The notes beneath the pieces were generated by a model. That model did not search any database. It was not told where the DNA came from and saw only the letters and a program-made list of their open reading frames with translations. 64,000 nucleotides of DNA from a virus. Its lineage: Duplodnaviria; Heunggongvirae; Uroviricota; Caudoviricetes. The stretch lies in the IMG/VR virus record IMGVR_UViG_3300021400_000025, positions 22,479 to 86,478 of that record; one strand, 5' to 3'. Within the stretch, counting starts at the first letter, position 1. The number at the start of each line of letters is the position of its first letter. A program made the position numbers and the translations under genes. This document shows, in pieces, positions 1 to 64,000 of this stretch.

Positions 1-4
1 GTTC

Positions 5-1195
5 ATGATGGGCATCGCTTCGGCAGATGTTCTCACATTCGAGAACATCCCATTTGGAACCCAGGCTGGAACCACGGAAGACCCATTGGGCATCGTGGCC
101 GCGACCAACGCAGAAGCCAAAGCCAACTCGGCCATTTCTTCTGCAAGCAACGCAGCAGAGGCTGTTGCGACAGCATTGACGAAAGCCAACGAAGCTGACG
201 TGAAAGCCACTTCGGCGACCAACAAGGCAGAGACTCTTGCAATGCAAATGAGCGACTTCAAGGACAGCGTGACAAACGCCATCGTTTCGTCCAATGGAGT
301 CACGGTTGTTGGCTCCATGAAGGGAACGCCCAAGGACGTTGGAATGATTGCTGGAACAAACTCCATCGTGTTTGCGATAGACAGGGACAGCGACGACCTT
401 GAACCAGAGAATGGGCAAATCCTCTTCTCAGCAGACAACATAAAGTTCGACGCAACCACAGCGAGCATATTCATAGGGGACTCCACGCTTGCTTCCTTGC
501 TTGGAGGAGGTGGTGGCTCTGGAGAGTCCAACAAGATTGAGGTGGTGCAGACGAATGGTGTTGCCCTCCCCATCGTGGACAAGACCGTGAACATCGTGAT
601 TCCTGCTCCTGGTGACGCAAATGTGATTGAGACTGTGAAGGTGAATGGAACTGCGCTCACACCAAATAACAAGGAAGTTGACATAACGGTTCCATCTGTT
701 GATGGAAAACTGGACGAGACAAATGGCGTTGCCTTTGGAGACTTCAAGGTGTATCCAATGCCATCTGGAACTGTTGGACAAACACACACCATCATCACGC
801 ACGAATCCATGAGCATTGGAGATGTTGAATACAAGGAGAATGGAATAGCCTACAATGGCGAGACGTATGAATTCAGCTCCGACACCAATGGCATTGCGAG
901 GTTGAAGGACATCCCAACAATCAAGACGAATGGCGTTGCCGTGGCTATTTCCAACAAGGAAGTTGACATTGCGATTCCAACTGTCCCTGACATCTCAGGA
1001 TTGGCAACGAAGCAAGAGGTTTCTGAATTGACAATCACGACAGCAAAGGTCACTGACTTGGATTCCTACAAGAACCCAGCAATCAGTGCCGCCGCCTTGG
1101 TTGCGATTGATGGAATCAACAACGCACAAGACATCGCAACAATCAAGTCAACCTTGACGAATTTCCTGCATCAGTTCGTGATTCAGAATCCTTGA
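5..1195 (+). CDS. Tail fibre-like virion protein (probably 5'-truncated by the window edge)
   Basis: 396-aa ORF; Ala/Thr-rich heptad segment, poly-Gly hinge, three copies of a V(Q/K)xNG(V/T)A..xxKxVxIxxP repeat typical of phage fibre proteins; frame open from window start; ends TGA. Confidence 0.55.
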   Translation: MMGIASADVLTFENIPFGTQAGTTEDPLGIVAATNAEAKANSAISSASNAAEAVATALTKANEADVKATSATNKAETLAMQMSDFKDSVTNAIVSSNGVTVVGSMKGTPKDVGMIAGTNSIVFAIDRDSDDLEPENGQILFSADNIKFDATTASIFIGDSTLASLLGGGGGSGESNKIEVVQTNGVALPIVDKTVNIVIPAPGDANVIETVKVNGTALTPNNKEVDITVPSVDGKLDETNGVAFGDFKVYPMPSGTVGQTHTIITHESMSIGDVEYKENGIAYNGETYEFSSDTNGIARLKDIPTIKTNGVAVAISNKEVDIAIPTVPDISGLATKQEVSELTITTAKVTDLDSYKNPAISAAALVAIDGINNAQDIATIKSTLTNFLHQFVIQNP

Positions 1196-1228
1196 TTCTG
1201 GGAAACTGAATCCATTGAAAAGATTCAA

Positions 1229-1256
1229 GCCACATCCGAAAGGGTGTGGCTATTTT
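1229..1256. terminator. Rho-independent terminator between convergent genes
   Basis: GCCACATCC-GAAA-GGGTGTGGC stem-loop (one G-U pair) followed by TATTTT. Confidence 0.8.
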
Positions 1257-1260
1257 GTTG

Positions 1261-3345
1261 TCAGTAGTTGTTCTTGGAGAGGATGTTGATGTTCTTGTTC
1301 ACAATTCTGATTCTGCTCTTCATCTCCTCTTCTGTGTTGGTGTAGAGAACAGGATACATGAATGGTTGAAGCCCCATGTGCCCAGTCTTGATGAAGAGAT
1401 CGTCGCCTAGATCCACAAGGGTGGTGTTGGTGGTGAAGCATGCCATTGAGATTCCGTGCGTGTAGATGGGGTTCTCTCCTGCGCCTGGCTGATACACAGT
1501 GTATATGTCTGACACAGCAGGCACCTTCTCCATAATCATGTTCACTATGTCGTTGGTGTTGAATGGACCGAATCCCACCATTCCATTCCTCACATCGAAG
1601 AAGTAGGTCATCAGAGAGCATATGCGCTCCATGACTTCGTATGACGATATGGAGTAGTCGTCGTTTATCCTCACTTCAAGCCACGAAGCGTCATATCTGC
1701 TGTCCCCATCTTCTATTGTTGGAACCGTGGTCTTCTTGCTTTGGCGCAGAATCTGCCTGCCTTGCTCCTCTGGCACGCTGGAAATCTCGCATCTTATGGG
1801 GAGTGCTGGCATGAACACAGGTTCGTGGCACATGTCCTTCACATCCACCATCATGGACTTGCATCTTTGAACCAGTTGGTCGTAGTTGATGTCGTCTACG
1901 TCCCCGAAGTTGGTTATGTACCAGATGTAGACGTTGTTTGAATCCACTGCGTCTGAAAGGGAAGCCCCACCATATTTTGTGAACCTTGCTGGGTTGAGGT
2001 AGTATCTGGGGTTTTGTCCATGCCGTTCTGACATTCCCATCTGGACAAGCCATCTGTAGAATGTGGCGGTGTATTCCCAGTTGTTCATCACCTTCACAGA
2101 GTTGAACATCCCAGATATGGAGGGTTCGTTCATGATGAAGAACTCATAGTCCTCTTTTGTCACCAATCTGTTGTTCATTTTGAACCAGTGGGGGGCCCTC
2201 TCCCTCACTTGCTCCACCCCTTCCTCCTTCAAGGCCGATGTGGATGATGTCAAGACCCGACATTCAATCTCCTCCACCTTCTGCGCATCCGCACCGAACA
2301 TTCTGGCATATAGTTCTGTTGAGACGCCGAACATCGCCGGCCCATGCACGAACGCCAATTTCTCCTCGCTTGGCTGGACACCTCCCTGCATCCCTTGCGT
2401 TTCAAGGTAGAACACATACAACTGCGAATTGGGCGTCAGCTTCCTCGTGGTGATGCCATCCCCGAACTTGATTACCAGTTGCTTAATCTCATTCAGCTCC
2501 ACATTGAACACATTGCAGTCGGTTTCACCACGCCCATTGTAGAGGAAATTGTGTATCTGGTCAGTGTCGTTGACATTTGGAAGCCCCTTGAACAGACCCA
2601 TGTTCGTGGGGTGGAAGAAGTTCACGTCGGTGGATGTCCAATCCACTTCGTCTGGGTTGTCGGCCTTCATCTTCTCGACAACTTCAATTGCGAACACATG
2701 GGCTGTGCTGGCGTACTTCTGCTCGTCCATTTCGCTTCTCACCATTGGAAGGACAAAAGTCTCGAAGTCGGAGCCATTGGGGGTGAACACTGTCTGGTAT
2801 CTCTTCCACACCCCATTGTGAAGAACCAAATCATACGGCTTTCCCCGTTCCAGGTTCTTGGGGATGATGCAATCGCGCCATGTGTAGGGCGAGTACGAGT
2901 AGTATTTCCCATTGCTCGTCTGCACCATCGCGAAAGGGGGTATTTTGACGTCTGAATCCAAGTCCTCGTTGACCAAATCCCCAGCATCGTCTATTCTGAA
3001 CATGGCCGTGGATGGGGTTATGCCCTATGCGTTATACCCCAGAAGTTTCGCTATCCGCACTATGTTCTCATAGTATTGCGACTGCGAGAACATGGATTCC
3101 GACGCAGCATGGTTCAACTGGTATGTCAATGTCTGGTACATGGTCGCAACCAGATCAACAAGAATCGCTATGTTGGAGCCAGGATACACCTGGTCTCTCA
3201 CAGCAGGATCTTCAATCAACTTGCGTATAATCAAATCCCTCATCTGGTATGCGTTGAATGTCGCATACTTTATGGGAAAGTCCTGTGACAATGAAACATT
3301 TTCCTTGGAAAACCTCTTCTCGTCGTTGTAGTTGGATGATGCCAT
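1261..3345 (-). CDS. Baseplate wedge subunit, T4 gp6-like (694 aa, one in-frame TAG at 3025-3027)
   Basis: ORFs 3025..3399 and 1261..3003 are in frame across a TAG; YPGSNIAILVDLVA..ESMFSQSQYYENIVRIAKLLGY, IKFGDG and APHWFKMNNRLVTKEDYE match gp6-family motifs. Confidence 0.85.
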
Positions 3346-3365
3346 TTCTCTATTTCCTCTTGTGG

Positions 3366-3434
3366 TATTTACCATGATTTTTCCAAAGAAAAATCGCAAA
3401 AACCTCTCAGTTTTTGTCTTGTTTTTCGTAAATA
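3366..3434. promoter_or_regulatory. Divergent pair of late-promoter-like GTAAATA motifs
   Basis: TATTTAC 3366-3372 (minus, before gp6-like gene) and GTAAATA 3428-3434 (plus, before scaffold/capsid); resembles T4 late TATAAATA. Confidence 0.7.
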
Positions 3435-3469
3435 TATGTAGTGTTCAAGAAAAGAAAGTTGGTTCAAAG

Positions 3470-4516
3470 ATGAAGGTTTCGGAGACAACGCAGAAGATTT
3501 ACGATGGAGTATCAAGCATTCTCCAGACGCATGGGCAGAGTCTGACAAAGGCTCAGGTCTATGCAATAGAGAGCATGGTTGAAACCATTGAAGAGTCTGT
3601 AGAGAAAAGATGCCTTGAGACAACGCAGAAGATTCTCGCCAAGAAGGAAAGGTTGGTTGAAGAGGCTAGAATGGATGTGGGAGAAGATCAGCATGGTGTC
3701 TCCGAGGACATGTTGAAGAAGGTCGATTAGCTGGTGGAGAGCAGGATACAGAAGTTGAAGAAGGAGATGCCCCAGGTGATGGATTATGCGAGGATGAAGA
3801 AGCTGGAGAGTTGCGTTGAATCCATCAAGGAGTGCGTGGGCTACAACGCCGACGAACAGGTGGATCGCGTGGCGAAGGAGAGCGCGAAGATGCTCAAGAC
3901 CACCAAGGCTCTGGTTGAGACCCAGGCAAAGCAGATTTCTGAGAAGAGTGCTTCCCTTGTGGAGAGCAGAAAGTCCATAACGGAACTTAAGCAGCAGGTG
4001 AAGCAGATGCAGGCAAAGATAGAAGCGAAGGAAAAACAGATAGTTGAAAGCACGAAGAAGAATTCAGAACTTGTGAACCAGGTTCAGAACCTTCAGAAGA
4101 AAGTTGAAGAGAGCAGGAAGATTAACGAGACGATTGAGGAAAAACGGAAAAGCGAATCATTGAGATATTACTTGGAACAGAAGATAGCGAGCTATCCCAA
4201 GTACGAAGCATCTCTTCTCAGAAAGCATTTCCAGAACGCGAAGAGCAAGGCGGAGATTGACGAGAACTTCCAAAAGGCGTTGTCCATGGTGGCGGAGAAG
4301 AGGGACGCGATGAGGACAGTCCAGGCAATTCCAGTGGCGAAGGTGAACGAGGTTCCGGAGAAGAGCAAGACGATTTCAGGTGAAACTATTGTCAAAGAGA
4401 ATGGTGGTTTCAAGCAGATGCAGACCAAGGAGGTTGACGATTCGTTTGTTGAGGTTGACTTCGACAACGATACCATAAGCCCCTTGGACATGCAGAAGTG
4501 GATGGACCGGCTTTGA
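3470..4516 (+). CDS. Prohead core scaffold protein, gp22-like (348 aa, in-frame TAG at 3728-3730)
   Basis: KKVD*LVESRIQK joins two in-frame ORFs; long E/K coiled coil; directly upstream of major capsid gene. Confidence 0.75.
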
Positions 4517-4556
4517 CATACTTCACACCAAACAAACAACAAACAGGTAAACTAAC

Positions 4557-6179
4557 ATGTTTAGAACAAATTCAGATTACCAGAAGAAGCTGCTCAAGCG
4601 CTGGGCGCCGATTCTGGAGAAGGGCACGCCAATTGACAGCGTCGAGAAGAAGCTGATCGTTGCGCAGTGCCTTGAGAACACCCGCAAGGAGTTCTGCAAG
4701 AAGGGTCTCTTCACAGAGGCTGCTCCTACGGCTGTTGGCAACACGGTTGAACTCCGCAAGGACATGCCCGCCTATCAGAACCCAGTCGCCGGCAATGGCG
4801 TGTTGACGGCAAACGACTACATTCTCCCGAACGTGGTCATGCCTATGCTTCGCCGTATTTTCCCAACCCTCATGGCTCATGAGCTGGTTGGCGTCCAGGC
4901 GATGACCGGTCCTACGGGTCTTGTGATGGCTCTCCGCGCAGTTGCTGCCAACCCAGAGCGCGTGGGTCTTCCACAGAACTACGAATTCGGCTATGGCGAG
5001 AATGGCCGCATGAACCAGTCAAGGTTCACTGGCGAGTATGCCAAGAACACCAATGTTGATGTTGGAAGCGATGATTCCAAGCTGTTGAACAAGCTCTATG
5101 GCAAGGATCCTGATCTTGACAACATTGGCGCGTTCTTGAACGGCACCTATGGTTCCTACTCTGGCCGTGGCGTTCCTACAGGCGCTGGCGAGGGCTATGC
5201 CACAGGTGGTGGCTATGCTCAGGGTTGGGCTGACAATGGATATGCTGGTGGCAAGCCAGGTCCTTATGCCGAGGCGACACAGACGCCTCATCACTATGGT
5301 GAAGGTACTCCTGATCCAACCTTCGGCCACTGGAGGAACAACACGTATCCTCAGGCTACGCTGAAGTTCGAGAAGCGTTTCGTGGTTGCCGAGACCCGCA
5401 AGCTGGGTTCCGAGTGGACGCCAGAGGACGCTGAAGACCTTGAGGCAATGCAGGGCATCGACCTTGAGACCGAGTTGACGAACGTGATTTCCTATCAGTT
5501 GGGCGCAGAAATCGACCAGCAGATCAAGGAGAGCATGATTTACGCCGCTTGGGCTGATTCCAAGGTCATTGACGTGAGCCGCCTTGATGGTCTTGACCAG
5601 ATGGGCCGTATCGCCGCGATGTTGACCTTCGTGACCCGCGAGGCGAACGAGATCGCAATCAAGACCCGTCGTGGCGCAGGCAACTTCGTCCTCGCTTCCA
5701 CGACAGTCTGCTCCTGCCTCCAGCAGCTTGGCACGTCCAAGCTCGTCAGCGATGGCAAGACGATGCCTTCTGTCCCTGCTTCTGCAATTGGCGCAATGAC
5801 GAAGGAAGGTCTCATCAACGATGGCCGTCAGCTCCTCGTCCGCGACACCAACACCTTCGGTTCCTATGCTCTTGTTGGCTACAAGGGAACGCAGGCTGGT
5901 GACGCCGGCATCGTGTACTGCCCATACATCCCTGTGACCCTCTACAAGGCTGTCAAGCCCGAGAATGGTCTCAATGTGATTGGTGCCCGTACGCGCTATG
6001 GTCTGGTTGACAACCCATTCGATTCCAAGAACTACTACCAGCTCATCAAGTTCACTGGATTTGACACTGGTTACACACTTGGCACTGACAAGCGCACCTT
6101 CTTTGGTGATCCTATCAACTCTGATGGTTCTGAGTTCGCCGACAGCGCGTTCCAGCATCGTAGTGGTCTCATTGGCTAA
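4557..6179 (+). CDS. gp23: Major capsid protein, T4 gp23 family
   Basis: RWAPILE N-terminus, PMLRRIFPTLMAHELVGVQAMTGPTGLVMALR, ELTNVISYQLGAEID, YCPYIP, TRYGL motifs; strongly biased codon usage. Confidence 0.96.
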   Translation: MFRTNSDYQKKLLKRWAPILEKGTPIDSVEKKLIVAQCLENTRKEFCKKGLFTEAAPTAVGNTVELRKDMPAYQNPVAGNGVLTANDYILPNVVMPMLRRIFPTLMAHELVGVQAMTGPTGLVMALRAVAANPERVGLPQNYEFGYGENGRMNQSRFTGEYAKNTNVDVGSDDSKLLNKLYGKDPDLDNIGAFLNGTYGSYSGRGVPTGAGEGYATGGGYAQGWADNGYAGGKPGPYAEATQTPHHYGEGTPDPTFGHWRNNTYPQATLKFEKRFVVAETRKLGSEWTPEDAEDLEAMQGIDLETELTNVISYQLGAEIDQQIKESMIYAAWADSKVIDVSRLDGLDQMGRIAAMLTFVTREANEIAIKTRRGAGNFVLASTTVCSCLQQLGTSKLVSDGKTMPSVPASAIGAMTKEGLINDGRQLLVRDTNTFGSYALVGYKGTQAGDAGIVYCPYIPVTLYKAVKPENGLNVIGARTRYGLVDNPFDSKNYYQLIKFTGFDTGYTLGTDKRTFFGDPINSDGSEFADSAFQHRSGLIG

Positions 6180-6208
6180 TCCAAAAGATTGGCACAATGC
6201 TGATGATG

Positions 6209-6243
6209 AAGATGGTTGGAGAAATCCAACCATCTTTTGTTTT
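6209..6243. terminator. Strong terminator after capsid gene
   Basis: Perfect stem AAGATGGTTGGA-GAAA-TCCAACCATCTT followed by TTGTTTT. Confidence 0.9.
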
Positions 6244-6511
6244 ACCCAATCTTCGGCGCAATTGCCTTGTTGTTCTTCAACCATTTCTTCAGGTTGTCTG
6301 GATTGACTTCCTCAACCCTTCCCTTGAACAGCAAGACGCAATGCCACCCTGGAATTGACTTGTGGGTGAAATGATACACCATTCCATTTCGTCTGTCGAG
6401 CCACATGACATGAAAATGCCACATGCCATGCCAAATTGGTATCAACTTGATTTCATCCCAATTTGAAAACTTCCGTTTCAAAGCCTCTATGACGCAATTT
6501 GAGATTGTCAT
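6242..6511 (-). CDS. Hypothetical protein (89 aa, Trp/His-rich)
   Basis: ATG overlaps the uvsW TGA (ATGA coupling); MTISNCVIEALKRK.. to TAA; the longer ORF-track call overlaps uvsW. Confidence 0.6.
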   Translation of the reverse strand: MTISNCVIEALKRKFSNWDEIKLIPIWHGMWHFHVMWLDRRNGMVYHFTHKSIPGWHCVLLFKGRVEEVNPDNLKKWLKNNKAIAPKIG

Positions 6512-8268
6512 ATCGTCAGCTCCACAACCTTGTCGAACTTGCTTTTGTCGTAGAACTCCTTGTAGAGCCTCTTTCTCTCCGCTGCATGTCTCTTGCTGTA
6601 CTTCATTGAATACACGGCGTCTATGACTTCGCACTGCTTTCCATCCTTCAATCTGAGGATTCGTCCAATTGACTGGATTGTCCTTGCCATGGACTTTCCA
6701 CCAACGAACATGACCAGCTTTGAGAGGGACTTGATGTTGATTCCTGTTGAGAGGATTGCTGACTGACCAACAAGCAGACATCCTGTGTTGTCCTCAACAT
6801 ACTTTCTCACCCTTTCGCGCTCTGCCACTGGAATTGAGCCGTCTATGAACAATGGCGTTCTGTCAATAGTGCCACGTTCCTTCAATATGTCAAGGAAGTT
6901 GAAGATGCGTTCGCCCATTTCGGTTCTGTCGAAGAGGATGATGGCGTTGTCTTCTGATGTGGTTTCGGTGAGGATGTAGTTCAGAACTGGCTTGAACAGC
7001 TTTTCGCAGTTGTCCACCATGTACTTCTGCTCCGCCCTGAATGGGTCTCCTGAACCAACCAAGGACATTCCAGTTTCGTCAACTGAATTCACCTTGTAGA
7101 TGGAGTTGGGGTGGAACAGAAGTTCTCTGTTGGAGATGACCTCTTTCACCTCTATGTTCAACCTCGTTATGTCGCAATGGGAAATGAAGCCCTGGTCTTG
7201 CAGTTCAGTGACGGATGTGTCAAAGACCTTTGGTCCGGTCAATCCAACCATCTGCCAGAACTTGAATCCCTTTGGCAATGTGCCAGACAATCCAACCCTC
7301 AACTTTGTTTCAATGAGAAAGTTCTCAAGTACGCTGAACCCAGCCGTTCCATGGTTGAATGTCTTATGCGCCTCGTCCCCAATCACCATGTCAATCTTCC
7401 CAATCTCGGCTATGTGCTGGAGGCAATATGTGGAGTTGGCGATGACAATGCTTGCAGTCAGCAGGTTTTTCTTGTCCTTTTTCTTGGTTGCACCCGAGAA
7501 CCTGCACACCTCGTCGTCCGTGTATCCGTATTCCAATAGGTCAGTGTAGAATTGCTCCACCAACTGGATGTTTGGGACGTAGATTAGTGTTCTGAATGTC
7601 TCTCCCTTGAAGAATTGTTGCTGAAGGGTGTATATGAGATTTGCTATGATGAACGACTTGCCGGAACCGGTCGGGGACTGAATCAAGCACCTTCCATTTC
7701 CCTTCAATATGATTGCCCTTATCGCATCCTCCTGGTATGGACGCATCACCCTCACATTTGGGTCTTCTGGGTCTTCTGCTCTGTCCAACGATATGTTGAC
7801 AACCTCGAAATTGTCCTTGTCAATCTTCAACTCGGACATCTTCTTGGCAAGTGGAACAAGGTATTCGTAGATGTATGACTTCGCCCTTGGTCCGATGAGA
7901 ACCATCTGGCTTGAAGTGAGGTGGTTTGGGTTCAACTCGAAGTCAGTGGCAATGAAGTTCAATACCTCAAAGAGAAGTCCAGTTGGGAAATATCCAAATG
8001 GGGATACTGCATAGAGATATACTGGATCACGGCGGCCAGTGAAGAAACTTGACTGGTCAATCTCCCTGAAATGTCGGACAATCCTGTCAAGATGCATGGC
8101 GTTTCGCACGAACATTCTGAACATCATCTGCTGGTTGTCGAAGCCAATATAATACTTGAAGTTGGGATTCGTGTACATCAAGTCATCCACGTCATCCACA
8201 TACTTCAGGTACTTGGATTGGATTGTCTGAGATATCTTGTTTGTCACTGCCATTTTAATGTCAATCAT
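6508..8268 (-). CDS. uvsW: SF2 DNA helicase, UvsW-like
   Basis: SPTGSGKS Walker A, DEAH, LSGT, STGINI, QSIGRILR motifs; position next to capsid module as in T4-like phages. Confidence 0.92.
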   Translation of the reverse strand: MIDIKMAVTNKISQTIQSKYLKYVDDVDDLMYTNPNFKYYIGFDNQQMMFRMFVRNAMHLDRIVRHFREIDQSSFFTGRRDPVYLYAVSPFGYFPTGLLFEVLNFIATDFELNPNHLTSSQMVLIGPRAKSYIYEYLVPLAKKMSELKIDKDNFEVVNISLDRAEDPEDPNVRVMRPYQEDAIRAIILKGNGRCLIQSPTGSGKSFIIANLIYTLQQQFFKGETFRTLIYVPNIQLVEQFYTDLLEYGYTDDEVCRFSGATKKKDKKNLLTASIVIANSTYCLQHIAEIGKIDMVIGDEAHKTFNHGTAGFSVLENFLIETKLRVGLSGTLPKGFKFWQMVGLTGPKVFDTSVTELQDQGFISHCDITRLNIEVKEVISNRELLFHPNSIYKVNSVDETGMSLVGSGDPFRAEQKYMVDNCEKLFKPVLNYILTETTSEDNAIILFDRTEMGERIFNFLDILKERGTIDRTPLFIDGSIPVAERERVRKYVEDNTGCLLVGQSAILSTGINIKSLSKLVMFVGGKSMARTIQSIGRILRLKDGKQCEVIDAVYSMKYSKRHAAERKRLYKEFYDKSKFDKVVELTI

Positions 8269-8303
8269 CCAGGAAATTCCTTTCGTCTACAAATCCTCTT
8301 TAT

Positions 8304-8332
8304 AGTATACAAGTTTTGGTGGAAGCGGTAAA
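8304..8332 (-). promoter_or_regulatory. Sigma70-type promoter for uvsW
   Basis: TTTACC-N17-TATACT on minus strand. Confidence 0.6.
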
Positions 8333-8334
8333 GG

Positions 8335-9699
8335 TTATTTTATCTTCTCAGAATAGAAACCCGCTTTGAAGCCACATTCTCCTCCTGTGCCTGCTCCGGT
8401 TCTTGCTCCTACTGAGACCGAAATACCATTTGCTTGACATGAATCAAGAAGTCTTTTTCCTGCGATATATTTATCTCCCTTAATTTGGGACAATATAGCC
8501 ATTCTGCCCGAATCTCCACTATCAACCATAATTATTTTTTGATGGTTGTCTTTTACATAATAGTCAATGTAATATTTTGCAAAGAGATATACGAATATAA
8601 CTGCCCTTTCCCTATTCATTGATTCCAAATCGTTGTCTAGATTGACATTCATTTCGTCATCTTCAATTTTGTTCCTTGATGTTTTTGACATGGGTTTTGG
8701 CATGGTTCTTTCGTCCATTCCAATATACTTGCTTATTATTCTTTCAATCTCTTCCGTCTTTTTGCTTCCCTCTGGAAGAAATTGCATAAGTTGCTGGTAT
8801 GTTTTTGGATATGCCTTACCATTATCTCCACGCTTCATCAGCAATTGCTCAGCTTCCCCACAATTTTGTGGAATGAACCTTGATGTTATCACTCCACCAC
8901 TGCTTTTCACCTCAATGGAAGATTTGCCACTTTGGATGTCTCCCGCTTCGTCGGCAAGTTTGCAATCAGAAAATGTGAGAGCCAATGCCAATTCACCTTT
9001 TCCAACTGGTGCATTGTTCTTATAAAAGTTATTAAGTTTAGTGATTGCGTTGAATGCCCTAAATAGCTGATCCTTGTTGATTTTATTTTTTCCAACCTTG
9101 ATGTCATTGAATACTGTGTTAATTCTCATCAAATATACAACTTCCTTTGCTGGAATAATATCCATCAACTTTCTTGACTCACGAGAACCTATAAGAGCAG
9201 AAAAAGTCATGAGACTGCTACCTTCGTTTTTTGAAACAAGTTCAAGGAACAAGTCAGATGTCAGTTCAGGGGTAAGGTCGGTCCCGTTTTTGGATTTTTG
9301 TCCAAAGTCAATTTCTTTTAACTGTTGTGCAATTCGATCAAGATATTTCAGTCCCCCATCTTCCGACCCACCCAATTGCGTCAGTTGCTCTCCTAGTTCT
9401 TCAAGTTTCTTTGAGACATCTCCCTCAGGAACTCCAAGCAGTTTTCCAATTACCTATCCCTTGTTTTGAAAGTCCTTCCATGAATTAGTGTTTTTCAAGT
9501 TCTCAAATTTTCCTGATGTGTTATTCAATTTGGATTCATGAATGAATCCATTTCTATAAATTTGAACTAACTTGCATAAATCCCTATTGAATAGTTCTAT
9601 TTTTGGTGTTGTTTTCTCATTGACAATGTTAAGTGGATAGAATTTCACTTCTTGTTTCTTCTTATCGTCTATGTCAACCCATTTTATGTCCTTGGTCAT
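8335..9699 (-). CDS. Putative PD-(D/E)xK endonuclease (454 aa, in-frame TAG at 9454-9456), AT-rich
   Basis: ORFs 9454..9699 and 8335..9375 join in frame through TAG; GKGELALAL..AGDIQ..IEVKS motif; visibly more AT-rich than flanks. Confidence 0.55.
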
Positions 9700-9730
9700 T
9701 TTGCATTCTCCATATCAAATGTTGCTAGAC

Positions 9731-9761
9731 TATTTACCATTGAGCATTGCAAATGTATAAT
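9731..9761. promoter_or_regulatory. Overlapping divergent promoters: late GTAAATA (minus) and sigma70 TTTACC-N17-TATAAT (plus)
   Basis: TATTTAC 9731-9737; TTTACC 9733-9738 and TATAAT 9756-9761. Confidence 0.6.
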
Positions 9762-9774
9762 TGAATATTGAATC

Positions 9775-10794
9775 ATGAACAAAGACTACTACAAGATATT
9801 GGGCGTTGAGAAGACTGCAACGGAGGATGAAATCAAAAAGGCCTACCGCAAGTTGGCCTTGAGATACCATCCAGATCACCAGCAAGGCAAGTCTGATGCT
9901 GAGAAGAAGGAAGCTGAAGACAAGTTCAAGGACATCAACGAGGCATACGAGGTCTTGTCCAATCCAGAGAAGAGGCAGCAGTACGACAATCCAAGTCCAT
10001 TCAGTGACTTTGGTGGTGGAGGAATGGGTGGTGGAACTGCACGGCAGTGGACCGACGAGAATGGCAACATGCATTTTGAGTTCAGTGGTGGGGAAATGCC
10101 GGGTGGATTTGGTTTTGGCAATCCCTTCATGGATCCTTTTGGCATGGGTGGTTTCGGCCCATTTGGGCGCAGAAGAAGAATGGATCCAAACGCCCCAAGA
10201 CCTGGCGAGTCAATGGCATTCACCTTGTCTGTTGGATTCAGGGAAGCCATAGATGGTTGCTCCAAGAAGGTGAAGTTGAACATAGAGGACAACTGTGGAT
10301 GCTTGAATGGATGCGACAAGTGCAACCATACTGGAAGGATCACCAAAACGATAACTCTGGAGGTGAGGGTTCCGAGTGGGTGTCCAGATGGTCAGAGGTT
10401 GAGGGTTGCTGGTCAGGGGAATCGTGGCTACAATGGCGGTCCGAATGGCGACATCTACTTCCAGATTGCCGTGGGCAACGACCCAGATGGGATTTTCGTC
10501 AGAGATGGCTTTGACTTGTTGGAGCAGATTGATGTTCCCTTCGAGATCTTCATATTGGGTGGAGAGATTGAATACCATACATTGACGGGGGTTGAAAAAT
10601 ACACTGTCCAGCCATTCACGAAGCCTGGGAAGTGGCTTGTGTTCAAGAACAAGGGAGTGCATGTGATGAACTCCATCAACTCAAATGGGGACTTGAAGGT
10701 GCTGCTTGAACCGAAAATCCCAGAAAGCCTTTCAAGCAAGGAACGTGAAATCCTTGAACAGTATCGGGAAGAACGTGCGAGAAATGGTAAATAA
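9775..10794 (+). CDS. dnaJ: DnaJ-family co-chaperone (class II-like, vestigial Zn finger)
   Basis: [14 protein letters not shown]-domain, G/F-rich linker, single [14 protein letters not shown] remnant, C-terminal substrate-binding domain. Confidence 0.93.
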
Positions 10795-10824
10795 TTCCAT
10801 AAGACACACGAGGATTATTATACC

Positions 10825-11694
10825 ATGAAATGGCGAATCTACAAAGAAGATGTTGAAGAAGTGGACATCAAGAAGCTGCTCAAGATGAATGGCGTGACGA
10901 AATTTCCATCTGGAATGAAGTTTTCTGACACCAAGGCAGAGTGGGAAAAGCATCGGGGACATGCTGGAAAGAAGACCATCTACAATATGTGCGTTCAACT
11001 TGAGCATGCGGGTTGGAAGAGAGGTGATTGGACCACTGGTGGCATTCCAGATGGTTCCGCCGTGTCCAATTCTGAGAAATATACTTCTCCCGATGGCTAG
11101 ATAGTGATGTCATATTATGAATACTATGGGGCCACTGCCTATGACAACAGCTACTACATCACGTTCAAGTTGGCAGAAAGCCCAATGAAAGAGTCAAGCA
11201 GATTTGGCTTCAATGCTGGGGACGAAGTAAATCCAAAGGCTGAAGATAAGGCAATGGAAGTTCTTGCCAAGATGGAGCATGGAACTCCAACAGATGAAGA
11301 GTTTTACAAGACACCGTGCTTCAAGTTCCTTGATGTGAGATATGTTGAAAGCTGGGTTGAGTTTGACACTGTTGAGGGTTTGTGGTCAAGCAAGAATTGT
11401 GACTCCCGACTTGACGATGTTACTGACGAATTGCAACTCGCCAGCATGATGGTATTCCACAAGGACAATCTTCACATGGTGAACATTCCAACAAGATGGG
11501 TGTGGATATTCGGCGAAAATGCCGCTTGGGAAGATGTGTGCGAAGCCAGGATGCACTTCACTGGGGATGTTCCATTTGGCTACGGAGAAGAGGTCAAGAA
11601 TGAAATTCTTCAGGCTTTGCGTGGAAATGCCATTACCCACAGATGCTTGGAGAACATCATAACAAGTACGAAGAACAAATGGTACACGACTTGA
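10825..11694 (+). CDS. Hypothetical late protein (289 aa, in-frame TAG at 11098-11100)
   Basis: YTSPDG*IVMSYYEY joins two ORFs in frame; GTAAATA at 10787-10793 upstream. Confidence 0.65.
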
Positions 11695-12389
11695 TAGACA
11701 ACTTGATTGACGCTGGGGTTCAGACGACCCAACAGATGATTGAGAAGAAGGGTAAGAACAAGAACGCGAAGGAAATCCCCTTTGAGATTGATGGCCACAC
11801 CTACATGCTGGATTCACAGGAGGAGTGGTGCATGTTCAACTGGATCAAGGAAATGAAGGAACATGGTCTGCTCTTGGATTATGTCTACCAACCCGAGCAT
11901 TGGGAACTGACACCAAGGTTTGAGTACACGCCATATCCGGCGGTTGTGGACAAGAGGAAACGCCCCGTTGACGAGAAGTACGCGAATGTCCCAAAGCCGT
12001 TCAAGACAAAGTTCCTCATGCATCCCCACATCTACACAGCGGACTTCACATTGAAGTTTGACGCGAACAACCTGAAGTTGATGGAGTATCTGTCTCAGGC
12101 GTTCAAGTTGAGATTGGACGATGTTCACGATGGCGTTCTGACATTGGTTGTGGATGTGAAGGGTACGTTCATGAGCAACGATGGTGGGCGTAGTTTCTCA
12201 ATCAACCAGAAGTTGATGATGGCAGTACACAACATCTATGTCAACAAGTTCGTGCCGAAGGTGGCGTTCAAGAAACTGGGAGTTCCAAAACGTTGCCTCA
12301 CCACGATGAAGTCAGGCAAGGCAAGCAAAGTGTTCAAGGGCATGGACTTTCTGGAAACAACTTTACAGAAGTTCGGTCTTGTTGTATAA
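11679..12389 (+). CDS. DUF1064-like restriction-fold (PD-(D/E)xK) nuclease
   Basis: LDSQEEW..YQPEHWEL..IYTADF..VVDVKG motif pattern. Confidence 0.6.
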   Translation: MVHDLIDNLIDAGVQTTQQMIEKKGKNKNAKEIPFEIDGHTYMLDSQEEWCMFNWIKEMKEHGLLLDYVYQPEHWELTPRFEYTPYPAVVDKRKRPVDEKYANVPKPFKTKFLMHPHIYTADFTLKFDANNLKLMEYLSQAFKLRLDDVHDGVLTLVVDVKGTFMSNDGGRSFSINQKLMMAVHNIYVNKFVPKVAFKKLGVPKRCLTTMKSGKASKVFKGMDFLETTLQKFGLVV

Positions 12390-12390
12390 T
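12362..12390 (+). promoter_or_regulatory. Sigma70-type promoter
   Basis: TTTACA-N17-TATAAT. Confidence 0.7.
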
Positions 12391-12411
12391 GTGTTGAAAG
12401 GAAAATCCATT

Positions 12412-12699
12412 ATGGCATCTGAAAAAGAAGCAACGAACATCATTGAGAAGTGGAAAATCATTCTTGAGAAATGTGGCCACCTTGAAACTCTTGAGGAGAA
12501 ATTTCTTTTTGCGAACACACTTGAGACTTTGAGGAACAAGGCTGCTGGGGTAAATGGTGGTGACTACATTCTCCCAGATGGGGAAACTGTGAACATCGTT
12601 GACCCAACCGAGACCAATAGGCTTGTGGTTTCCCATGATGGAAAGGGCAACTTCAACGTGATTCCCCAGCACAAGGATTGGGTGAACAATATCTCCTGA
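12412..12699 (+). CDS. Small protein resembling the gp23 N-terminal segment
   Basis: WKIILEKCGHLETLEEKFLFANTLETLR vs capsid WAPILEKGTPIDSVEKKLIVAQCLENTR (11/28 identical, ungapped). Confidence 0.65.
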   Translation: MASEKEATNIIEKWKIILEKCGHLETLEEKFLFANTLETLRNKAAGVNGGDYILPDGETVNIVDPTETNRLVVSHDGKGNFNVIPQHKDWVNNIS

Positions 12700-12748
12700 T
12701 CCCATTGATGCAATCAAGATGGTTCTGAAAACAATTTTCTGAACCACC

Positions 12749-12777
12749 TTGACATTCAACAAGGAGTATGATATACT
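12749..12777 (+). promoter_or_regulatory. Strong sigma70-type early promoter
   Basis: TTGACA-N17-TATACT with extended TGn. Confidence 0.8.
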
Positions 12778-12817
12778 ATAGGTGTTGTTTTGACACCAAA
12801 AAGGAGTAGATAAGAAA

Positions 12818-13135
12818 ATGAAGAAGATTGTTCTGGTGGCTGTGGTTGCCTTGACGGGCATGCTTGTTCATGCAAAGCCTGTTTCTACAAAATGGGAAAC
12901 ACACCCCAAATCCTACACAACAGGCGTTCTTGTCAGGTGCCCACATTGCTCTCATTATCTTCCAAAACCAACCGGCAATCTGACTGCGAAGGAATGGGCT
13001 ATGTTTGAACGCGAAGCGAAGAAACACATGAAGAGCCATGTGGATAGGGTACATGGATCTCGCCGGGCAGAGCTTAAGGCTTCTCGTGACAGGGTTGCCG
13101 CTCTTGTGGCGAAATCCTCTCGCAAGGGACAATAG
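12818..13135 (+). CDS. Small exported protein with CPHC motif (extends to 13186 if TAG is read)
   Basis: MKK + hydrophobic signal peptide (LVHA|K); RCPHC and HMKSH; ends in TAG. Confidence 0.65.
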   Translation: MKKIVLVAVVALTGMLVHAKPVSTKWETHPKSYTTGVLVRCPHCSHYLPKPTGNLTAKEWAMFEREAKKHMKSHVDRVHGSRRAELKASRDRVAALVAKSSRKGQ

Positions 13136-13189
13136 AAAATGGAATATATTGTTGGCATATCCCCCTTGACATTATACTAGGAGTGAACC

Positions 13190-13381
13190 ATGTTCTGGGA
13201 ACCAATCTACAACCCTGAGGAGAATGAGGACAGGCGTTTGGTGGAAGAGTATGAAAACTATCTTCAAGCCGAGTATGAAGCCTATTTTCAAGTTGAGTAC
13301 GAGAACTATATCTACAATTCTCTAATCATTCCACAATATTTCGCAGATTTGGACGCTGAGGAAAAATCAAGAAATCCTTGA
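13190..13381 (+). CDS. Small acidic/aromatic hypothetical protein
   Basis: 63 aa, E/Y-rich, GGAG RBS. Confidence 0.6.
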   Translation: MFWEPIYNPEENEDRRLVEEYENYLQAEYEAYFQVEYENYIYNSLIIPQYFADLDAEEKSRNP

Positions 13382-13388
13382 AACCCCC

Positions 13389-13417
13389 TTGCGCTGAATC
13401 CAGAATTGTGGTATAAT
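13389..13417 (+). promoter_or_regulatory. Sigma70-type promoter
   Basis: TTGCGC-N17-TATAAT with TGn. Confidence 0.65.
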
Positions 13418-13478
13418 ATAGGTGTTCTAAGGGCAATAGGGATTCGCCCATGAGAAATCCCACAGGAGAAGTTGAGAA

Positions 13479-13607
13479 ATGGCATATTGCGCAGAAAAGG
13501 ACATCTACGAGGCCGAGGTTGAGTACGCCCGGTGGGTAGAGGATGATGCGTACAACACAGTCATCTGTCCTGCGTATTTCAACGACCTTGACAAGGAGGG
13601 CAAGTGA
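13479..13607 (+). CDS. Small acidic ORF (42 aa, not in ORF track)
   Basis: MAYCAEKDIYEAEVEYARWVEDDAYNTVICPAYFNDLDKEGK*, tightly packed before next ATG. Confidence 0.4.
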   Translation: MAYCAEKDIYEAEVEYARWVEDDAYNTVICPAYFNDLDKEGK

Positions 13608-13608
13608 C

Positions 13609-13812
13609 ATGAACAAGAACGGTATGGTTGCGGACTACGAAGACCATCTGCGCAACGCAGAGAGGGAAGTGGAGAAGGCTTGTCAGGCAATATGCTCGTT
13701 GCGCGGGCCCTTCCCCCACATGGAATTGAACGACATCCTTGTGGGAATTGATGAGCTGATTCGTGGGGCATGGAGATTCTACGACAACCCAGAAGTTGAG
13801 ATTGCCCGATAA
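13609..13812 (+). CDS. Hypothetical protein
   Basis: AGGAGG RBS, typical codon usage. Confidence 0.6.
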   Translation: MNKNGMVADYEDHLRNAEREVEKACQAICSLRGPFPHMELNDILVGIDELIRGAWRFYDNPEVEIAR

Positions 13813-13832
13813 GGCGAACAAGGAGTTGAGTC

Positions 13833-14252
13833 ATGATTGACGAAAGCAAAATCTTCAGGAACGAGAACACTGTTCGCACCACGAATATCATGGAGTTGCT
13901 TTTGGCTCTGGTTGACCCAAACAACTCCTTGTCTGAAAAACGCATTATATGGCACAAGTGGCGGTATGACTACTACAATCCTGATGAACTGATGGTGTTC
14001 TTCTCTGATTCCCTTTTCGCAGATGGTGGGTTCCAGTACCTTGACATCGTTTGCCACAACGACTACAAGAACTTCTACGAGATGGCCATGTCCCTTGATC
14101 TTGCCAACTTTGACCCCAAGGCGTACTATCTCTATTGGATTTTGGGATATGGGCACAAGGAGAAGACCCAGCTTGTGAAGGATGCCTTTGACTATGACCC
14201 CGACACCATCCTCTCCATCTTCCCTGACATTGAGAAAGTGGTTTTTGAATGA
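13833..14252 (+). CDS. Hypothetical protein
   Basis: 139 aa, AGGAG RBS. Confidence 0.7.
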   Translation: MIDESKIFRNENTVRTTNIMELLLALVDPNNSLSEKRIIWHKWRYDYYNPDELMVFFSDSLFADGGFQYLDIVCHNDYKNFYEMAMSLDLANFDPKAYYLYWILGYGHKEKTQLVKDAFDYDPDTILSIFPDIEKVVFE

Positions 14253-14266
14253 AAGGAGAATGACAA

Positions 14267-14560
14267 ATGAATGGTTTTTTAACTGTTGCAATCGCACATG
14301 ATTCAACCTGCAAACCGGGTGAAGAGTGGGTGTTTCATGGTCTGGCGAAGCCCTATGATGTACATGGTAGTTTAGAATCCCCTATTGACCAAAAGGACAA
14401 AAACATGGAAGAACTTCGGAAGCACTATGCGAAGGAAGATGAAACCAATGATGTTGAACATGCGAAATGGGGATGTGCATTGGTCATAGTGGCTGCATTC
14501 ATCTTCCTTTTAGGTTTGCCAATTGGGATTTCTTATTTGATTGAAAGGTTAATGCCATGA
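14267..14560 (+). CDS. Hypothetical membrane protein
   Basis: C-terminal hydrophobic helix (WGCALVIVAAFIFLLGLPIGISYL). Confidence 0.6.
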   Translation: MNGFLTVAIAHDSTCKPGEEWVFHGLAKPYDVHGSLESPIDQKDKNMEELRKHYAKEDETNDVEHAKWGCALVIVAAFIFLLGLPIGISYLIERLMP

Positions 14561-14602
14561 TTAAGTGGTTCAACAACTATGTGATGGAAAGGCAGGTGTA
14601 GA

Positions 14603-14896
14603 ATGAGATTCCGCAAGGTGAAGATTGTCCGTGGACGTGAAGTTGTGGAGTATGACCATAATCTGGTTGACTGGAAGAAACACATCATCCGCTCAATCTG
14701 GGACCAGGAGTACAATTGGCGGGAAGACAACAGGCGAATGAAAACGTTGAAGAAGCCTGGGAAGAGACTGAAGTTGGAAAACACGAGTTGGTTCGTGCTT
14801 GATGCCGAAACAGGCGAGAAAATCACGCGATGCGATAGCATTGATCAGGCGAAAAGGTTCTGCATCAAGAACAGCTACGATTTCGGGATGTACTGA
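14603..14896 (+). CDS. Hypothetical basic protein
   Basis: 97 aa, co-oriented packing. Confidence 0.6.
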   Translation: MRFRKVKIVRGREVVEYDHNLVDWKKHIIRSIWDQEYNWREDNRRMKTLKKPGKRLKLENTSWFVLDAETGEKITRCDSIDQAKRFCIKNSYDFGMY

Positions 14897-14897
14897 T

Positions 14898-15299
14898 ATG
14901 AACCCCTTGATGAAGGAGAACCAGATTCTCAGGATGATTTCAGAATCCTCTCGCAATCTGGACGATGACAACAATCTGTACTGGATTGATTTCAAATATC
15001 CCATCAGAAAGTCATTTAACCTTCCCATCCCATACAGGAAGTCCCTTTTGCGTCATCCAGATGACGGTTGGAGCATCTTCAGGAATAATGACGCAGAAGA
15101 AGTTGTGGACAGGGCAACGCAGATGATGTTTGACCTCTCCATGCACCATTACATTTCCAATGTCCTGCGTTATGGCTCGACCCTTGAAGTCAGGTTCAAG
15201 GAATGCCGTGGTGGAAGGATGCCGAACTTTGGAATAAGGACCGTGAGGAAAATATCCAAAATCATCGAGAAAGGTTCAATTCCAACGCATCCCTGGTAA
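14898..15299 (+). CDS. Hypothetical protein
   Basis: ATG right after upstream TGA; ends TAA. Confidence 0.6.
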   Translation: MNPLMKENQILRMISESSRNLDDDNNLYWIDFKYPIRKSFNLPIPYRKSLLRHPDDGWSIFRNNDAEEVVDRATQMMFDLSMHHYISNVLRYGSTLEVRFKECRGGRMPNFGIRTVRKISKIIEKGSIPTHPW

Positions 15300-15324
15300 A
15301 TACTTGAAATAAGAGGCAAATGAA

Positions 15325-15576
15325 ATGACTATCTATACAACAACCATATTGAACACATCTGCGAAACCAACAGATCCAGGGAGAATAGAATGCATGTCGT
15401 TCAAGACATTCGACGCCGCAATTGAATATCTGGTGGATTTCCTTATTGACGAGGGCATCATCGAGACATCAGGTGTCTCGGATGCCAAGAAGTTTTTGCG
15501 TGACTATCATGCCATGCATGCTTATAGCGCTGACTTGGAACTTCATATAGACGAGAACGAGCTTTGTGATTGGTGA
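15325..15576 (+). CDS. Hypothetical protein
   Basis: GAGG RBS; GTAAATA at 15296-15302. Confidence 0.6.
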   Translation: MTIYTTTILNTSAKPTDPGRIECMSFKTFDAAIEYLVDFLIDEGIIETSGVSDAKKFLRDYHAMHAYSADLELHIDENELCDW

Positions 15577-15585
15577 TTGTAGAAA

Positions 15586-16047
15586 TCAAAGTTTGTGGAT
15601 GAACGCCATTGTCTGGCTTTTGCCGAACTGGCGTTCAATTTTTTCCGACATCATGTCCCAATCCCCACCAGCCAATCCACATCCAATCATGTAGGGGAAA
15701 TTGATGTCCAAGGCGAAGTAGTTGCTCAAGTCCTGAAGTTTCGCCAATATGGTGTCCCATGCTTCATAGTCAGTTTGTCTTCCAACATTGGAAGGGAAAA
15801 CCTGTCCAAAGCAGTTCGCAACAACCAACGATGGCTCAACCGACACGTCAAGTACATGTCCAAGCATCTTGTCTGGATGCGCCATGAACTGCTTGCAATC
15901 GTCCTTGTATTGGTTGAACACCATTGGCCATTTGTTGCGAATCTGCAACGCAAGTCCTGCACCCATTACGCCAATGCAGTTGACTTGATGGCATATTATC
16001 CCAGACTTGACTTCAAGAAGGTTTGAATGCTCAAGAATCTCAACCAT
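15586..16047 (-). CDS. Macrodomain protein (Poa1/DarG-like ADP-ribose hydrolase family)
   Basis: NLLEV..IICHQVNCIGVMGAGLALQIRNKWP..VANCFGQ..FPYMIGCGLAGGDW motifs. Confidence 0.88.
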   Translation of the reverse strand: MVEILEHSNLLEVKSGIICHQVNCIGVMGAGLALQIRNKWPMVFNQYKDDCKQFMAHPDKMLGHVLDVSVEPSLVVANCFGQVFPSNVGRQTDYEAWDTILAKLQDLSNYFALDINFPYMIGCGLAGGDWDMMSEKIERQFGKSQTMAFIHKL

Positions 16048-16053
16048 GTTTCA

Positions 16054-16452
16054 TCAGTCAATTTCGTTCATGAGTATTGGAGCATGTTCGCCCATGTATG
16101 GAAGGGATCGTGCCGTATTATAGCTGATCCAATCCTCTGCCTCTTCGTGGCTCATTCCCTCTTTCACAAGGCATTCCGCGAACTTCTCAACTGAATATAT
16201 GACATGGTTCCCATCATAGGTGATTCCGACTATGGCATCGGCATATTGTTCTGGCTTGTCGCCAAGGTAAATCAGTTCTTCGTTGATGCTCTTCAACTCG
16301 TCAATTTTGGATGCTCGTTCCAGATTTTCCTCATGCTTCAACAATGCCTTTGCTTCAGAAACAGGATCAATTCCTAGTTCCTTCAATCCTTCAGGATTTT
16401 CGATAATGGCATGTATCTTTCCATTGTCTGAAGTCAATTCTATTTTGCTCAT
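16054..16452 (-). CDS. Hypothetical phage protein
   Basis: MSKIEL start; YADAIVG..VIYSVEK..EEAEDWISYN segment typical of conserved phage hypotheticals. Confidence 0.65.
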   Translation of the reverse strand: MSKIELTSDNGKIHAIIENPEGLKELGIDPVSEAKALLKHEENLERASKIDELKSINEELIYLGDKPEQYADAIVGITYDGNHVIYSVEKFAECLVKEGMSHEEAEDWISYNTARSLPYMGEHAPILMNEID

Positions 16453-16465
16453 TTCATTTGTCCTT

Positions 16466-16759
16466 TCAAGCCAACTTTGACACGATGAAGTCTGTGTCGA
16501 ATGCCTTGTACTTCTTCCCTTCAAGTTCAATGTCAATCCCCAACGCCTCTGTCATGACGATATCGCCAGGTTGAAGGGAAATCTTCTTGAAGTTCCCATC
16601 CCCATAGACCCACTTGACCTTGTAGAACTTGAGGTTGTCCTTTGACAATCTGTTGTCAATCTTCGTGGATGCAAGGAACAGACCAGCATCTCCATCTGCA
16701 TTCCCACATTCCTCGCAGATGATTCTGTTCTCTCTGGTTATTGTCAAGTCCATGTTCAA
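16466..16759 (-). CDS. GroES/Cpn10-like co-chaperonin (single domain)
   Basis: NRIICEE..GLFLAS..LQPGDIVM..IELEGKKYKAFDTDFIVSKL follows Cpn10 pattern. Confidence 0.6.
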   Translation of the reverse strand: MNMDLTITRENRIICEECGNADGDAGLFLASTKIDNRLSKDNLKFYKVKWVYGDGNFKKISLQPGDIVMTEALGIDIELEGKKYKAFDTDFIVSKLA

Positions 16760-17346
16760 CCATTCACCTTCGCCAGTATTGCGTCCGTCTTGTAGATGAG
16801 AATTGGCTTTGATGGGTCAAGGCTTGAATCCCCCTTGAAGCCATGCAGGGTGTCGTGTTCGTCCTTCGTCAGGAGAATCTTGTCCCCAACCTTGAAGTTG
16901 GACGCATTGTCCTCCCCTTCATAGGGTGGGGTGATGGACTTGATTACGCCAATCTTCATTTCGTCGGAGGTTGGGATGATGAAACCTACAGATTCTTTTT
17001 CTGCATCAACTTCCTGGACGATGCATCTTCCACCCAATGCCCTGTACTTGGTCTTCTCTTCATTGGATTCCATTATCAAGGCGTTGTATCTTAGAAGGGC
17101 GATTGGCTCGGTGTGGTAGAATGTTGCCAACTTGTCGTAGAACGCCCATGAACCAACATCAAGTCCAGTTTTTTCCTTCGCAAGAGAGCCAATCTTCTCA
17201 ATTCTGGCGAAGCCGACACGAAGATTCCTCAATGACTCGTCTCCAATCACGAACCCTTTGCTTTTTGAGGACAGGGTGTCGTTGTCCATTATCCTCAGAA
17301 CAACAATGTCGTTTGCTGGCTCGCATTCCTTGTCAAAATGTATCAT
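16756..17346 (-). CDS. Tandem double-domain GroES/Cpn10-like protein
   Basis: Domain 1 EPANDIVVLR..GFVIG..LDVGSWAFY; domain 2 RALGGRCIVQEV..GFIIP..FKVGDKILL..KTDAILAKV. Confidence 0.7.
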   Translation of the reverse strand: MIHFDKECEPANDIVVLRIMDNDTLSSKSKGFVIGDESLRNLRVGFARIEKIGSLAKEKTGLDVGSWAFYDKLATFYHTEPIALLRYNALIMESNEEKTKYRALGGRCIVQEVDAEKESVGFIIPTSDEMKIGVIKSITPPYEGEDNASNFKVGDKILLTKDEHDTLHGFKGDSSLDPSKPILIYKTDAILAKVNG

Positions 17347-17385
17347 GTTTCAAGTTCCTTCTGTACAGTCCAATTATACATGAAT

Positions 17386-17407
17386 GGCGCATCCAAATGG
17401 ATGCGCC
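17386..17407. terminator. Stem-loop, probable terminator
   Basis: Perfect GGCGCATCC-AAAT-GGATGCGCC between co-oriented genes. Confidence 0.55.
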
Positions 17408-17435
17408 TTCGTTCTATGTGTGTCTTCAGTTTACA

Positions 17436-17909
17436 TCACCTTGAACCAACGCTCACGATGTATGTCTTGCCGTCGGCTTCAAGTTCCCATTCCCCGGAAA
17501 TGCCAGAATAGTTGGGTTCAGAATACGCCAGTTGATGTCCATCCGGATCAAACAGCACAACTTCTGCCCAAAGAGTGCCATCCTCCCTATCGTTGGTGTT
17601 CACCTTCAAGTCGGCGAAGCAACCATCCTCGAACTGCGCAGTCTCCTTGAACACAGTGGATTCCTCGTCAAAGTCGTATTCGTCATAGTCAATCTCTTCG
17701 TTCAGAAGTTCATCCCACATCTGGAGGTCGTCGGGCCATAGGTTGATTTCAGCGTAGAGTTCTTCACCAGACTCCTTGAACATCAATATCTTGCCCTTGT
17801 TGGTCTTGAACAATCTGCCTGACTCGGATACATACGCCAATTTCCCATACTTGTTCTTGAAGTATGGGCTTTTCTCAAAAGCCTCCTTCGTTATGTTTAG
17901 TCTTTTCAT
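17436..17909 (-). CDS. 'LNITKE' N-module protein 1 (candidate internal head protein)
   Basis: N-terminal ~47 aa shared with 32023 and 46798 genes; acidic unrelated C-terminal domain. Confidence 0.7.
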   Translation of the reverse strand: MKRLNITKEAFEKSPYFKNKYGKLAYVSESGRLFKTNKGKILMFKESGEELYAEINLWPDDLQMWDELLNEEIDYDEYDFDEESTVFKETAQFEDGCFADLKVNTNDREDGTLWAEVVLFDPDGHQLAYSEPNYSGISGEWELEADGKTYIVSVGSR

Positions 17910-17930
17910 TTAGTGTTTCCTCATTATAAG

Positions 17931-19661
17931 TTAGATTCCAAGCGTCTTCAACTTCTTGTCAAGTTCCTTTGCGTCAAGTGCCGTCCTCTGTGTGGTCTGT
18001 GTTGAAGTTTCATCCTCAACAACCTCCTGGAAGTCCATCACGACCCCATCGCCCTCGCATCCATGTGCGTCTCTGAAGGAAATCTTGAACCTTCTGTTGG
18101 TTTTGGGGTCAAGGAACACCAGTCTGTCCAGTGAAATCTCCACATCACCACCCATCTTCACTGTGGTCTATGAACCCATCTCGAACATCGCGCCATTCTT
18201 CAACTTCAAAGAGGCCCCATCTTGGAATGTCACTTCCGCCCCAGAAGCGACATTCACCTTGGAATCGTCCTGGATGAAGATGTCTGCGGACGAGCTTATC
18301 GACCCCTCGAATTCTGCGATTCCCCTTGACTTCAAAAGATTGTCCGTATCGACGACATTGGAGGCAACGCTTGTGAGAACCAGCTTGTCGGTGTTCAGTT
18401 GATTCACCCTCAACTTCCACGCATCCAATTCCGAGAATCTGCCTTTCTCCGAAACCACATTTCTGAACAAGGCGTTTCCACTTGCGTCCATTCTATATAC
18501 GCCTTGCTTCACATTGAACCTGCTTGGCACATTGGGGTTCGATTTTTCCATCATGTATGTGATTGGATCGGTCAAGGACTTCACAGTCGCGTCTATGCTT
18601 TCATAGTTCCTTGCGTTCCTCTCCATCGCAGATTCAACCTCGGCATATGGATCATAGGAATCTTCGTCGGAGAATTGATCCTCAACGTCAATCTCGTCGA
18701 TCATGGCATCCTGATACGATTCCCAATTCCCATTGGTGGTCAAACGGATTCCAGATGTCGGCTCGTCCTTCTTGATTGAATTCAATGGCGTGACGACGAT
18801 TTCATCTGTGGCAAGCCTTGAATTGTCCAAAATGAGGTTGGAATCCTGGATTGTCACATTGCCCTCTATCAGGGAGTCCACATTCTTGTCTATCCTGAAG
18901 CAGGTGTCATGCTCGGTTCCACTTCCCATTATCTCAAGACACTGGAACTGGTTGTTCCTTGTGTGGGAGACGATGCCCTTGTTGGCTATTATCTGCCCAC
19001 CATTCACGGTCAATGCTGGACCATTCACAGATCCTTTGCCCATTATGATCACATCGTTCTGGACTTTCGCCGTGCCTCCCACTATGATGTCCTTCACCTT
19101 GAGGGACGAAGAGGCCGTTATGTTCAACCCAGTGAAGTTCTCCATGAAGATGTTGTTGGTCTTTATGGTATCTGCGAATATCTTGTTGCCCACCAGTTCG
19201 TCCGTGACTGCCAGCTTCTTGGTGGTTATCTGGTCCGAAACCTCTTTCTTGGAGAAAACCTTGTCTGCTTGAAGGGTGTCGAGCGTCTGCTTGAATCTGT
19301 CGGCGATGATGGTGGATGTCTACACGTCAATCTTCATCATGGAATCCCCAACCACCAGCCTTTGGCCAGCCTTGATTGTTGAAGAGTTGACGCATGCGCT
19401 GTTGTATGTGGTTTCGATTCCAATCAGCGTCTGCCCATTGTTGAATTGGACTGGCTTCAAGAACTCCACCACCTTCTTGAATGAAATCCCGTCATCCCCA
19501 GATGTGGAAAGCACATCTTTGCCATTTTCCACCACTTTGAGGCAACTGGTTGTCATCTGCCCAGTGGATTCCAGGTTTCCGTTCACCTTCATGCTGCCAT
19601 TGAACACATGGATTCCACCATCTTCACTGAAAATCGTCTCTTCTTCTTCTGATTCTGCCAT
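17931..19661 (-). CDS. Beta-rich virion structural protein (576 aa, TAGs at 19320-19322 and 18168-18170)
   Basis: Three ORF-track fragments join in one frame via two TAGs; V/N/G/S-rich repeats; late motif at 19696-19702. Confidence 0.65.
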
Positions 19662-19695
19662 TGTATCACCTTTTTGAACTTGGTTGCGCATATAC

Positions 19696-19735
19696 TATTT
19701 ACAAAAACACCATTGGGAAACCGAAATGGTAAATA
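19696..19735. promoter_or_regulatory. Divergent pair of late-promoter-like GTAAATA motifs
   Basis: TATTTAC 19696-19702 (minus) and GTAAATA 19729-19735 (plus). Confidence 0.7.
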
Positions 19736-19771
19736 ATGTCTGACAATTTCTATCAAGGTGGACATCAAAAA

Positions 19772-20959
19772 ATGGCACAGCAGATTCAATTCATCTATCT
19801 GGCTCAAAGCGAGTTCGACAACATCACACCAGACAATGGCAAAATATACTTCACTTCCGACACGCATAGGATATACAAGGGAGATGTTCTATATGCCGCC
19901 ACCACATTCGACCAATTGAACTTCTCTACAATAGAGGCAAGTGGAATCACAGTCAATGGCAGCGCAGTGGCATTGGAGGGGCATGTCCATTCTGCGTCTG
20001 AAATAGAGGGTTTGGACGCGATTGTCTCTGCAGCCACGTCCAATTTCGCCACTTGGGGACATGCGCATGTGATAGCCGACATCACCAACCTTCCTGGGAT
20101 AACATCTGGAATCACCAACGACACCATAACCAAGGTAAATGGCAATTTCACCAACCTCACGGTGTCCCAGGCGACAATAGACGCGACAACAGTGTCTGCC
20201 CAATAGATGACTGTGGGTGGTTCGAATGTCTCGGTTGAGGGGCATACGCACTCCTTTGCCGATGTGGGTGGACTTTCAAGCCATGTGTCCCAGGTGACGG
20301 CTTCCATTTCAGCATTTGGCGAACAACTTCAAGGAATAACCTCTTTGGGGATATCCAAGTCCACTGCAACATTTGGAGATTTGACCATAACTGGCGAATT
20401 GACATGCTCGCTCGACCAAGTTCAATTTGGAAGCATAGTTGCCTCTGATATATCAGTGAATGGAAGTTCAGTGGCCCTTGTGGGGCACACGCATACTGTT
20501 TCAGACATAGTGGATTTGGACACAACATCTTTCGCTTCGTCCACCCACACGCATCCCGAACTGGTGGGCATCACTTCAAGCACAATAGAGAAGCAAGTGG
20601 CGGTGTTCCAGAGTCTGAGCGTCTCCGCGGCCACGTTCGACGCGACCACGATTGTTGTGGACACCACAGTGCAGGCGCATTCTGGATCGTTCGCCTCCAC
20701 ATTGACTGTGGGTGGTTCAAATGTGGCTCTTGAAGGACATCTCCATTCAATCTCAGATGTGTCTGGTCTTGAATCTGTGGTGTCTGCGACCTCAACATAC
20801 GAGTCCAGAATAGCCTATTTGGAGGGAATTGTAAGTGCGTTGTCCACCACATATGTGACAAGAAGCGAATTTGAGGATTTGTCTGCAAGCATTGAGTCCA
20901 TTTTGGACGACATAATCAGTGGATAGGCTTCGGTTGAAAGCCAGATAAACCAGATTTAA
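19772..20959 (+). CDS. Tail fibre protein with H-x-H repeats (395 aa, TAGs at 20204-20206 and 20924-20926)
   Basis: Repeats GHVHSASEIEGL, GHAHVIADITNL, GHTHSFADVGGL, GHTHTVSDIVDL, GHLHSISDVSGL span the TAG junction. Confidence 0.8.
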
Positions 20960-20977
20960 CAGGGAGTTTCATGACCC

Positions 20978-22474
20978 ATGGGAATATATGAAAAATTGAA
21001 CATCATAAGGTCTGCAAAGACTGACATTTGCCAAGCCATCTTGGACAAGAATCCTTCTGTCCAGCCAACTGACGACATCAGACAATGGCCAACGGCCATT
21101 GCTTCCATATCAGGAGGTTCTTCACCTTCAGCGTCTCAGAACGATGTTGTGTTCATTGACTGTGATGGAAACATTCTCCACTCGTATTCTGCCGAGGAAG
21201 TGGCAAGCATGACAGAACTTCCATCTCTGCCCATACGGGAAGGATTGACATGCCAAGGATGGAACAGAACACTACAGGAATTGAAATCCTATGTCGCTAC
21301 CTATGGACAGTGCGATGTGGGTCCGACATATATTACTGACGATGACCTTACGAAAATAACCATCACAATTCCAGACGCAAAGTACACAAGTGTAAGCATA
21401 TTGTTTTCCCAAACTACAGCAAATGGAGTTCGAGTCAGATTTGGTGACGAAACCGGAACAGAATGGCAGACCACTTCCGGTACGGGGTAGAAGACATTCT
21501 CACATACATACGCACCTTCTCAATATCCGGCGACATATGTCATAACACTTCAGGTAGCAGATGGAACCATGACGCTTTCTGGGAACCTGTTTGCGCATAG
21601 TGGCACCCACAACGCAACCAACCCTCTTGGCGCGTGGAACAGTATGGTGAAAAAAGTCAACATAGGAAACAAGGTCACAAGCATTGGGCAGTATGCCTTT
21701 CAGAACTTCTATTCCCTGGAGGAACTGACGATTCCAAACAGTGTGACAAGCATCGGAAACACAGTGCTTCAGAACTGCTATTCCATCAAGTCTGTGGCAA
21801 TCCCAAGTGGGGTCACAAGCATGGGGAACTATGTATTCTCGTGCTGCTCGTCTCTTTCCAGTGTCCAATTTCCCCAAAGTGTGACAAGCGTTGGAACGAA
21901 CTTCCTGGAATATTGCAGTTCACTGAAAAGGGTTTCCTTGCCAGAAACCATCACATCTCTCGGAACCAACGTCTTCTATACGTGTTATTCGTTGAAGAAG
22001 GTTATCGTGCCAAATGGTGTCACAAGCATGGGAGCAAGCCTATTCTACCAGTGCAGAAGCTTGGAAGAGGTGATATTGCCCAGCAATCTGACCACAATAG
22101 GCAACACGATGTTCTCCTACTGCCAAACTCTTCAAAAGGCATATCTTCCAGATTCACTGACCACGATTGGTTCTTCAATGTTCAACTCTTGCTACTCGTT
22201 GAAGGAGATTCGTATGCCACAAGGAGTTTAGACTATAGGAGAACACGCATTCGTCAATTGCTATGGACTCAAGACATTGGACTTCAGGAGAAGCACATCA
22301 GTTCCAACGCTTGTCAATGTAAACGCATTCCAGAACACCTCAACGGCGAAGGAGATTGTCGTGCCTGACGACCTATATGACGATTGGATAGCAGCGACGA
22401 ACTGGAATTCGACATCGTATTAGATAAGCACAAGCATCGTAAAGGCGTCTGAATCGTCGCTTGGACCACTATAA
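20978..22474 (+). CDS. BspA-type leucine-rich-repeat (LRR_5) tail/adhesin protein (498 aa, TAGs at 21488, 22229, 22421)
   Basis: About nine xPxxVTSIGxxxFxxCxSL repeats; the last repeat (MPQGV*TIGEHAF) and the WIAATNW cap continue across TAGs. Confidence 0.85.
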
Positions 22475-22497
22475 TTGAACAATGGAGGATTTGACAA

Positions 22498-22935
22498 ATG
22501 GCAGTAATATATGAAGAACAAGAAGATGGAATAGTGAAAGCCTATTCCGACCAACACAAGAAGATATTTGGTGGATTTCCTGAAGCTGAATATGATGTGG
22601 TCTATGACCCGAAGGATGCACATAGAACCTATGTCGAGACAGACAAGTACATTTCGTCACAAGAATCCACTTCAACAACAAGAAGGTTCTCCAAATTGTC
22701 TCTTGAATCAGCATTATTCCAAATGGGGCTTCTTGACAAGGTGGATGCATTCATAGATGCGCAATTGGTTGAGAATGAGCATGGGCAGCAAGTTCCGTTG
22801 AGGAGATTCTACAATACTGCCAACGAGTTCAGAGAAGACCATCCATTGTTCGAGAAGTATCTTGGACTTTTGAAGCCTGTTGTCGGTCTGACGGATGCCC
22901 AAATAGAGCAACTTCTTGATTCTTGCCAAGCATGA
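22498..22935 (+). CDS. Tail-fibre-associated hypothetical protein
   Basis: Within tail operon; ..ANEFREDHPLF..LGLTDAQIEQL-type C-terminus; GGAGG RBS. Confidence 0.6.
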   Translation: MAVIYEEQEDGIVKAYSDQHKKIFGGFPEAEYDVVYDPKDAHRTYVETDKYISSQESTSTTRRFSKLSLESALFQMGLLDKVDAFIDAQLVENEHGQQVPLRRFYNTANEFREDHPLFEKYLGLLKPVVGLTDAQIEQLLDSCQA

Positions 22936-22956
22936 CTGGGGAGGGAGTGAATTGAA

Positions 22957-24186
22957 ATGAGCGTACAATCAGCGATAGACAACTTGAAGGGTAGAGTTTC
23001 TGATGCATACGACGCACTTGAAGCAAAGGGCGCGACGATGCCTTCAACCAAAAATACGGCAAACCTTCCAACTTCAATTGGAAGCATTGTTGAGTTGAAA
23101 GGAGAGACAAAAACCATCATCCCAACAACTTCACAACAAACAATCAATCCATCTTCTGGCAAGAATGGCATAACTCAAATAACCGTCAATCCAGTGACTT
23201 CAAGCATTGATGCGAATATAGTTGCATCAAACATCAAGAAGAATGTTTCAATATTGGGCGTCACAGGAACATATGAAGGATCTGGCGGAGGCGGAGGCGA
23301 GCTGCAGGGTTATACCGTGACAGTCAGTCAATATAATAGCGACTATCCAACTGCACTTACTTGTTTCAAGACTGATGGCACGTCATAGGTTGTTTATAGT
23401 GGCACAGTCAACGATGTGGTGTATGTTGGATTTGAGGTTGGTGGCAGTTCTGGAGATGGCGTGGGTGCATGGGAGTCAAGCAACGTTGCACACGATGTAG
23501 TACATGGTATAGCTGATTCGTACACGAGTAGTGGTTCTGGTACCACATATGTTCATCTAACATAGGATACGTCGTTTTTAATGAACGGTTTGTGCTTGTT
23601 AAAAGGGACGATGATTAATCTCCCAAATGGGAAATCCAAACCTATAGAAGAAATAGACTATGACGATGAACTTCTTTGTTGGGACTTCGACAACGGCAAG
23701 TACGAGAAAGCGAAGCCATTCTGGATAAAGAAAGCCCAGAAGAACACCTTCTATTGGATAAACAAGTTCAAGTCAGGGAAGATCATAAAGACCACTGGGA
23801 CGGTTGCTGGACATCGTTTCTTCGACATGGAGGAGAACAAGTTCCTCTACAACATAGAATGCAAAGGTCATCTTTGCTACACCATGAATGGACCAGACGT
23901 TCTTCTTGATTGCGAGTATGTGGAAGAGGATTGCGAGTTCTACAACATCTACACCAACTACCACATGAACCTCTTCGCAAATGGAATTCTCACTGGATTC
24001 AGATACAACAACCTCTATCCAATAAAGGACATGAAGTTCGTGAAGGGTGGAAGAGCCAAGAGAAGCAGAGAAGAGTTCAAGTCTATTCCTGACAGTTGGT
24101 TCTACGGCATGAGGTGTTCCGAGCAAACTGATTCTGCTGAAGAGATAACGTCATATGCTTTGTCAAGGGAAATCATAAAGAAATGA
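22957..24186 (+). CDS. Virion-associated protein with C-terminal Hint domain (409 aa, TAGs at 23386 and 23563)
   Basis: N-terminal ETKTIIPTTSQQTINPSSGKNGITQITVNPV..VSILGVTGT module; CLLKGTMINLPNG..PIEEI..TTGTVAGHRF..FYNI..LFANGILTG Hint blocks. Confidence 0.75.
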
Positions 24187-24587
24187 ACGAATGCGACATA
24201 TATCTGTTCTGCCTTTGGCGCAGGTCGATGGAGTTTTGGAGGCGAATGCTTGAAGAGTTGAAGGGAAGTTATGAGATTCGCCTTTAGATGAGGAGTTTCT
24301 TCCCGAGGTCAATCTCAACTTTGAGGAGATTCTACAATCAGGAGAAGCTCGTGGGAGGATATCAGAGGAAGCTTGATGATGTTGAAGGGGAGTTCTTGTT
24401 TTGCGTTTGCAAGGACGAGAACATGAACGATTTCAAGAAGTTGTTTGATATGAAGAGGAAACTGAGGTCTTTGAGTGGAATAAAGCGCGACTACAACTTC
24501 ATCCACTCAAGCAACACGCTTGAAGAATTTGTGAGACAACTAGAAATAGTGGAGAGAATGCCATGGCAGTAGGTGACATATACATAA
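24183..24587 (+). CDS. Possible NDP-kinase-like fold protein (134 aa, TAGs at 24285 and 24570)
   Basis: ATG overlaps upstream TGA; frame open only via TAG; YNFIHSSNTLEEFVRQLEI resembles NDK HxSD..RE motif. Confidence 0.4.
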
Positions 24588-25174
24588 AGTTGAAAAGCGA
24601 TAACAAGACAAGGAAGGAGATGTGTTGCTTGGCGACACATCTATTCAACTACATTGAGGAATACAGGATAAACGTTGATGCAGATGAACTTGTCATCCCC
24701 AAGGGTTTCTATCTTCTTCAGAGGGTGTATCCAAAGCCGGAGATACCTGAGGGGAAGATGAAGGGATACCATTTCAAGATTGAAGATGGTGTCATGAAGA
24801 GATATTATCTTGTGTGCTCCGGCGTGGACGACATGCAACTTCTCACTGTCGAGGACTACGAGGAAGCTGTTCAAGAATATCTCGATTCTACGGTTCAGCA
24901 GAAGGGCTACGACAATGTCTACACTTGCCTTTCCTACAAGGGAGATCCTGACCCCATATTCTCAGCAGAGGCCGATGCAGTTCTTGCTTGGAGAAGCCAA
25001 GTTTGGAGGACAGCACAGGGCGTATTGAACCAATGGCAGCAAGGTCAGATTGAGCAACCTACCATCCCCCAGGTCATATCCCAATTGCCGACATTGACCT
25101 GGCCAGATGTTGCATCATCAAGCAGGAAGGTCAAGACCAGAAAAAGGTCATCTTCCAAAAGTCACGCTGTCTGA
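24563..25174 (+). CDS. Tail-fibre-associated/assembly protein
   Basis: VQEYLDSTVQQKGYD..AEADAVLAWRSQVW..PTIPQVISQLP pattern common beside phage fibre genes. Confidence 0.6.
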   Translation: MAVGDIYIKLKSDNKTRKEMCCLATHLFNYIEEYRINVDADELVIPKGFYLLQRVYPKPEIPEGKMKGYHFKIEDGVMKRYYLVCSGVDDMQLLTVEDYEEAVQEYLDSTVQQKGYDNVYTCLSYKGDPDPIFSAEADAVLAWRSQVWRTAQGVLNQWQQGQIEQPTIPQVISQLPTLTWPDVASSSRKVKTRKRSSSKSHAV

Positions 25175-25230
25175 CGCAGTGCTTCCCAACAACCTTGTAT
25201 TTGACACCAGTTGTGGTAAATAGTCATATT

Positions 25231-25512
25231 ATGGCTACGATACCAAAGAATCCATATAACAAGATGAAGAACACCTCAGTTCAGATGGATAATTTCATCT
25301 TCACCGAACTGAAGTCCAACAGAAAGTCCTTCTACGTCTATTGTGGGAAGTCCAAGAAACGCATATACCAAGGCAATTGCTCCAAGGAGATAAAGAACAT
25401 CTACTTCGACGGGACTTGCGTGGTGTGCATTTGCGACAACAAGACGTACATATTCGGGCCGCAGGACATGAGGTATCCATTGAAGAATTGGCGGCAGATA
25501 AGGGAGTTTTGA
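25231..25512 (+). CDS. Small basic Cys-containing protein (stand-alone domain copy)
   Basis: GTAAATA at 25216-25222; paralogous to the C-terminal domain of 25515..26396. Confidence 0.7.
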   Translation: MATIPKNPYNKMKNTSVQMDNFIFTELKSNRKSFYVYCGKSKKRIYQGNCSKEIKNIYFDGTCVVCICDNKTYIFGPQDMRYPLKNWRQIREF

Positions 25513-25514
25513 TT

Positions 25515-26396
25515 ATGAAACGCACTATGAAGATAAATGAGAGCTGGGATCCAGACTATGACGATCAGCCATGCAACCAATTTGGGGAGAAGTGGCAAAT
25601 CGTCAAGGACACCTATTTGGATCAGGTGATTAAGGACATAATGGAAGACATCCAGATAGACCCCTACCATGATGGTCCGAAGATGGAGCGGCTTGCGCTT
25701 GGAAATCTTCACTTGTGCGAAGATGGGCATCTTATTGCCACAATCTACGGTGGCGCGAATGGTGGAGGGTTTCGTGGGATTGAGAGCAACTGGCCGTTCT
25801 ACATGTCCCTTGTCCGAAAGTTCCTGGGGAAATTGCTTGACTATGACAATAGGCAGTTCTTCAAGGATGTGTGGATGATTGACTGGAGCAACGATTGCTG
25901 CGATGATTGCTGGACATTGGTTCTCGGGCTTGAACTGACGGACAAAGAGAAACTTCAGATGATTGAATGTGATTTCCCAGTTCTGAATCCAGAAAAACTC
26001 CACATCAGTCTGGACGCTGCGGCAGACTTGTTCACCCCAATGCCGGTTGCCCAGAACGTACAGGCTTCAATTCCGCAGGCGAATGAACCATGCAACGAGG
26101 CTTCGTAGAAGAAGAACAACATTCCAAAGAACCCATACAACAGCCTCAAGAACTCAAAGACCTCCCAAGTGGACAACTTCGTGTTCGCGGAAATCCAATC
26201 CAACAGAAGGTCGTTCAACGTCTACTGTGGGAAGAACAGAAAGCGCATATATCAAGGTTCTTGTGGGAAGGACATACAGAGCATCTACTTCGATGGGACA
26301 TGCGTTGTTGCCATGTGCCAGAACAAGACATACATATTCGGCCCAAACGACATGAGATATCCATTGAAGAACTGGCGCAAGATCCGTGAATTTTGA
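25515..26396 (+). CDS. Two-domain protein (293 aa, TAG at 26106-26108) with C-terminal copy of the upstream domain
   Basis: EPCNEAS*KKNNIPKNPYN in frame; IPKNPYN..YPLKNWR(K/Q)IREF shared with 25231 gene. Confidence 0.75.
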
Positions 26397-26422
26397 CAGA
26401 CTTCATGTGTATAATTCCATAT

Positions 26423-27406
26423 ATGGAAGAATGGATTAAACAGCGAAGCGATGAGGAATGGAAGTGGGTTGTTGGCGAGATATTCAAGAAGCCTGACTTC
26501 GATGATGTTGCCAAGGAGATGAAGGGGCTGCACGATGGAACCAAGAACAGGTTCACGAAGGTCGCCATGTCAAAGACCTCCCAATACTACTTCTTCGAGG
26601 AGCGGACAAAGGTCAAGATTGGGAAGTTCCCATTCCACCAGATAGTTGAAAACAAGCAGGCATATGAAGATGTCGCCGAATTGGCGCACAGATACTTCAA
26701 CAAGAATCCTGTCGGCTACACTTTCGACAACTGGCTCAAAAGATATGTGCGGGATGTTGGAAGGTTGTTCAAGACCTATGGCATCCCCTCGCAGTTCCCA
26801 TTCTCCGAGGCGTTCAGCCTATATCAGCAGCACAATGTGAATGGGAAGGTCTTCGACTATTGCTGTGGCTGGGGGAACAGACTTCTCGCGGCGATGTGCA
26901 ACGACCTTGACTACACGGGCGTTGACACGAACCCAGCCCTTGTGGAGAAATTGAGGGAAATGGCAGTCGACTTCAACGCAGTGAACAACCTGGATTTGAA
27001 TGTTGACGTCCGTTGCCAAGGGAGCGAAGAACACAATCCAGAATGGGACAACAAGTTCGGTCTGTGCTTCTCAAGCCCACCATATTTCGATCTTGAACTC
27101 TACAATGGGGAGAACACCTCAACCACGAAGTTCCCAGAGTACACACAGTGGCTTGAAGGGTACTTGAAGCCAACGATATTGAATTGCCGCGACTATCTCA
27201 TCCAAGGTGGGCGTTTCATCATGTCAATCAAGAACATGGGAAGCAGGAAGATGTACGATGAGGCGATGAAGATGTGCCTGGATTCAGGAATGCAGCTTCT
27301 TGACGAACAAAGTCTCTCTGTCACAAGAAGGACCGGGACAAAGAGTCAGCAGGAAAAAGGTCTGCAAGCCAGCAACGAGAAGATGCTTGTCTTCCAGAAG
27401 ATCTGA
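26423..27406 (+). CDS. DNA amino-methyltransferase (probably N4-C or N6-A)
   Basis: FDYCCGWGNRL SAM-binding motif followed by FSSPPYF catalytic motif. Confidence 0.8.
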   Translation: MEEWIKQRSDEEWKWVVGEIFKKPDFDDVAKEMKGLHDGTKNRFTKVAMSKTSQYYFFEERTKVKIGKFPFHQIVENKQAYEDVAELAHRYFNKNPVGYTFDNWLKRYVRDVGRLFKTYGIPSQFPFSEAFSLYQQHNVNGKVFDYCCGWGNRLLAAMCNDLDYTGVDTNPALVEKLREMAVDFNAVNNLDLNVDVRCQGSEEHNPEWDNKFGLCFSSPPYFDLELYNGENTSTTKFPEYTQWLEGYLKPTILNCRDYLIQGGRFIMSIKNMGSRKMYDEAMKMCLDSGMQLLDEQSLSVTRRTGTKSQQEKGLQASNEKMLVFQKI

Positions 27407-27409
27407 CAG

Positions 27410-27438
27410 TTTACCAGAGCCAAGTCTTGTTGTATAAT
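27410..27438 (+). promoter_or_regulatory. Sigma70-type promoter for DNA polymerase
   Basis: TTTACC-N17-TATAAT. Confidence 0.6.
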
Positions 27439-27455
27439 TCAATGGGTAATTGGAT

Positions 27456-30329
27456 ATGGTGAAGATTGACTACACAGTTGAAACATTTGACGTACAGAAG
27501 ATACGCGACATAATTGAGCCAAACGATGGCTATTGCTGGGTCTACTATGATCCCCTGGGGATGAACCCAAAGCTTGACGAGAATGGCAAGATATTCTTCA
27601 AGTGCTATGAACGGAACACGCACAACCCAATCGTGGTTGAGGTGAAGAACTTCCCATCAACCCTCTGGCACAGGATTGACAAGTCTGACGAAATGGCGAA
27701 GACTGGCATGGTGGACGCATATGGCTTTCCAATCAAGCAGGAGGTTTTCGATAATGGGGCGCAGAGAAGGAAATGGGTCACTGCTTGGAAGAAACGCCCA
27801 GACTATTGTGAGAAGCAGATTGTCCAGAACCAGGATCCATGCGACGAGTTCATGCAGCAGATCTTCTGGCAGGAGGCTCAGGAGGAGACATTCAACAAGG
27901 GATTCCAGCGCGTGTTCTTCATCGACATCGAGACCGAGGTTTCGGCAACATCGCTCATGCCACACAAGGCGGTCGACAAGATTCTGATGATTACTGTTCT
28001 GGACTCAAAGGACTGGAAGTTCCACACATGGTCGTTGAAGCCATGCAAGAAACTGGATTCAGACCACATCTTGTACGACAACTTCAATGGCAACGAAGCC
28101 GAGATGCTCAAGCATTTCCTCTGTTTCTGGGCAACCAACTATCCTGACGTTGTGTGTGGATGGAACAGCAGATGGTACGATATGCCATACATAGTCAGGC
28201 GCATTGAGAACGTGCTTGGCAAGGCTAAAGCCAGATTCCTCTCGCCACTTGAAGACTACAGGATTGTGCATGAGAAGTCAGATAAGAAGGACGAAAACGG
28301 CAAGCGGATTGAGAAGGAGGAGATAGAATGGGTGAACATAGCCGGGATGTTCCAGGCTGACGATTTGGTTCTGTACTCAAAGAAGTTCAAGGTGAAGGAG
28401 GCGTTGGATGGTGGATATGGCTTGTCAAACGTTGGAATGGCAGAGGGTCTTGGCTCAAAGGTTGCGTATGAGACAACGCTCAAGGACTTGTATCTCACTG
28501 ATTGGCAGAAGTTCTACGAGTACAACGTCCGAGATGTTGACCTGCTTGCCGCCATTGAGAAGAAGTGCAAGTTGATTCCATTGGCGCGGACGGTTTCTGG
28601 CTTTGGATTGACGAACTACGACTTCATCTACCAGTCGGCACCATATCTCGTTCCAACAATCACCATCTTCTGCAAGAAGCATCGGGAGAACATGATATTC
28701 AACTCCTATGCCAACAACTTCCGCGAGAAGGTGAAGTTCGAGGGCGCATGGGTGATCCCCCCAGTTGTTGGACGATACATGTATGGAACTGCTACTGTGG
28801 ACTTCAACTCCTTGTATCCATCCTGCATGCGCATGATGAACCTCTCCATTGAGACATATGTTGGACGCATTGACGATGGGTATTCTGGCGAAGGTGGACT
28901 TGACAACGATTGGATGACAAGGGGTGGCATAGACGGCTATCCTGACGATTATGTGTTCAAGCTGATAATTGACCGAGTTGACATGCAGCGCGAGGTTGTG
29001 AAGGAGATTGACGCGAAGACCTTGAGTCATCTTCTTGACACCAAACTCATCATCTGCCCAACGAATATGACATTGTTCCTGAAGCACGAAGTCAAGAGGG
29101 GCGTGATTGCAGACTGGGCAGAGGTGTTCTTCAACCGAAGGAAAGCCACAAAGGGAGAGATGTTCAAGTGCGACTTGGCGTCGTCCAAGTGTCAGGATTT
29201 GGTGGAGAAGGAGAATCTTCTTACCAGAGTGGAGAACCTCAAGAACCTCCAACAAGCCTTAAAGATTTGCTTAAATTCAATCTATGGGGCCTTGTCGACG
29301 ACAGGATGTCCATTTCTCCATTCCATAGGGCTTGCGCAGTCAGTGACAAGGGCAGGAAGGTTCTGCAACTACAATGGACGTCTGTTCTACCAGAAGTGGC
29401 TCAAGGAGAACTACAATGTTGACGATGACTATGTGATTACAGCCTCGGGCGACACAGACTCGTACTTCATGAACCTTGAGGCGGTGACAAAGGACTTCAT
29501 CAAGAAGAATGGCTGGGACAAGAACATCAACAACTGGACCGACGAGCAGAAGTTGACCCTCTGGAACCACATGCAGAAGTTCACAGACGAATACCTTGTT
29601 CCACATGTTCAGGAACTCGTAACGAAGGAATTCCACACATCAAATGCAGCCCCAATGAAGTATGGATTGGAGTACATGACAAGTGGTGGAATTTTCGAGT
29701 CGCCGAAACACTACATCGTACACAAAATCGTGGACGAGGGTCCGAAGATTGTTGACAAGTTCAAATATACTGGAATCGAGTTGAAGAAGGCTGTCGTGCC
29801 ACCTGAAATCAAGAAGTTCATGAAGGACATCTATTTCACGGCAGTCCTTGACCCCAACTTCAATCTTGAAGCCGCAAGGAAGAAGATGGACGAGGTGTAT
29901 CAGGAGCTGTTGAAGATGTCCCCGAACCAGCTCGCCAAATGGCAGGGATATGGAACCGAGTCCCAGATGGATGGATTCTTGGTTGAGGCAAAGGGGGCAA
30001 CAGGCATTGGCAAGTGCGCGAACTACTACAACCAGATTGTGAAGAAGTTGAAGTTGGACAAAAAGTACGCGCTGATCAACGTGAAGGACAAGGTTCAGAC
30101 AATCTACATCAAGCCCTCAAACAAGTATGGAATCTCGCAGATTGGATTCCCACCAAAGCAGTGGCCGAAGGAGTTTGACGACATATTCGAGATTGACTAC
30201 CCGAAGATGATGGAGAAGGTTGTCATATCCCCATTGAAGGGAATGCTCAAGGCGTTGAACATGGACAGCCTAATCAAGTACAATCCGTCAACAGTTGCCA
30301 ATCTTGAATACTCAATTGATGACATTTGA
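27456..30329 (+). CDS. gp43: Family B DNA polymerase, gp43-like
   Basis: FIDIETE, CGWNSRWYD, YNVRD exonuclease motifs; DFNSLYPS, KICLNSIYG, SGDTDS polymerase motifs. Confidence 0.96.
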   Translation: MVKIDYTVETFDVQKIRDIIEPNDGYCWVYYDPLGMNPKLDENGKIFFKCYERNTHNPIVVEVKNFPSTLWHRIDKSDEMAKTGMVDAYGFPIKQEVFDNGAQRRKWVTAWKKRPDYCEKQIVQNQDPCDEFMQQIFWQEAQEETFNKGFQRVFFIDIETEVSATSLMPHKAVDKILMITVLDSKDWKFHTWSLKPCKKLDSDHILYDNFNGNEAEMLKHFLCFWATNYPDVVCGWNSRWYDMPYIVRRIENVLGKAKARFLSPLEDYRIVHEKSDKKDENGKRIEKEEIEWVNIAGMFQADDLVLYSKKFKVKEALDGGYGLSNVGMAEGLGSKVAYETTLKDLYLTDWQKFYEYNVRDVDLLAAIEKKCKLIPLARTVSGFGLTNYDFIYQSAPYLVPTITIFCKKHRENMIFNSYANNFREKVKFEGAWVIPPVVGRYMYGTATVDFNSLYPSCMRMMNLSIETYVGRIDDGYSGEGGLDNDWMTRGGIDGYPDDYVFKLIIDRVDMQREVVKEIDAKTLSHLLDTKLIICPTNMTLFLKHEVKRGVIADWAEVFFNRRKATKGEMFKCDLASSKCQDLVEKENLLTRVENLKNLQQALKICLNSIYGALSTTGCPFLHSIGLAQSVTRAGRFCNYNGRLFYQKWLKENYNVDDDYVITASGDTDSYFMNLEAVTKDFIKKNGWDKNINNWTDEQKLTLWNHMQKFTDEYLVPHVQELVTKEFHTSNAAPMKYGLEYMTSGGIFESPKHYIVHKIVDEGPKIVDKFKYTGIELKKAVVPPEIKKFMKDIYFTAVLDPNFNLEAARKKMDEVYQELLKMSPNQLAKWQGYGTESQMDGFLVEAKGATGIGKCANYYNQIVKKLKLDKKYALINVKDKVQTIYIKPSNKYGISQIGFPPKQWPKEFDDIFEIDYPKMMEKVVISPLKGMLKALNMDSLIKYNPSTVANLEYSIDDI

Positions 30330-30380
30330 TGCCATTGTTGTAAATACTTCTATACAACCATTAAAGAGGTATATGGCAAC

Positions 30381-30632
30381 ATGAAATGGAATAGACTTTA
30401 CAGGGAATCGTTGGATGTTGACACGCGATTGAGAGATGCAATCAAGGCCGACCCAACTGGTGCGGCGTTGGCGATTTCGTCCTTGATGGATGGATTGGTT
30501 GCGGTGGGTGACGAGCGTAGAGCGCTGAACGCAATTGAATTTGTCTCTGACAGGAAATTCGCCCAGATTTTGCATGAAATGGAACGTGAAAAATGGGACA
30601 ACTGGGCTAATGGTTATGTTGATGAGGATTGA
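30381..30632 (+). CDS. Hypothetical late protein (MKWNRLYRES tag)
   Basis: GTAAATA at 30340-30346; GAGG RBS. Confidence 0.65.
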   Translation: MKWNRLYRESLDVDTRLRDAIKADPTGAALAISSLMDGLVAVGDERRALNAIEFVSDRKFAQILHEMEREKWDNWANGYVDED

Positions 30633-30635
30633 ACA

Positions 30636-31604
30636 ATGAAGAGAATTGTAAAAGAGAGCTACGAGGTTTCTCCTGAACTTGAAAAACGTCTGAACTCCAT
30701 CCTATCTGACGAGTTCTTGGCTGCTGAGGCGTATCGTCTGGCGATTGTCGCGATGAAGGGCAACAAGCAGCATAGGCTTGAGGAAATAGCTGAGAAGAAT
30801 GGGGAGGACGAACTTGAAGACCACTTCAAGAACCTCTATGAGTGGATGCAGTCAAAGGGAATCAAGGTTGTGACTGACCGGGACGAAATGGCTCAAATCA
30901 CGAACGGCTCGATTCTGAAGTTCAAGGATGGAATGTCCACGAAGGAGATTGTTGACCAGTTGATTCTTTCCGAGGAAGAAGCCATTGACATCTACGAAGA
31001 CACGATTCCACACACTGAGCTTGACTTGAATGTGATGCTTTCTGGCTTCTTGAAGGACGAGAGGGAGCATCTCAAGGAACTTGTGGATTGCCGCGACGAA
31101 ATGGGTGGAAAAGCCCCCATTGAGGACAAGGTAATTGATTTGGACGATGAACCAGACGAAGAAGAAAATGAAATGGAACAAATTAACGAGGATGCAAAAA
31201 TGATTCACAAGGATAAACCCTTCAAAGTAAGGAATATTGATTGGGATGCTGACCTCCCAACAGGACCAATAAAAGTGGAGTTTGGCGCACCACTGGAGTC
31301 CAGATCTGGTGACGAGAAATATAACATCACTTTGTGGCTTGAAGAAAAATATGAAGCAAAAGTTCTGGATTTTGACTTCAAGCGCGTTCGCAACTTTGAC
31401 GAATATTCTCCTGACTATGTGGTGAGCAACATAGAATGGGATGTCAATCTTCCAAAGTCAACAGTGGTTAATGTGCCTTATGATGTGGTCAAGGCTGGCT
31501 ACGATGAAGTTGAGGAATACATTTCCGACTATCTGTCTGACACATATGAGTTCACCCATTATGGGTTTGACTGCCCACAGCTTGATAGAATGTATAATTC
31601 ATGA
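30636..31604 (+). CDS. Ferritin-like four-helix-bundle protein fused to two tandem small domains
   Basis: DEFLAAEAY..EDELEDH..EEEAIDIY..DEREH diiron-type E/H pattern; duplicated VxNIxWDxxLP..LxxxY..FD domain. Confidence 0.75.
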   Translation: MKRIVKESYEVSPELEKRLNSILSDEFLAAEAYRLAIVAMKGNKQHRLEEIAEKNGEDELEDHFKNLYEWMQSKGIKVVTDRDEMAQITNGSILKFKDGMSTKEIVDQLILSEEEAIDIYEDTIPHTELDLNVMLSGFLKDEREHLKELVDCRDEMGGKAPIEDKVIDLDDEPDEEENEMEQINEDAKMIHKDKPFKVRNIDWDADLPTGPIKVEFGAPLESRSGDEKYNITLWLEEKYEAKVLDFDFKRVRNFDEYSPDYVVSNIEWDVNLPKSTVVNVPYDVVKAGYDEVEEYISDYLSDTYEFTHYGFDCPQLDRMYNS

Positions 31605-31930
31605 ACTGGTTAAGACAGATATTTGGAGCGGTTTTGGTGGTTGGACTTCTTTCTGGTTGCATGAACCTCTATACACGTTGCCCATTCACCGACAAGAAGA
31701 TTGAGGACACATATCAATCCACACAGGAGACATTTGCGTTGTCCTATGTGGTGATGTTCCCACAGGTTCTTCCAATGAACGAATCTGATGGATTGGTGTG
31801 GCAGAACATCTTCACCATCCCAGTTGGATGCCTTTGCTTCGTGGATGTGGCGTTGGAAGGGGTTGTTGACACCATTTGCTGGCCATATGATTCGCATGTT
31901 TCAAAGAAGCACAAAAAGGATTTTGAATGA
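31601..31930 (+). CDS. YceK/YidQ-like lipoprotein
   Basis: Lipobox LLSG|C; DVALEGVVDTICWPYD family-like motif. Confidence 0.65.
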   Translation: MNWLRQIFGAVLVVGLLSGCMNLYTRCPFTDKKIEDTYQSTQETFALSYVVMFPQVLPMNESDGLVWQNIFTIPVGCLCFVDVALEGVVDTICWPYDSHVSKKHKKDFE

Positions 31931-32022
31931 ATTTGTGTAAATAATATTCGAGTTGAACATTCAATGACTAGTCACATGAGGGTGTTCACAAGAGACAACT
32001 AAACTCTATAGAGGAAATCAAA

Positions 32023-32850
32023 ATGAAGAAATTGAACATTACGAAGGAACAGTACGATGAGAGCAAGTATTTCAACCAGAAGTACGGTGCCCTCAAGTTT
32101 GTTTCTGAGAGCGGCAAGCTCTACAAGACCGACAAGGGCGTTGTGATTGCCCTTGAGTCCGCGAAGGACGACGATGATGAAGAGCCAAAGGGCGACGATG
32201 AGGAGCCAAAAGGTGATGATGAGCCGAAGGGTTCTGATTCCACTGAAGGCGCTGACGAGGTGAAGGATGTTGTGAAGGACGTTCTCGTTGGTGTCATTGA
32301 CACGGTGAAGGACATCGCTGCTGACAAGGGCATTGAACTCCCTGGCGAAGACGAGGGTGATGCTTCTGACGATGATGACGAGGAAGATGAAGTTGACTTT
32401 GACGACCTTGACGACGATGAACTTGACGATCTTCGCGATGGTGAGCTGGAGATTGGCGAGGGTGATGAGTGCAAGGATGGCGAGTGCAAGGGTGGCAAGT
32501 GCCTTGACAGGGAGTGTGGTGGCAAGAAGCCAGCATTCCGCGAGAGCGCAGCCCGCAAGGCTCGTCTGGCAAAGGTGCGCGAGTCCCTTCGCCGTCGGAT
32601 CCGTGCAAGGAAGGTTCTTGAATCCATCCGTCGTCGTCGCATGGTGAAGAAAATGATGGAGGCTCGCAAGGCTCGCATTGCCAAGAAGGTTCTTGAGTCT
32701 GCCCGCGAGCGCCGCCTTGCCAAGAAGGTGATGGAATCCAGGAAGCTCCGCGCAAGGAAGGTTCTTGAGTCCATTCGCAGACGCAGACTTGCCAAGAAGG
32801 TCATGGAGTCTCGCAGACTTCGCGCACGCCGAGCAAGGCTTGCGAAATAA
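32023..32850 (+). CDS. 'LNITKE' N-module protein 2 with acidic linker and Arg/Lys-rich ES repeats
   Basis: Shared N-module, D/E-rich middle, repeated KV(L/M)ES(I/A)RRRR; GTAAATA at 31937-31943; strongly biased codons. Confidence 0.8.
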   Translation: MKKLNITKEQYDESKYFNQKYGALKFVSESGKLYKTDKGVVIALESAKDDDDEEPKGDDEEPKGDDEPKGSDSTEGADEVKDVVKDVLVGVIDTVKDIAADKGIELPGEDEGDASDDDDEEDEVDFDDLDDDELDDLRDGELEIGEGDECKDGECKGGKCLDRECGGKKPAFRESAARKARLAKVRESLRRRIRARKVLESIRRRRMVKKMMEARKARIAKKVLESARERRLAKKVMESRKLRARKVLESIRRRRLAKKVMESRRLRARRARLAK

Positions 32851-32878
32851 TTAGGTTGCAAAATCTAATTGAAAGCAG

Positions 32879-32911
32879 AAAGATGCTTCCTTTACAGGAG
32901 GCATCTTTTGT
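32879..32911 (+). terminator. Terminator overlapping the next promoter
   Basis: AAAGATGCTTCCT-TTAC-AGGAGGCATCTTT stem-loop + TGTT. Confidence 0.8.
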
Positions 32912-32919
32912 TGTATAAT
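32891..32919 (+). promoter_or_regulatory. Sigma70-type promoter for metK operon
   Basis: TTTACA-N17-TATAAT; the -35 lies in the terminator loop. Confidence 0.65.
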
Positions 32920-32926
32920 ATATGTG

Positions 32927-33445
32927 ATGGAAAACAACGAAGACAAGATCATTGCAGAATTTCTTCTTGACAAGAAGCCCTTGATTCTGAAGGGGCTTGA
33001 CTACATTGACCAGAATGTGTTCAAGCCCAACTTCTTAAATGCGCTTTCTGACATGAAGTGGAAATGTGTCATTGTGCCTGATTCGGAATGGACGCCGAGC
33101 AAGTGGTTTCCAACAGAGACTTCAAACTACTATAGGGAAACAAGAATCATCAATTCATATATTTCCAGAAATCCAAACATGCTTGGCTATGGAGACAAGT
33201 GTGGTTGGGCGTACCATGAACTCGTCCATGCAGCCATATTCAGTGGCCATTTTCCAAGTGTGTTTCTGGGAATTGATTCCCCGTTCGAGTATCCATTGAA
33301 CACGGATGAAATCTACTGCTATGGCTATCAGATGAAGCATCTTATCCAAGACAAGAAGAATGGAAATCTGATGAGGTTCGCAATTGGGAAAATTCCCGGA
33401 CTTAAACCCAAACTCTGCGTATTGGCAAATGCTTTGTTCAAATGA
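32927..33445 (+). CDS. Hypothetical protein, possible zincin-like metalloprotease
   Basis: YHELVHA HExxH motif followed by DEIYCY. Confidence 0.5.
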   Translation: MENNEDKIIAEFLLDKKPLILKGLDYIDQNVFKPNFLNALSDMKWKCVIVPDSEWTPSKWFPTETSNYYRETRIINSYISRNPNMLGYGDKCGWAYHELVHAAIFSGHFPSVFLGIDSPFEYPLNTDEIYCYGYQMKHLIQDKKNGNLMRFAIGKIPGLKPKLCVLANALFK

Positions 33446-33457
33446 GAAAGGAATAAC

Positions 33458-34549
33458 ATGACAAGTTCATCAGAATTCGTATCGCAAGGACATCCCGACA
33501 GAACATGCGACAGTATTGCGTCCTACATATTGGACGAATACTTGAGGCATGATCCCAAGACAAGGTTTGCGTTGGAGGTGCAGATGAAAGATCATGTGTG
33601 CAACTTGGCTGGCGAGGTGGCATCAAAGTGGAATCCAGGGAAGTCTGGAGTGAAGCGCATGGTGAAGGAGGCTGTTGCGAAAGTTGGCTACACTGCTGAA
33701 TATGCCTCCAAGTGGCCAGATGGCGCGACATTGAATGCTGAACATGTTGTGGTCAACAACTTCATTGGGCAACAGTCACCCGATATTGCGCAGGGTGTTG
33801 ACAGGGAAGGTTGGGGAGATCAGGGTTGCTTCATGGGCATGGCTACGGACGAGAAGGAATATGACCACATGCCCAGGGACAAGTATTTCGCCAATGCGAT
33901 TGGAACGAGGCTATACAAGGCCGCATTGTCTGGAGAAGCACCCATTGGATTGGACATCAAGGTTCTTGTCTCCATCAAGGACGAGCATGTTGTGGAGCAG
34001 GTAATTGTTGCTGCACCAATGACTGCCATGAAATCTATTGTGGCAAAGGGCTTCATCAAGGGAGTGGTGGATTCAATTGCTGAACGCCATGACTACAAGG
34101 TGAATGAACTCATCGTGAATGGCACGGGCTCGTATGTCATCCATTCCACTGTTGGAGATGCGGGTGTTGTTGGCCGCAAATTGGCCGTTGACTTCTACGG
34201 CTTGAACTGCCCGATTGGTGGTGGAACTACTTGGGGCAAGGACGGAACGAAGGCCGATGTCACGTTGAACCTTGCAGCGAGGTACAACGCCATGCTTCAG
34301 ATGCTTCAACATCCTGAGAGACCAGCAACCTTTTGCAAGATTTCCTGTTGCATTGGAAAGCCAGAGTGTTTGGTGTCGTTCTTCGAGAAGAACAAGGACG
34401 AGCCTTATCACGAAAGCAAAGTCACACTTCTTCCTTCAGAGTTGAAGCAGAAGTTCGGTCTTGATGGTTCTGTTCCGGGAATGTTCTGGTCAATGTGTGA
34501 GAATGGTCTGTTCCATTATGTTGACAAGATTGCTCAATTCAATGAATAA
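33458..34549 (+). CDS. metK: S-adenosylmethionine synthetase
   Basis: SEFVSQGHPDR, QQSPDIAQGV, GWGDQG, GRKLAVDFYG, GGG..GKDGTKAD motifs. Confidence 0.93.
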   Translation: MTSSSEFVSQGHPDRTCDSIASYILDEYLRHDPKTRFALEVQMKDHVCNLAGEVASKWNPGKSGVKRMVKEAVAKVGYTAEYASKWPDGATLNAEHVVVNNFIGQQSPDIAQGVDREGWGDQGCFMGMATDEKEYDHMPRDKYFANAIGTRLYKAALSGEAPIGLDIKVLVSIKDEHVVEQVIVAAPMTAMKSIVAKGFIKGVVDSIAERHDYKVNELIVNGTGSYVIHSTVGDAGVVGRKLAVDFYGLNCPIGGGTTWGKDGTKADVTLNLAARYNAMLQMLQHPERPATFCKISCCIGKPECLVSFFEKNKDEPYHESKVTLLPSELKQKFGLDGSVPGMFWSMCENGLFHYVDKIAQFNE

Positions 34550-34567
34550 TGGTAAATAGTCAATGTT

Positions 34568-37500
34568 ATGAATTCATCTTTGACAAGACCATAGTCCCTT
34601 TAGGAACTCTACAAGACATACTTCTCCTTCGCCAATAGGTTCAAGTTCACCGACCTCCTTCGGAACTACATCCAGAACGAGGAGTGGAAGGACAAGTCGC
34701 AGGAGCCTGTTTGGGAGTTGCTTTCCAAGATCTCTGACGATATTGGGGCTGTCCTCACAGACGACATAGTGAACTACACAAGGAATGTGGTTGACATCAA
34801 CACATGCAAGGTGTCGGCGCTGTTTGAGCATGGCAAGGCGATCATGTACAATCTGGAGCATCTGGTGAATTCCCTTGCGTTTCTCCCCAAGAGGATGCAA
34901 TGCCTTGTCGACATCTTTTCGATAAACCCTGAATATCTGGTGGGCAACTTCAAGAACCACATCCTCTCTGACCAGGTTGTTCGCGAGATTCTAATCTATC
35001 TTCGGGAGAACTCCAAGAATGGGAGTCTTCTTGGGAACGACATCATGGACAAGTTGATGGAGGATCCGCATGGTCTTCTGGACATGGATGTGTATCGTAA
35101 TTTCGTGGTTGAGCTGTTCTACACCACCATTGTGCAGGCTCTGTCTGCCGGTTACAACACAGGTCTGCATCCACAAGACGAGGACACATAGACGATAGCG
35201 TCCAACATGTTGTTCTTCGAGCGGGAGCATCAACAGGAGATTGTTGCCAAGTTGGATTAGTACAAGTCATGGGTGGACAAGTTCATCTCCAATGAACGCG
35301 ACCACAAGTGGAATTCCCCAGACATGCAGATGTGGGATGTGGTGGAGACCATCAAGAACCAGAAGAGAATTTCCCCAAAGTTCAACCCATTCAAGATTGC
35401 CGACCACATCTTCCTCAATGGACTGAACCCCCAGAACAGTCTTTCCGAGGACGAAATGGATTTGGTGGAGAAGGTTCTTGAATGGAGATGGAAGACCAAA
35501 TATGACTATGAAAAGGAGTCTTTTTCATCCGACTTGTCCACTCAGGGCGCGTATTGGAAGGAGTTGGAATTCTGTGAATGGGTGAAGATGGTGATGTATG
35601 TATGCAACAATCTGAACAACTTCAACCAGGCTGTCATGTCATATGATGCGCCATCCAACAGATTCCTGTGCGATACTGGGACACTTGATGACTCCAGCGT
35701 GAAAGTTGTCCAGATGTTCTGCGAGGATGGGAAGCATGTGGTGGAGAATCCTTCCACAGGAGAGGTGGCATTGAACCGAGACATGATATTGAAGGTGGCC
35801 AAGTTCATGTGCGACTACGCATTCCACATCATGGATGTCAGGGAGAACATGAAGACCATCGCCCAGAAGCATGCGATGCGTGGCTCTTCCGCATTGCTTG
35901 TGCATCTTGTCAACGATTATCTGATGAAGGAGTTGCCGTTTGTGCGCGATGCCTTGCAGGAAGGGGATGTCCAGGACAACAGAATCAGATTTGGATGGGA
36001 GGTTTCTCCTCAACAATACAAGAACCATGGAAATGTCCATGTGCTTGAATACATGGACGACAACGAATACTTCAACATAGACCCAACAGAGGATGTTCGG
36101 TTCACCAACACCACCAACGCCAGATATTGGGAGCAGTTGGAGGGGATGGAGTATGACGATTCACTGGGCGTGTTCACCAAGGGTCAGATAAGGAAATTCT
36201 ACAGCGAGGTGCTGGGGGTGGGGAGGCTTCAGCCCAACAAGGCGAAGGACTACGATTACATACACGACTTCTTGGTGGATTTGTTCAAGATTGGCGCGAA
36301 TCCCATCAAGAAGAACGATGATGAAGATGGACTGGTGAACCCAATAGATGTCCTTGCCAACAATCTTGAAGAGGAATATGGCTACACGAAGCAGGATAGA
36401 TTGAACGTCCAGAACAATGTGGATTTGAGGAAAAGCCAGGAAATGCAGTTCATGGAGTATTTCGGTGGCAATCTGGACAATTTTTCAGGTCGGGGAATGT
36501 ACGACTACATGAACAACAGATTGTTCTATTGGAAGAACGATACATATGCATCCCATGTCCTGCATCCATTCATGTACAACTTGAAGCTGTGGAATCGGCT
36601 CAACAACATCATTGTCAATGGCTACAAGGACTATGCCAACGATTTTCTCCAGGACTACATGTTGTCCTCCAAGGTCAAGTTCGATGAGTTGTTTGGGAAA
36701 TTTGGCGAAAGCAGGAATTTCTGGAAGTACAATGTCATGGACTTGACTGGCTACACGACCAGATACGAGGCCGCGATCAAGGACGAACACAGGGACGATG
36801 ATGCTGGCACAGTAAGCAGTCTGACAGGTTATGATGGTCTGTTCTATCCAGACGCCGCGAAGGAGTTCCTTGAGTTGATGACAAGTGTGGGCGATGGGAA
36901 TTTTGAATTCAAAGACGAATTTTTCACTGGGGACGTGAGTGTATATGGGGAAGATGGAGACTGCTATTGGGATGATGGCGATGAAATTGAAAACAATGAT
37001 GACGAAATTGAGCACTGCTTCATCAATGGACGGGACGATTTCATCGCGCAGATCTATTCCGTGTATTGGCAGGTTGAGCGAACAACCTTGGTGGAAAAAA
37101 CGAGGGAGAGAAAAACTGGTGGTGGGTGGTATTTCAAAAAGGTTTCCGAGGACGATTCCTTCTACACCAAATGGTATTCCCACTTGAACTACACACGTTC
37201 TGAATACCAGAAGATTGCGATGCAGCTCTGGTATTGGAGGGACAGAATCAAGGAATTGATAACAACCGAGTATCCAATCAAGAAATATTGCCTTGACATA
37301 CAGGGGAACTCGCTTGTTCTGGTATCAACCTTCACATCAGACGACAAGGACAGCAATCCATATCTGATAGACCTTCAGTTGACGCAGACAAGGGTTGTTG
37401 ATGGCCTGGGCGTGGCTTCCACAAGAAATGCCAACAAGAATGTGTCGTTCTGCAGCAATGCCCTTCGCATGCCATCTGAGATGTGGGTGAGATGGAAGTC

Positions 37501-40500
37501 CAATCCCATTGCCATTCCTGCGTTCGACGTGTGGTACGATGTGAAGACTGGAGACATTGAGTTCGACAAGAGGTTCAGAAACGACTCATCCAACAACAAG
37601 GAGTTTGGGCAGTTGACCCATACAGACAACGATTGCAACGACAGCTTCAAGGTGGTGCTTTCAAGGTGGCGCGAGACATATGGAACTTTGCATGGCGAGT
37701 TGTTTGGACCCGGCCACAACAGATTCCCTGTGTTCTTCGATATGGAGCAGTCGGCGAATGTGTTGGCTCTTGCGTCGTGGTACATCATGCCTGAAGTGGA
37801 TAATGATGGGATTGTCCTTCTGGATGGGTTTGGAAGATCCATGGGGGCAATGTGTGGCAAGAATCCACTGCATGTGGTGTCGGTGGAGCGTCCATATTCC
37901 TCCACATTGGAGTACAATTGGACGAAGTATGAATCTGAAGTCTTCCCCACATTGAATGATAGTTCGGAGTATTGCTTTGACGCATATCACATCTGCCCCG
38001 CAGATGGCTCAATTCTTCTGCCGATGTATGGCTTTGAATGCTCTGATTCAGAAGACAACTTCAAGCAGATTTTGAAGTGGAAGATGTATGTCATCCCAGC
38101 GAGAAGGTTGAAGAGAAAGGACTTTTCTGCCAATCCCAGAATGATCCTCTTGGATGGGAAAATGGACTTGAACAAGGAGATTCATCTGGATTCATCCAAT
38201 TCGCCAAAGACGCTTTTCTTTGGGCACAACGTGAAGGTGTGCCGCAACACCAATGTGGTTTTCGCCCCATGCGACAACAATGGCGTGAACATGCTGAGGT
38301 TGGCGTTAATGGGCACTTTCGTGGATGGACAGGAACTTGATTCGTTCAAGTCCAGCTCTTGCCACGCCAAGACGAGATACGAGTTTGATTCGCGCAATGT
38401 GCAAGAGCTGTCCATGTTGAAGGGGAGGTATTTCGATCAGAGCGCGACACCTCAATATATTGATGATGGCATAAGGAGAAGGAAGTTCAACTCATATGAT
38501 TCCCTTGACAAGTACGCATTGGTTGTGGATTTCAAGATTCCTTTGGATGAACATGAAGTTTTCAAGCAATTGGGTGGACAACCCACTGGCATGGCATACA
38601 ACATATTGGGTGATGCGGGATGCATTCCACATTTCGCCAACCAGTCCTTGGTGAAGTATGCTGAATCTGATGGTGGCACCGCGTACACTTGGAAGAATGC
38701 CTTTTTGAATGGCAAAAACCACATGCAATTCGAGTTGTTGGGGCTTGATGATGTGAATGTCGCCAAGACCTATGACTTCATGCAGAGGATGGTGGTGGAT
38801 GATTTGACCGACAACTGCCAGACATTGTTGTGTCCGGCCAAATTCATGGACGATATATACCGCATATGGTGTTGTTCAAGGACTCGAAAGACAAGGTTTG
38901 GGGATTTCCCATATGACATGTATTTCGAGAGCGAGTACAAGGACTATGCCAACCCCAGATTGGAGTTCTACCCCGGCGAGAATGCGATGACATGGACTCC
39001 ATAGGGCGAGGATTTCGCATTGGACATTCCAGAGGGGCAGGATGTGCGCGCTGCGCTTGACAACACATATGTCTCAATCCTCAGAGCGTCTGATGGGATA
39101 ATCCAGAACGAAAAGAGATACATCTTGAGACCTACGCCAATCTCCCAGTTCATCTTTGGTGGAACTGATGCATAGAGTGGTGGGTATGTCAAGTGCAACC
39201 TCTCCAAGTGGCAGTCTGCCAACATAGTGGGCAATCAAAGAAGACCCGCGCAGACAATATTCACCGGAACCCAACCTCCATTCAACTACGACAACGATGG
39301 CGAGAGGATGTATTCTCTTCCCGAGGAACTGCAATATGGCAATGGCATATGTGGGGTGTCCGAGATTGGCTTGTCTGTGGATGTTGTGGATGTTGTGGTG
39401 AACCATGTTGCGATGGAGGACGACTTCCAGCCAATCTACAACGAAGATGGAAGCAGAAAGACCATTTCCAAGACGGTAAAGGCGGTGAAGCCAACTGTGA
39501 GGTTCAAGAAGTTCACGATGCCTGAGAACCCATCATTGTCCGATGTGGTGCAGAACAATGTGAGCGTCATAGCCCCAGGGGAGATTCTGGTGGTGTTTTC
39601 GCGCAAGAATGTGGACGACATAGCGAAGTATCACATCCTCAGCAAATCGTCCAATCTGTTCTTCTATGGATCTCTTCCAAAGAGTCCAGCCCAGCATCCC
39701 AACGAGATTCAATATTCTGACTTCAAGGTTGACACCAGCCTTAGATTGGAGCAGACATCTGAGACATCATGGAGATCCATTTCGGTGGATTCAGATGGAA
39801 GACCGTTGTTGGAGTTCAATCTGGATGATGTCAAGTCCAAGCGCAACGACAATCTCCCACCATATCATGTGGAGGTTGGTGGACAGGAATGGATTCTTCA
39901 ACAAGGTTCAGACTATCCTGTGAATGGCTACAAGAAATTGGAGATGGAGGACTTGCCAGAGATTCCGGCCCATAGGGGGAACACTGCGGCATACGCCATC
40001 CCAGACAAAGGTGGATTTGTGCTTGCTCACAAGGTCAAGGAAGTGCCCATGGGATATCTGGACTACCTCTATGTCAAGAATGGGGCGTTGGCGTTCAAGA
40101 TAAGCGAGGAGTCTGAATCCTTCTCGGAGACATTCTCCATGACACCCCCATTCTATGTGGACGAGGTGTTGAAGAACAAGTTGGAGGACTTGAACGATGT
40201 TTAGATTCTCCAGGATTCTTCAACGTTCATCCACCAGAGCGAAGATCCCAGCAAGGTAAGTGGTTGCTCTGCGCTCAATCCAGTGGCGATGGACGCGGTG
40301 ATTGACTATGGCATCGAGGAGGCGGATTTGGACGATTCCAGACAGATAATCTGCACTGAGGATGGAAAGGCGATCCAACTGGACAACATGGACATGAAGA
40401 CCAGACTTCTTCTTCAGCTTGATGAGAACGAGATTGACGATTATCTCAAGATATACACCAACTATGTGAGGGTGGACGACAAGCATGGGGATTGGCACTA

Positions 40501-41587
40501 TGATCTCTACTTCAACATCCAGAATCTGTTCAACCCACCATTTGAATACATCTCCTCCATCACACATCAACCAAATGTGCTTGTCCTCCCAGATTCTTAT
40601 CTGCGTCTCAGTGGGGACAAGTTCAAGAAGGTGTATGACGAGAATGGGGTTTGGACGCACAATGAGATAGACCCAGAGAAGGTTGAGCAGTTGAAGAAGG
40701 GTGGCAAGCTGTCCCTGTATGGGCAAATCAAGGCATTCTCCAACGACAGGCTGGTGGGCGTCAGATTGGTCAAGTTGTTCACCTACACAATCCACAACAT
40801 TTCGGACGACAAGCCAAAGTTCCTTATTGAGAAGACATTCGACATCACCAAGTCCTCCTTGACATCCTCGGAGGGGAATCCTCTGAAGATTGAGTTCTCT
40901 GATGTGATGTGGCAGATGAAGCCAGAATGGTACGAGGATGACCAGTTCAAGGTGTTGAAGGAAGATGTTGTTGTGGTGCAGCCTGTCAAGATACACTATG
41001 ATTGGAGTGCCACAGACGATAATAGAATAAGTAGAATATCATTTGACATAGTCAACGACATGATTGACTTCGACAATTGCCCTGAGTTGTGTGGATATGA
41101 CGAACATGTGCATGCGTTGAAGAGATGGGATGGCGAATCCACCCACACGCACTACGATAGATGGAGCGACAGATGCATGGAGCTGAAGGTGGATCCAACC
41201 ACCAAAATCCCCAGGATGACCTTGACTTGGGATGAGGGTTGTGGGTACAACTTCGAGACTGTGTATTTGAAGTGGAGAGTTCCAAAGGGATTCAACGCGA
41301 TGGACATCATGGACAGGCTTCAGGGATATGCGTTCTCATCCACTGCCGAGAATGTGGTGGTGGATTGCCACAACCCAAGTTCGCATCCAATGGAGATTGT
41401 TCCAGGAAGGATTGTGATGCGCGTTCCCAAAAAGGGCGAGATGTATCTTGGTCTGGAGCATTCCACCACGCATAGGAAGAATGGATTTGTCTTGAAGGGT
41501 CTAGCAAGCACTTTGAAAGAGGCGATAGGAAAGGTTGTCTCTGAATCTGAAATGAAAACAAACGCACAGAATAGAGAGGTGAAATGA
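34568..41587 (+). CDS. Giant 2339-aa probable virion protein (seven in-frame TAGs)
   Basis: One frame from ATG 34568 to TGA 41585-41587 interrupted only by TAGs at 34592, 34601, 35189, 35258, 39002, 39173, 40202; GTAAATA at 34552-34558. Confidence 0.8.
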
Positions 41588-41588
41588 A

Positions 41589-42461
41589 ATGGGATATGCA
41601 GAAGTGAACAAGGAATTGGTTTCCAAATACAAGGTTGACGACACCATATTGGAATCCTACTTCAAGAATGCAAGCAACCAGAAGGTTGATGGGGTGGTGT
41701 TTCCATTGAGAATCGACAACAGGCAATATTGCTCCCCAACCGACTACCAGGGAAGCAAGCCGAGTTGCTGTGGCTACTCCACGGCGCAGATATTGGAATC
41801 CCTCAACTGGGCTAGAACAGGAAAGATTGTGCAGATGGATGCGGATCAGATATACGCAAAGTCCAAGGAGACGGACAAGTAGATGGGTCAGGGTGGAACA
41901 TATCCAGACTTGGCCATGGTGAAGGGGCTTGAACTGGTTCCATGGGGGTGTCAATATGCGTTGAAGACTTCCAATTCAGACGATGTGGATGTGTTGAAGC
42001 GGGCAATCCACCAGAACATGCTCGTGTCAGTGAACATGAACGTCACCAGAGACATATACGATTTGGATGGGGACAACTTCGTGTACAATGGCAATGGCAA
42101 CAAACTTGGTGGACATTCAATGGTGTGCTGTGGATATGACGAGGAATCGAAGATGCTCATCATGCAGAACCATTGGGGGACAATATGGGGGTTGAAGGGC
42201 TTCTTCCTGTGCCCATATGACGTGTGGAGAAAGCAAAACTCTTTGACTTGCTGGTATGAAAGGGTGGAAGCCACCACTTCACATGCGAAAAGGAGCAAGA
42301 CCACCAAGGTTGATGTGTCAAAACCCGAGAAGCCAAATGCTGAAAAGCCAAATGCCGAGGAACATCTTCCTGGCAAGAAGGAATCCACCACTCCTCCAGA
42401 TGTGGGTGTTTCAAGCAAGGAAATTGTAAATAGTATCACAACCAACATTCAACAAGGGTAA
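41589..42461 (+). CDS. Papain-like (C1) cysteine peptidase (290 aa, TAG at 41880-41882)
   Basis: QGSKPSCC (catalytic Cys) before the TAG; GGHSMVCCGY and QNHWG (His/Asn) after it. Confidence 0.85.
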
Positions 42462-42467
42462 AGTAAA

Positions 42468-45400
42468 ATGAGAATAGTCATAGACAAGGATGTTTCAGAG
42501 ATTCAACTTCTTCAGGAGTCATATGAAAAGAGCAAGCCATCGTACAAGGTTCTTGCGGTGGAGAATGGCGAGAAGTTCGTGTATGGAACGAAGATTCGCA
42601 ACATCAATGAAGCAGTTGACGCTGTGTATGACATTGCGTGGGACGAGAACTTCAACGATTGCCAATCTGAGATTGTGGAGGTGTTTGGCGAGAGCGAACA
42701 TGTGATTTGGTCTTCTGACCCCAAGGTGCAGGTTTGCGAGTCAGTGTTGTTCGTTGAAGCTGGAGACAACAAGGACGGCAGCACGGCGAACAAGGACGCC
42801 AAGACTGGTCAGAACCAAAAGGGTTTCTTTGGCAAGTTGAAGGATGCCGCTGGAAAGGCTGCTGCAGGTGCCAAGAAGGCTCTTCAGGGACTTGCCAAGG
42901 GACTTAACATAGTTGGGGCGATGACGAAGCAGTTCTCAAAGGACGCTCTCAAGAAGTGGAGAGAGGGAGGATTGTTCAACAAAGAAGGACGCATCACTGG
43001 TCTTGGCTACAAGGTCATGACGGGACAGGTGAAGAACACCATTCCAGTGGACACTGGAAACAAGAACGACGACATCACACAGGCTTGGAAGGTTGCGCAG
43101 TCAAATGCCATGAATGCCCTCAAGAAGCAAGGATATACCGTGAATGGCGAAGTCAAGGCAATTGTCAAGACCGACAAGGATCCAATCACATTGTCTGCTG
43201 ATGTGACTGACAAAGATGGCAACGCACAGACAATCGAGTTCAATCAGGATGGAACAATGGTTGATGGTGGTGCCCAGAATGCCCAGAATGGTGGCGAAGG
43301 TGCTAACGCCAATGGTGGTGGAAACAATGCTGCTGGAGCCAATGGAAAGGATGGTGGTGGAGCTGGTGGCGCAAACACCCAGCAGATAACTCCTGACCAG
43401 GCGCAGAAGAACCCCAAGGCAGCTCTTGGAAACCTCGCCACGCGCGTGGCGAACCTTGAAAGGGAGGTTGGAATTGCGGCAGAATCCAAGTGGAACTACA
43501 ACAACGAGCAGAAGTTCGCCAAGAAGGATGGATATGAGAGGCAGACCATCAAGAGGTTCTTCAACGAGATGAACGATGAGTCTGTGAAGAACATCAAGTT
43601 CATCCGCCCAGATGGCACATTCAAGTTGTATGACATCTCCAATGGATCATAGGCGTATTCTGAATTCAAAAAAGACTTCAGGGAGTCCACATAGAAGGTT
43701 GAGAAGTCTGGTGACTTCAAGGAATGTCGGGTTGTCATTGAATCTTCTGGAAGCAGAAGCAAGTTGAATGGCTTCAAGTTCTCCGACTTTGGCGTGGCTG
43801 ACGATTTCGATTCAGATTCCAAGACCATCATCATCAGGGAGAGCGTAATCAAGAATGTTCCTGAAAAGCCAGATGGTAAAAAAAAAGCAAATGAACCACA
43901 ACATGAATCCATTGTGAATGAGTCCTCGATTGAGGGCATCTCCAAGAATCCTGAGCCAAATGGATTCACATTGGAGTTGGACAAGAAAGATCCACTTGAA
44001 GAGGTCAAGTCCCTTCTTGCAGCCATGAACAAGTACAATGGATTCGACAAGAAGAAGATTGATGACATCCAGGATGGTTCAATATCAGATGGCGTGACAA
44101 CATATCCAGACGTTCCAACTTTTGAGACTCCAAAGAAGCAGGAACCACTGGAAACTCCAAAGCAGGAAACGCCAACAATTGAAACTCCAGATGTTGTGAA
44201 GGAAGCCGAGGGCGATGATGATGCTGGTGGTGGAGGAGACGACGCTGGTGGAGACGCTGACCCATTTGCTGGTGGAGGAGACGATGGTGGTGGTGATGAT
44301 GCTGGTGGTGGCGACGATCCATTCGCTGGAGGAGGAGATGACGCAGGTGGGGGAGATGATGCTGGGGGAGATGCAGGCCCATTCGCTGGTGGTGGTGACG
44401 ATGCAGGTGGTGGTGGAGACGCAGGCGCCGCAGACATGGGTGGTGGAGGAGATGCCGCAGTAGATGGAGCCACAGAAGACAATCCCACCTCAGGAGAACC
44501 TGCACCAGACGATGCAGTGAACACTGACGCCCAAGACAATCCCAAGTCCCAATACAACATCAATGTGACCAAGCCTTTCAACCAGGACGAGAATTTCTCC
44601 CTCAATGATGAGGAGCAGAAGGAGTTCTTTGGGAAGATTGACCAGTTGGTGAAGATCCCCGACATGGACAACTATTCGCTTTACCTCTACCAGATAACGC
44701 CAGAGAACATGAACCTTGACGATGTTCACTACATCGAGGCTCTTTACCAGTTGTCTGTGAAGTTGGGGCTGCTTGAGGACATCTACGCCGACTCCAACTT
44801 GCTTGACAAGTACAGCTCCTACAAGTATTCTGTTCTGAAGGATGGGGAGGATGACGCGACCCAGGGGGAGGACGCATTGACTGTGACCGAGGGGACGACC
44901 AAGGTTCAGGACGATAACGAAAAGAAGGCTGCTGAACTCAACAAGAAGATGAAGCAGAAGAACGACGACAGGCGTGGTTCAGCATGGACTAAACTTGACA
45001 AGGACAAGAATGGCGTTGACAAGCCTGTGATAATAGACACAAGGAAGGATGGCTGGACATTCGACGGAAAGGATAATGACAAGAAGTTGATTGACTCCAC
45101 CGACGAAGGCAGTTTCCATGGACTTGGTTGGATTGCCACCTTCAAGGCAATGCAGTTCGGCTCCCCAAGGTATCTCTCCCTCTACATCAAGAGGAATGGG
45201 GATGCAAAGGCAGAGGAACAGTGCAGAAAATACCTTGAGAAGCTCTCCTATACGGAGATTGAGTTCGTGAACATCGACGAGGTTGACCCATACGAGTATG
45301 TCTACAGAATGGGTCAGGGAATGAAGACCCCAGAGACTGTGAGGACGGAGAAGTATGCGAACGAGGAGGTTCCAGTGACCTATTTCGAGAACAACGAAAC

Positions 45401-45848
45401 CAAGGTTCCAGAGTCAATCCCAGGGGACATCAAGCGCGATGTCAAGAGGGTGATAACCAAGTTGAACGCGGAAATCCGTGGGACAAAGCAGTTCAACTTC
45501 TTGAAGGAATGTGGCGTTGAGAAGCCACAGCTTGACCATCTTGAGTTCTTGACGCACTACAAGACAGCGCAGGTCAACGAGACATTGAGCGAGACGACCT
45601 ACAAGTTCGTGCTGAAGAAGAACGATAGCATGATGAGCAGGATGTTCTTCTCCAACATGAAGGAGAAATTGTTCAGGTATCTTGGGACATTCGCAACCAA
45701 GTACAACATGGAATGTGGATGCGAGGCAACGCCAACTGCAGTGACAATCAGCTTCATGAGAAGCGATCTTGGAAATCCTGGATACGATCTTGAGACAATG
45801 GTGGACGCAGACGTTGCGCTTCCAGAGACAACAGCGGACCAGATTTGA
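42468..45848 (+). CDS. Large multi-segment late protein (1126 aa, TAGs at 43650 and 43692)
   Basis: Two ORFs join in frame; G/N/A- and G/D-rich low-complexity linkers; GTAAATA at 42426-42432; several xES motifs. Confidence 0.75.
44213..44465 (+). repeat. Coding low-complexity GGDDAGG(DPF)AGG repeats
   Basis: Repeated GATGATGCTGGTGGTGG-like units inside CDS 42468..45848. Confidence 0.8.
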
Positions 45849-45859
45849 CAGAGGATGAC

Positions 45860-46774
45860 ATGAAAATGAAAAGAAGAAGAACAATCAAGGAAAGTTCCAG
45901 CGAGGCGTTGATTAAGCAGGCGTTGGAAGCGGCAATCAAGGCAAAGAATCTGCTGGACGATGCCGCGAACTCAATACGGGACGCAGTTGGCGAGACATTC
46001 CTTTTCGCAAGGCTTGACTCCCATTCAATGGATCTTGACGACACCATTGACGATATCAAGGGGGTTCTGAATGGAACTGTTGACCCCACTGACGATACTG
46101 TTGATGCCACTGATGGTTTCGATAATCCCTTTCTTGAATCCAAAAACAAGTTCGTCAAGGAGGAATCCTCATATAACGACAAGGCATTGCAGAAGTTGAT
46201 GGCGTTGGTTGAGTATTATGGAGACCTACGCCAGGGTTGGGGCCGCACACTGGCCACAGGACAAGACACTGAATACTACAAGAAAAAGGCGCAGCAGACT
46301 CTTGACGACATCAAGGAACATGCAACGCCATACATGGCATACACAGCATATGATGGCAAGGAGGAGTTCGAGGAAAGTGGCTCGGCGGAAGGTGAGACCG
46401 AGTGGTTTAACAATCATGGCGACATGAAGAAGAATCTTCCAATGGACTGCATTTTGGAGTGCTCGTCTGGTGGAAGTGTTGACGATTCTGTTGACTATTG
46501 GGTGAACAAGTTGAATTTCCATGCCCCAACCGAAAAGGGGTTGAGTTATGTTCGGGAGTATGGTCTTGACGACATTGAACCCGAGGATGTTGACAAGTAC
46601 GTTCTTTGGATAATGTGCGGAAACATCAAGGAAGAGGCCTATGAGTTCTGCCGCGATGGTTCTGAATGGGATTATGTTGACAAGGACGCATATCCCGAGG
46701 ACATGGATGATTGGGGAGAGGAAGATTGGGATAGATTCCAGGATGAAGTCGCAATCTGCCACCTTGGGATGTGA
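45860..46774 (+). CDS. Acidic multi-domain hypothetical protein (MKRRRTIKES tag)
   Basis: GAGGA RBS; segments separated by IKES, FLES, VKEES, FEES. Confidence 0.7.
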   Translation: MKMKRRRTIKESSSEALIKQALEAAIKAKNLLDDAANSIRDAVGETFLFARLDSHSMDLDDTIDDIKGVLNGTVDPTDDTVDATDGFDNPFLESKNKFVKEESSYNDKALQKLMALVEYYGDLRQGWGRTLATGQDTEYYKKKAQQTLDDIKEHATPYMAYTAYDGKEEFEESGSAEGETEWFNNHGDMKKNLPMDCILECSSGGSVDDSVDYWVNKLNFHAPTEKGLSYVREYGLDDIEPEDVDKYVLWIMCGNIKEEAYEFCRDGSEWDYVDKDAYPEDMDDWGEEDWDRFQDEVAICHLGM

Positions 46775-46797
46775 TTTTAACCAATGAGGAAACTGAA

Positions 46798-47136
46798 ATG
46801 AAGAAACTTAACATAACGAAAGAGAGATTTGAGAAGTCCAGGTACTTCACGAAGAAGTATGGCAAACTTGAATATGTGTCTGAATCTGGCAGACTTTTCA
46901 AGACGAACAAAGGCAAAGTGCTGATGTTCAAGGAATCTATCGTGGATGATGATGACGATTATGCTCGTTTTGCAATGAGTGACTTGACTGATAACATAGA
47001 GAAATACTTGAAGTCAAATAAAGACGAGCTTGATTTGGAGTCTGTTGAAAGAGTTATGGACTACAACACCGCCTTGCTTCTGACATTCAATACAGGGAAC
47101 AAAATCAAGATTTTGTTTGACGATGAGTTAGACTGA
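46798..47136 (+). CDS. 'LNITKE' N-module protein 3
   Basis: MKKLNITKERFEKSRYFTKKYGKLEYVSESGRLFKTNKGKVLMFKES shared module. Confidence 0.75.
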   Translation: MKKLNITKERFEKSRYFTKKYGKLEYVSESGRLFKTNKGKVLMFKESIVDDDDDYARFAMSDLTDNIEKYLKSNKDELDLESVERVMDYNTALLLTFNTGNKIKILFDDELD

Positions 47137-47184
47137 ATATAGTTAAAATCAATCCGTTATCATAATCCCCAGGTATGGGAAAAC

Positions 47185-47230
47185 GAAGAAACCGTGGATG
47201 CCACCCAGCGACCACGGTTCTTCTTTTCTC
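47185..47230. terminator. Terminator between convergent genes
   Basis: GAAGAAACCGTGG..CCACGGTTCTTC stem followed by TTTTCTC. Confidence 0.65.
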
Positions 47231-47264
47231 TTTTAGGTGATTGTCGTGCTATTCACAAGTTCAA

Positions 47265-48314
47265 TTATACCGGATTCTTCAGGTCAAGGGTCTTGATCTT
47301 GAGAAGAAATCCGAACAACATGGTTTCCTGGTCAATTGAATGTTCAATCTTGTAAAGTCGTTCAACCAAATCCATGAGGTCTTCTGCTGGAACGTTCTTG
47401 GTGTCAACTATGAAGTTGAACAGGCCTGAAGCGAGTCCGTATGGGGAGCAGAGGGATGCCAACGCCCCATTGTTCCCAAACGAAAGCACTGCGTTGTTGT
47501 ACGCCTTTCTCATGTTCAATGGCGTGTCTGAGGTCTCCACGATTTCCAGGAAGTTGGCAAGCGCAAGCCTTATTGCCTCCTTGCTGTCAATGAGGACTTC
47601 ATCTATATCCAATGTCCCCGACACGCATGCTGATTGCAGGAAGCCAACAACTGCCCTCATGTCAGGGTAGTATGACTTGATGAGGTTCCCGAGGAAATGC
47701 CTTGTCTTTGTGGGTTCACTGGTTATCTTCACATTCTCTTGTCCGAGGATGTAGAGCAGATTGGAAATCATGTCCGACACCGAGAACGAGAGGTTGAAGG
47801 GGATGAGCCTTGAGGGGCAGATTGGGGAGATTATGTTCTGTCCATAGTTCGCTGTGGCAATCCAACGGCAGTCCTTGTAAATCTCAATCGTGTTCCTCAA
47901 GGATTTCTGGAATGAGTTTGCCTGGGTTGACGATGCTGAATCCAGTTCGTCAAGTATGATTATCTTCTTGCCCTTTGACGCGCTCTGGCAGAATGGTATT
48001 ATTTTGGATTGGATTGTCTCAATCTTGCCTTCGATGGCGCATGGGATGAACAAGATGTCGTTGTCCTTTGACGAGTTGGCGAGAATCAACGCCAAGGTTG
48101 TCTTGCCAATTCCGGGACCTCCAATCAAGCAACAGCTCTGGATGTCGTCCGCCTCAATCCATGATGTGAACTTCTTCTTCAACTGGGGTTCAAGGCAGAA
48201 ATGGTCCAATGATCGAGGTCTGTACTTGTTCACCCAAAGCATGTCCTCCACATCAATGGGGTTTTGGCTCTCCTTGTTGTTGTCATCCAATATATCTTCT
48301 TCAAAGTCAATCAT
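47265..48314 (-). CDS. gp44: Sliding-clamp loader ATPase subunit, gp44/RFC-like
   Basis: LWVNKYRP, GGPGIGKTT, LDELD, SRL arginine-finger region, PDMR. Confidence 0.92.
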   Translation of the reverse strand: MIDFEEDILDDNNKESQNPIDVEDMLWVNKYRPRSLDHFCLEPQLKKKFTSWIEADDIQSCCLIGGPGIGKTTLALILANSSKDNDILFIPCAIEGKIETIQSKIIPFCQSASKGKKIIILDELDSASSTQANSFQKSLRNTIEIYKDCRWIATANYGQNIISPICPSRLIPFNLSFSVSDMISNLLYILGQENVKITSEPTKTRHFLGNLIKSYYPDMRAVVGFLQSACVSGTLDIDEVLIDSKEAIRLALANFLEIVETSDTPLNMRKAYNNAVLSFGNNGALASLCSPYGLASGLFNFIVDTKNVPAEDLMDLVERLYKIEHSIDQETMLFGFLLKIKTLDLKNPV

Positions 48315-48342
48315 CTTGTTGTTCCATGCCCTTTTCAATCCA

Positions 48343-48415
48343 ATTATACACCAATGTTCTCAAAATGTAAATTCAATCAACCCCCATTGACATTGAACGC
48401 GGAAAATGGTATAAT
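48343..48415. promoter_or_regulatory. Divergent sigma70-type promoters
   Basis: Minus TTTACA(48366-71)-N17-TATAAT(48343-48); plus TTGACA(48387-92)-N17-TATAAT(48410-15) with TGn. Confidence 0.8.
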
Positions 48416-48443
48416 AGTGGTTGTTGCGAAGGAAGAAAGCAAG

Positions 48444-49391
48444 ATGAACTACAACAATTCCATATCTGACCAGGTGAAGTTGTCAAGTGTCCTTGACGAG
48501 TTGATACTTGACGGCACAGATTCCAACATCATTGTGGAGTTCTTGAAGCAACATGAGCAGGACATTCCCGACATATACAAGCATTCCGCGTTCGTGTTTG
48601 ACTTGTATGATGTGTGCGCACACCCCAGAATGAAGATTGATGGGTTTTTGGTCAAGCAGATAAGGCATTTGCCCCCTATGAGCAGATATTTCGCAACCAC
48701 TTCTCTGTTCATGTTGTGCCTCAACACTGGAACCAACGATCATGCCATGACGATGTTGAAGGACGAGTTCAAGGCGAACAGGGGGTTTTACAATGGCCTT
48801 GACAGGATGCGCAGATTCACGGTCCGAGGGGAAGAACCTGTCCTCCTGGGATGTGTCAATTTGGTGGAGTTCTTGGATGGGATGGATGATCTTCGCGACA
48901 TGGAGATGTTTGTGTCCAATTCATATCTTGCGATGTCTGCGTTCCAGGCGTCTGCTTTCGTGCGATTGACCCCCGCCACGCAGTATTATCTATTGAAGGC
49001 TTGTATGTCGTTTACGCGCCAAAACCATGGGCATGAGGAGATGGATGTGGTCGGCCAGCTTGCGAAGAACCTTGTGAAGCAGTTGGCTGTGCTTGGGCAT
49101 CTTGACTTGCTTGCGTGGGTCTTGAATGTCTTGGGAGGTGCTTCGCGGGAACTCGCTTCATCGTTCTTGCTTGATGTTCCAAAATCCATAGTGGATCTTC
49201 TCGGAACATCTTTTGAGGAGGTTGTCTTTGAATCCAACATGCAGGAGACGCAGTACGACCCAATGGACTTGTTCCTGTACATATACCTTGCGAGGGGAGA
49301 TTTGTTCAAGGGCATGCAGGAGAACAAGGACTTGCTTGAGTTCTTCAACCTTCCATTCAACACAGACGAGTTGAAGTGGGGAGACGAGTGA
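48444..49391 (+). CDS. Hypothetical alpha-helical protein
   Basis: 315 aa, behind consensus promoter, typical codon usage. Confidence 0.7.
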   Translation: MNYNNSISDQVKLSSVLDELILDGTDSNIIVEFLKQHEQDIPDIYKHSAFVFDLYDVCAHPRMKIDGFLVKQIRHLPPMSRYFATTSLFMLCLNTGTNDHAMTMLKDEFKANRGFYNGLDRMRRFTVRGEEPVLLGCVNLVEFLDGMDDLRDMEMFVSNSYLAMSAFQASAFVRLTPATQYYLLKACMSFTRQNHGHEEMDVVGQLAKNLVKQLAVLGHLDLLAWVLNVLGGASRELASSFLLDVPKSIVDLLGTSFEEVVFESNMQETQYDPMDLFLYIYLARGDLFKGMQENKDLLEFFNLPFNTDELKWGDE

Positions 49392-49436
49392 TGCGCCGGA
49401 TTTTTCAACAACAGCAAAGGAGCAAACAGTAAGCAT

Positions 49437-50513
49437 ATGAAGAAGATAATGATGATTGCGGCCATCTGCGCCGTGGTGGTGGGCATGGCCATCTGCCTTG
49501 TTGTCCTCCACAAGCCAAGCAACCAGAAGACGACCAAGTTGTATGTCTATACATGGGCAGACTACATAGACCCCGACATAGTGGCGGAGTTCGAGAAACG
49601 ACATTCTTGCGAGGTTGTCATAGACACCTTCGACTCCAACGAGTCCATGTACGCCAAGCTGAAGGCCGGCGCGATTGGCTATGACATAATCACCCCCACC
49701 GAATACATCATGCCCCTGCTTCTCGGCGACAACCACAACAACAATCTTCTTGAGAGCATGGACATGAGCCGTCTGCCAAATGTTGAGCGCAACATCGATC
49801 GCGACTTGACCTCCAAGTGGAGCTGCGAGTGGAATGTCCCCTATTGCTTCAGTTGCACCGGCATCCTCTGGAGGAAGGACAAGATTCCAGAGGGGTTGAA
49901 GTTCCTTGATTGGAGGGATTTGTTCGATCCCAGACTGAAGAAAAGCGTGTGCATCATGGACGACATTCGGGAGTTGCTGGGCATTGCGCTCAAGGTGAAT
50001 GGGCATTCTGTGAACTCAAGGAGCAAAGATGAAATAGACAAGGCCGGCGCTCTGGCGAAGGAATGGCGCAATCGTTCGCGCAAGATGGACAACGAGGCAT
50101 ATAGGACAGGAGTGCCGGCGGGGGAGTTCGCCGCAGCGATGGCATACAATTCCGACGCAATCATGATTCTCGCGGCAGAGGGCGGCGAGAACTTTGGATA
50201 CACAATCCCCACCAATGGCACAATCTCCAGCATGGATGTCATGTGCGTGATGAAGACCTCCCGCAACAAGGATTTGGCGTTCAAGTTCATAGACAACCTA
50301 TATGACAAGACGAACGCTGTGCGCAACTCCGAATACAATTGCGCCCCAATGCCAGTGAAGGGGCTGTTTGAATCGCTGCCGGACAAATACAAGTCCCTCC
50401 CTCTGATGAAGATTGACAAGGCATTCAAGGCGCAATGCGAGGACATAGAGGATGTTGGGGAAGACTTGGAGAAGTATTCGTCCGCATGGGACAAGGTGAA
50501 GTCCGAAAATTGA
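49437..50513 (+). CDS. potD: Spermidine/putrescine-binding extracellular solute-binding protein (PotD/PotF-like)
   Basis: N-terminal signal/anchor; LYVYTWADYIDP..EF..VVIDTFDSNESMYAKL..YDII.P, PYCFSCTGI, W.DLFDP.LK..I.MMDDIRE motifs. Confidence 0.9.
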   Translation: MKKIMMIAAICAVVVGMAICLVVLHKPSNQKTTKLYVYTWADYIDPDIVAEFEKRHSCEVVIDTFDSNESMYAKLKAGAIGYDIITPTEYIMPLLLGDNHNNNLLESMDMSRLPNVERNIDRDLTSKWSCEWNVPYCFSCTGILWRKDKIPEGLKFLDWRDLFDPRLKKSVCIMDDIRELLGIALKVNGHSVNSRSKDEIDKAGALAKEWRNRSRKMDNEAYRTGVPAGEFAAAMAYNSDAIMILAAEGGENFGYTIPTNGTISSMDVMCVMKTSRNKDLAFKFIDNLYDKTNAVRNSEYNCAPMPVKGLFESLPDKYKSLPLMKIDKAFKAQCEDIEDVGEDLEKYSSAWDKVKSEN

Positions 50514-50523
50514 TCCGGGGGTA

Positions 50524-50552
50524 TTGACATCCAACCCAGATTATGATATACT
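50524..50552 (+). promoter_or_regulatory. Strong sigma70-type early promoter
   Basis: TTGACA-N17-TATACT with TGn; TATGATATACTA identical to the 12749 promoter. Confidence 0.8.
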
Positions 50553-50563
50553 ATTGGCGTTGA

Positions 50564-50612
50564 AGAACAACAAGAGTTGTTGAGAACAACAAGAGTTGTT
50601 GAGAACAACAAG
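50564..50612 (+). repeat. 19-bp tandem repeat (~2.6 copies) with internal palindrome in a 5' leader
   Basis: AGAACAACAAGAGTTGTTG x2 + AGAACAACAAG; CAACAA/TTGTTG inverted arms. Confidence 0.85.
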
Positions 50613-50617
50613 GAGAA

Positions 50618-50947
50618 ATGAATGTGGCAAATAATGTGAAAAGATGGTTCGTTGAAACCGTGGCAGCCGAAAGTTGGGAGGGCAAGCCCCTCGGCCCCAA
50701 CATCACGCTGGACTCCCTGGAGATGACGTCCCTGGATGAGGCGCGTGGCTTCGTTCAGAAGAAGATTGGCGAGTTTGCGTCAAACCCCACTGTTAGGCTT
50801 GAGTGGATTGATTGGGCGGCTAAGAAGGTGCAAATCAATTTCAACTACAGCATCGGGGAAATTGACAAGGTTCAGCAGACCTATGTCATGTACATCGTGG
50901 AAGTTGACGAAGATGGCAAATTGACCCATGTTGACATTGGAGACTGA
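50618..50947 (+). CDS. Hypothetical early protein
   Basis: AGGAG RBS after repeat. Confidence 0.7.
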   Translation: MNVANNVKRWFVETVAAESWEGKPLGPNITLDSLEMTSLDEARGFVQKKIGEFASNPTVRLEWIDWAAKKVQINFNYSIGEIDKVQQTYVMYIVEVDEDGKLTHVDIGD

Positions 50948-50948
50948 A

Positions 50949-51443
50949 ATGACTGAATGCCGAGACAAGAACGACCCTGAGTTCAACTCCATCAAGGACG
51001 TTGACTACATGAAGTTCCTGGACTTCATGAAGGACAAGGATTTGGAGAACCTTCGTCTCCCCCTCAACAACCCGGAGGCGTATCAGTATCTTCGTTGGCT
51101 CAATAAGTTCTTTGTGGACGACAACAACCATCTGAACTACCTTCTCAACATCTGGGATGCGCAACTCTCTGACAAGCCCATCTGCCCCCCAACCCCCCGT
51201 GAACAAGCCATCTTCAACTCGCGTCGCATCGTGGAGATTGCCGACGACAAGGAGCTTGATCCCAAGGACAAGGGCATCTACATCGACTCCAACGCCGAGA
51301 TGATTAGGGACGCATATCAGTATTGGTGCTACCCCATCTGGATTGCAACTGGTCTCGCGGGATGCGTCATGAAGTGGGGGACGTTCGAGGACAATCTGAA
51401 GCCGGGGGACGATTACATCACCTGGGAGGAGTGGAACTCCTGA
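50949..51443 (+). CDS. Hypothetical early protein
   Basis: ATG just after upstream TGA; typical codons. Confidence 0.7.
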   Translation: MTECRDKNDPEFNSIKDVDYMKFLDFMKDKDLENLRLPLNNPEAYQYLRWLNKFFVDDNNHLNYLLNIWDAQLSDKPICPPTPREQAIFNSRRIVEIADDKELDPKDKGIYIDSNAEMIRDAYQYWCYPIWIATGLAGCVMKWGTFEDNLKPGDDYITWEEWNS

Positions 51444-51463
51444 GAGGATTGGTGGGAGGCAAA

Positions 51464-51871
51464 GTGGTTTTTGAACATGAAATGCGGAATGGTGGACTTG
51501 TGTTCAACCTCACTTGCGATGAACGCAACAAGGTTGAAAATGCAAGGTTCATGCAGAAGCCGGCCATAATCAAGGCGGTTGATCACATGAACTTCTCAAG
51601 AAGTCTTCTTCGGCTAAAGAACATTGTCTTTCTTGATGGGGATTTCTGCAAGGAAGAGATTGACTATGTTTTTCCCAACGACAAGGACAAGTTCGCGTCC
51701 GACATGATGGACATATCAATGTCCTATGCGATTCTGTGGCTTGGTTCTGACATTCTGGGGTTCAACGATATTGTGGTTGCGAAGACCGCGCACAACACCA
51801 CGAACATCGACGCCGAAGTGATTGGGGCGTTTCTTGACAAGATTGGGGAGAACAACAATGGAAACTCTTGA
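51464..51871 (+). CDS. 'NIDA' paralog family member 1
   Basis: GGAGG + GTG; TTNIDAEVI motif. Confidence 0.65.
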   Translation: MVFEHEMRNGGLVFNLTCDERNKVENARFMQKPAIIKAVDHMNFSRSLLRLKNIVFLDGDFCKEEIDYVFPNDKDKFASDMMDISMSYAILWLGSDILGFNDIVVAKTAHNTTNIDAEVIGAFLDKIGENNNGNS

Positions 51872-52241
51872 AACAGGTGGATGGGACTCGTACATATGTT
51901 CTGATGGGCAACTGAATATTCTGGGGAACGACAACATGGACATGGAGGTTGTGCGCAGGAACATTGATCTTGCTGCGCTCAATTGCGAGCATTTGACGAT
52001 AAGGGACATCATCTTCAAGGATGGATCTCCAACCATCTGCAAGACAATGTGCTTTTTCTACATAGATAGGAGAAAGATGGTTGAAAGTGTTGTGTCGACC
52101 CTTGCTGTGTTTTCCCTCACCCACAGGCTCATGTTCGCAACCTATAATGGAACGATTTACGTAACTGAATCCGAAGACCACCAAACGAACATCGACGCTG
52201 AGTTTTTGGACTACATCTTGAACCTGAAGTGGAGACGTTGA
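51858..52241 (+). CDS. 'NIDA' paralog family member 2
   Basis: ESEDHQTNIDAEFL motif. Confidence 0.7.
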   Translation: METLETGGWDSYICSDGQLNILGNDNMDMEVVRRNIDLAALNCEHLTIRDIIFKDGSPTICKTMCFFYIDRRKMVESVVSTLAVFSLTHRLMFATYNGTIYVTESEDHQTNIDAEFLDYILNLKWRR

Positions 52242-52242
52242 A

Positions 52243-52740
52243 ATGGATGCCATGTCAAAACTGCAACTGAATGTTCCTTCCACAATGCTGCCAATGGTGA
52301 GGCGCGTTTTTCCAACAATGATTCCAGATTTTCCTCTGGAACTTCCATCAGATTTTGCGAGTCAAGTCGAAAAATGGACTTTCCTCTCAAGGAAACGGCT
52401 CAAGAGGCAAATCAAGAACTTTGGCACCCATTGGAAGCACAGCATTTCAATCAACAAACTTGTCTGCGAAGAGGGGAAGCCGATGAAGTTCACTTCGAGG
52501 ACATTTACCCTTTTCCACGAGGACAGCATTGAGAAGTTCATGGTTGAACTCGCCAACCTTGCCGACCTGCATGGCATAGTGAAGCTGCGCCAGGGGGAGA
52601 TATGGGTGAAGCAGATTTCAAGCCCAGACCAATTGAACATAGACGTCGGCATAATCGAGAGGTTCGTTGAGAGGATGAAGGAGCAGGTATATGTGAAATT
52701 CGCCAAAGCCGACTTCACATTGAAATTGGAGGTGGAATGA
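52243..52740 (+). CDS. 'NIDA' paralog family member 3 (divergent)
   Basis: DQLNIDVGII motif. Confidence 0.65.
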   Translation: MDAMSKLQLNVPSTMLPMVRRVFPTMIPDFPLELPSDFASQVEKWTFLSRKRLKRQIKNFGTHWKHSISINKLVCEEGKPMKFTSRTFTLFHEDSIEKFMVELANLADLHGIVKLRQGEIWVKQISSPDQLNIDVGIIERFVERMKEQVYVKFAKADFTLKLEVE

Positions 52741-53159
52741 CATGTGGAGAACCATGGAGATTGCGGGAAATGACAATGAAGTTTTCAGAACTTGACTTTA
52801 GTTTGTTCAAACAACCCCCAATGGAGAAGAAGGAACTGGTTGATTTTCTCAACCATACCACTGCGTTGGTTGGGTCCAGGTGTGTCGTGCTTGAGTGCCT
52901 TTGCGAAAATGAAACGAAGAACATTCTGGATTTCTACCTTCCGAGCGAATACGACAATCTATTGGAGGCACTTGCCTCCCTCTCGTTGTCATATTCAATA
53001 GTCTATTTTCGGGTCAACCTTGGGGATGGCACAATCAAGAACCACAAGGAGCCAGGTTTTGCCATAATCACCCTTGTGGAGCAGGACGACCATTCCACAA
53101 ACATTGACGCTGATGTCATCCGGTCAATAATGGAACAGTATGACTGGCTTATGAAGTAA
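52737..53159 (+). CDS. 'NIDA' paralog family member 4
   Basis: DDHSTNIDADVI motif. Confidence 0.7.
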   Translation: MTCGEPWRLREMTMKFSELDFSLFKQPPMEKKELVDFLNHTTALVGSRCVVLECLCENETKNILDFYLPSEYDNLLEALASLSLSYSIVYFRVNLGDGTIKNHKEPGFAIITLVEQDDHSTNIDADVIRSIMEQYDWLMK

Positions 53160-53172
53160 GGTAGCACATAAT

Positions 53173-53565
53173 ATGTTGAAAATCATGGAGAACATCAACA
53201 GGTTAACTTTTGTCCCCATCACTCTGTCCACCGAGATTCTTGACATTGAGAGCAAGAATGGAATGTCTGTGGAAGTCATGATGAGACGCATGTCAAAATG
53301 GTCGTATGACAAGTCTGTTCTCATGGTGTACGACATCCAGTTCAAGAATGGACATCCATTTGGCATACGTGTGTTTGGATTCACCGACTACCATAACAGG
53401 GACATGGACGAATTTCTGGAGTTCATGCATCAGATGTCATTCACGCACAAGGTCATGTATGTGGAGGAGAATGGCTATGTTTTCATCACCGAGTCAAACG
53501 ATGGGCAGACCAACATAGATGCTGACTTGATAGATGCGATGTTGAATGCGTACCATTGCCATTGA
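53173..53565 (+). CDS. 'NIDA' paralog family member 5
   Basis: ESNDGQTNIDADLIDAMLNAY. Confidence 0.75.
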   Translation: MLKIMENINRLTFVPITLSTEILDIESKNGMSVEVMMRRMSKWSYDKSVLMVYDIQFKNGHPFGIRVFGFTDYHNRDMDEFLEFMHQMSFTHKVMYVEENGYVFITESNDGQTNIDADLIDAMLNAYHCH

Positions 53566-53580
53566 AGAGATTGGGAGAAT

Positions 53581-53952
53581 ATGATGGAACACGAGTTTAC
53601 CAAATGGAAAGCACTTACACCCTACGAAAAGAATGTGTTGGCGCGCAGAGATGGCATGTCCTACGATGAGATAATGGACATCGCATCCAATTGGAATTAT
53701 TCACGCACAATACTCGTTGTATGCGACATACGATTCAAGGATTCTCGCCCAAGCTTTAGGCGATATATTGGATTTACTGATTATAGTCGAAGAAGCGAAG
53801 ATGAGTTCGTGGAGTTCATGTCAGACATCTCGCTGACGCACAGAGTGATGTTTGTGGAGGGTAGTGGACGCTTGTGGCTCACTGAATCCAGAGATAATCA
53901 GACCAACATAGACGCAGATTTGATAACCGCCATGCTCAACGCATACAAGTGA
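53581..53952 (+). CDS. 'NIDA' paralog family member 6
   Basis: ESRDNQTNIDADLITAMLNAY. Confidence 0.75.
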   Translation: MMEHEFTKWKALTPYEKNVLARRDGMSYDEIMDIASNWNYSRTILVVCDIRFKDSRPSFRRYIGFTDYSRRSEDEFVEFMSDISLTHRVMFVEGSGRLWLTESRDNQTNIDADLITAMLNAYK

Positions 53953-53965
53953 GATTGAATTCGAG

Positions 53966-53994
53966 TTTACATGGCAACCCAAATGTGGTATAAT
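53966..53994 (+). promoter_or_regulatory. Sigma70-type promoter for topoisomerase genes
   Basis: TTTACA-N17-TATAAT with TGn; GTAAATA also at 54010-54016. Confidence 0.7.
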
Positions 53995-54053
53995 ATGTGG
54001 AAGATTGGCGTAAATAATCAACATACCCCCAAACTGGGTATAATAATTGGAAT

Positions 54054-55985
54054 ATGAAGACAAAACAGGAAAAAGATTTTGAGGCCCTGAGTGGAGTGCA
54101 ACAGGTGTTGTTGCGTCCTGGGATGTGGGTCGGCTCAATGCAGCCATTGACTCAAAAGATGTTCATGATTGACAAGGACGGTGTGGAATACAAGGAGGTT
54201 TCGTACATTCCTGCGTTCCGAAAAATCATTGACGAGATATTGGATAACAGTGTAGATAGCCTTGTGAAGTACCAGAACGCCAAGGGCAAGGTCAAGGTTG
54301 TGATTGACGAAGGTTGGGTCTACATTGAGGACAATGGCCCAGGCATTCCAGTGATTCGCAAGGAATTGAAGGACATCACCGACAACAGAATGTCCAACGA
54401 GGAGAAGAAGAAGATTTCCGAAACATATCTTCCAGAGATTGCGTGGACTCGCCTGTTCTCTGGCTCCAACTTCAAGGACAGTGACGACAAGACAACTGTT
54501 GGTTCGCATGGACTTGGCTCAAAATGCACTTCAATCTTCTCAAAGAAGTTCGTTGGAATTTCCGACGATGGCAAGAAGTTGTGCAAGGTGGTGGCGAAGA
54601 ACAACCTTGAGACCGTTGAGACAGAGGTTTCCGAATCAAAGGAACGTGGAGTCAGAATCAAGTTCGTGCCAGACTTTGCAAGGTTCGGCATTGAGAAAAT
54701 AGATTCAGTATATGTTGAGTTGATGCGCCAGAGGTTGATTTGCCTTGGCATAACCTTCCCTGGCATCAAGTTCTCGCTCAACGGCAAGTTGGTGAACGTG
54801 AACGACAAGACGTTCCTCAATTTGTTCAGCGAACACATCACCTTCCAGGTTTTTGACCGGGGCTTCATTGGAATCTACCCCAACGAGTCAGACGAGTTCA
54901 ACTTCTTCACCTACGTTGATGGACTTGCATTGACCCGTGGTGGCTCACACATCGACTACATCGTTGACAAGGTGGTTGTGCCAGTGAGGGAGAAGTTGTC
55001 AAGGAAGTACAAGACAATCAAGCCTGCTGACATCAAGAATCGGTTGAGCATGGTTGTGTTCCTGAGGGACTTCCCCAACTTGAAGTTCGATTCCCAGACA
55101 AAGGAGACATTGACCAATCTTCCATCCGAGATAACCAAGTATTTCGGGGATTCAGTTGATTGGGAGAAAATGGCTAAAGCCATTATCAAGAACGAGTTCA
55201 TTCTTGACCCAATCGTTGAGACATTCAAGTTGAAGGAGGAGGTCAAGGAGCGCGTTGCGCTGAAGCAGGCTGGGAAGTCAAAGGTGAAGATTTCCGTTGA
55301 CAAGTACATCAAGCCCATTGGCGGCAACGACTACCTCATGGTGTGCGAGGGATTGTCAGCGCGTGGTGGCGTGTCTGCTGCCTTGGGAAGAAACGGTTTT
55401 GGCTACTACGCATCCCGTGGAGTTGGCATTAACGCCTATGACGCGACATCTGCCCAGATTCTCAAGAACCAGGAGTTCAGCGACATCATCACTATTCTTG
55501 GACTGGACATAACCAATCCAAAGGAGCAGAACCTGAACTTCAAGAAGTTCGTCATCACATCAGACGCTGACGCTGATGGCATACATATCTCCAGCATATA
55601 CCTTGGGTGGTTCATGAAGTTCGCCCCGTGGATGTTTGACAAGGGAATGGTTTGCCGACTGAGAACGCCGCTTGCAATCGTGTTCAAGGACAAGAGCATG
55701 ACGAAGGTTCACAAGATGTTTTTCGACCTTCCCGACTTCAAGAAGTTCGAGTCTGAGAACGACATGTCCAAGTTCGCAATCCAATACTACAAGGGATTGG
55801 GTTCGTTCCCGAAGGACATGTTCATCAAGCTCTTCAAGGAGAATGGTGGCGTGGAACAGTTCATTCAGACGTTCAAGTTGGACAAGGAAGGGCAGGCGTA
55901 CATTGACAACTGGCTCAATGGAGACAAGGCCGACGAGCGCAAGAAGCTGATTTCGGACTACACATTTGACATTGACATGGTATAA
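54054..55985 (+). CDS. gp39: Type IIA DNA topoisomerase, ATPase+TOPRIM subunit (gp39+gp60-like)
   Basis: LLRPGMWVGS, EILDNSVD, DNGPGIP, GSHGLGSK GHKL motifs; CEGLSA and DADADG TOPRIM motifs in one chain. Confidence 0.95.
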   Translation: MKTKQEKDFEALSGVQQVLLRPGMWVGSMQPLTQKMFMIDKDGVEYKEVSYIPAFRKIIDEILDNSVDSLVKYQNAKGKVKVVIDEGWVYIEDNGPGIPVIRKELKDITDNRMSNEEKKKISETYLPEIAWTRLFSGSNFKDSDDKTTVGSHGLGSKCTSIFSKKFVGISDDGKKLCKVVAKNNLETVETEVSESKERGVRIKFVPDFARFGIEKIDSVYVELMRQRLICLGITFPGIKFSLNGKLVNVNDKTFLNLFSEHITFQVFDRGFIGIYPNESDEFNFFTYVDGLALTRGGSHIDYIVDKVVVPVREKLSRKYKTIKPADIKNRLSMVVFLRDFPNLKFDSQTKETLTNLPSEITKYFGDSVDWEKMAKAIIKNEFILDPIVETFKLKEEVKERVALKQAGKSKVKISVDKYIKPIGGNDYLMVCEGLSARGGVSAALGRNGFGYYASRGVGINAYDATSAQILKNQEFSDIITILGLDITNPKEQNLNFKKFVITSDADADGIHISSIYLGWFMKFAPWMFDKGMVCRLRTPLAIVFKDKSMTKVHKMFFDLPDFKKFESENDMSKFAIQYYKGLGSFPKDMFIKLFKENGGVEQFIQTFKLDKEGQAYIDNWLNGDKADERKKLISDYTFDIDMV

Positions 55986-56016
55986 TGGTAAATAGTTGAA
56001 AGCAACATGAGGTAAA

Positions 56017-56475
56017 ATGACAATGAAATGGAAATTAATCAATGAGAGTACTGGGGCATGGGTTCCGCATTTTGAAGAGGGGCAGTATGTGATTTGCCGC
56101 AATTCGTCATTGGAGGGTTATGGGATTAGGGAAGGCGACAAATTAAAAGCTGAGAAGCTGAGGAAAAACAAATGGGGTTATTGGTTTGTTAAATTTCAAG
56201 GAATACGTAAATGGTGTCCCGGTTGTGATTTTGACCCAGTGGACGAGGAAACAATCGAGGCTGCAATTGCGTTTATTGAAAATGGGGGAAAGTGTGGATA
56301 TCAATATGGGTTTACCTACAAAGGTGCTGAAATAAAACCAATGGACACAAAAGAGGCATTAAAAAAGATTCAAAGTGGTAATTGGACATTTGGAATTGGA
56401 TTTTACAATCTGTATTGGTCAAGAGATAAGCGAACGCTGGTATTCAACGAACTTTCTGAAAATGACATGTTTTGA
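56017..56475 (+). CDS. AT-rich hypothetical protein between topoisomerase genes (MKWKLINES tag)
   Basis: GTAAATA at 55988-55994; AT-rich codons (TTA, AAA, AAT). Confidence 0.65.
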   Translation: MTMKWKLINESTGAWVPHFEEGQYVICRNSSLEGYGIREGDKLKAEKLRKNKWGYWFVKFQGIRKWCPGCDFDPVDEETIEAAIAFIENGGKCGYQYGFTYKGAEIKPMDTKEALKKIQSGNWTFGIGFYNLYWSRDKRTLVFNELSENDMF

Positions 56476-56495
56476 TTGATGAAAGGCTGAAGTGA

Positions 56496-57881
56496 ATGAA
56501 CGAAAAGACTGTAACTGAGTTCTACAAGGAGGAGGTTCCGTCATATGCCTCCTACGACCTCATCCGCAAGTGCAGTTCGTACATAGACGGGTTCAAGAAC
56601 GCGCACAGGAAAATCATCTGGACGATGTTGGAGAACTTCGGCAATCCAAACACGAGGACGAAAACTTCTCAGATGTCCGCAACAGTCTCACTGAAGTCCA
56701 TGTACTTGCATGGCGAGACAAACCTTGACGGTTCTCTTTGCACATTGGCTCAGTCTTTTGTTGGGGCGAACAACTATCCATTGATTACCGGGCACGGCAA
56801 CTTTGGCACAAGGTTTTCGCCAGAGCCAGCCGCTTCAAGATACACCTTCGTGTCAATCTCACCTTTGGTCAGCAAGTTGTACGACAAGGACAGACCATTG
56901 TGCAAGGGTCAGGAATTTGAGGGCAACACGATTGAGCCAGCATATTATGTTCCCGTGTTTCCCACGTTGTTCCTAAATGGCTCTGATGGCATCTCAACTG
57001 GCTACAAGCAGACAATCTTCCCACGCAATCCGAAGGAGATTGTGAAGTACATTGTCGCGGTGTTGAACAAATCCGAGCGCATTCCCCACATTGAGAACGC
57101 CTTGCCTTGGTTCAAGGGCTTTTTGGGCGAGACGAAACTTGTGAAGGAGAAGGACGCAGATGGCAAGGTAACGTCAAAGGTGATGAACTACGGCGTCATT
57201 GAGAAGGTCAATTCCAACACCCTGCACATTTCGGAAATTCCAATCACATATACCTATGCTTCCTACATCAAGGTTCTGGACAATCTTGTTGAGAAGGGGA
57301 CTATTGAGGACTACGAGGATTTGTCTGACCCGAAGACTGACAAGTTCGAGTTCACCATCAAAGTCAAGCGCGTGTTCTTTGATGGAAACAAAGATGTTTC
57401 CGATTGGATTAAGGTGTTCAACCTTGCCAAACCCTTGAACGAGCAGTTGAATTGCATTGACGAGAACAACAGAATCAGGGAGTTCAAGGACATACGCGAG
57501 ATTTTGGATGCGTTCATCAAGATCAGATTGGACTACTATAAGAAGCGCAAGGACTATCTCCTGAAGAAATACTTTGAGGAGATTCAACTTGACGTTTCCA
57601 GGTATGTCTGGTGCAAGGGCGTGATTGACGAGACAATCCACATCAAGAACAGGAAAAAGGACGACATCGTAAAGCAGCTTGAAAAGACCGACAAGATTGT
57701 ACAGAAGGATGGCTCGTACAACTACTTGTTGAACATGCCAATGTCCTCAATCACCAAGGAGAAAATGGCTGAATTGACCGAGAAAATCAAGAACCTGAAG
57801 GAACTCATCAAGGAGACGCAGAAGCAGACCATTGAGGAAATGTGGCTTGCAGACCTGGAGGAGATTGAAAAGGAGTTTTAA
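56496..57881 (+). CDS. gp52: Type IIA DNA topoisomerase, breakage-reunion subunit (gp52-like)
   Basis: DGFKNAHRK, YLHGE, GHGNFG, AASRY catalytic Tyr, LFLNGSDGI.TG. Confidence 0.95.
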   Translation: MNEKTVTEFYKEEVPSYASYDLIRKCSSYIDGFKNAHRKIIWTMLENFGNPNTRTKTSQMSATVSLKSMYLHGETNLDGSLCTLAQSFVGANNYPLITGHGNFGTRFSPEPAASRYTFVSISPLVSKLYDKDRPLCKGQEFEGNTIEPAYYVPVFPTLFLNGSDGISTGYKQTIFPRNPKEIVKYIVAVLNKSERIPHIENALPWFKGFLGETKLVKEKDADGKVTSKVMNYGVIEKVNSNTLHISEIPITYTYASYIKVLDNLVEKGTIEDYEDLSDPKTDKFEFTIKVKRVFFDGNKDVSDWIKVFNLAKPLNEQLNCIDENNRIREFKDIREILDAFIKIRLDYYKKRKDYLLKKYFEEIQLDVSRYVWCKGVIDETIHIKNRKKDDIVKQLEKTDKIVQKDGSYNYLLNMPMSSITKEKMAELTEKIKNLKELIKETQKQTIEEMWLADLEEIEKEF

Positions 57882-57917
57882 TGTAAATATTAAATATGAG
57901 GATATGGTAAATGGTTC

Positions 57918-58400
57918 ATGGACAAGGCAAAAAGTTTCAAGAAATGGGGATTTGACATAGGAGAGAAAGATATGGACAAGAACATTGGAACGTCAGAAGA
58001 CGACGAAGACATCAAGACGAGATACGAAAACTTTTTGTTCATAGGACTTGGAAGAAATCCAGTTTTTGACACCGAGATATTGGTGAAGGTGGCAAAGACA
58101 GACAAAGACAAGGCATTGCAGGCATTGAAGCAAATAGGCTGCAGATCTGTGAAGATTCTGAATACTGACAACCTCAATTCCGCCAGATTGTCCAGCCAGA
58201 GCATTCAGGACATATTGCAACGAAGGACACTTGAACTTGACGATGTTGAGTTTAATTCCAAATACGGCCCATTCGATGAAGTGGAGACGATTGACCTTGC
58301 GAATTTGAAAGTAAATGAAAGTGTGGTTCTTGAAAAAGCACATCGCCCGGCAATAACAGTGACAATTCTTCCAGATGGAAGACGCCGCTTCAGAACTTGA
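57918..58400 (+). CDS. Hypothetical protein
   Basis: 160 aa; GTAAATA at 57883-57889. Confidence 0.6.
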   Translation: MDKAKSFKKWGFDIGEKDMDKNIGTSEDDEDIKTRYENFLFIGLGRNPVFDTEILVKVAKTDKDKALQALKQIGCRSVKILNTDNLNSARLSSQSIQDILQRRTLELDDVEFNSKYGPFDEVETIDLANLKVNESVVLEKAHRPAITVTILPDGRRRFRT

Positions 58401-58440
58401 GGAGATTGAATATGAATTCTGAATCGCAAAAGGAATTCTG

Positions 58441-58680
58441 ATGCTTGAACTTATGGAAACCATCTTGGCTTTTCCTACACAGGGACATTATGGATATCCC
58501 ATCAGGGTAGACGCATTCAATGCCAAAAATGAATGGGAATGTGGAACTTGGTCTGACAAGGATTTCGCCATTGACTTTCTGTTCGACAAATGCGAATTGT
58601 TTGACTATGAGTTGAACAACTGGTATATTAAAGAAGATGAATTGTACATAGTGGTTGTGAAAAGGAGCTCCGATGTTTGA
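58441..58680 (+). CDS. Hypothetical protein
   Basis: AAGGA RBS; overlaps next start. Confidence 0.5.
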   Translation: MLELMETILAFPTQGHYGYPIRVDAFNAKNEWECGTWSDKDFAIDFLFDKCELFDYELNNWYIKEDELYIVVVKRSSDV

Positions 58681-59524
58681 GCCGGCAATCAAGTGGAGTG
58701 GCAGCAAGCGCAAGCAAGCCGAGGAAATCATTAGAAGGATGCCAAGGGAGATTGGCACATACTACGAGCCTTTCTGCGGTGGGTGTTCGGTTCTTCGCAG
58801 GTTGCTGTCCTCAAAGGAGCATCATGTGAATGCCTTTGTTTGTTCTGACGCGAATCCAGACTTGATTGACTTGTGGAACGCCATACGCGATTGTCCAGTG
58901 TTCATTGTCCACAAATACACGCAAATGTGGAATGAACTGAACAAGGATAACGACCTTGAACGTAAGAAGGACTATTTCAACCAGGTTCGGGAGAGGTTCA
59001 ACGCCATAAGGCAACCACATGACTTTCTGTTCATCATGCGCACCACCACAAATGGCATGCCAAGGTACAACAAGGACGGGAAGTTCAACAACAGTTTCCA
59101 TGTCACCAGAAATGGAATTGAACCAGAACGGTTGAACAAGGTGATTCAGGAATGGAGCAATGTCCTGCGCGAAAGGTCTGTGGAATTCGTTTGCCAAGAC
59201 TACATCAAGGTGAATCCGGACAAGGGGGATTTCATGTATCTTGACCCACCTTATGCTGGAACCAAGGGAATGTACCATGGTGGAATAGACCTGAATCAGT
59301 TGTGGGACTATCTTCGCAAGGTGAAGTGTGGCTATGCCCTTTCGTTTGATGGAAAGATTGAAAACGGAGACGACTTCACCTATTCGGTTCCCAAGGACAT
59401 CTATACCAGACACGAATATCTGAATAACGGAAATTCATCGTTCAGACGCATTCTTGGGAAGAACAACCACGCAGAAGTCCTTGAGTCCCTTTACATGAAG
59501 GAGATTGGAAATGCCCAGAATTGA
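58673..59524 (+). CDS. dam: Dam-family (D12 class) DNA adenine methyltransferase
   Basis: IKWSGSKR, YYEPFCGGCSV, SDANPDLI, YLDPPY. Confidence 0.9.
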   Translation: MFEPAIKWSGSKRKQAEEIIRRMPREIGTYYEPFCGGCSVLRRLLSSKEHHVNAFVCSDANPDLIDLWNAIRDCPVFIVHKYTQMWNELNKDNDLERKKDYFNQVRERFNAIRQPHDFLFIMRTTTNGMPRYNKDGKFNNSFHVTRNGIEPERLNKVIQEWSNVLRERSVEFVCQDYIKVNPDKGDFMYLDPPYAGTKGMYHGGIDLNQLWDYLRKVKCGYALSFDGKIENGDDFTYSVPKDIYTRHEYLNNGNSSFRRILGKNNHAEVLESLYMKEIGNAQN

Positions 59525-60338
59525 ATTGTTCAATGGAGATTGCTTGAAAGTATTGCCAACCTTGCCAGATGGTTCGGTTGACATGATATTGACCGACTTG
59601 CCATATGGCGTGACGAACAAGGCAAGCGAGGCTGGGCGTTGGGATTGCCAACTACCAATGGAGCCGATGTGGGAGCAGTTCTGGCGTGTGTTGAAGCCAA
59701 ATGGGGCATGTGTTCTTTTCTCCCAGGGCATGTTCACGGCGCAATTGATGATGTCCCAACCCAAATATTGGAGATACAACCTCATCTGGGACAAGTGCAG
59801 GGCTTCTGGTTTCCTGAATTCAAAAAGGATGCCATTGAGGAGGCACGAGGACATTTGCGTGTTCTACCGCTCCTTGCCAACCTACAATGTCCAGTTGGAG
59901 GACTTGAATGGAAGGGAGGCATCTCATCCACAAGGGAATGGAAAGCACAAGGAGACGAACAGATGCTATGGAAGCATGAACAGGCTCCCGACATGTGGTG
60001 TTGAGAACAAGAAGTTCCCTGGTTCAATCCTCAGTTTCCCACGACCACATTGCACTGGCAACCATCCAACAGAGAAGTCCGTTGATCTTTGCCGTTGGTT
60101 GATTCGCTCATATACCAACCCTGGGGAGACTGTGCTTGACGCGACAATGGGTTCTGGCACAACTGGGGTTGCTGCAATCCTTGAAGACCGTGATTTCATT
60201 GGTATTGAGAAGGAGCAGAAGTACATGGACGTGGCAATTGAGCGGACGAAGAAGGCTGAACAGGATTTCAGAAACCAACTCCAAACGTGTATAATTGAAG
60301 ACAAGAGAAAGGATGACGCACAAGATGACAGTGAATGA
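59511..60338 (+). CDS. Beta-class N6-A/N4-C DNA methyltransferase
   Basis: GDCLKVL..DMILTDLPYG, HPTEKS, VLDATMGSGTTG. Confidence 0.9.
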   Translation: MPRIELFNGDCLKVLPTLPDGSVDMILTDLPYGVTNKASEAGRWDCQLPMEPMWEQFWRVLKPNGACVLFSQGMFTAQLMMSQPKYWRYNLIWDKCRASGFLNSKRMPLRRHEDICVFYRSLPTYNVQLEDLNGREASHPQGNGKHKETNRCYGSMNRLPTCGVENKKFPGSILSFPRPHCTGNHPTEKSVDLCRWLIRSYTNPGETVLDATMGSGTTGVAAILEDRDFIGIEKEQKYMDVAIERTKKAEQDFRNQLQTCIIEDKRKDDAQDDSE

Positions 60339-60603
60339 ACTCATTGAGAAACTCAAGGATTATGGGGACGAAAAGGCAAGGGACATGGCGCGAGTGCGCA
60401 TTGTCAATGTCAAGGGGGAGGTTCTTGAAGACAACCTTGATTCATTTGATGTGAAGTATGGAATCAATAGCATTGACATTCCGGTTGACGCATGTCTGAT
60501 TTACCCAAGTGATGATTCAGATGATGATATTTGGGATGACGATGATGATGACATTGACGATGAATGGGATGACGACGATGAAGACGATGATGATGCATCA
60601 TGA
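60313..60603 (+). CDS. Small protein with poly-Asp tail
   Basis: MTVNELIEKLK N-terminus common in phage hypotheticals; C-terminal DDDDIWDDDDDD. Confidence 0.7.
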   Translation: MTHKMTVNELIEKLKDYGDEKARDMARVRIVNVKGEVLEDNLDSFDVKYGINSIDIPVDACLIYPSDDSDDDIWDDDDDDIDDEWDDDDEDDDDAS

Positions 60604-60719
60604 TCTCATCCATTTTTGTTGATTGTGGATTCGCCCAAAATGCCATAATCTCTCTTTTTGTGGAAATCATGCCATAAAATCCAAGTTATTGATATTTGGT
60701 TGGATGAGCATGAAGGGCA

Positions 60720-60748
60720 TTGACAAACTCTTCGGGATATGATATAAT
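60720..60748 (+). promoter_or_regulatory. Consensus sigma70 promoter for the sigma factor gene
   Basis: TTGACA-N17-TATAAT with TGn. Confidence 0.85.
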
Positions 60749-60780
60749 ACAATTTGTCTGGAGACAAAAGGAGAAATATC

Positions 60781-61563
60781 ATGAAGAGTGTGATAGAGGT
60801 GTATGCTGAAATGGCGAAGCAGAATCCGCCATGGAAGGCTGATGAAGAGGCTGCGTTCATCCGCAGTTGCATGACACGCACTGGCAAGTGGAAGTCCAAG
60901 GCGATGAAGGATAGGTTTGTCAACGAGGCTGTGAAGCACAACCTCGCGATGGTGTTCAAGATGATGAGCCGGTATTCGTTCAAGAAGGACAATGAAGACA
61001 CTTTCCAGAGGGCTGTTGTTGCTCTTGCCGAGGCGTTGAAGAAATACGACCCCTCTTCTGGGAACAAGATTTCAACTTGGATTCAGCAGCCCATCATCTG
61101 GGCAATCAGGCAGACCCAGCACACCTACTACAAGGGGAACGATATCCATGACCAGATTGCGGCGTTGAACCGCCGCTACAACCTCAAGATGAGCGTGGTG
61201 TCTGTGGATGCCACGATTGGGAACAATGACGACAACGAAAGCAATGACACCCTTGGCAGTCTGATTTCATCCAGGAACGTGAGTGCAGACTACATTACCA
61301 TCCGTGGAATCAAAAGCGCTGAGGATGAGAGCCGCGAGAGGGAAATCAAATCTGGGGTGGATGACCTTGTTGTGGAACTTCCCAAGATTCTGAACAAGAA
61401 GGAGGTTCGTGTTGTCAAGTATCTTCTCAAGGGCTTGTCCATGTCTGATATTTCCGTGAAGTTGAAGGTGACGAAGATGCGCATCTCCCAGATTTCGGCA
61501 AAGGCGTTTGAGAAGATTCGCAATTCCAAGTATGGGAGCAGGTTGAAGGGACTTCTGGCATGA
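60781..61563 (+). CDS. Phage-encoded sigma-70-family RNA polymerase sigma factor (group 3-like)
   Basis: HNLAMVFKMM (2.1), KYDPSSGNKISTWI..IIWAI (2.3/2.4), LNKKEVRVV..SMSDIS..VTKMRISQISAKAFEKIR (region 4 HTH). Confidence 0.88.
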   Translation: MKSVIEVYAEMAKQNPPWKADEEAAFIRSCMTRTGKWKSKAMKDRFVNEAVKHNLAMVFKMMSRYSFKKDNEDTFQRAVVALAEALKKYDPSSGNKISTWIQQPIIWAIRQTQHTYYKGNDIHDQIAALNRRYNLKMSVVSVDATIGNNDDNESNDTLGSLISSRNVSADYITIRGIKSAEDESREREIKSGVDDLVVELPKILNKKEVRVVKYLLKGLSMSDISVKLKVTKMRISQISAKAFEKIRNSKYGSRLKGLLA

Positions 61564-62414
61564 GCAAGAAGAAGTGGGGCTTCAAGAAACTCATTTCCCT
61601 CAAGGGGAAGCTGTCAAGGGGATATGACACTGTCCTTGACAACCTTCCCATTGATTGGTACGAGTTCAACCAACTCTACTTCAGTTCAAGACCTGTTGTG
61701 GTGGAGTGTCCGCAACCCATGTGGGAGGATGGCGACCATCTGATGGCTCTCTACTCGGCATTGAGGATGTCAAGGGGCAGAAGAAGGATTGGCATTGTCT
61801 CAGCAAGTGACGATGGAGCGTACATCAAGTCCGACGATTTCTACAACGTCCTTGCATTGGCGAAGGATTGGGAGTCGAGAAAGGACAGGATTGCCTTGTT
61901 CGATTCATTTCCGAAAATCAAGGACATTTCTGTTGCCGACGATTGGATTCTCTACGCCAATTGGACTTATGACAAGTTCCTCACTATGGACATCGTTGAA
62001 TGGATGGAAAACACGAATGGATTCAGGGACGTCAAGGAGCCAGAACCTCCAAAATACTACGGTCAGACAGTGTTTCCACGCAAGTTCGTTTTGCTTTGGG
62101 ATTCGTCCTTCAAGGGAACATATCTTGAAATGAAGGAGAAGTTCGGCAAGAAGGTTCTGTTCCTGGACTACACGCATGAGAAGCAAATGGTTGATGAATG
62201 GTTTTTGGAAAACCAAACCATGCTTGACCCGATGTTCGACATCAAGTTCATGGCACCTGGACTGAACATGAAGAAGGTGTATGCCTACATTGCCACGAAC
62301 CACCTTCAGAATCTGAGGGAGTACGCGAAGTTGTTTCCCGAGACGATTGAGAAGCATTTCACGAAGGATGAGCTGTCGGAAATGGGATGCAAGTTTGGGC
62401 AGACGAAAGGGTGA
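61560..62414 (+). CDS. Hypothetical protein
   Basis: ATGA-coupled to sigma gene; 284 aa. Confidence 0.7.
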   Translation: MSKKKWGFKKLISLKGKLSRGYDTVLDNLPIDWYEFNQLYFSSRPVVVECPQPMWEDGDHLMALYSALRMSRGRRRIGIVSASDDGAYIKSDDFYNVLALAKDWESRKDRIALFDSFPKIKDISVADDWILYANWTYDKFLTMDIVEWMENTNGFRDVKEPEPPKYYGQTVFPRKFVLLWDSSFKGTYLEMKEKFGKKVLFLDYTHEKQMVDEWFLENQTMLDPMFDIKFMAPGLNMKKVYAYIATNHLQNLREYAKLFPETIEKHFTKDELSEMGCKFGQTKG

Positions 62415-62456
62415 ATAACCATCATGAAAATTGAAGAAATTGATGTGAAAGGCCCC

Positions 62457-62485
62457 TTGACTTTTCAATTTTGATGTGCTATAAT
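62457..62485 (+). promoter_or_regulatory. Sigma70-type promoter, possibly leaderless mRNA
   Basis: TTGACT-N17-TATAAT with TGn; ATG at 62492 lies where a TSS is expected. Confidence 0.65.
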
Positions 62486-62491
62486 ATGGGT

Positions 62492-62884
62492 ATGTTTGAT
62501 GTTCCTACATATCTCTATCACAGAACCACTGTGAAAGCCTATGTCCAGATAATGGCAGATGGCAAGATTCGCCATACCGGAACCCCCGCTTCCAACTGGA
62601 GGTTCAAGAGGCTGAAGTTTGGCAACATATTTGGGATTGGCGAGGACAAGTGGAAATGCGTGTTTCTTGCTGACGATCCAAAGCTCACTTCCGGTTTGGT
62701 GTGGGCAGGAGACATTGTTCTCAAGATTGACACGACCAAACTCAGAAAGACGAAGTTCGACTATGATGAAAACGTGTCCATTCGGGAATATGGGAGAAGC
62801 TACATCTACAAGGAAGACATCCCCGTCTCGGAGATAGTGAGTGTCATAACAGACAAATGGTCATATCCAGGAATTGGTAAATAA
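62492..62884 (+). CDS. ADP-ribosyltransferase/Tpt1-like fold protein
   Basis: YLYHRTT..IMADGKI..VFLAD..IVLKID..YIYKEDIP pattern. Confidence 0.5.
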   Translation: MFDVPTYLYHRTTVKAYVQIMADGKIRHTGTPASNWRFKRLKFGNIFGIGEDKWKCVFLADDPKLTSGLVWAGDIVLKIDTTKLRKTKFDYDENVSIREYGRSYIYKEDIPVSEIVSVITDKWSYPGIGK

Positions 62885-62889
62885 CCATC

Positions 62890-63414
62890 ATGAAGATTGA
62901 AGTATACAACTTGAACAAGGCGTTGAAGGTTGCCGAGAAGTGTCCTGGATGCAACCTTCTGTCCATTCGGGACTCCTACGCCGGAGACGATGACACTGAC
63001 GAGAAACATGCTTGCCTTGACAGGCGCATTGCGAGGAACAACATCAACGCCAAGGTTGTCCACTTTGACGACATAGATCCATACCGCTTCTATCACGACA
63101 TGGAGCATCCCATAATCAAGGCGAAGTTTGGTGATGGGACAAGGCAACCAATATTCTTCAACAAGGAGATTGCGTCCGAGATTGTGAATTGGGTCATGGA
63201 GATATGGAAGAAAGACCACAACGTCACCATCAAAATCCACTGCTGGGCTGGACGTTCAAGGTCTCAAGCTGTGGCATACTGGCTCAACATGTACTTCAAT
63301 CTGATTCTGGACAGGAACATCGAGGACTATGTGGCGAACAACGCATTGAATGTCCATGAGAAAATCCACTTCAACTGCGAGGTTCTGAGGGTGTTCACCG
63401 AGATGTTTGGCTGA
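62890..63414 (+). CDS. Protein-tyrosine/dual-specificity phosphatase-like protein
   Basis: IHCWAGRSRS HCx5R P-loop; FDDID WPD-loop-like; GTAAATA at 62877-62883. Confidence 0.85.
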   Translation: MKIEVYNLNKALKVAEKCPGCNLLSIRDSYAGDDDTDEKHACLDRRIARNNINAKVVHFDDIDPYRFYHDMEHPIIKAKFGDGTRQPIFFNKEIASEIVNWVMEIWKKDHNVTIKIHCWAGRSRSQAVAYWLNMYFNLILDRNIEDYVANNALNVHEKIHFNCEVLRVFTEMFG

Positions 63415-63999
63415 TTATTCGATGTTCATCTGGCTCTCGAAGTTAGAAAGGGTTTGAACTATCTTGTCGAATTTGGGGCAGATGCATTTTGATGGTATTG
63501 GCTTTGGCTCAAGGTGGTTGTCCGACAGGTTCAGGTGGTTCCAAGGCTTCAGCTCGGTTATGTCTATTCCACCTTGGCATAGTTCTGCGCTCAATCCACT
63601 TTCATCTGTCTCTGATTGGACACTTGATGACATGTTCAACTGGTCTTCGTTGGAGTATTTGTTCGGCTGCAGTTCATGCAACGCTATTTCCTCGTCATAT
63701 TCCTTCTTGTTCTTCATGTTCTCCACATCAGAGTAGATTCCATATGCGTCTTCCACCTTCTTGAGAAGGATGTGGTTTCTTTCCCGAAGTTTGTCTATCT
63801 TGTCCAGATGATTCACATTGTCGCAGTTTCCATTCAACGATGGGTCTGACATCACCGCCGAGATGGAGGCAAGTCTTATTCCAATCGCCTCAATCGCGCA
63901 CACCATCCATTGGCACAGCGCCTTGACATCCGTTCTGAAGTTCCTTGCGAGGTGCGATATGTTGAACGCTCTGTATTGAATGCACACCGGCTTCATCAA
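63415..63999 (-). CDS. Hypothetical protein, probably 5'-truncated
   Basis: Frame open to the window edge; ends TAA abutting convergent gene. Confidence 0.55.
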   Translation of the reverse strand: MMKPVCIQYRAFNISHLARNFRTDVKALCQWMVCAIEAIGIRLASISAVMSDPSLNGNCDNVNHLDKIDKLRERNHILLKKVEDAYGIYSDVENMKNKKEYDEEIALHELQPNKYSNEDQLNMSSSVQSETDESGLSAELCQGGIDITELKPWNHLNLSDNHLEPKPIPSKCICPKFDKIVQTLSNFESQMNIE

Positions 64000-64000
64000 C

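Follow-up and report, generated by a model that had tools for sequence, protein, structure and literature searches.

The complete 418-kb genome of a T4-like rumen megaphage from which the analysed stretch of DNA was taken (IMG/VR record IMGVR_UViG_3300021400_000025, positions 22,479 to 86,478, 64,000 nucleotides, hereafter the window) very probably decodes UAG as glutamine and thus uses genetic code 15. This reassignment is well supported, yet it is an ordinary instance of the phage code 15 already known from crAss-like, Lak and Jade/Sapphire/Garnet-type clades of gut and rumen phages (Borges et al., bioRxiv 10.1101/2021.08.26.457843), and recoded jumbo phages of the rumen have already been reported in bulk (PMC13037316). 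The whole genome comprises 418,068 bp with direct terminal repeats, is complete, and has a GC content of 47%.

The initial annotation had listed 25 TAG codons as lying in frame inside coherent proteins. All 25 were present and in frame, in 13 ORFs that contain no internal TAA or TGA (Table 1). Genome-wide, past the TAG 'stop' of confident ORFs the same frame continued uninterrupted over 347 codons (median) and scored +0.18 per codon for coding; past TGA and TAA the medians were 12 and 10.5 open codons, respectively, and the score was about -0.05. Reading TAG as sense reduced the gene number of the whole genome from 523 to 406 and raised the mean gene length from 215 to 288 aa, while reading either TGA or TAA as sense led to a drop in coverage and score. 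When genes were re-called in the span covered by the annotation, coding density rose from 86.9 to 90.9% and gene number fell from 52 to 37; the gain in density under the TAG-sense reading (3-4 points) was modest. In total, 262 in-frame TAGs were counted, with approximately 27% of genes recoded; the gene caller used was crude and over-extended some 5' ends, such that about 20 of the 262 may sit upstream of true starts. Probable starts inside the upstream ends of four window ORFs were placed at 3343(-), 3470(+), 19661(-) and 19772(+), and the listed TAGs are unaffected by them. The genes of the TAG-sense set end in TGA (319, 79%) or TAA (87, 21%), which is by construction of that set, and the earlier suggestion that genes end in TAA or TGA and not in TAG was upheld by the distribution of TAG itself, which showed no enrichment at 3' ends (13 in the last 15 codons against 13.7 expected). 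The dinucleotide TpA is strongly depleted in this genome (odds ratio 0.42), and TAG and TAA are therefore rare. Three independently assembled related megaphages each displayed 54-124 in-frame TAGs inside alignments.

Table 1. TAG-bearing and TAG-free genes of the window (window positions; TAG codons and late-type promoter motifs given by position).
Feature	Position	Strand	TAG codons	Late-type motif	Remarks
gp6-like baseplate wedge	1261..3343	-	3025	3366-3372	probable ATG 3343
gene, no assigned function	3470..4516	+	3728	GTAAATA 3428-3434	
gp23-like major head protein	4557..6179	+	none		phrog_138, E = 3e-71; TAG-free though a virion gene
454-aa gene, no assigned function	8335..9699	-	9454	9731-9737 (-)	
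289-aa gene, no assigned function	10825..11694	+	11098	10787	relatives K, Q or R at TAG
gene, no assigned function	17931..19661	-	19320, 18168	19696-19702 (-)	
phage-tail-repeat (PTR) protein	19772..20959	+	20204, 20924	19729-19735	Pfam PTR
BspA-type leucine-rich-repeat protein	20978..22474	+	21488, 22229, 22421		LRR_5, E = 3e-62
409-aa gene, no assigned function	22957..24186	+	23386, 23563		frame continuity only, few homologs
small gene	24183..24587	+	24285		second TAG 24570, 5 codons before TAA stop
351-aa gene, no assigned function	25341..26396	+	26106		
family-B DNA polymerase	27450..30329	+	none		phrog_262, E = 2e-128
giant 2,339-aa protein	34568..41587	+	34592, 34601, 35189, 35258, 39002, 39173, 40202		
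papain-like cysteine peptidase	41589..42461	+	41880		Peptidase_C1 and C39_2 matches; TAG is residue 98
1,126-aa protein	42468..45848	+	43650, 43692	42426	
TAG-free block, ~22 genes	45845..63414		none		clamp loader, both topoisomerase II subunits, DNA methyltransferase, sigma70-type factor

TAG codons interrupt the terminase ATPase, tail sheath, tail tube, gp15 and the peptidase, and family matches run across them. Within the window, the three interruptions singled out by the initial annotation were all found as described. In the gp6-like wedge, TAG 3025 (residue 125 when numbering begins at the upstream TTG) lies within the phrog_219 match, which covers residues 46-218, and the corresponding column in relatives holds AAG or CAG. 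In the leucine-rich-repeat protein, TAG 22229 lies in IRMPQGV*TIGEHAF at residue 418, inside a Pfam LRR_5 match (residues 326-455); it aligns with Thr in the gene's own repeats and in relatives, and relatives carry Q at 21488 and 22421. In the peptidase, TAG 41880 falls between QGSKPSCCGYS and GGHS...NHWG, splitting the papain Cys from its His/Asn. In seven homologous peptidase ORFs the first residue corresponds precisely to residue 99, and gene calling under the standard code has apparently cut them at the same TAG. The giant gene, which is four ORFs under table 11, has Q in three of three relatives at 35189 and 40202 (residues 208 and 1879), with TAG and CAG alternating at 34592 and 34601. 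Tblastn of the gene at 3470..4516 to nine related loci crosses TAG 3728 with 63-75% identity, the column being E, A or K. The weakest case is the gene at 8335..9699, to which relatives are only 24-26% identical, and no homolog support for the TAG reading was found for the small gene at 24183..24587.

The identity of the inserted residue was assessed from the columns of three whole related genomes and from approximately 170 database homologs (120 TerL and 46 peptidase sequences). Both, along with a genome-encoded tRNA-CUA, bore out the glutamine assigned earlier. Among 342 TAG columns compared with the three related megaphages, the partner was Q in 91, K in 32, E in 31 and TAG in 31, and the codons behind Q were CAG (53) and CAA (38); CAA, two mutations away from TAG, was the second commonest codon. 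An alternative in which TAG is sense but is read as Glu, Lys, pyrrolysine or a mixture, as set by the synthetase that charges an odd tRNA-CUA, could draw on the sum of K and E (63), which comes near to Q. However, the log-likelihoods at TAG columns were -802 for Gln, -1014 for Glu and -1025 for Lys, a gap of more than 200 units to the next residue; Gln was the best-ranked residue against each of the three genomes, and the relatives' own TAGs were likewise best fitted by Gln. The K/E/D spectrum also resembles that of substitutions at ordinary Gln codons. The share of Q among non-TAG partner residues is lower at TAG columns (29%) than at ordinary Gln codons (51%) because TAG sits at variable positions, and individual sites are paired with K, E, T or D. 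Where columns are conserved, as at the two giant-protein residues given above, they are Q: TerL column 121 is Q in 38 of 42 database homologs and peptidase residue 98 in 33 of 46. TerL column 418 has Q in 18 of 19 close homologs. Another residue is thus unlikely. For crAss-like phages, proteomic proof of code 15 has been published (PMC9523058).

Of the three code-change genes that the initial annotation had proposed to look for in the rest of the genome, the tRNA was recovered, whereas neither a GlnRS/GluRS-type catalytic domain (PF00749) nor the PCRF domain of RF1/RF2 (PF03462) was found in the complete genome. RF2 and aminoacyl-tRNA synthetases are optional code-change genes, carried by some Lak, Agate and Jade phages, and are not defining. 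ARAGORN located a single tRNA with anticodon CUA at genome positions c268611-268687, outside the window, which scored 33.2 bits with the Rfam tRNA model (gathering score 29 bits). It has a TATAAT box of its own and is flanked by terminator-like hairpins. Its shape is odd: depending on the register, the acceptor has an A1.A72 mismatch or a stem of 8 bp, and position 8 is C or position 9 is missing. The sequence does not reveal which amino acid it carries. This non-canonical shape and the ARAGORN label 'Pyl' could be taken to favour a residue other than Gln, but the label derives purely from the anticodon, and the normal GG D-loop and UUCGA T-loop are unlike those of tRNA-Pyl. Like the E. coli supE-type tRNA-Gln (CUA), which is charged by GlnRS, it has a CUA anticodon with U35; it differs in having C3-G70 in place of G3-C70 and in the unusual geometry of its acceptor and D-arm. 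In the 7-bp register, the weak or unpaired 1:72, G73, G2-C71 and G10 would presumably suit charging with Gln by GlnRS. It did not arise from the tRNA-Gln genes that the phage carries. Among relatives, a tRNA-CUA is present in G002 and a candidate in G003, and none was detected in the complete genome G001.

Should TAG instead act as a leaky stop, the fragments would be the main products, and partial read-through would yield a regulated mixture of truncated and full-length proteins. RF2 or another code-change factor is not encoded. Competition from the host's RF1 should persist at UAG, and TAGs 20924 and 22421, which precede a TAA by 11 and 17 codons, might just as well be leaky ends. Nevertheless, the essential proteins cut by TAG are single-domain ones whose truncated products would be useless, TAG is not concentrated near gene ends, TAG and CAG are swapped freely among relatives, and a dedicated tRNA-CUA is kept; we consider a leaky stop highly improbable. 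Pseudogenisation or assembly errors in a standard-code contig, conceivable for a metagenome assembly without an isolate, are for practical purposes refuted by the sheer number of in-frame TAGs, set against essentially no gain from read-through of TGA or TAA, by their recurrence in three independent relatives, by the cognate tRNA, and by database homologs truncated exactly at the same TAG.

With UAG read as glutamine, recoding was found mainly in late and virion genes, and early and replication genes were compatible with the standard code; in the TAG-free block, gene number and coverage were identical under both codes. Motif matches defined two promoter-like classes, TTGACA/TTTACA-N17-TATAAT (sigma70-like) and (G/T)GTAAATA (T4-late-like), the latter lying 20-45 nt ahead of virion-gene start codons, in many cases as divergent pairs. 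TAG occurred in 36 of 57 genes behind GTAAATA (21 without TAG) and in 6 of 63 behind TATAAT (57 without; Fisher p = 6e-10). Poorly conserved early genes contained no TAG among 89 Gln-type codons, and conservation alone does not explain the association. The split is not absolute, as topoisomerase II is GTAAATA-headed without TAG, the MCP is TAG-free and six TATAAT-headed genes carry TAG.

In bacteriophage T4, sigma70 early promoters are followed by late promoters (TATAAATA) read with gp55. The present phage resembles T4 in its two promoter-like classes and its core genes, and differs from it in that T4 uses the standard code, whereas here TAG codons are a further mark of the late class and the late motif is GTAAATA in place of TATAAATA. 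A probable scheme is that early genes are translated under the host's standard code with UAG terminating. An early-type promoter of its own would drive the suppressor tRNA, and a host enzyme would charge it with Gln. As this tRNA builds up, late mRNAs (baseplate, tail, terminase, peptidase and giant proteins) would be read full-length. Recoding would thus gate the translation of late genes. The TAG pattern is probably also in part drift, the TAG share of Gln codons being higher in poorly conserved late genes. The link between recoding and two recognisable promoter classes is unusually clear here, and the hypothesis of a code switch gating late genes becomes testable once a host is found.

The label 'T4-like' was borne out by PHROG and Pfam matches. 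All members of the T4 core set tested were present: gp23 MCP, gp17 TerL, gp18/gp19 tail proteins, gp6 wedge, gp43 polymerase, gp44 clamp loader and both topoisomerase II subunits (gp39/gp52), and a gp15-like protein was found as well. The best GenBank phage matches of TerL and MCP were T4/ViI-type with 29-35% identity, placing the genome, on protein similarity, as a distant T4-like lineage relative to cultured T4-like phages. As suggested, it may be a separate recoded lineage. Membership of Crassvirales, for which a podovirus module or crAss-type core would be expected, was ruled out because the contractile-tail set of a myovirus (sheath, tube, gp15, gp6-like wedge and gp23-like MCP) is present. 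Judged by size, GC and the GenBank phage matches of TerL and MCP, the phage does not look Lak-like either (418 kb, 47% GC, T4/ViI-type TerL and MCP); more than 500 kb would be expected of a Lak megaphage, and the mean Lak genome is 562 +/- 44 kb (Borges et al., bioRxiv 10.1101/2021.08.26.457843).

A more far-reaching reading, which we offer tentatively and regard as doubtful, is that at least four large genomes and IMG/VR fragments make up a distinct T4-like rumen megaphage lineage in which TAG-to-Gln reassignment would have arisen although GC is not low. Extreme avoidance of TpA would have made both TAG and TAA scarce, with TGA as the default stop. The switch of code would be wired to the T4-type early/late promoter programme, and the suppressor locus would be conserved and separately promoted. 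Its tRNA body would be undergoing replacement or remodelling between close relatives, which show a short form, a form whose additional hairpin has CUG at its tip, a degenerate cloverleaf, or none detected. If true, an unconventional route of recruiting Gln charging would be implied.

Compared with the code-15 phages of Borges et al. (10.1101/2021.08.26.457843), the genome is alike in its in-frame TAGs aligned with Gln, its phage-encoded tRNA-CUA, its recoding in structural and late genes with replication genes left standard-compatible, its recoded modules scattered over a large genome, and its proportion of recoded genes, close to the 26% mean of the Sapphire clade. In contrast to their low GC and preference for TAA, this genome is of moderate GC and ends most genes in TGA, and it further differs in its T4-type core genes, its T4-late-like motif and its lack of an encoded RF2 or synthetase. 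The small gain in coding density lies below the 10% threshold used to detect recoding (PMC13037316), and pipelines that call recoding at a 5-10% gain would miss the lineage; code 15 may therefore be more frequent in large phages of moderate GC than is currently estimated. When this genome and its relatives are annotated with table 11, approximately a quarter of the genes are broken, among them those for the terminase, tail sheath, tail tube, baseplate and the 2,339-aa protein, and such truncated fragments are already contained in public protein databases.

All 25 TAGs that the initial annotation had read as sense codons were found in frame, within 13 ORFs otherwise closed by TAA or TGA only. 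Some starts are internal to the upstream end of the ORF (3343(-), 3470(+), 19661(-) and 19772(+)), which leaves these TAGs unaffected. The three proteins described as interrupted were recovered as such: the phrog_219 match of the gp6-like wedge extends across TAG 3025, TAG 22229 falls inside an LRR_5 repeat (IRMPQGV*TIGEHAF), and in the Peptidase_C1-type protein TAG 41880 lies between the cysteine motif QGSKPSCCGYS and the GGHS/NHWG motifs, separating the papain Cys from its His/Asn.

A simple codon-usage score, trained on long standard ORFs, was run over the whole genome. In confident ORFs closed by TAG, the frame past this 'stop' ran on for a median of 347 codons, with a coding score of +0.18 per codon; past TGA and TAA the frame was shut after 12 and 10.5 codons, respectively, with a negative score. 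With TAG as sense the genome has 406 genes averaging 288 aa, instead of 523 averaging 215 aa, and a TGA-sense or TAA-sense reading gave a worse gene set. Within the span for which reassignment had been claimed (1261-45848), 52 ORFs became 37 genes and coverage rose from 86.9 to 90.9%; the rest of the window did not change. The TAG-sense set contains 262 in-frame TAGs in 111 of the 406 genes, and its ends are 319 TGA and 87 TAA, TAG ends being excluded from this set by construction. No enrichment of TAG was found near 3' ends (13 observed versus 13.7 expected), and thus TAG does not act like a stop that is followed by a back-up. A role for TAG as the stop of early-type genes, those behind a sigma70-like TATAAT, was rejected on the same ground, only one such gene carrying TAG near its end. 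We conclude that TAG is translated. Among the genes looked at individually, TAG density was highest in the large terminase gene, where eleven of the TAGs fall in residues 1-235, ahead of the conserved ATPase domain.

The residue at TAG was assessed using three related megaphage records taken in full, two with terminal repeats (414 kb and 434 kb) and a 202-kb fragment, to which all proteins of the phage, with X at TAG, were aligned. Q was the most frequent partner (91) across the 342 aligned TAG columns, followed by K (32), E (31), TAG (31) and D (24), and the commonest partner codons were CAG (53) and CAA (38). As CAA is two mutations away from TAG, its frequency argues for function and not for mutational adjacency. 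When residue likelihoods were derived from the way each ordinary amino acid is substituted in the same alignments, Gln fitted best by far (lnL -802), ahead of Glu (-1014) and Lys (-1025). The relatives have in-frame TAGs of their own (124, 118 and 54 unique sites versus 3-10 for TGA or TAA), for which Gln was again the best fit in each genome separately. Database homologs gave the same residue at the peptidase column 41880 (Q in 33 of 46) and at terminase columns 121 (38 of 42) and 418 (18 of 19 close homologs). Every relative that aligns carries Q at window sites 21488, 35189, 40202 and 41880, and at 34592 and 34601 TAG and CAG interchange among relatives. Other partners at single sites, such as Thr at 22229 (in paralogous repeats and in relatives) or E/A/K at 3728, simply reflect variable positions. 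The related genomes and database homologs thus favour the Gln proposed initially, and Gln is the most likely residue. Seven peptidase homolog ORFs begin exactly one residue past the TAG column, which suggests that they were cut at the same TAG by standard-code gene calling. Public database entries for this phage group (P0123, P0167-P0177 and P0001) are likewise fragments cut at TAG by such calling, examples being peptidase ORFs that begin at the Met straight after TAG and a 515-aa terminase fragment.

Two classes of promoter-like motif were recognised, a sigma70-like TTGACA/TTTACA-N17-TATAAT and a T4-late-like (G/T)GTAAATA, the latter making up 117 of 139 TAAATA hexamers. TAG was present in 36 of the 57 genes directly behind GTAAATA (late-type) versus 6 of the 63 behind TATAAT (Fisher p = 6e-10). 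Conservation could be envisaged as the whole cause of TAG-free early genes, and among late-type genes the share of TAG does fall from 13% to about 5-6% with rising conservation. However, poorly conserved early-type genes are also free of TAG (none among 89 Gln-type codons), and the difference between promoter classes holds at every conservation level; this explanation was therefore rejected. TAG use follows promoter class. In the window, a late motif stands just upstream of 9 of the 13 TAG-bearing genes and the other four follow these on the same strand, while the major head protein gene and all replication genes have no TAG. The split is imperfect, as some genes behind the late motif lack TAG, for example the topoisomerase gene at 54054. 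At 34552 the motif is so close to the ATG of a giant recoded gene that its mRNA may be nearly leaderless or else read from upstream.

Features of the recoded phage and of the suppressor locus in relatives (window, positions in the 64,000-nt stretch; genome, positions in the whole record; L076, L063 and L070, stretches holding the suppressor locus)
Feature	Coordinates	Strand	Remarks
Divergent (G/T)GTAAATA pair	window 3366-3372 / 3428-3434	- / +	each motif precedes a TAG-bearing gene, 20-45 nt before its probable ATG
Divergent (G/T)GTAAATA pair	window 19696-19702 / 19729-19735	- / +	as for the preceding pair
S-adenosylmethionine-synthetase-like protein	window 33458-34549	+	TAG-free; immediately precedes the giant recoded gene
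Late motif of the giant gene	window 34552		only 9 nt before the ATG; product 2,339 aa
Phage sigma70-family protein	window 60754-61563	+	regions 2 and 4; TAG-free
tmRNA	genome c238260-238595	-	tag peptide GNDYSMAA
tRNA-CUA	genome c268611-268687 (L076 4611-4687)	-	77 nt, short variable loop
Early-type gene with TAG near its end	genome 333662-335581		TAG at residue 632 of 639
Large terminase gene	genome 341390-343846	-	12 in-frame TAGs
tRNA-CUA of relative G002	L063 10487-10576	-	90 nt
Candidate suppressor of relative G003	L070 ~14600-14760	-	spotted by hand only

ARAGORN identified 33 tRNAs and one tmRNA in the genome, none of them in the window. One of the tRNAs, the putative suppressor, has the anticodon CUA and scores 33.2 bits with the Rfam tRNA model, above its gathering score of 29 bits. 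Its anticodon loop (CUCUAAA) and T-loop are both normal, and its acceptor/D region is unusual, being readable either as an 8-bp acceptor with an A.A mismatch or as a 7-bp acceptor with unpaired A1.A72, G73, G2-C71 and G10. The 7-bp reading presumably resembles the E. coli tRNA-Gln identity set. The gene is solitary, flanked by two terminator-like hairpins, with a TATAAT box upstream. This promoter, GTATAATTGAATGTGA, is kept at the syntenic site in two relatives, that is, in three genomes, and the RNA behind it differs radically between them. The G002 tRNA-CUA has an extra 4-bp hairpin with the triloop CUG, which is a Gln anticodon, and the G003 candidate is a cloverleaf whose loop reads CCCUAAC, with an 8-bp acceptor and G+CCA. 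Rfam gave no tRNA at the syntenic site of G001 or G003, and no suppressor was found in the complete genome G001. A DNA search with our tRNA-CUA gave no match in the relatives, whose putative suppressors are not alignable with it at this level. U1-A72 was considered as a Gln identity mark of the relatives' suppressors and rejected as weak, since many tRNAs of the phage begin with U1. An Rfam E-value scan of 9 kb around tRNA-CUA returned only this tRNA and no HDV-like ribozyme, although the theta-ribozyme family (PMC10879173) may be absent from Rfam. We regard this locus as the part of the finding most worth further attention.

Neither RF1/RF2 (PCRF domain) nor a GlnRS/GluRS-type catalytic domain was found in the complete genome, and charging and termination must therefore rely on the host. 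The host standard code would be in force for early genes; the suppressor, made from its early-type promoter, would then allow late genes to be translated full length, so that recoding would gate late functions, as Borges et al. proposed (10.1101/2021.08.26.457843). Drift may place extra TAGs at weakly constrained Gln positions.

The window covers bases 22,479-86,478 of one IMG/VR virus record. This record (418,068 bp, direct terminal repeats, estimated 100% complete, 46.7% GC) has a recognisable T4-type core by PHROG and Pfam matches. In the window this comprises a gp23-like major head protein, a gp6-like baseplate wedge, family-B DNA polymerase, helicase, clamp loader and both topoisomerase II subunits, and elsewhere a T4-type large terminase, tail sheath, tail tube and gp15. 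The major head protein and large terminase share only 29-35% identity with the nearest cultured phages.

The code-15 pattern (UAG read as Gln) has been described in crAss-like, Lak and several other gut phage clades (10.1101/2021.08.26.457843), with proteomic validation in crAss-like phages as described in PMC9523058, and recoded rumen jumbo phages have been reported in bulk (PMC13037316). The present phage is a solid case of this pattern already known from gut and rumen phages. Its share of recoded genes (27%) is like the Sapphire clade mean of 26% (10.1101/2021.08.26.457843). In contrast, however, to the low GC and TAA preference to which Borges et al. linked recoding, GC here is 47% and TGA is the dominant stop (79% of genes), and the coding-density gain lies below the 10% criterion of PMC13037316. 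The T4-like backbone, the late-promoter motif and an extreme TpA depletion further distinguish it from known code-15 phages. The TpA odds ratio is 0.42, compared with 0.51-0.53 in the relatives, and that of TG and CA is 1.33. This depletion of TpA makes TAA and TAG both rare (266 TAA, 256 TAG and 1,756 TGA on the window plus strand); most of the TA-rich hexamers that are left are promoter-like motifs.

The S-adenosylmethionine-synthetase-like protein has all three MetK domains, the central one just under the Pfam cut-off, and the sigma70-family gene lies within the replication-gene block. The tmRNA lies inside the main tRNA cluster. A trans-translation RNA is notable in a phage with UAG codons in its late mRNAs, at which translation stalls or terminates until suppression sets in; a near-identical tmRNA, with tag peptide GNDYRMAA, is present in G001.

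Follow-up and report, generated by a model that had tools for sequence, protein, structure and literature searches.

In-frame TAG codons follow late-type promoters in a TAG-to-glutamine rumen phage

Exploring a 64,000-nucleotide stretch (the window) of the complete 418-kb genome of a rumen phage, we asked why some of its long reading frames carry TAG codons and others carry none, and whether this marks a change of genetic code between early and late genes. The initial annotation had proposed that in-frame TAGs occur only in operons behind a GTAAATA motif, genes behind sigma70-type promoters being readable with the host standard code. With TAG read through, in-frame TAGs were found in 13 genes inside the window and in a 14th running off its end (63415-65952, minus strand). 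These genes, together with two TAG-free genes discussed below, are:

1261-3345, minus: baseplate wedge subunit gene; TAG at codon 107, within the family match
3470-4516, plus: 348-aa gene upstream of and co-oriented with the capsid gene; TAG at codon 87
4557-6179, plus: major head protein (capsid) gene; no TAG; RNA-library contigs of two studies cover it
8335-9699, minus: 454-aa gene; TAG at codon 82
10825-11694, plus: 289-aa gene; TAG at codon 92
17931-19661, minus: 576-aa gene; TAG at codons 114 and 498, the first the same in an RNA-library contig
19772-20959, plus: 395-aa phage-tail-repeat protein gene; TAG at codons 145 and 385
20978-22474, plus: 498-aa gene; TAG at codons 171, 418 and 482
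22957-24186, plus: 409-aa gene; TAG at codons 144 and 203
24321-24587, plus: small gene, weak call; TAG four codons before its end, possibly its stop
25488-26396, plus: 302-aa gene; TAG at codon 207
34568-41587, plus: giant 2339-aa gene; seven TAGs, at codons 9, 12, 208, 231, 1479, 1536 and 1879
41589-42461, plus: peptidase-like gene; TAG at codon 98
42468-45848, plus: 1126-aa gene; TAG at codons 395 and 409
60781-61563, plus: phage sigma70-family factor gene (regions 2 and 4); TAG-free; TTGACA/TATAAT promoter
63415-64000, minus: 3' part of an 845-aa gene, the late promoter and TAG (codon 70) of which lie past the window end

Two promoter classes were recovered de novo from the phage genome. 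The first has the consensus ataaT(G/T)GTAAATA and no conserved upstream (-35) element; its GTAAATA core occurs 117 times in the genome, 98 of them intergenic, where intergenic DNA makes up just 11.6% of the total. We call this class late, a label taken from the likeness of the motif to that of T4, from the presence of a gp55 homologue and from gene functions, from which we infer the timing. About a quarter of the late genes begin 4-12 nt past the motif, which implies leaderless mRNAs. The second class is sigma70-type, with the consensus TTTACA-N17-TATAAT; 56 intergenic sites match 5-6 of the six -35 positions, and a further set comprises 58 sites with only tGTATAATTGaa. Some one-mismatch late motifs (GTAAATT, for example) proved to be the reverse complement of a TTTACA -35 box on the opposite strand, and therefore the exact GTAAATA core alone was used. 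The phage's own sigma70-like factor was considered as the reader of -10-only promoters and found no support; it retains region 4. The promoters noted in the window are:

3366-3372, minus: GTAAATA core, 20 nt upstream of the baseplate wedge gene start
3428-3434, plus: GTAAATA core heading the unit 3470-4516 and the capsid gene
9731-9737, minus: GTAAATA core upstream of gene 8335-9699
10787-10793, plus: GTAAATA core upstream of gene 10825-11694
15296-15302, plus: GTAAATA core, newly found, before a TAG-free 83-aa gene
19696-19702, minus: GTAAATA core, minus arm of a divergent pair
19729-19735, plus: GTAAATA core, plus arm of that pair, at the head of the run 19772-25174
25216-25222, plus: GTAAATA core upstream of 25231-26396
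27433-27438, plus: TATAAT, sigma70-type (-35 TTTACC), before the TAG-free DNA polymerase gene 27456-30329
30340-30346, plus: GTAAATA core, newly found, before TAG-free genes 30381-31604 (ferritin-like)
31937-31943, plus: GTAAATA core, newly found, before TAG-free gene 32023-32850
34552-34558, plus: GTAAATA core, conserved in relative G002, 9 nt before the giant-gene ATG, making a leaderless mRNA probable
42426-42432, plus: GTAAATA core within the 3' end of the peptidase gene, upstream of 42468-45848
48387-48415, plus: TTGACA-N17-TATAAT promoter heading the TAG-free unit 48444-53952 (PotD-like protein, small paralogues)
54010-54016, plus: GTAAATA core, newly found, flanked by two sigma70-type promoters and preceding the topoisomerase II large subunit gene
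55988-55994, plus: GTAAATA core, newly found, before 56023-56475 and the second topoisomerase II subunit gene
57883-57889, plus: GTAAATA core, newly found, before 57918-58400 and two methyltransferase genes
62877-62883, plus: GTAAATA core, newly found, 6 nt before the ATG of TAG-free gene 62890-63414

Within the window the proposed association holds: all 13-14 TAG genes were assigned to GTAAATA-headed units. The 33 late-labelled genes carry 26 TAGs in 12,809 codons, whereas the 36 genes of other units carry none in 7,943 codons where about 16 would be expected (P(0)=1e-7; gene-level Fisher p=5e-6). Each of the nine GTAAATA positions listed earlier is exact; the list was incomplete, and the seven copies that it had overlooked all precede TAG-free genes. 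The gene names were borne out for the uvsW-type helicase, DnaJ, DNA polymerase, methyltransferases, MetK, clamp loader, PotD-like binding protein, topoisomerase II subunits and sigma factor. The topoisomerase subunits had been counted as sigma70-type genes, and they are indeed TAG-free with sigma70-type promoters, but a late motif is present there as well. The capsid gene lacks TAG, as had been remarked, with a chance probability of 0.17 at the late-gene TAG rate. This gene is also present in RNA libraries, as assembled contigs that give no timing, strand or transcript ends.

Genome-wide, first genes behind a late motif hold 3.70 TAG per 1000 codons vs 0.21 behind sigma70-type promoters, with gene calls, start codons and unit assignment coming from a heuristic pipeline of our own that disregards terminators. 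Genes bearing both kinds of promoter hold 0.57-0.62 and resemble early genes in this respect. At the level of transcription units the contrast over the whole genome has p=5e-12 (permutation p<5e-5). The same split was seen in a related 414-kb phage (p=2e-24), the values in this relative, G001, being 3.93, 0.23 and 0.78 TAG per 1000 codons for late, sigma70-type and both, respectively. Two promoter words thus predict whether a gene may hold TAG, with a contrast of about 15-fold in two genomes. TAG-bearing late-labelled genes include those for the baseplate wedge, two tail tube proteins, head protease, a tape-measure-like protein and terminase (12 TAGs); TAG-free sigma70-type genes include those for DNA polymerase, DnaB, Dda, SbcC, clamp loader, methyltransferases, GroEL and NAMPT. 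Recoding is skewed to structural and lysis genes, and the replication genes are readable in the standard code. The stricter claim that TAG occurs only in late-promoter operons fails at this scale: the gp55-like sigma, ADP-ribosyltransferase and glycosyltransferase genes carry TAG without a late motif or with a sigma70-type -10 of their own, the last two sitting within sigma70-type units.

We favour, at a probability of about 0.7, the reading that this is a TAG-to-glutamine phage with standard-code early genes and recoded late genes, in which recoding licenses the late programme at two levels, first when the late sigma factor is made and again when the late genes are translated. Host RNA polymerase would begin with the TAG-free genes and the suppressor tRNA. 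Only after suppression had gained the upper hand over host release factor 1 would late sigma be made at full length; proteins for the virion, for packaging and for cell-wall degradation would come next, likewise only once suppression wins over that factor. The suppressor is a single-copy tRNA(CUA) at genome positions 268611-268687 (minus strand), detected by ARAGORN and by the Rfam tRNA model (33.2 bits vs a cut-off of 29). It forms a small monocistronic unit of its own (terminator, GTATAATTG promoter, tRNA, terminator), and its promoter, the string of which is identical in one relative, is sigma70-type and not late-type, indicating that suppression is not turned on by late transcription. That this promoter type is shared with TAG-free genes counts against the reading, as any delay would have to come from accumulation of the tRNA. 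The earlier proposal that early genes are host-readable and late genes await the suppressor is thus retained as to the promoter-class partition, which replicates in a relative, but not in the sense of late transcription switching suppression on. Descent of the suppressor from the phage's own tRNA-Gln found no support (identity just 55%), and a search of the phage genome for release-factor genes and a GlnRS gene found none.

The late sigma factor itself is recoded. The phage encodes a gp55 homologue (phrog_234, E=2e-19) that aligns with T4 gp55 (PDB 7d7c_F) over residues 37-140 (E=3.9e-6), and its gene has a -10-only sigma70-type promoter element. A conserved N-terminal extension of about 31 residues carries the TAGs: six related gp55-like genes share a common ATG, each with 1-3 TAGs at codons 24-33, and one relative has TAGs inside the conserved core too. 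A search for more distant gp55 loci with the alignment as query returned none beyond the same five loci. It is conceivable, though we lean somewhat against it, that the switch to late transcription lies downstream of the code change, with full-length late sigma, and through it the GTAAATA promoters, gated by tRNA(CUA) outcompeting host release factor 1. If true, a translational checkpoint would drive a transcriptional cascade from -35/-10 promoters to -10-only promoters (tRNA, sigma mRNA) and then to late promoters.

The strongest alternative to licensing, which we consider unlikely, is that in any gene translated once the suppressor tRNA is abundant TAG is neutral relative to CAG, and that purifying selection has purged it only from genes translated earlier, so that the partition reflects timing and regulates nothing; that early genes cannot afford TAG predicts an identical pattern. 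TAG position is flat along all late-labelled genes (chi-square p=0.88) and TAG and CAG swap at homologous sites between relatives, which is how an ordinary synonymous codon behaves and not a placed regulatory site. The low TAG content of both-promoter genes and the absence of TAG from the capsid gene, within chance as calculated above, also agree with a passive origin. The two TAGs within the first 12 codons of the giant gene had been likened to a gate; codons 9 and 12 are confirmed, but there is no general 5' gate, an apparent enrichment in the first 100 codons being an artefact of picking TAG-bearing genes. Two observations speak against passivity. All three giant-gene orthologues carry at least one TAG within the first 12 codons, the ATG ahead of codons 9 and 12 being conserved in two relatives. 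Furthermore, in the gp55 extension 11 of about 20 glutamine codons are TAG across six phages, vs about 2 of 36 in the rest of the gene and ~9% in late genes, a comparison counted by eye in six related sequences that is not a strict test.

Much less probable is a code 15 in force genome-wide at all times, with TAG absent from early genes for reasons of composition, codon bias, low glutamine content or short length. Early genes are indeed shorter on average, and TAG is a minor glutamine codon everywhere, sense TAGs making up ~9% of glutamine codons in (T/G)GTAAATA-headed units. The contrast nevertheless persists in every gene-length bin up to 800 aa and when counted per glutamine codon: TAG/(TAG+CAA+CAG), the genome-wide comparison by promoter class that the initial annotation had put forward as a refutation test, is 0.086 for late units vs 0.025 for sigma70-type units, and 0.008 for sigma70-type first genes, and the partition survives it. 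In full -35/-10 units internal TAG is essentially absent and a few genes seem to terminate at TAG, which fits the standard code. Of the 8 TAGs in the -35/-10 units of G001, 6 are found in the last 20 codons before a gene ends (p=3e-5), and in the SbcC-like gene the TAG is followed directly by the ribosome-binding site of the next gene, indicating that it acts as a stop there. As a common early-gene stop TAG was rejected: the phage genome has no overall 3' excess, and the cases are a handful.

That TAG genuinely terminates translation, the long frames being strings of short genes, pseudogenes or misassemblies, is scarcely credible: reading the region with table 11 does give many ORFs, but only TAG breaks the long frames, never TAA or TGA, coding potential is high on both sides, family matches run across TAG positions (baseplate wedge, terminase, ADP-ribosyltransferase), the TAG at 19320-19322 is unchanged in the RNA-library contig, a tRNA(CUA) is present and TAG falls at glutamine positions of homologues. 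One terminase TAG site is glutamine in 18 of 19 close homologues and in the plurality of distant ones, and a second in 20 of 20; TAGs of the gp55-like gene, its core included, and those at codons 9, 12 and 47 of the giant protein align with CAG or CAA of relatives. Judged from these alignments, TAG is glutamine in this phage. The genome holds 255 TAGs in 102 of 473 called genes with TAG read through; about 79% of called genes stop at TGA and about 21% at TAA, with few candidate terminal TAGs, TAG having been mostly given up as a terminator. No close annotated relatives were found among GenBank phages.

TAG-to-glutamine recoding (code 15) is known from gut phages of the Lak megaphage, crAss-like, Garnet and Amethyst clades, for which a published model has early genes read in the host code and late ones awaiting the code change (Borges et al., bioRxiv 10.1101/2021.08.26.457843; Peters et al. 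2022, PMC9523058). The early/late idea is thus already in print, as the initial annotation had rightly pointed out, and the present phage is a clear new example of it. Like those phages it uses TAG as glutamine, carries a suppressor tRNA(CUA), recodes a minority of its genes (~22%) and concentrates recoded codons in genes for structure and lysis, leaving replication genes standard-compatible. Unlike them, its partition tracks two sequence-defined promoter classes, its late sigma gene is itself recoded, its GC content is 47% and not low, and no "code-change module" of release factor and aminoacyl-tRNA synthetase was found in it. The published model was built on gene function maps, and the word "promoter" is absent from the main text of both papers (10.1101/2021.08.26.457843; PMC9523058); here the split can be read from the DNA. 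In the TGA-recoded Jade phages such a module, with a standard-code suppressor tRNA, TrpRS and RF1, lies directly upstream of the recoded lysis cassette (Borges et al., 10.1101/2021.08.26.457843). In contrast, the present suppressor is a single monocistronic tRNA without synthetase or release factor, it does not lie beside a lysis cassette, and the step that depends on it takes in the late sigma factor. The promoter rule is practical for annotating mixed-code megaphages, and the phage offers defined parts for testing the model: a late promoter, a gp55-type sigma needing suppression, a self-contained suppressor tRNA unit, and early genes with a terminal TAG and a back-up stop.

Late transcription in T4 uses the sigma factor gp55 and a TATAAATA promoter at -10 with no -35, with gp33 and the gp45 sliding clamp as activators. 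Like T4, the present phage has a gp55 homologue and an A/T-rich octamer without a -35 ahead of head, tail and packaging genes. It differs in its core, (T/G)GTAAATA being a variant of TATAAATA, in the extra TAG-bearing extension of its gp55-like protein and in the leaderless mRNAs implied for about a quarter of its late genes. A gp45 clamp sought with Pfam PF09116 and PF02916 gave no match in the phage genome, PF02916 being silent in control genomes too; a clamp loader gene is present. The late motifs often stand in divergent pairs, resembling the T4 arrangement.

The record is one contig, 418,068 bp long, with direct terminal repeats and a 100% complete rating, the window being bases 22,479-86,478; its GC content is ~47%, and the sequencing runs holding phage DNA are sheep and cattle gut samples. 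No close relative was found in the GenBank phage collection. We called genes with our own simple caller, which takes only TAA and TGA as stops and applies hexamer coding potential and start refinement, and obtained 473 genes, 102 of which carry in-frame TAG (255 TAGs in the genome). The called genes end in TGA (~79%) or TAA (~21%). Hexamer coding potential is strong on either side of the TAGs, and table-11 fragments fuse into long frames once TAG is read through, as in the giant gene. The features on which the argument turns are the following.

Window 34568-41587 (+): giant gene, 2,339 aa, 7 TAGs
Genome 341,390-343,846 (locus L008:1390-3846): large terminase gene, 12 TAGs, all but one within the first 235 codons
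Genome 323,001-323,642 (-): gene of a gp55-type late sigma factor (phrog_234, E=2e-19; T4 gp55, PDB 7d7c_F, E=4e-6)
Genome 268,611-268,687 (-): tRNA(CUA), Rfam 33.2 bits against a cut-off of 29

Terminase TAG 418 corresponds to Q in 18/19 close homologs and in 49 of ~100 distant ones, where it is the most common residue, and TAG 121 to Q in 20/20 aligned distant homologs; in the gp55-like and giant genes, relatives have CAG or CAA at positions aligned with TAG. At the level of sequence, TAG is shown by this to be a sense codon decoded as Gln. Terminase residues 212-280 give a weak match to an intein-splicing domain, and close terminase homologs are annotated in databases only from about residue 235 on, presumably cut at TAGs.

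The genome encodes 33 tRNAs and a tmRNA besides the suppressor tRNA(CUA); no tRNA was found in the window, and neither a release-factor gene nor a GlnRS gene was found in the genome. Hairpin-plus-T-run terminators lie on both flanks of tRNA(CUA). Since it is preceded by ttttttGTATAATTGAATGTGACGA, and a 434-kb relative has its tRNA(CUA) behind the identical GTATAATTGAATGTGACGA string, suppression is, to judge from these upstream elements, not driven by a late promoter. In relative G002, tRNA(CUA) (L057:1369-1458) was called at 90 nt rather than the 77 nt found here, with the same promoter string, which implies a long variable arm or an insert. ARAGORN, run on the first 400 kb of G001 (a related phage of 414 kb), detected no tRNA(CUA).

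Two words stood out among k-mers enriched upstream of genes, GTAAATA and GTATAAT. GTAAATA occurs 117 times in the genome, 98 of them intergenic (intergenic DNA being 11.6% of the genome), has the extended consensus ataaT(G/T)GTAAATA with no -35 element and is frequently arranged in divergent pairs. The presence of a gp55-type late sigma gene makes it reasonable to see in GTAAATA a putative T4 late promoter variant. The other class resembles sigma70 promoters (TTTACA-N17-TATAAT) and falls into two sets: 56 intergenic sites have a good -35, and 58 sites have tGTATAATTGaa alone. On the opposite strand the -35 box TTTACA reads TGTAAA, which resembles the start of the late core (window 48360-48375, 47265-48338), and one-mismatch 'late' motifs beside divergent sigma70-type promoters were therefore rejected as false positives.

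The initial annotation had proposed that in-frame TAGs occur only in late-promoter operons, reflecting an early/late switch of genetic code. Within the window, this held: all TAG genes were assigned to GTAAATA-headed units (33 genes, 26 TAGs in 12,809 codons), whereas the 36 genes outside them have no TAG in 7,943 codons against 16 expected (P(0)=1e-7; Fisher p=5e-6). The proposed gene names were confirmed, and its nine GTAAATA coordinates were all exact, but seven sites, each before a TAG-free gene, had been overlooked:

Window 15296, 30340, 31937, 54010, 55988, 57883, 62877: additional GTAAATA sites

The topoisomerase II genes, listed as sigma70-type, do have such promoters but a late motif as well. 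Upstream of the helicase gene the sigma70-type promoter is imperfect (TTTACC-N17-TATACT), and that of the PotD-like unit is perfect (TTGACA-N17-TATAAT). Four host-like auxiliary genes in the window are without TAG, the ferritin-like gene lying behind a late motif:

Window 9775-10794, 30636-31604, 33458-34549, 49437-50513: stretches with full-length DnaJ, ferritin-like, divergent SAM synthetase and PotD-like solute-binding protein genes

Genome-wide, exclusivity failed, in sigma70-type units as well as in the gp55-like gene, but the classes differ in TAG/(TAG+CAA+CAG), the measure by which the initial annotation could have been refuted. First genes behind GTAAATA carry TAG in 53/83 cases, at 3.70 per 1000 codons and a ratio of 0.093, versus 4/85, 0.21 per 1000 and 0.008 behind sigma70-type promoters; genes with both promoters have ~0.6 per 1000. 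The difference persists in each gene-length bin up to 800 aa. At the level of transcription units, TAG is present in 57/83 versus 14/85 (p=5e-12; permutation p<5e-5). Throughout, gene calls, start codons and unit assignment are heuristic, with labels passed across gaps <400 nt irrespective of terminators. In units with -35 and -10, the 27,334 codons include 4 TAGs, none of which is convincing as an internal sense codon, and -10-only units are intermediate (23 in 16,652, the terminase alone contributing 12). The same pipeline applied to 400 kb of G001, whose proteins are 65-80% identical and which, as a related genome, is a non-independent sample, gave 3.93, 0.23 and 0.78 TAGs per 1000 codons for late, sigma70-type and both (p=2e-24). 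Gene function agrees with promoter class: late-labelled genes with TAG include those for baseplate wedge, two tail tube proteins, head maturation protease, tape-measure-like and tail-lysin-like proteins, C92 amidase and terminase, and none of the long sigma70-type genes (DNA polymerase, DnaB, Dda, SbcC, clamp loader, methyltransferases, GroEL, NAMPT, HNH endonuclease) has an internal TAG. RNA evidence consists of contigs over the capsid gene and a few fragments.

GTAAATA lies upstream in the same-strand run for 94/102 TAG genes. Two exceptions in sigma70-type units are solid, an ADP-ribosyltransferase gene with TAG 137 and a glycosyltransferase gene. A third case is an AAA_28 (kinase-like)/NADAR frame (genome 196,606-197,826; L004:1606-2826) with a single TAG exactly between the domains, which may be a real stop between two genes or may give a fusion product only when suppression is on. 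The terminase lies directly 3' of a gene with a -10-only promoter, within a longer late run.

Of all exceptions the gp55-like gene is the most telling; a GTATAATTG element of its own lies ~95 nt upstream. Five related phages keep both its ATG and an N-terminal extension of ~31 residues that T4 gp55 lacks, and TAGs fall at codons 24-33 in 6/6 genes, 1-3 in each; no alternative start is conserved among the six. By our own count, TAG makes up 11 of ~20 Gln codons in the extension versus ~2 of 36 elsewhere in the gene; in one relative, two core positions that are Gln in the others are TAG. A late-type motif, GGTAAATAC, lies on the opposite strand in the 5' UTR (genome 323,695-323,710, outside the window; L031 ~895-910), between the GTATAATTG element and the ATG, with no variation among the six related phages; aimed back through the sigma gene's own promoter, it could cause antisense transcription or interference after the onset of late transcription.

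Beyond the observed Gln decoding of TAG, tRNA(CUA), partition by promoter class in two genomes and TAGs in the late sigma gene, the order of events would be that host polymerase first reads sigma70-type units, tRNA(CUA) accumulates, and full-length late sigma, followed by late proteins, is made only once suppression is effective. Alternatively, TAG may be passively tolerated where translation is late and purged elsewhere, which predicts an identical TAG map; the sole point disfavouring this is the TAG cluster in the sigma extension. The early-standard/late-recoded model and the bias towards structural and lysis genes were stated by Borges et al. (10.1101/2021.08.26.457843) and Peters et al. 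(PMC9523058). The word 'promoter' is absent from the main text of both, and a literature search on recoding together with 'late promoter' or gp55 turned up no paper connecting either with recoding.

TAGs early in the giant gene had also been likened to a gate. Its start and Gln residues 9 and 12 are indeed conserved, with TAG at both here, at 9 only in one relative and at 12 only in the other, and its other TAG sites are CAG or a different residue in relatives; however, what had looked like a 5' enrichment of TAG vanished once the count took in all late-labelled genes. Except in the sigma extension, late genes treat TAG as just another synonymous codon. There is no general 3' excess of TAG in this genome; in -35/-10 units of G001, 6/8 TAGs lie ≤20 codons from the gene end (p=3e-5). 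In both genomes, an early, SbcC-like gene reads ...IVRD, then TAG, then 7-8 codons up to the next stop (TGA):

Genome 333,662-335,581 (L046): SbcC-like gene
G001 93,918-95,846: SbcC-like gene

The codons between TAG and TGA are poorly conserved between the two, and here TAG is directly followed by GAAGGAG, as ribosome-binding site of the next gene, and by that gene's ATG, so that this TAG looks like a conserved terminator with a back-up stop.

The tmRNA (tag GNDYSMAA; genome 238,260-238,595), a ribosome-rescue RNA notable in a genome with a leaky stop codon, lies within a 32-tRNA array (231,500-242,500; L002) whose tRNAs are driven by many sigma70-type promoters. About 1/4 of genes behind either promoter class have ATG 4-12 nt past the -10-like element and no Shine-Dalgarno sequence (window 34552-34570, 62877-62892), the 12-16 nt interval is empty, and genes of a second mode, at 20-40 nt, do have a Shine-Dalgarno sequence. 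These spacings point to many leaderless mRNAs, in a count that is partly circular since the start picker gave a bonus to leaderless starts. Finally, a composite word, TGTATAATTGTAAATAG, joins a sigma70-type -10 and the late core without spacer, one copy lying immediately 3' of the suppressor tRNA:

Genome 78, 5563, 223149, 231477, 268545, 313444: copies of TGTATAATTGTAAATAG

What the first reader, a model, noticed from the sequence alone, without database searches (positions are those of the whole stretch)
17436..47136. Shared ~47-aa 'MK(K/R)LNITKE..YF..KYG.L..VSESG.L(F/Y)KT.KG....(K/L)ES' module fused to three unrelated cargo domains
Seen: genes 17436-17909(-), 32023-32850 and 46798-47136 share this N-terminal module (also visible at DNA level), which ends exactly at an ES, after which the sequences are unrelated. 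All lie in late-motif operons up to ~29 kb apart. Known: T4 internal proteins use an N-terminal capsid-targeting sequence removed by gp21 after Glu. Inferred: a portable, folded packaging tag for loading different cargoes into the head; I do not recognise it as a described family.
Basis: partly seen in the sequence, partly recalled or inferred. Interest (0 to 1): 0.78.

Follow-up and report, generated by a model that had tools for sequence, protein, structure and literature searches.

The report
Shared removable leader on megaphage proteins
A 46-residue leader heads nine otherwise unrelated genes of a 418-kb T4-like gut phage and several hundred protein clusters in its relatives. It always ends at a Glu-Ser type junction and is most likely a cut-off address tag that loads varied small proteins into the phage head, a much enlarged form of the phage T4 internal-protein trick.

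Summary
The MKKLNITKE...FKE|S module heads the three window genes and six more genes in the same 418-kb genome. It also heads 6-9 genes in each of two complete relatives and occurs in 380 protein clusters (50% identity) in a 1.8-billion-protein library. The downstream parts are almost all orphan, mostly acidic, with a median of 103 aa.

Synonymous sites between the paralogous modules are saturated (pS 0.75, pN 0.17). The protein is therefore what is conserved, not the DNA.

The module ends in F-x-E followed by S, G or A in about 91% of 150 representatives. The same cargo cassettes recur in other proteins directly after another Glu, often behind a short linker, ES-(T/S)KKFG(K/R)KF-x-(K)E|S. Some copies of the module are internal to longer ORFs.

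The phage is T4-like. It has a Gp23 capsid protein with a conserved LFTE|AAP site, a gp21-type S77 prohead protease, GTAAATA promoters and late-type TAG=Gln recoding, including TAG inside some modules.

The best reading (about 0.5) is a prohead-targeting propeptide removed after Glu. Neither cleavage nor packaging has been shown. The module has no Pfam, PHROG, PDB or fold match. I rate it a new variant of a known kind.

The scan had already noted the promoter motif and the recoding elsewhere in this genome.

The parts
17772..17909 (-). Module of gene A (residues 1-46, ends MFKE; the next codon is Ser)
17436..17771 (-). Cargo A (110 aa, acidic, orphan). The same cassette, with the same first residues SGEELYAE, follows a KKFGRKF linker in another phage's protein (P0152). 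A related domain occurs without the module in a human-gut phage contig.
32023..32157 (+). Module of gene B (divergent variant, residues 1-45, ends ALE; the next codon is Ser)
32158..32523 (+). Cargo B, acidic part (122 aa, net charge -41) with short tandem repeats and a Cys-rich stretch
32524..32850 (+). Cargo B, Arg/Lys-rich part (108 aa, net +39). It has eight (R/L/M)-E-(S/A) sites every 11-13 residues and is conserved in relative G002. Candidate precursor of short basic peptides.
46798..46935 (+). Module of gene C (residues 1-46, ends MFKE; the next codon is Ser)
46936..47136 (+). Cargo C (66 aa, acidic, orphan)
31937..31943 (+). GTAAATA promoter-like motif 80 nt upstream of gene B
19696..19702 (-). 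GTAAATA motif at the head of the operon: fibre-like 576-aa gene (2 in-frame TAG), gene A, GroES-like gene
42426..42432 (+). GTAAATA motif at the head of the operon: 1126-aa protein (2 TAG), 304-aa protein, gene C
45860..46774 (+). 304-aa protein just upstream of gene C. It has a short leader ending TIKE|S. Its C-terminal domain is a module-linked cargo (behind a GKRFGNKF linker) at the same locus in relative G002.
4557..6179 (+). T4 Gp23-type major capsid protein. The candidate maturation site LFTE|AAP (Glu54 codon at 4716-4718) is conserved in three genomes and followed by a variable stretch.
3470..4516 (+). Scaffold-like coiled-coil ORF directly upstream of the capsid gene (one in-frame TAG at 3728). 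It has 10 Glu-Ser dipeptides against 3.8 expected, the highest excess in the genome.

Best explanation
The 46-residue module is a removable prohead-targeting propeptide. It is a large, folded counterpart of the 10-20-residue capsid targeting sequence of the phage T4 internal proteins.

Proposed steps, all inferred:
- Late in infection, module-cargo proteins and longer 'trains' (cargo-module-cargo, or module-cargo-linker-cargo) are made.
- The basic module (net about +8) brings them into the scaffolding core of the prohead.
- The gp21-type S77 protease then cuts after the conserved Glu at the end of the module (F-x-E|S/G/A) and after the Glu at each linker.
- This frees small, mostly acidic cargo proteins, or short basic peptides in gene B. 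They stay in the head and are probably delivered with the DNA.

Shown: the modular architecture, the Glu-small-residue grammar at cassette borders, protein-level selection, presence of the protease and a T4-type head, and late-type features of the genes.
For: (1) Spread and diversity.
- Nine copies in this genome; 9 and 6 in two complete relatives whose capsid proteins are 80-81% identical.
- 380 clusters in the representative library, 355 at E<1e-10, almost all with the module at residue 1.
- 147 of 150 cargoes have no Pfam domain.

(2) Selection acts on the protein: pS 0.75, pN 0.17 between paralogous modules.

(3) Junction.
- 149 of 150 representatives have Glu 1-3 residues after the last conserved Phe.
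- The next residue is S in 113, G in 18 and A in 6.

(4) Cassette reuse.
- The same cargo starts right after the module in one protein and right after a linker's Glu in another. Gene A's cargo is one example; AIMGGG and GTESNPRF cassettes are others.
- 29 of 47 such internal junctions have Glu at position -1.
- The linker ES(T/S)KKFG(K/R)KFx(K)E occurs in 26 of 150 representatives. In this genome it occurs only in module genes.

(5) T4-type machinery.
- Peptidase_S77 at genome 224572-225309, with ITE|S and VRE|S near its N-terminus.
- Gp23 capsid protein with LFTE|AAP conserved in three genomes. T4 is cut at FLTE65|A66 (PMC9958956).
- Scaffold-like ORF with the largest Glu-Ser excess in the genome.

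(6) Late-type features.
- GTAAATA motifs upstream, as for the capsid operon and the protease gene.
- In-frame TAG in 2 of 9 own copies.
- In relatives, TAG falls inside the module at positions where other copies have Gln.
- A tRNA with anticodon CTA is present.

(7) Loci are hypervariable between relatives: cargo swapped, gene absent, or domain moved. T-even internal-protein genes likewise share only the targeting sequence (PMC3012670).
Against: - No protein-level data exist: no virion proteome, no N-termini.
- No homology to the T4 targeting sequence or to any internal head protein family.
- The module is 2-4 times longer than the T4 sequence and appears folded.
- Cargoes are mostly acidic: 88% net negative.
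- The Glu-Ser excess in the scaffold-like ORF is modest (p=0.006 uncorrected among 541 ORFs).
- Glu-small sites in that ORF are no better conserved than other Glu residues.
- F-x-E-[SAG] is not enriched genome-wide.
- GTAAATA also lies upstream of the operon that leads into the DNA polymerase gene, so it may not be strictly late.
- In phmmer's own alignment the capsid LFTE|A site is offset by about 11 residues from the T4 site. Its assignment rests on the local motif and its conservation.
Confidence: 0.5

Rival explanations
1. The module is an uncleaved N-terminal adaptor or anchor domain. It docks many different C-terminal domains onto one common partner. That partner could be a virion site, as with tail-fibre or decoration proteins that share an N-terminal anchor, or it could be nucleic acid or a host protein. 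The module stays part of the working protein.
For: - The module is predicted to fold on its own and is strongly basic.
- Gene A lies beside fibre-like, phage-tail-repeat and BspA-LRR genes.
- Conserved N-terminal anchors with variable C-termini are a known phage design (general knowledge).
Against: - It does not explain why the junction residue is almost always Glu followed by a small residue.
- It does not explain why cassettes restart right after a Glu in other contexts.
- It does not explain the short Glu-flanked linkers, or modules inside longer ORFs preceded by ES.
- Cargoes are small orphan acidic domains without fibre features.
Confidence: 0.2
2. The module and linkers mark a polyprotein processing system that is unrelated to head loading. 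The junctions are cut in the cytoplasm, by the S77 enzyme or by another protease such as the neighbouring papain-like one. The module acts as a pro-domain: a solubility or chaperone aid for acidic cargoes, or a temporary inhibitor.
For: - The Glu-small grammar and 'train' architectures.
- A papain-family peptidase gene in the same operon as gene C (window 41589-42461).
- Opposite charges of module and cargo.
Against: - Glu-specific cutting is the hallmark of gp21-type prohead proteases, which act inside the prohead (PMC9958956, PMC5694885).
- One pro-domain serving hundreds of unrelated cargoes fits an address function better than a specific chaperone or inhibitor.
- No evidence links the papain-like enzyme to these sites.
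Confidence: 0.15
3. The genes are RiPP-like precursor peptides, with a conserved leader and hypervariable cores scattered through the genome, as in prochlorosins.
For: The pattern is superficially similar: many scattered paralogues, one conserved leader, hypervariable C-termini and repeated recognition linkers.
Against: - Cargoes have a median of 103 aa and reach 347 aa, far beyond RiPP cores.
- There is no match to leader families in Pfam.
- There is no double-Gly motif.
- No modification enzyme genes were seen beside the three window genes.
Confidence: 0.03

Closest known systems
Phage T4 capsid targeting sequence of internal proteins IPI/IPII/IPIII (and Alt), removed by prohead protease gp21
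   Same: - An N-terminal leader shared by otherwise unrelated, fast-evolving proteins.
- It ends at a Glu of the protease's hydrophobic-x-Glu type.
- The phage has a Gp23-type head and an S77 protease.
- Loci are hypervariable between relatives (PMC3012670, PMC9958956, PMC5694885).
   Different: - 46 residues and predicted to fold, against 10-20 residues.
- No sequence similarity.
- 6-9 genes per genome and several hundred cargo clusters.
- The module can be internal.
- A second Glu-flanked linker joins several cargoes in one ORF.
- Cargoes are mostly acidic.
- Nothing is shown experimentally.
Long N-terminal propeptides of head and ejection proteins in giant phages phiKZ, 201phi2-1 and SPN3US (e.g. 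SPN3US gp53/gp54 with identical N-termini)
   Same: - Giant phages with a gp21-type protease cutting after Glu.
- Long propeptides are proposed to act like the T4 targeting sequence.
- Paralogues keep their N-termini while the rest diverges (PMC5694885).
   Different: - Those propeptides are 80-160 residues, are specific to a few paralogues and use an (S/A/G)-x-E motif.
- Here one 46-residue module serves hundreds of unrelated cargoes with an F-x-E motif.
- No homology was found.
Encapsulin cargo-loading peptides and P22 scaffold-fusion loading
   Same: A short portable tag directs diverse cargo into an HK97-fold shell.
   Different: Those tags are C-terminal, are not cleaved and bind the shell or coat protein. 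Here the tag is N-terminal or internal and probably cleaved, and its partner is unknown.
Prochlorosin-type RiPP precursors (conserved leader, hypervariable cores)
   Same: Many scattered paralogues with one conserved leader and unrelated C-termini.
   Different: The cargoes here are domain-sized proteins, no modification enzymes are nearby, and the junction is Glu-Ser rather than Gly-Gly.

Membership tests
T4-type capsid targeting sequence / internal protein system | A leader at the N-terminus of proteins that are otherwise unrelated | tested here: met
   Nine own copies and 119 of 149 representatives start with the module. Cargoes are unrelated. In 14 of 149 the module follows an in-frame upstream domain of more than 20 aa.
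T4-type capsid targeting sequence / internal protein system | The leader ends at a prohead-protease site (hydrophobic-x-Glu, cut after Glu) | tested here: met
   The sequence motif is present: F-x-E in 136 and F-x-x-E in 12 of 150, and the next residue is S, G or A in 137. Only the motif was tested, not cutting.
T4-type capsid targeting sequence / internal protein system | The phage encodes a gp21-type (Peptidase_S77) protease and a Gp23-type head | tested here: met
   PF03420 at 43.8 bits (cut-off 27). PF07068 at 238.9 bits. Capsid protein matches PDB T4 gp23 at E 3.8e-35.
T4-type capsid targeting sequence / internal protein system | Sequence homology to the T4 leader or to internal head protein families | tested here: not met
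   No relevant Pfam or PHROG family at E<=1 for the three proteins. No PDB sequence hit for the module profile below E 0.17.
T4-type capsid targeting sequence / internal protein system | The leader is removed and the cargo is found inside the mature head | not testable with these tools
   This needs virion or metaproteome mass spectrometry, or a protease and packaging assay.
T4-type capsid targeting sequence / internal protein system | Late expression together with head genes | tested here: inconclusive
   - GTAAATA motifs lie upstream, as for the capsid operon and the protease gene.
- In-frame TAG occurs in 2 of 9 own copies and inside modules of relatives.
- Timing was not measured, and the motif also precedes the operon leading to the DNA polymerase.
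RiPP leader peptide precursors | A short core peptide (tens of residues) and nearby modification enzymes | tested here: not met
   Cargo median is 103 aa. Neighbours are fibre-like, GroES-like, lipoprotein, clamp-loader and orphan genes.
Known protein folds (PDB) | Structural match of the module model | tested here: inconclusive
   Foldseek best E 0.95. VIA-align wide best Z 2.4. Atlas neighbours were unrelated. A 50-residue model gives little power.

The most novel reading that the evidence does not exclude
A clade of about 420-kb T4-like gut megaphages uses a two-part cassette grammar. The parts are a folded 46-residue address module and a 12-residue KKFGKKF linker, each closed by Glu-Ser. 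With it the phages write 'cargo trains' that the prohead protease cuts inside the capsid into many small acidic effector proteins and basic peptides. Each phage would then carry an exchangeable arsenal, drawn from more than 350 cargo families, that is injected with the DNA.
Probability: 0.35. Interest if true: 0.8.

Novelty: new variant of a known kind. Interest (0 to 1): 0.66.

Why it matters
- If the module is a head-loading tag, it marks several hundred orphan proteins of uncultivated gut megaphages as probable packaged, injected effectors. That is a ready-made list of candidates for anti-defence and host-takeover functions.
- It would show that the T4 internal-protein principle scales into a combinatorial polyprotein system.
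- It would provide a natural folded tag and a defined cleavage junction for loading foreign proteins into large capsids.
- It would make the specificity of an uncultivated phage's prohead protease testable in vitro.

Tried and rejected
- Pfam and PHROGs on the three proteins found nothing relevant. Pfam on 150 family members gave 3 incidental hits.
- The module profile against PDB sequences found nothing below E 0.17.
- Fold searches of the module model gave Foldseek PDB best E 0.95 and VIA-align wide best Z 2.4. ESM Atlas gave no usable hit.
- Complex prediction of module residues 1-52 with the scaffold-like protein (window 3737-4513) scored 0.02. That is no verdict either way.
- Glu-[SAG] sites in the scaffold-like ORF are conserved in 10 of 13 cases against 23 of 31 for other Glu, so this does not discriminate.
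- F-x-E-[SAG] genome-wide is 83 observed against 75 expected, so it is not enriched.
- Short MK...(I/L)xKE|S leaders at other N-termini occur in 5 genes against 3.1 expected, which is not significant.
- PHROGs did not recognise the scaffold-like ORF or most neighbours.
- A mixed alignment meant for a full-length fold of gene A was misaligned by MAFFT, so I dropped that fold.
- DNA-level homogenisation or a DNA/RNA element is rejected by the saturated synonymous sites.
- A literature search for the motifs found only unrelated designed peptides.
- Contigs of RNA libraries cover gene B fully in the source sample. A gene-B-like contig is also present in an independent sheep-gut RNA library. Contigs cannot prove transcription or timing, so I do not use this as evidence.
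Full report
**Observation.** Their first 45-46 residues align without gaps, with 25 invariant columns of 48. Similarity stops at a Glu-Ser junction. The upstream ribosome-binding region (AATGAGGAA) is also similar.

**Genome.** The window is bases 22479-86478 of a 418,068-bp virus record with direct terminal repeats and 46.7% G+C.
- A profile of the module finds nine full copies across the genome, each at the start of an ORF or preceded by a Met. One 13-residue remnant reads MKKLNITK fused to KFNE|S.
- BLASTP of the nine cargo parts against each other gives no significant match; the best E is 0.034.
- The phage is T4-like. It has a Gp23-family capsid protein at window 4557-6179 (E 3.8e-35 to PDB T4 gp23) and a Peptidase_S77 (gp21-type) prohead protease at genome 224572-225309.
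- It also has a baseplate wedge subunit, a DNA polymerase, a clamp loader and a GroES-like gene.
- It carries 33 tRNAs, one with anticodon CTA, plus a tmRNA.

**Family size.** The nine-copy profile was searched against 1.84 billion cluster representatives.
- 380 clusters match at E<=0.001 and 355 at E<=1e-10. Every one of the best 150 scores about 97-117 bits over the full module.
- In 119 of 149 the module starts at residue 1.
- Two complete relatives of 414 kb and 434 kb, with capsid proteins 80-81% identical, carry nine and six copies.
- None of the members I looked up carries a name in any source.
- 147 of 150 have no Pfam domain.
- Cargo length has a median of 103 aa (quartiles 71-159). 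88% of cargoes are net acidic, while the module has a median net charge of +8.

**What is conserved.** Between the nine paralogous modules of this one genome the proportion of synonymous differences is 0.75, which is saturated. The proportion of non-synonymous differences is 0.17. The similarity is therefore kept by selection on the protein. It is not due to recent duplication, gene conversion or a nucleic-acid element.

**Junction grammar.**
- In 149 of 150 representatives a Glu follows the last conserved Phe by one to three residues: F-x-E in 136 and F-x-x-E in 12. The next residue is Ser in 113, Gly in 18 and Ala in 6.
- A second short motif, ES-(T/S)KKFG(K/R)KF-x-(K)-E followed by a small residue, occurs in 26 of 150 representatives. 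It sits directly after the module, between two cargo domains, or at the C-terminus. In this genome it occurs only in module genes.
- Cargo cassettes are reused with exact borders. Gene A's cargo begins SGEELYAE right after the module here, and right after such a linker in P0152, where it is the second cargo.
- The AIMGGG, GTESNPRF, SSTDDIYGF and SIKDIAPG cassettes behave the same way.
- I took all cases where a domain that directly follows the module in one protein aligns to an internal position in another. In 29 of 47 such junctions a Glu occupies position -1.
- The module can also be internal. ORF L008:958-1998 is one open frame under the standard code. It holds a 181-residue upstream domain ending VMES-RK, then the module, then a cargo. 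P0006, P0014, P0039, P0045, P0102, P0112 and P0121 show the same design with shared upstream domains and different cargoes. P0039 also holds a truncated second module followed by a linker.

**Link to the protease.**
- T4 gp23 loses 65 residues at FLTE65|A66 (full-length against mature chains; PMC9958956).
- The capsid protein here has LFTE54|AAP. This site is identical in both relatives and is followed by a stretch that varies between them. The alternative TVE site is not conserved. That gives Phe-x-Glu-small, the same pattern as the module's end.
- The ORF directly upstream of the capsid gene (window 3470-4516, one in-frame TAG) is a coiled-coil, scaffold-like protein. It has ten Glu-Ser dipeptides against 3.8 expected, the highest excess among 541 ORFs. 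The significance is modest: p 0.006, uncorrected.
- The protease itself has ITE|S and VRE|S near its N-terminus and two Glu-Ser sites near its C-terminus. T4 gp21 removes its own nine N-terminal residues (PMC9958956).
- Gene B fits the same logic. After the module comes a 122-residue part of net charge -41. Then comes a 108-residue part of net charge +39 with eight (R/L/M)-E-(S/A) sites spaced 11-13 residues apart. This layout is conserved in relative G002. Cutting it would give short, highly basic peptides.

**Timing.**
- GTAAATA occurs 16 times in the window against 2.0 expected and 117 times in the genome. Almost all sites lie 20-90 nt upstream of start codons, often as divergent pairs.
- It precedes the scaffold-capsid operon and the protease gene, and five of the nine module genes directly. 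The operons of genes A and C start with it.
- Two of the nine own module genes continue through in-frame TAG. One has a linker motif right behind the TAG; the other has 330 more open codons.
- In relatives, TAG lies inside the module exactly where other copies have Gln. These genes must therefore be translated while TAG is read as Gln.
- Earlier notes of this scan describe GTAAATA as a T4-type late promoter and the recoding as confined to late operons. I confirmed the motif and the recoding but not the timing.
- One GTAAATA also stands upstream of the operon that runs into the DNA polymerase gene.

**Structure and homology.**
- AlphaFold2 on the nine-sequence alignment gives two short helices and a three-stranded sheet, with mean pLDDT 81. 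The junction lies in coil right after the last strand.
- No significant match was found in Pfam, PHROGs, PDB sequences, Foldseek PDB, a wide structural scan or the ESM Atlas.

**Variation between relatives.**
- At gene A's locus, between the fibre-like gene and the GroES-like gene, relative G001 has a module gene with a different cargo and G002 has none.
- At gene C's locus, G002 has a module-cargo-linker protein. Its last domain is homologous to the C-terminal domain of this window's 304-aa protein at 45860-46774, which here carries a short leader ending TIKE|S.
- Gene B is conserved in G002.

**Interpretation.** The architecture, the Glu-small borders, the T4-type protease and head, the late-type features and the locus plasticity fit best with a removable prohead-targeting propeptide and protease-cut cargo trains. 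This parallels the T4 internal proteins, which share only a targeting sequence and are otherwise diverse (PMC3012670, PMC5694885). I put this at about 0.5.
- Targeting and cutting are inferred.
- An uncleaved adaptor or anchor domain (0.2), a processing system unrelated to the head (0.15) and a RiPP-like system (0.03) remain as rivals.
- The binding test against the scaffold-like protein gave no verdict.

**Novelty.** The principle is known from T4 and is suspected for the long propeptides of phiKZ-like phages. The following are not described in the libraries and papers I searched: the module itself, its size and predicted fold, the number of cargo families, the Glu-flanked linker, and the internal copies. 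Hence my rating of a new variant of a known kind.

Noticed in passing
window 32524-32850 (gene B C-terminus): An Arg/Lys-rich tail (net +39) has eight (R/L/M)-E-(S/A) sites every 11-13 residues and follows a -41 acidic stretch. It looks like a charge-masked precursor of short basic, possibly DNA-condensing, peptides. It is conserved in relative G002. Contigs of two RNA libraries cover this gene or a close homologue.
   Followed up: partly
genome 301714-301752 (-), locus L010: An 88-aa ORF starts with a 13-residue mini-module: the first eight residues of the module fused directly to KFNE|S. That is about the length of a T4 targeting sequence.
   Followed up: no
window 30636-31604 and 45860-46774; genome 388180, 407814: Several other proteins start with short leaders of the form MK..(I/L)(V/I/Y)KE followed by S or A. 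These resemble the first nine residues of the module (MKKLNITKE). The count is not statistically significant (5 genes against 3.1 expected).
   Followed up: partly
locus L008:958-1998 (genome 388740-389780): The module is internal to a 346-aa ORF that is open under the standard code. A relative (P0006) has the same upstream domain. A ribosome-binding site and a Met precede the module, so a long and a short product are both possible.
   Followed up: partly
genome 340251-341348 (-), locus L005: After the annotated end of a module gene, an in-frame TAG is followed at once by a second KKFGRKF linker. A second TAG and 70 more open codons follow. This is a three-cargo protein only if TAG is read as an amino acid.
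   Followed up: partly
window 41589-42461: A papain-family (Peptidase_C1, E 1.2e-9) cysteine protease gene with one in-frame TAG lies in the late-type operon upstream of gene C.
   Followed up: no
window 34568-41587: A giant ORF of 2339 aa with seven in-frame TAG codons stands behind a GTAAATA motif. It has no family match.
   Followed up: no
genome 231541-242512, 268611-268687, 238260-238595: A block of 32 tRNA genes, a separate tRNA with anticodon CTA (a TAG reader) and a tmRNA gene are all phage-encoded.
   Followed up: no
window 16756-17346: A GroES-like co-chaperonin with a roughly 100-residue N-terminal extension lies directly downstream of gene A in the same operon.
   Followed up: no
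window 19772-22471: Divergently transcribed from the gene A operon are a phage-tail-repeat protein and a BspA-type leucine-rich-repeat protein. Both have in-frame TAG codons.
   Followed up: no

What the first reader, a model, noticed from the sequence alone, without database searches (positions are those of the whole stretch)
17436..47136. Shared ~47-aa 'MK(K/R)LNITKE..YF..KYG.L..VSESG.L(F/Y)KT.KG....(K/L)ES' module fused to three unrelated cargo domains
Seen: genes 17436-17909(-), 32023-32850 and 46798-47136 share this N-terminal module (also visible at DNA level), which ends exactly at an ES, after which the sequences are unrelated. All lie in late-motif operons up to ~29 kb apart. Known: T4 internal proteins use an N-terminal capsid-targeting sequence removed by gp21 after Glu. 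Inferred: a portable, folded packaging tag for loading different cargoes into the head; I do not recognise it as a described family.
Basis: partly seen in the sequence, partly recalled or inferred. Interest (0 to 1): 0.78.

Follow-up and report, generated by a model that had tools for sequence, protein, structure and literature searches.

The report
Shared head-loading tag on megaphage proteins
A 418-kb uncultivated T4-related megaphage, probably from the rumen, puts one conserved 46-residue folded domain, ending in a protease-type cut site, in front of many unrelated and fast-changing small proteins; it most likely tags them for loading into the phage head, but this rests on sequence evidence only.

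Summary
The three window genes share a 45-46-residue N-terminal module. The whole 418,068-bp phage genome has nine full copies. Two complete relatives have six and nine copies. A profile search finds 380 protein clusters carrying the module.

The module is under purifying selection as a protein. It folds confidently in prediction (pLDDT 89). It matches no Pfam, PHROG or solved fold.

It always ends in hydrophobic-x-Glu followed by a small residue: Glu in 228 of 228 members, Phe at P3 in 91%, Ser/Gly/Ala at P1' in 90%. Similarity stops at that point.

The same pattern occurs at the conserved LFTE|AAP site of the T4-type major capsid protein, which matches T4's FLTE|A. It also punctuates the scaffold protein. 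It brackets a conserved linker, E|S-T-KKFGKKF-x-KE|S, that joins cargo cassettes in polyprotein forms.

Cargo is swapped at syntenic loci between close relatives and is unusually acidic.

Best reading (confidence about 0.6): a folded, portable capsid-targeting propeptide removed by the gp21-type prohead protease. This would be a new variant of the T4 capsid-targeting sequence. Neither cleavage nor packaging is shown.

Side finding: in-frame TAG codons in the protease, scaffold and module genes, together with an amber-suppressor tRNA.

The parts
17772..17909 (-). Module (residues 1-46, ends ...LMFKE) of gene 17436-17909
17436..17771 (-). Cargo 1 (starts SGEELYAEINLW). It is an acidic alpha+beta domain. 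In other phages the same domain is a second cassette placed behind the KKFGRKF linker.
32023..32157 (+). Module (residues 1-45, subfamily ending ...VVIALE) of gene 32023-32850
32158..32850 (+). Cargo 2: an acidic low-complexity region, then a Cys-rich stretch, then an Arg/Lys-rich array from about 32554 that is punctuated by eight hydrophobic-x-E-S/A motifs. Its locus is syntenic in relatives and the C-terminal part of the cargo is similar there.
46798..46935 (+). Module (residues 1-46) of gene 46798-47136
46936..47136 (+). Cargo 3: a 66-residue acidic tail. At the syntenic locus of a relative whose flanking genes are 72-94% identical, an unrelated cargo takes its place.
31937..31943 (+). GTAAATA promoter-like motif, 86 nt upstream of gene 32023
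3470..4516 (+). Scaffold-like coiled-coil protein gene next to the capsid gene. It has an in-frame TAG at 3728-3730, is enriched in x-E-S motifs, and has GTAAATA at 3428-3434.
4557..6179 (+). Gp23-family major capsid protein. The predicted maturation site is LFTE54|AAP (codon 54 = 4716-4718).
16756..17346 (-). GroES-like co-chaperonin gene (T4 gp31 analogue) directly downstream of module gene 1. The arrangement is syntenic in relatives.

Best explanation
The 45-46-residue module is a small folded domain (beta-alpha-alpha-beta-beta-beta, net charge about +7.6). I propose that it docks the precursor protein into the assembling prohead core of this T4-type megaphage. The gp21-family prohead protease then cuts after the invariant Glu at the module's end (F-K/N/R-E|S/G/A), and at the same motif on both sides of the KKFGKKF linker in multi-cassette precursors. 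This would free the mostly acidic cargo domains inside the head, from which they would be ejected with the DNA. Shown here: the family, its copy number, selection on the module, the predicted fold, the junction pattern, the same pattern in the capsid and scaffold proteins, cassette shuffling at these boundaries, and shared late-type promoter motifs and TAG codons with head genes. Inferred: docking, cleavage, packaging and ejection.
For: (1) The genome has a T4-type head system: Gp23 capsid protein at E 1e-70, Peptidase_S77 (gp21 family) at E 4e-12, alignable with T4 gp21, and a coiled-coil scaffold gene beside the capsid gene. (2) Junction pattern over 228 members: P1 Glu 100%; P3 Phe 91%, otherwise V/M/A except one Thr; P1' Ser 76%, Gly 11%, Ala 3.5%; variable from P2' onward. 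T4 gp21 cuts after L/I-x-E (PMC9026906). (3) The capsid protein has LFTE|AAP, invariant in three genomes while the next 10-13 residues vary. T4 gp23 has FLTE|A at the corresponding place (that T4 is cut at Glu65|Ala66 is from my own memory). (4) ES dipeptides are not enriched genome-wide, but the two most ES-enriched of 674 ORFs are a module protein (10 observed vs 1.2 expected, P 7e-7) and the scaffold (8 vs 1.2, P 3e-5). Most scaffold sites are kept as E-S/G/A in the relatives. (5) Cassette boundaries coincide with x-E|S. The cargo of gene 17436-17909 follows the module directly here, but in P0153 it follows FLE|SAKKFGRKFVKE|S. There are 43 linker occurrences, all bracketed this way, and some polyproteins carry the module internally. 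(6) The module is under protein-level purifying selection: codon positions 1-2 are 81% identical, position 3 is 54%, and flanks are at random level. (7) AF2 gives pLDDT 89 for the module alone, and the junction lies in a lower-confidence loop in the full-length model. (8) GTAAATA lies 24-86 nt upstream of five of the nine module genes (P 4e-4). It also precedes the tail sheath gene, the prohead protease gene and the scaffold-capsid operon. (9) Cargo is replaced at syntenic loci between relatives, as at the T4 internal-protein loci (PMC9026906).
Against: There is no virion proteomics and no cultured representative. The module is 2.5-5 times longer than the T4 capsid-targeting sequence (10-19 residues). 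The cargo is strongly acidic (mean -0.096 charge per residue vs -0.012 for the proteome), whereas the T4 internal proteins are basic. One member carries a hydrophobic, membrane-like segment. In some natural forms the module is internal rather than N-terminal. The scaffold sites do not all have a hydrophobic residue at P3.
Confidence: 0.6

Rival explanations
1. The module is a permanent anchor, not a removed propeptide. It would fix variable acidic domains to the outside of the capsid, the tail or another virion structure, as decoration or adhesion modules.
For: The pattern of a conserved N-terminal adaptor with variable C-terminal domains is typical of phage fibre and decoration proteins (general knowledge). 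The genes have late-type promoters. The module is a folded domain rather than a linear peptide.
Against: This reading does not explain the invariant Glu with a small P1' residue exactly where similarity ends. It does not explain the double-bracketed KKFGKKF linker, the polyprotein forms, or the same pattern in the scaffold and capsid maturation sites.
Confidence: 0.12
2. The conserved basic module is itself the product. It would be a 5-kDa DNA-binding or DNA-condensing mini-protein supplied by nine genes. The acidic C-terminal parts would be charge-neutralising pro-regions that are cut off and discarded.
For: The module has a net charge of about +7.6 and the cargo about -10.8. 90% of cargoes are acidic, compared with 56% of the proteome. 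Fast cargo turnover would fit disposable parts. Gene 32023-32850 pairs an acidic region with a polybasic array.
Against: The one cargo modelled folds confidently (pLDDT about 90 for the domain). Cargoes recur as conserved families that are shuffled between contexts, which argues that they have functions of their own. This rival still needs the same protease cut, so it overlaps with the main reading.
Confidence: 0.1
3. The module is unrelated to the virion. It would be a shared interaction domain that brings variable late effector domains to a host or phage factor in the cytoplasm, with no cleavage.
For: The cargoes have no known families, and their hypervariability resembles anti-defence arsenals.
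Against: The module genes share the late promoter motif and in-frame TAG codons with head genes. The cleavage-type pattern at every boundary would be left unexplained.
Confidence: 0.1
4. The conservation is a DNA-level effect, either recent duplication and gene conversion or a recombination site for cassette exchange, and not a protein function.
For: Two copies also share upstream DNA (54% identity over 80 nt).
Against: Third codon positions are only 54% identical, against 81% at positions 1-2. Only 53% of codons coding the same amino acid are the same codon. Flanks are at random level. 23 residues are invariant across all nine copies.
Confidence: 0.03

Closest known systems
Capsid-targeting sequence (CTS) of T4 internal proteins IPI/IPII/IPIII and Alt
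   Same: It is a targeting sequence shared by otherwise unrelated proteins of a T4-type phage. It ends in hydrophobic-x-Glu, the gp21 cleavage motif. The cargo genes vary between relatives. The T4 CTS is portable to foreign proteins (PMC9026906).
   Different: The T4 CTS is a 10-19-residue linear peptide. Here it is a 45-46-residue unit predicted to fold. It is present nine times per genome and sometimes sits inside polyproteins joined by a dedicated double-cut linker. The cargo is acidic rather than basic. A 12-residue natural mini-version does exist in this genome.
Long N-terminal propeptides of inner-head and ejection proteins in phiKZ-like giant phages (SPN3US gp53/gp54, phiKZ gp93-95; PF12699 paralogues)
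   Same: These are giant phages with paralogous head proteins whose propeptides, up to about 125 residues, are removed by a gp21-related protease after x-x-Glu and are thought to target the proteins into the prohead (PMC5694885).
   Different: In those phages the paralogues share their mature parts. Here only the propeptide is shared and the mature parts are unrelated. No PF12699 or any other Pfam family is detected. The capsid here is T4 Gp23-type.
Polyvalent proteins and MuF-fused toxins of phages (Iyer et al. 2017, PMC5512222)
   Same: Both are multi-cassette proteins. From my memory of that paper, which I only saw listed and did not read, they are thought to be packaged in heads, delivered with the DNA and processed into separate effectors.
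   Different: As I recall, those proteins are very large and built from recognisable enzymatic domains with embedded peptidases. Here the cassettes are small (median cargo length 97 residues), have no known families, and would be cut by the head protease.
Encapsulin cargo-loading peptides
   Same: A short portable tag directs diverse cargo into an HK97-fold shell (general knowledge).
   Different: Those tags are usually C-terminal, are not removed, and bind the shell protein directly. This is a functional analogy only.

Membership tests
T4-type CTS internal head proteins | The same genome encodes a gp21-family prohead protease, a gp22-like scaffold and a gp23-family capsid protein | tested here: met
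   PF03420 at E 4e-12, PF07068 at E 1e-70, and a coiled-coil scaffold gene adjacent to the capsid gene. The scaffold has no sequence similarity to T4 gp22.
T4-type CTS internal head proteins | The targeting sequence ends in the protease motif hydrophobic-x-Glu | tested here: met
   Glu at P1 in 228 of 228 members, and F/V/M/A at P3 in all but one.
T4-type CTS internal head proteins | Short linear N-terminal peptide of 10-19 residues | tested here: not met
   The module is 45-46 residues and predicted to fold. It is internal in some members. Only one 12-residue mini-variant exists, at genome 301486-301752.
T4-type CTS internal head proteins | Actual cleavage by the prohead protease and presence of the mature part in virions | not testable with these tools
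   The phage is uncultivated and no proteomic data were available.
phiKZ-like inner-body paralogues (PF12699) | Match to PF12699 in the mature part | tested here: not met
   No Pfam family at E<=0.001 in 78 diverse members, nor in the three window proteins.
Any described protein domain (Pfam, PHROGs, PDB, BFVD) | Significant sequence or fold match of the module | tested here: inconclusive
   Pfam and PHROGs gave no hit to the module. Best Foldseek results were E 0.77 against PDB and E 0.27 against BFVD. VIA-align gave best Z 3.0 against generic beta-alpha-beta-beta-beta half-domains. The PDB sequence profile search gave nothing meaningful. For a 50-residue model, weak matches cannot exclude a known fold.

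The most novel reading that the evidence does not exclude
These rumen megaphages run a cassette system for head-delivered effectors. It would have three parts: one universal folded loading domain, a standard double-cut linker (E|S-T-KKFGKKF-x-KE|S), and dozens of interchangeable small acidic domains (candidate anti-defence or DNA-mimic proteins). The cassettes would be swapped between loci and strung into polyproteins, and their expression would be gated by amber read-through together with the head protease and the scaffold.
Probability: 0.4. Interest if true: 0.8.

Novelty: new variant of a known kind. Interest (0 to 1): 0.66.

Why it matters
If correct, this shows how a very large phage loads a big and rapidly changing repertoire of proteins into its head, using one folded tag and one linker. 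It would extend the T4 capsid-targeting idea from a 10-residue peptide to a domain-plus-polyprotein design. It would point to several hundred uncharacterised small acidic proteins as candidate injected host-takeover or anti-defence factors in rumen phages. It would also offer a natural, well-delimited tag and cleavage site for packaging foreign proteins. The shared in-frame TAG codons add a possible translational timing link between these genes and head maturation.

Tried and rejected
1. DNA and protein searches of the INPHARED phage collection with the region and with one module protein found nothing.
2. The ESM Atlas search gave no usable hit.
3. The literature search for the motif strings gave no papers.
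4. The complex prediction of module plus scaffold returned 'no answer' (score 0.00). It is not evidence either way.
5. The Foldseek PDB search with the full 157-residue model found no significant match for cargo 1.
6. Pfam and PHROG scans of 78 diverse members gave no informative cargo family.
7. phmmer of the protease against PDB sequences found nothing at E<=0.01. The family assignment rests on Pfam and the alignment with T4 gp21.
8. Comparison of the module with T4 gp68 showed no similarity.
9. A genome-wide list of ORFs bridged by TAG was too noisy to say how many genes are read through, because 171 of 674 crude ORFs end in TAG.
10. A scan of 185,579 species genomes found the module only on one 10-kb contig of a genome titled 'uncultured bacterium isolate RUG14821'. 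I take 'RUG' to mean a rumen uncultured genome and the contig to be phage DNA, but I did not check either.
11. An RNA-level or DNA-level explanation of the conservation was rejected on codon-position divergence.
12. Targeting to a phage nucleus (chimallin-type) was considered but not tested. The head genes here are T4-type, not phiKZ-type.
Full report
**Observation**

They share an N-terminal block with 25 of 47 invariant positions, and their sequences are unrelated after it.

The window is bases 22479-86478 of a 418,068-bp virus record with direct terminal repeats, rated complete. A profile of the block finds nine full copies in that genome at E 1e-25 to 9e-32, plus one truncated form. Two complete relatives of 434 kb and 414 kb carry six and nine copies.

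A profile search of 1.84 billion representative proteins gives 380 hits, 355 of them at E<=1e-10. Nearly all have the module at residue 1, followed by different sequences. Among 224 retrieved proteins with cargo of at least 25 residues, the cargo falls into at least 78 unrelated groups.

The only hit in 185,579 species genomes is a 10-kb contig of a genome titled 'uncultured bacterium isolate RUG14821'. I read 'RUG' as a rumen uncultured genome, so the clade appears to be rumen megaphages. No source gives any member a name beyond 'hypothetical protein'.

**What the module is**

- *Selection.* The nine DNA copies are on average 72% identical. Codon positions 1-2 are 81% identical and position 3 is 54%. 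Only 53% of codons for identical residues are the same codon. Identity falls to random level immediately outside the module. The conservation is therefore selection on the protein, not recent duplication or gene conversion.
- *Fold.* AlphaFold2 folds the module alone with pLDDT 89: a short strand, two helices and three strands. The same fold appears in the full-length 157-residue model. There the junction residues lie in a loop within a lower-confidence stretch (mean pLDDT 75 for residues 41-50).
- *No known relatives.* Pfam and PHROGs give no hit to the module. Foldseek against PDB and BFVD gives nothing better than E 0.27. An exhaustive structural alignment gives at best Z 3.0 against generic half-domains. 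A PDB sequence profile search gives nothing meaningful.
- *Charge.* The module is basic, with mean net charge +7.6.

**The junction**

Across 228 members with a full module, the residue at the module's end is always Glu. P3 is Phe in 91% and V/M/A in all but one of the rest. P2 is K/N/R. P1' is Ser 76%, Gly 11%, Ala 3.5%. From P2' onward the sequence is variable. Length variants such as F-V-K-E-S keep a hydrophobic residue at P3. This is the pattern recognised by the T4 gp21 protease, which cuts after L/I-x-E (PMC9026906).

**Head context**

- The window encodes a Gp23-family capsid protein at E 1e-70. It is under 31% identical to the best matches in the phage collection searched.
- The genome encodes a Peptidase_S77 (gp21-family) protease that aligns with T4 gp21 along its length.
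- The capsid protein carries LFTE|AAP. This is invariant in three genomes while the following 10-13 residues differ. T4 gp23 has FLTE|A at the corresponding place. That T4 is cut between Glu65 and Ala66 is from my own knowledge.
- The gene just upstream of the capsid gene encodes a coiled-coil, scaffold-like protein.
- ES dipeptides are at the expected frequency genome-wide (581 observed, 599 expected). Yet the two most ES-enriched of 674 crude ORFs are module protein 32023-32850 (10 vs 1.2 expected, P 7e-7) and this scaffold (8 vs 1.2, P 3e-5). Most scaffold sites are kept as E-S/G/A in the relatives. In T4 the scaffold gp22 is cut into pieces by gp21.

**Cassettes and linker**

A second conserved element, E-S-(T/S)-KKFGKKF-(x)-K/N-E-S/G, occurs 43 times in the retrieved proteins. 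In this genome it occurs only in module proteins.

- *Position.* It sits either directly after the module or between two cargo domains, and it is bracketed by the cleavage-type motif on both sides.
- *Same cargo, different contexts.* The cargo of gene 17436-17909 follows the module directly here (MFKE|SGEELYAEINLW). In P0153 it is the second cassette, behind FLE|SAKKFGRKFVKE|SGEELYAEINLW. The second domains of two other genomic paralogues are fused directly to the module in other phages.
- *Internal modules.* Some members, including genomic gene 388740-389780, have the module inside a longer protein. In most of them a Glu-containing junction precedes it, for example VME|SRK-M or FNE|S-M.
- *Conclusion.* Domain boundaries coincide with x-E|small throughout, as expected for a polyprotein cut by one protease.

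**Expression**

An upstream-enriched motif, (T/G)GTAAATA, resembles the T4 late promoter TATAAATA (the T4 sequence is from my own knowledge). It precedes 58 of 674 ORFs.

- It lies 86 nt upstream of the tail sheath gene.
- It lies 37 nt upstream of the prohead protease gene.
- It lies 36-42 nt upstream of the scaffold-capsid operon.
- It lies 24-86 nt upstream of five of the nine module genes (binomial P 4e-4).
- The other four module genes lie 1.5-4.4 kb downstream of such a motif in mostly same-strand gene runs.

**Evolution of cargo**

- The locus of gene 17436-17909 is syntenic in two relatives. It sits between a 341-residue and a 76-residue gene on one side and a GroES-like gene on the other. 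The module is conserved there and the cargo is unrelated.
- The locus of gene 46798-47136 is flanked by genes 72-94% identical in a relative, yet the cargo is unrelated beyond the module.
- Gene 32023-32850 keeps its locus in the relatives and its C-terminal cargo is similar there. Two other copies (genome 413378 and 357400) also have relatives with similar cargo.
- One relative has an extra module gene after the DNA polymerase gene.
- Cargo is much more acidic than the proteome: -0.096 vs -0.012 net charge per residue, P 5e-47, with 90% of cargoes acidic.
- No cargo matches Pfam. The few PHROG hits are uninformative.

**Interpretation**

The best-supported reading is a folded capsid-targeting propeptide. 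It would dock precursors in the prohead core and be removed by the gp21-type protease, with the linker providing double cuts between cassettes. This works like the T4 capsid-targeting sequence. It does not meet that family's defining short linear form, and it has features not described for T4 or phiKZ-type phages. Cleavage, packaging and ejection are inferred, not shown.

Three rivals remain possible: a permanent virion anchor, the basic module being the real product with acidic pro-regions, and a cytoplasmic interaction domain. Each leaves the boundary pattern or the link to head genes unexplained. A purely DNA-level explanation is disfavoured.

**Side finding: in-frame TAG codons**

- *Protease.* The protease gene has an in-frame TAG inside a stretch that aligns with T4 gp21 on both sides.
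- *Scaffold.* The scaffold gene starts at window 3470 and has an in-frame TAG at 3728-3730, where a relative has Glu.
- *Module genes in this genome.* Module gene 340518-341348 'stops' at a TAG that is followed in frame by the linker motif. Module gene 357400 continues in frame for 319 more codons after a TAG, and its orthologue is continuous there.
- *TAG versus Gln.* That orthologue in turn has TAG where this genome has Gln. In relatives, three module copies have TAG inside the module; at two of these positions other family members have Gln.
- *Suppressor tRNA.* The genome encodes a tRNA with anticodon CTA, apart from its block of 31 tRNAs and a tmRNA.
- *Reading.* This fits partial TAG-to-Gln recoding of late genes, a phenomenon already described in other phages (my recollection; I read no paper on it here).

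Noticed in passing
window 3728-3730; genome 224572-225309 (L031 1927-1929); genome 340518 and 357718-357720; genome c[268611-268687]: In-frame TAG codons occur in the scaffold gene, the prohead protease gene and two module genes. At three of the TAG positions seen here and in relatives, paralogues or orthologues have Gln (Glu or Tyr at two others). A phage tRNA with anticodon CTA is also present. This looks like amber read-through or partial recoding of late genes. How many of the 171 TAG-ending ORFs are affected is unresolved.
   Followed up: partly
window 32554-32847 (C-terminal part of gene 32023-32850): An Arg/Lys-rich array is punctuated every 11-14 residues by V/M/L-x-E-S/A, and the arrangement is conserved in four relatives. 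If cut at each site it would give highly basic peptides of about 12 residues, which are candidate DNA-condensing counter-ions. An acidic region and a Cys-rich stretch precede it.
   Followed up: partly
genome 301486-301752(-) (L010): An 88-residue ORF begins MKKLNITKKFNE|S, which is the first eight and the last four residues of the module joined together. It is a natural mini-tag of T4-CTS size and lies directly downstream of a gene that has the GTAAATA motif.
   Followed up: no
genome 340518-341348, 413378-414133, 416076-417023 and many database members: A conserved linker peptide, E-S-T-KKFGKKF-x-K-E-S, sits between cargo cassettes. One member (P0094) has it extended as KKFGKKFGRKFGRKF. Its sequence resembles the last strand of the module (GK..F-K-E).
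   Followed up: yes
genome 231541-242512: A dense block of 31 tRNA genes plus a tmRNA gene (tag peptide GNDYSMAA) lies on the minus strand. One tRNA-Arg lies apart at 109662.
   Followed up: no
window 16756-17346(-): A GroES-like co-chaperonin gene (PHROG 3188, E 2e-6) with a 100-residue N-terminal extension lies directly downstream of module gene 17436-17909. The arrangement is syntenic in relatives.
   Followed up: partly
window 31601-31930(+): A 109-residue ORF just upstream of gene 32023 starts with a lipoprotein-type signal (…VVGLLSGC…). It is conserved at 40-51% identity in relatives at the same place.
   Followed up: no
whole genome; e.g. window 31937-31943 and 3428-3434: Two upstream-enriched motif families were found. 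(A/T)TGGTAAATA(G/C/A) is late-like and sits before the sheath, protease and scaffold genes. TGTATAATTGA is an extended -10-like motif, presumably early. The late-like motif also precedes a topoisomerase gene (window 54054), so it may not be strictly 'late'.
   Followed up: partly
L015 (G001 20966-27109): The 434-kb relative has an additional module gene immediately after the DNA polymerase gene. It is absent at the same place in this genome, so module genes are gained and lost at several loci.
   Followed up: no

Follow-up and report, generated by a model that had tools for sequence, protein, structure and literature searches.

An acid-balanced, arginine-rich late protein of rumen T4-related phages as a candidate precursor of head-internal basic peptides

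The closest described systems are the internal proteins of bacteriophage T4. These are basic, are found in about 1000 copies per head and have only a cleavable targeting sequence in common, the head protease gp21 cutting after Glu (PMC3012670, PMC9026906, PMC5694885). IPI, IPII, IPIII and Alt are unrelated proteins encoded by scattered late genes; they have a common N-terminal leader ending in hydrophobic-x-Glu, and after processing they are basic and located alongside the DNA (PMC3012670, PMC9026906). The T4 core protein gp22 (and gp67 and gp68) is highly charged and helical, contains many protease motifs and is cut into short peptides by gp21 (PMC5694885). Cleavage after Glu is displayed by the proteases of the T4, phiKZ and SPN3US types alike, and the propeptides of SPN3US, phiKZ and 201phi2-1, which carry an A/S-x-E motif, are longer than those of T4 and have several cut sites, their N-termini being conserved among diverged paralogs (PMC5694885). 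A shared N-terminus on unrelated late proteins, a gp21-type protease and a helical, highly charged sequence with several motifs ending in Glu have counterparts in the phage described here, in which the locus of interest encodes a protein of 275 amino acids.

Two systems outside the phages are comparable in concept. In adenovirus, pVII and pre-mu (pX) are converted by the viral protease into Arg-rich proteins and peptides that condense DNA, a maturation protease inside the capsid thus cutting a precursor into short, genome-bound Arg-rich peptides, as is proposed for the present protein. Adenovirus is, however, a eukaryotic virus, its enzyme is a cysteine protease with another motif, and its precursors show no sequence relation to the present protein and have no charge-matched acidic domain. 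The anionic pro-pieces of defensins and of eosinophil major basic protein neutralise a toxic polycation until proteolysis. The idea of charge neutralisation is the same, but these are eukaryotic secretory proteins and the likeness is one of analogy only.

The locus is found in a window of 64,000 nucleotides. This window spans positions 22479-86478 of a viral record that is complete at 418,068 bp and carries direct terminal repeats; coordinates below refer to the window unless the full record is named. The source phage is T4-related. Its genome encodes a gp23-type capsid protein, a family-B polymerase (PolB), a topoisomerase II, a baseplate wedge protein and a gp21-type protease, and its relatives come from ruminant gut samples. 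The gene encoding the 275-aa protein is real, and it is conserved as a single-copy gene in a clade of T4-related rumen phages of about 400 kb. A longer antisense ORF covering the gene was rejected as an artefact of composition, since both the codon-usage model and more than 160 metagenomic homologs (E<=0.01) favour the plus frame. In one relative, G001, the ortholog was absent from the genome search at E<=1e-20 and was identified among the ORFs carrying the N-terminal domain. When it comes to known families, Pfam and PHROGs gave nothing meaningful for the 275-aa protein (a 13.9-bit Vps27 match and a low-complexity PHROG match), the ESM Atlas contained no usable match, and no Pfam, PHROG or structural family could be assigned to any part of it. 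Nor did tblastn and megablast searches of cultured phages give a match; no cultured relative carries the family.

The modules and sequence strings that a first-pass annotation of this region had described are all present in the protein (Table 1). KVRESLRRR is found at residues 184-192, KVLESIRRRR at 197-206 and 246-255, KVLESARERR at 222-231, and KVMESR at 235-240 and 259-264. The N-terminal part, hereafter the N-module, is lysine-rich. Residues 46-170 contain 34 Asp and 20 Glu and have a net charge of -39, while residues 171-275 contain 31 Arg and 15 Lys and have a net charge of +37; the full-length protein has a net charge of +1. The annotation had proposed that the acidic segment is a built-in neutraliser, and the charge balance is indeed kept: 116 orthologs, 211-396 aa in length, average about -40 in the acidic part, about +32 in the basic tail and -2.9 +/- 6.3 over the whole protein, which makes the neutraliser a trait of the family. 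The charges of the two halves are weakly correlated (r = -0.28, uncorrected for phylogeny), and the argument therefore relies on the mean net charge being close to zero.

The acidic region contains one conserved amphipathic helix, residues 77-102 (32251-32328), as well as an IELPGE motif. In the form (D/G)-I-E-L-P-G-x-E (32327-32347) the latter is conserved in the orthologs, and it is also found at the extreme C-terminus of one paralog (413378-415078 of the full record); no further called protein of the 418-kb genome contains it. The Cys cluster at the junction between the acidic and the basic part is possibly a metal knuckle. C155 and C160 are conserved in at least 90% of the orthologs and C165 in 54 of 62, giving three Cys conserved in at least 87%. 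CPxCG is common among the orthologs here; they contain between 3 and 6 Cys, and AF2 models this segment with low confidence.

Table 1. Position and strand of the features discussed, in window coordinates, with the basis for each assignment.
Feature	Position	Strand	Basis
gp22-like scaffold gene, 348 aa with TAG as Gln, directly upstream of the capsid gene	3470..4516	+	helical, E-S count
gp23-type major capsid protein, invariant LFTE↓A(A/G)P at residues 52-56	4557..6179	+	alignment of relatives
N-module paralog, 157 aa, acidic cargo	17436..17909	-	genome search
Late-promoter-type motif TGTAAATA, 87 nt 5' of ATG	31936..31943	+	motif count, upstream regions of paralogs
Shine-Dalgarno-like AGAGGA, 7 nt 5' of ATG	32010..32015	+	read from sequence
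CDS, ATG to TAA, 275 aa, no in-frame TAG	32023..32850	+	ORF list, codon model, homologs
N-module, residues 1-45, ends ALE↓S	32023..32157	+	AF2 pLDDT 90, paralogs, column profile
Acidic region, mostly disordered	32158..32469	+	model, charge count, ortholog alignment
Cys cluster C-x4-C-x4-C-x4-C, residues 150-165	32470..32517	+	ortholog alignments
Basic tail, residues 171-275	32533..32847	+	AF2, charge count, 62-ortholog alignment
72-nt tandem duplication, 2 copies, 77% matches	32685..32826	+	repeat analysis
Intrinsic terminator hairpin, then T-run	32874..32912	+	-25 kcal/mol, z = -5.1 vs shuffles
sigma70-like promoter TTTACA-17-TATAAT, 11/12, overlaps terminator	32891..32919	+	promoter scan
N-module paralog, 112 aa, last gene of late operon with E-S-enriched proteins	46798..47136	+	genome search

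The reading that we favour, with somewhat less than even confidence, is that the protein would be an abundant late precursor which enters the prohead and is matured there as the T4 internal proteins are, being cut into basic, DNA-bound peptides. The N-module, a candidate prohead-targeting pro-domain, would dock the precursor to the assembling core, and the acidic half would keep the +37 tail off nucleic acid, or from aggregating, before assembly. A gp21-type protease would then cut after each Glu, and cuts at all the predicted sites would yield eight basic peptides of 11-13 residues (net +3 to +7) plus a 129-residue fragment with a net charge of -39. As the DNA enters the head, the peptides would remain with it and partly screen its charge, while the N-module and the acidic piece would be expelled or kept as counter-ions. 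That the protein might be called a polyprotein is something we infer from the spacing of the motif. About 1000 copies of the tail, a T4-like copy number which is assumed here, would by simple arithmetic balance only some 4% of the genome's 836,000 phosphate charges. This points to local screening or an aid to packaging, as for the T4 internal proteins, and not to full condensation of the protamine type. The first-pass annotation, which had called the protein protamine-like, thus went too far on condensation, a few percent of the DNA charge being all that would be neutralised, while at the level of sequence its interpretation gains support from the expression signals, the codon bias, the protease, the motif in the scaffold, the capsid site and the charge balance.

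A different reading, which we regard as unlikely, is that this is a late protein that does not enter the virion. It would then be a cytoplasmic nucleic-acid binder or chaperone, engaged in DNA or RNA compaction, in aiding packaging or in targeting the host nucleoid or ribosome; the acidic half would be auto-inhibitory or mimic nucleic acid, and the shared N-module would serve for partner binding or oligomerisation and have nothing to do with the capsid. The genomic position is in its favour and counts against the head-internal reading. The gene is found 27 kb from the scaffold gene and outside the head module, among genes for replication and metabolism: PolB, a ferritin-like gene and a small lipoprotein gene lie on its 5' side, and a 173-aa gene followed by SAM synthetase (metK) on its 3' side. 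This gene order is kept in relatives of 400-434 kb. The ferritin-like protein (30636-31604, plus strand), which has a C-terminal duplicated domain of about 50 aa, adjoins the gene in the relatives too, and the probable lipoprotein (31601-31930, plus strand) is 109 aa long with a hydrophobic leader ending in LSGC.

The expression signals and the codon usage, on the other hand, argue against a protein unconnected with the head. The [G/T]GTAAATA motif occurs 106 times in the 418-kb genome, about 35 being expected, and it is found 31-87 nt upstream of five of the nine N-module genes, the remainder being located inside operons. A GAGGAA-like box is found in all the N-module paralogs. The 275-aa gene has its own copy of the late motif, as had been claimed for it, as well as the strong terminator, and the next gene has its own promoter; as read from these signals, the gene is predicted to be a separate transcription unit. 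Transcription of the 173-aa gene and of SAM synthetase would start from the sigma70-like promoter on its 3' side, and the late gene is thus wedged between units of an early type. In the genome as a whole, 63% of the Arg codons are AGA or AGG and about 25% are CGY. Among the 151 genes with at least 12 Arg, the capsid gene ranks first in CGY usage (88%), the 275-aa gene third (70%) and the tail sheath gene seventh, and the capsid-like codon bias seen in the first reading of the sequence therefore holds.

Metatranscriptome contigs from the same sample as the assembly cover 31977-32787, nearly exactly the predicted transcript, and 0.68 of the sampled words of the scaffold and capsid stretch are found in the same RNA run (word index); as contigs can neither rank genes nor exclude DNA carry-over, the RNA goes no further than being consistent with transcription together with the late genes. 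No weight was given to the absence of RNA contigs over the PolB, ferritin-like and metK genes in one run, nor to a 21-nt RNA-contig "joint" (32387/46787).

The N-module bears on the two readings in both directions. Folded alone from 74 sequences, it is predicted by AF2 to form a beta-alpha-alpha-beta-beta-beta domain (pLDDT 90). It heads nine otherwise unrelated proteins in the 418-kb genome, with cargoes that are mostly acidic, and two complete relatives contain nine and six copies. Among 1.8 billion representatives searched, 353 clusters match the 275-aa protein at E<=0.001; most of these match residues 1-50 only, nearly always with their own N-terminus, and the proteins are 51-549 aa long. 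The profile built from 260 sequences displays invariant positions including S14, F17, K20-Y21-G22 and S28-E29-S30-G31. Conservation ends at (L/F)-x-E-S, where the acidic sequence follows, and the end reads ALE↓S in the 275-aa protein and its orthologs and F-(K/R)-E↓S in the paralogs. Copies within the genome have about 16 synonymous codon differences out of 47, indicating selection on the protein and not on the DNA. Foldseek searches of a viral library with the domain model gave a best E-value of 0.08 and no assignment, a VIA search gave a best Z of 2.9 with generic beta-alpha-beta halves, and Pfam returned only stray Zn-ribbon matches for the domain sequences and for 50 full-length proteins carrying it. 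A modelled complex of the N-module with scaffold residues 89-348 scored 0.00, the scaffold partner itself being poorly folded, and was given no weight in either direction.

A folded domain is unlike the leader peptide of T4; the N-module resembles the T4 targeting decapeptide only in starting with MK. This counts against the head-internal reading, as the domain could serve another shared purpose, and a non-virion role is also favoured by the failure of searches against structural-protein families to give a match. On the other hand, the N-module is found on unrelated cargoes, mostly small and acidic or with a Zn-ribbon or leucine-rich repeats, a pattern typical of delivery tags, and it always ends with a motif of the protease type. 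The occurrence of one N-terminal domain on many unrelated late proteins, by analogy with the T4 leader, strengthens the proposal that the protein is head-internal.

Some further features of the paralogs were observed. A repeated internal linker, ES-x-KKFG-x-KFSE-(S/A), flanked by Glu-Ser, is found in the paralogs at 340251-341435, 416076-417023 and 413378-415078 of the full record (all on the minus strand), and it resembles the N-module core KKYG-x-LKFVSES. At 388740-389780 and 413378-415078 of the full record the N-module is in frame with the upstream ORF, with no stop between them, and one paralog reads through two in-frame TAGs. A 414-kb relative encodes an N-module protein with about ten BspA-type leucine-rich repeats as its cargo (G001:197400-198400, minus strand).

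For the head-internal reading, a protease with a suitable motif is needed in the same phage. The gp21-type head protease (224572-225309 of the full record, TAG read as Gln) is full-length, matches PF03420 at 43.8 bits, which is above the cut-off, and is 32-35% identical to annotated gp21 proteases over 92-99% of its length; a phmmer search of PDB sequences gave nothing at 0.01. The genes for the scaffold and the protease contain in-frame TAGs, as does that of one N-module paralog. The scaffold protein contains 10 E-S where 3.7 are expected (p 0.004), LVES, IVES and AKES among them, and most of the sites are kept in nine relatives, with an occasional change from S to A. T4 gp23 is cleaved at FLTE↓A, a site that the LFTE↓A of the present capsid protein resembles. 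A HMMER alignment to T4 gp23 placed the cut near TVE↓L, which is non-conserved, and the invariant LFTE↓A is preferred as the candidate site. E-S enrichment is also found in the protease gene itself and in the late operon at 41589-47136. Hydrophobic-x-E-(S/A) would thus make a coherent motif for the protease of this phage; with such close relatives (capsid identity 73-89%) and with conservation extending to the remainder of the tail, the motif evidence is supportive and not decisive.

In the tail of the 275-aa protein, Glu followed by Ser or Ala is found eight times at a spacing of 11-13 residues, with V/I/M at P3 or L/M/R at P2. The whole protein contains the dipeptide ES 10 times compared to 1.7 expected from its composition, the strongest excess among 454 called genes, although the excess comes partly from the tandem duplication, which gave rise to the last four repeat units, so that the copies are not independent. 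This counts against the head-internal reading. At the five best-aligned sites the Glu of [VI]-[RKLM]-E-[SA] is found in 57-62 of 62 orthologs, with Ser or Ala adjoining; the repeated ES sites that had been noted in the sequence are thus present and nearly invariant. However, it is the whole tail, not E-S alone, that is well conserved in the 62 orthologs, down to the choice between K and R. This suggests a more specific structure or partner than would be needed for a generic polycation; it counts against the head-internal reading and is in keeping with a non-virion protein that has a specific target.

Conservation of the entire tail beyond the motif would also be expected if the protein were packaged as an internal or ejection protein and lost only its N-module, perhaps with the acidic part, while the basic helix of about 100 residues stayed whole as in IPII and IPIII. 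We consider this quite unlikely. The periodic V-x-E-S would in that case be the repeat unit of a helix, held for instance by Glu-Arg salt bridges (i/i+3-4), and not a series of cut sites. AF2 predicts the tail as one uninterrupted helix of 104 residues (pLDDT 93-98), and the T4 internal proteins are intact and basic once the leader is removed (PMC9026906). Such a protein would, however, leave the Ser or Ala after Glu, nearly invariant and without an obvious helical role, to be accounted for, and the same motif is enriched in the scaffold, whose T4 counterpart is cut many times (PMC5694885). The late-expression signals and the shared N-module support this reading and the favoured one alike. The hydrophobic moment of the helix at 100 degrees is 0.12, near the minimum, with the hydrophobic positions spread around the helix, and no amphipathic, heptad or hendecad pattern is found that could explain why these positions are conserved. 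The lack of both an amphipathic and a heptad pattern argues against a coiled-coil role and against a membrane-active cationic peptide (disruptin-like), a reading that was set aside. The E-S sites fall within the confidently predicted continuous helix, and in this model cleavage is neither forbidden nor supported; the T4 scaffold protein gp22 is also helical.

It is very unlikely indeed that the protein is an auxiliary scaffold or core component which helps to build or size a very large prohead and is then fully degraded and expelled: the numerous cut motifs at even spacing, which recall the scaffold, the helical tail and the status of a single-copy core gene of the clade would fit, but peptides of such high positive charge ought to stick to the incoming DNA and not to leave, and a separate gp22-like scaffold gene adjoins the capsid gene.

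If the protein is a head-internal precursor, it differs from those described in several respects. Its leader is a folded domain of 45 residues, while that of T4 is a peptide of 10 residues (PMC9026906). A spacer of about 125 acidic residues balances the basic part, which is Arg-rich and repetitive and has eight further cut motifs. The T4 internal proteins are hypervariable and fast-changing, while the present gene is conserved and single-copy, a difference that counts against the head-internal reading. There is no homology to gp22, the phage has a gp22-like gene of its own, and the tail is strongly basic. SPN3US, phiKZ and 201phi2-1 belong to another lineage and have another motif, and their propeptides, of 80-160 residues, are not found on hundreds of unrelated cargoes. 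The concept of T4-type head-internal proteins and their protease is known. For the combination seen here, in which a folded leader of 45 residues and an acidic mask precede Arg-rich repeats that carry cut motifs at regular intervals, no described counterpart was found in the literature. It is doubtful that we are dealing with a self-neutralised "polyprotamine", a phage parallel to mu/pVII of adenovirus, from which the head protease would yield about eight genome-bound dodecapeptides, with a new folded capsid-targeting domain of 45 residues that would load varied cargo throughout the clade.

If the head-internal reading is true, the N-module and the E-S motif would provide a rule, readable from sequence, for recognising head-packed proteins in uncultured megaphages, and phage engineering, which uses the short T4 tag, would gain a folded targeting domain. 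It would also be the first phage case of Arg-rich, genome-bound peptides generated by a protease, with a bearing on how genomes of 400 kb are packed and ejected, and the acid-masked polycation would offer a small module, open to testing, by which nucleic-acid binding is regulated. Should the reading prove false, what is left is a late protein family that is conserved, and probably highly expressed, in abundant rumen phages.

Some other late genes of the phage deserve mention. When TAG is read as Gln, several ORFs at 34568-41587 (plus strand) merge into one late protein of 2339 aa with seven in-frame TAGs, beginning just 3' of a GGTAAATA motif at 34551; no family match was found for it. The late operon encodes a cysteine peptidase of the papain family (Peptidase_C1/C39-like; 41589-42461, plus strand) with an in-frame TAG, which directly precedes an E-S-rich protein of 1126 aa and is possibly a second processing enzyme or an ejected one. 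A second set of proteins has another common N-terminus, MK-I/L-R-S/T-DYVSNSSSSSF, and is encoded at 188066-189061, 198237-198803 and 199915-200394 of the full record.
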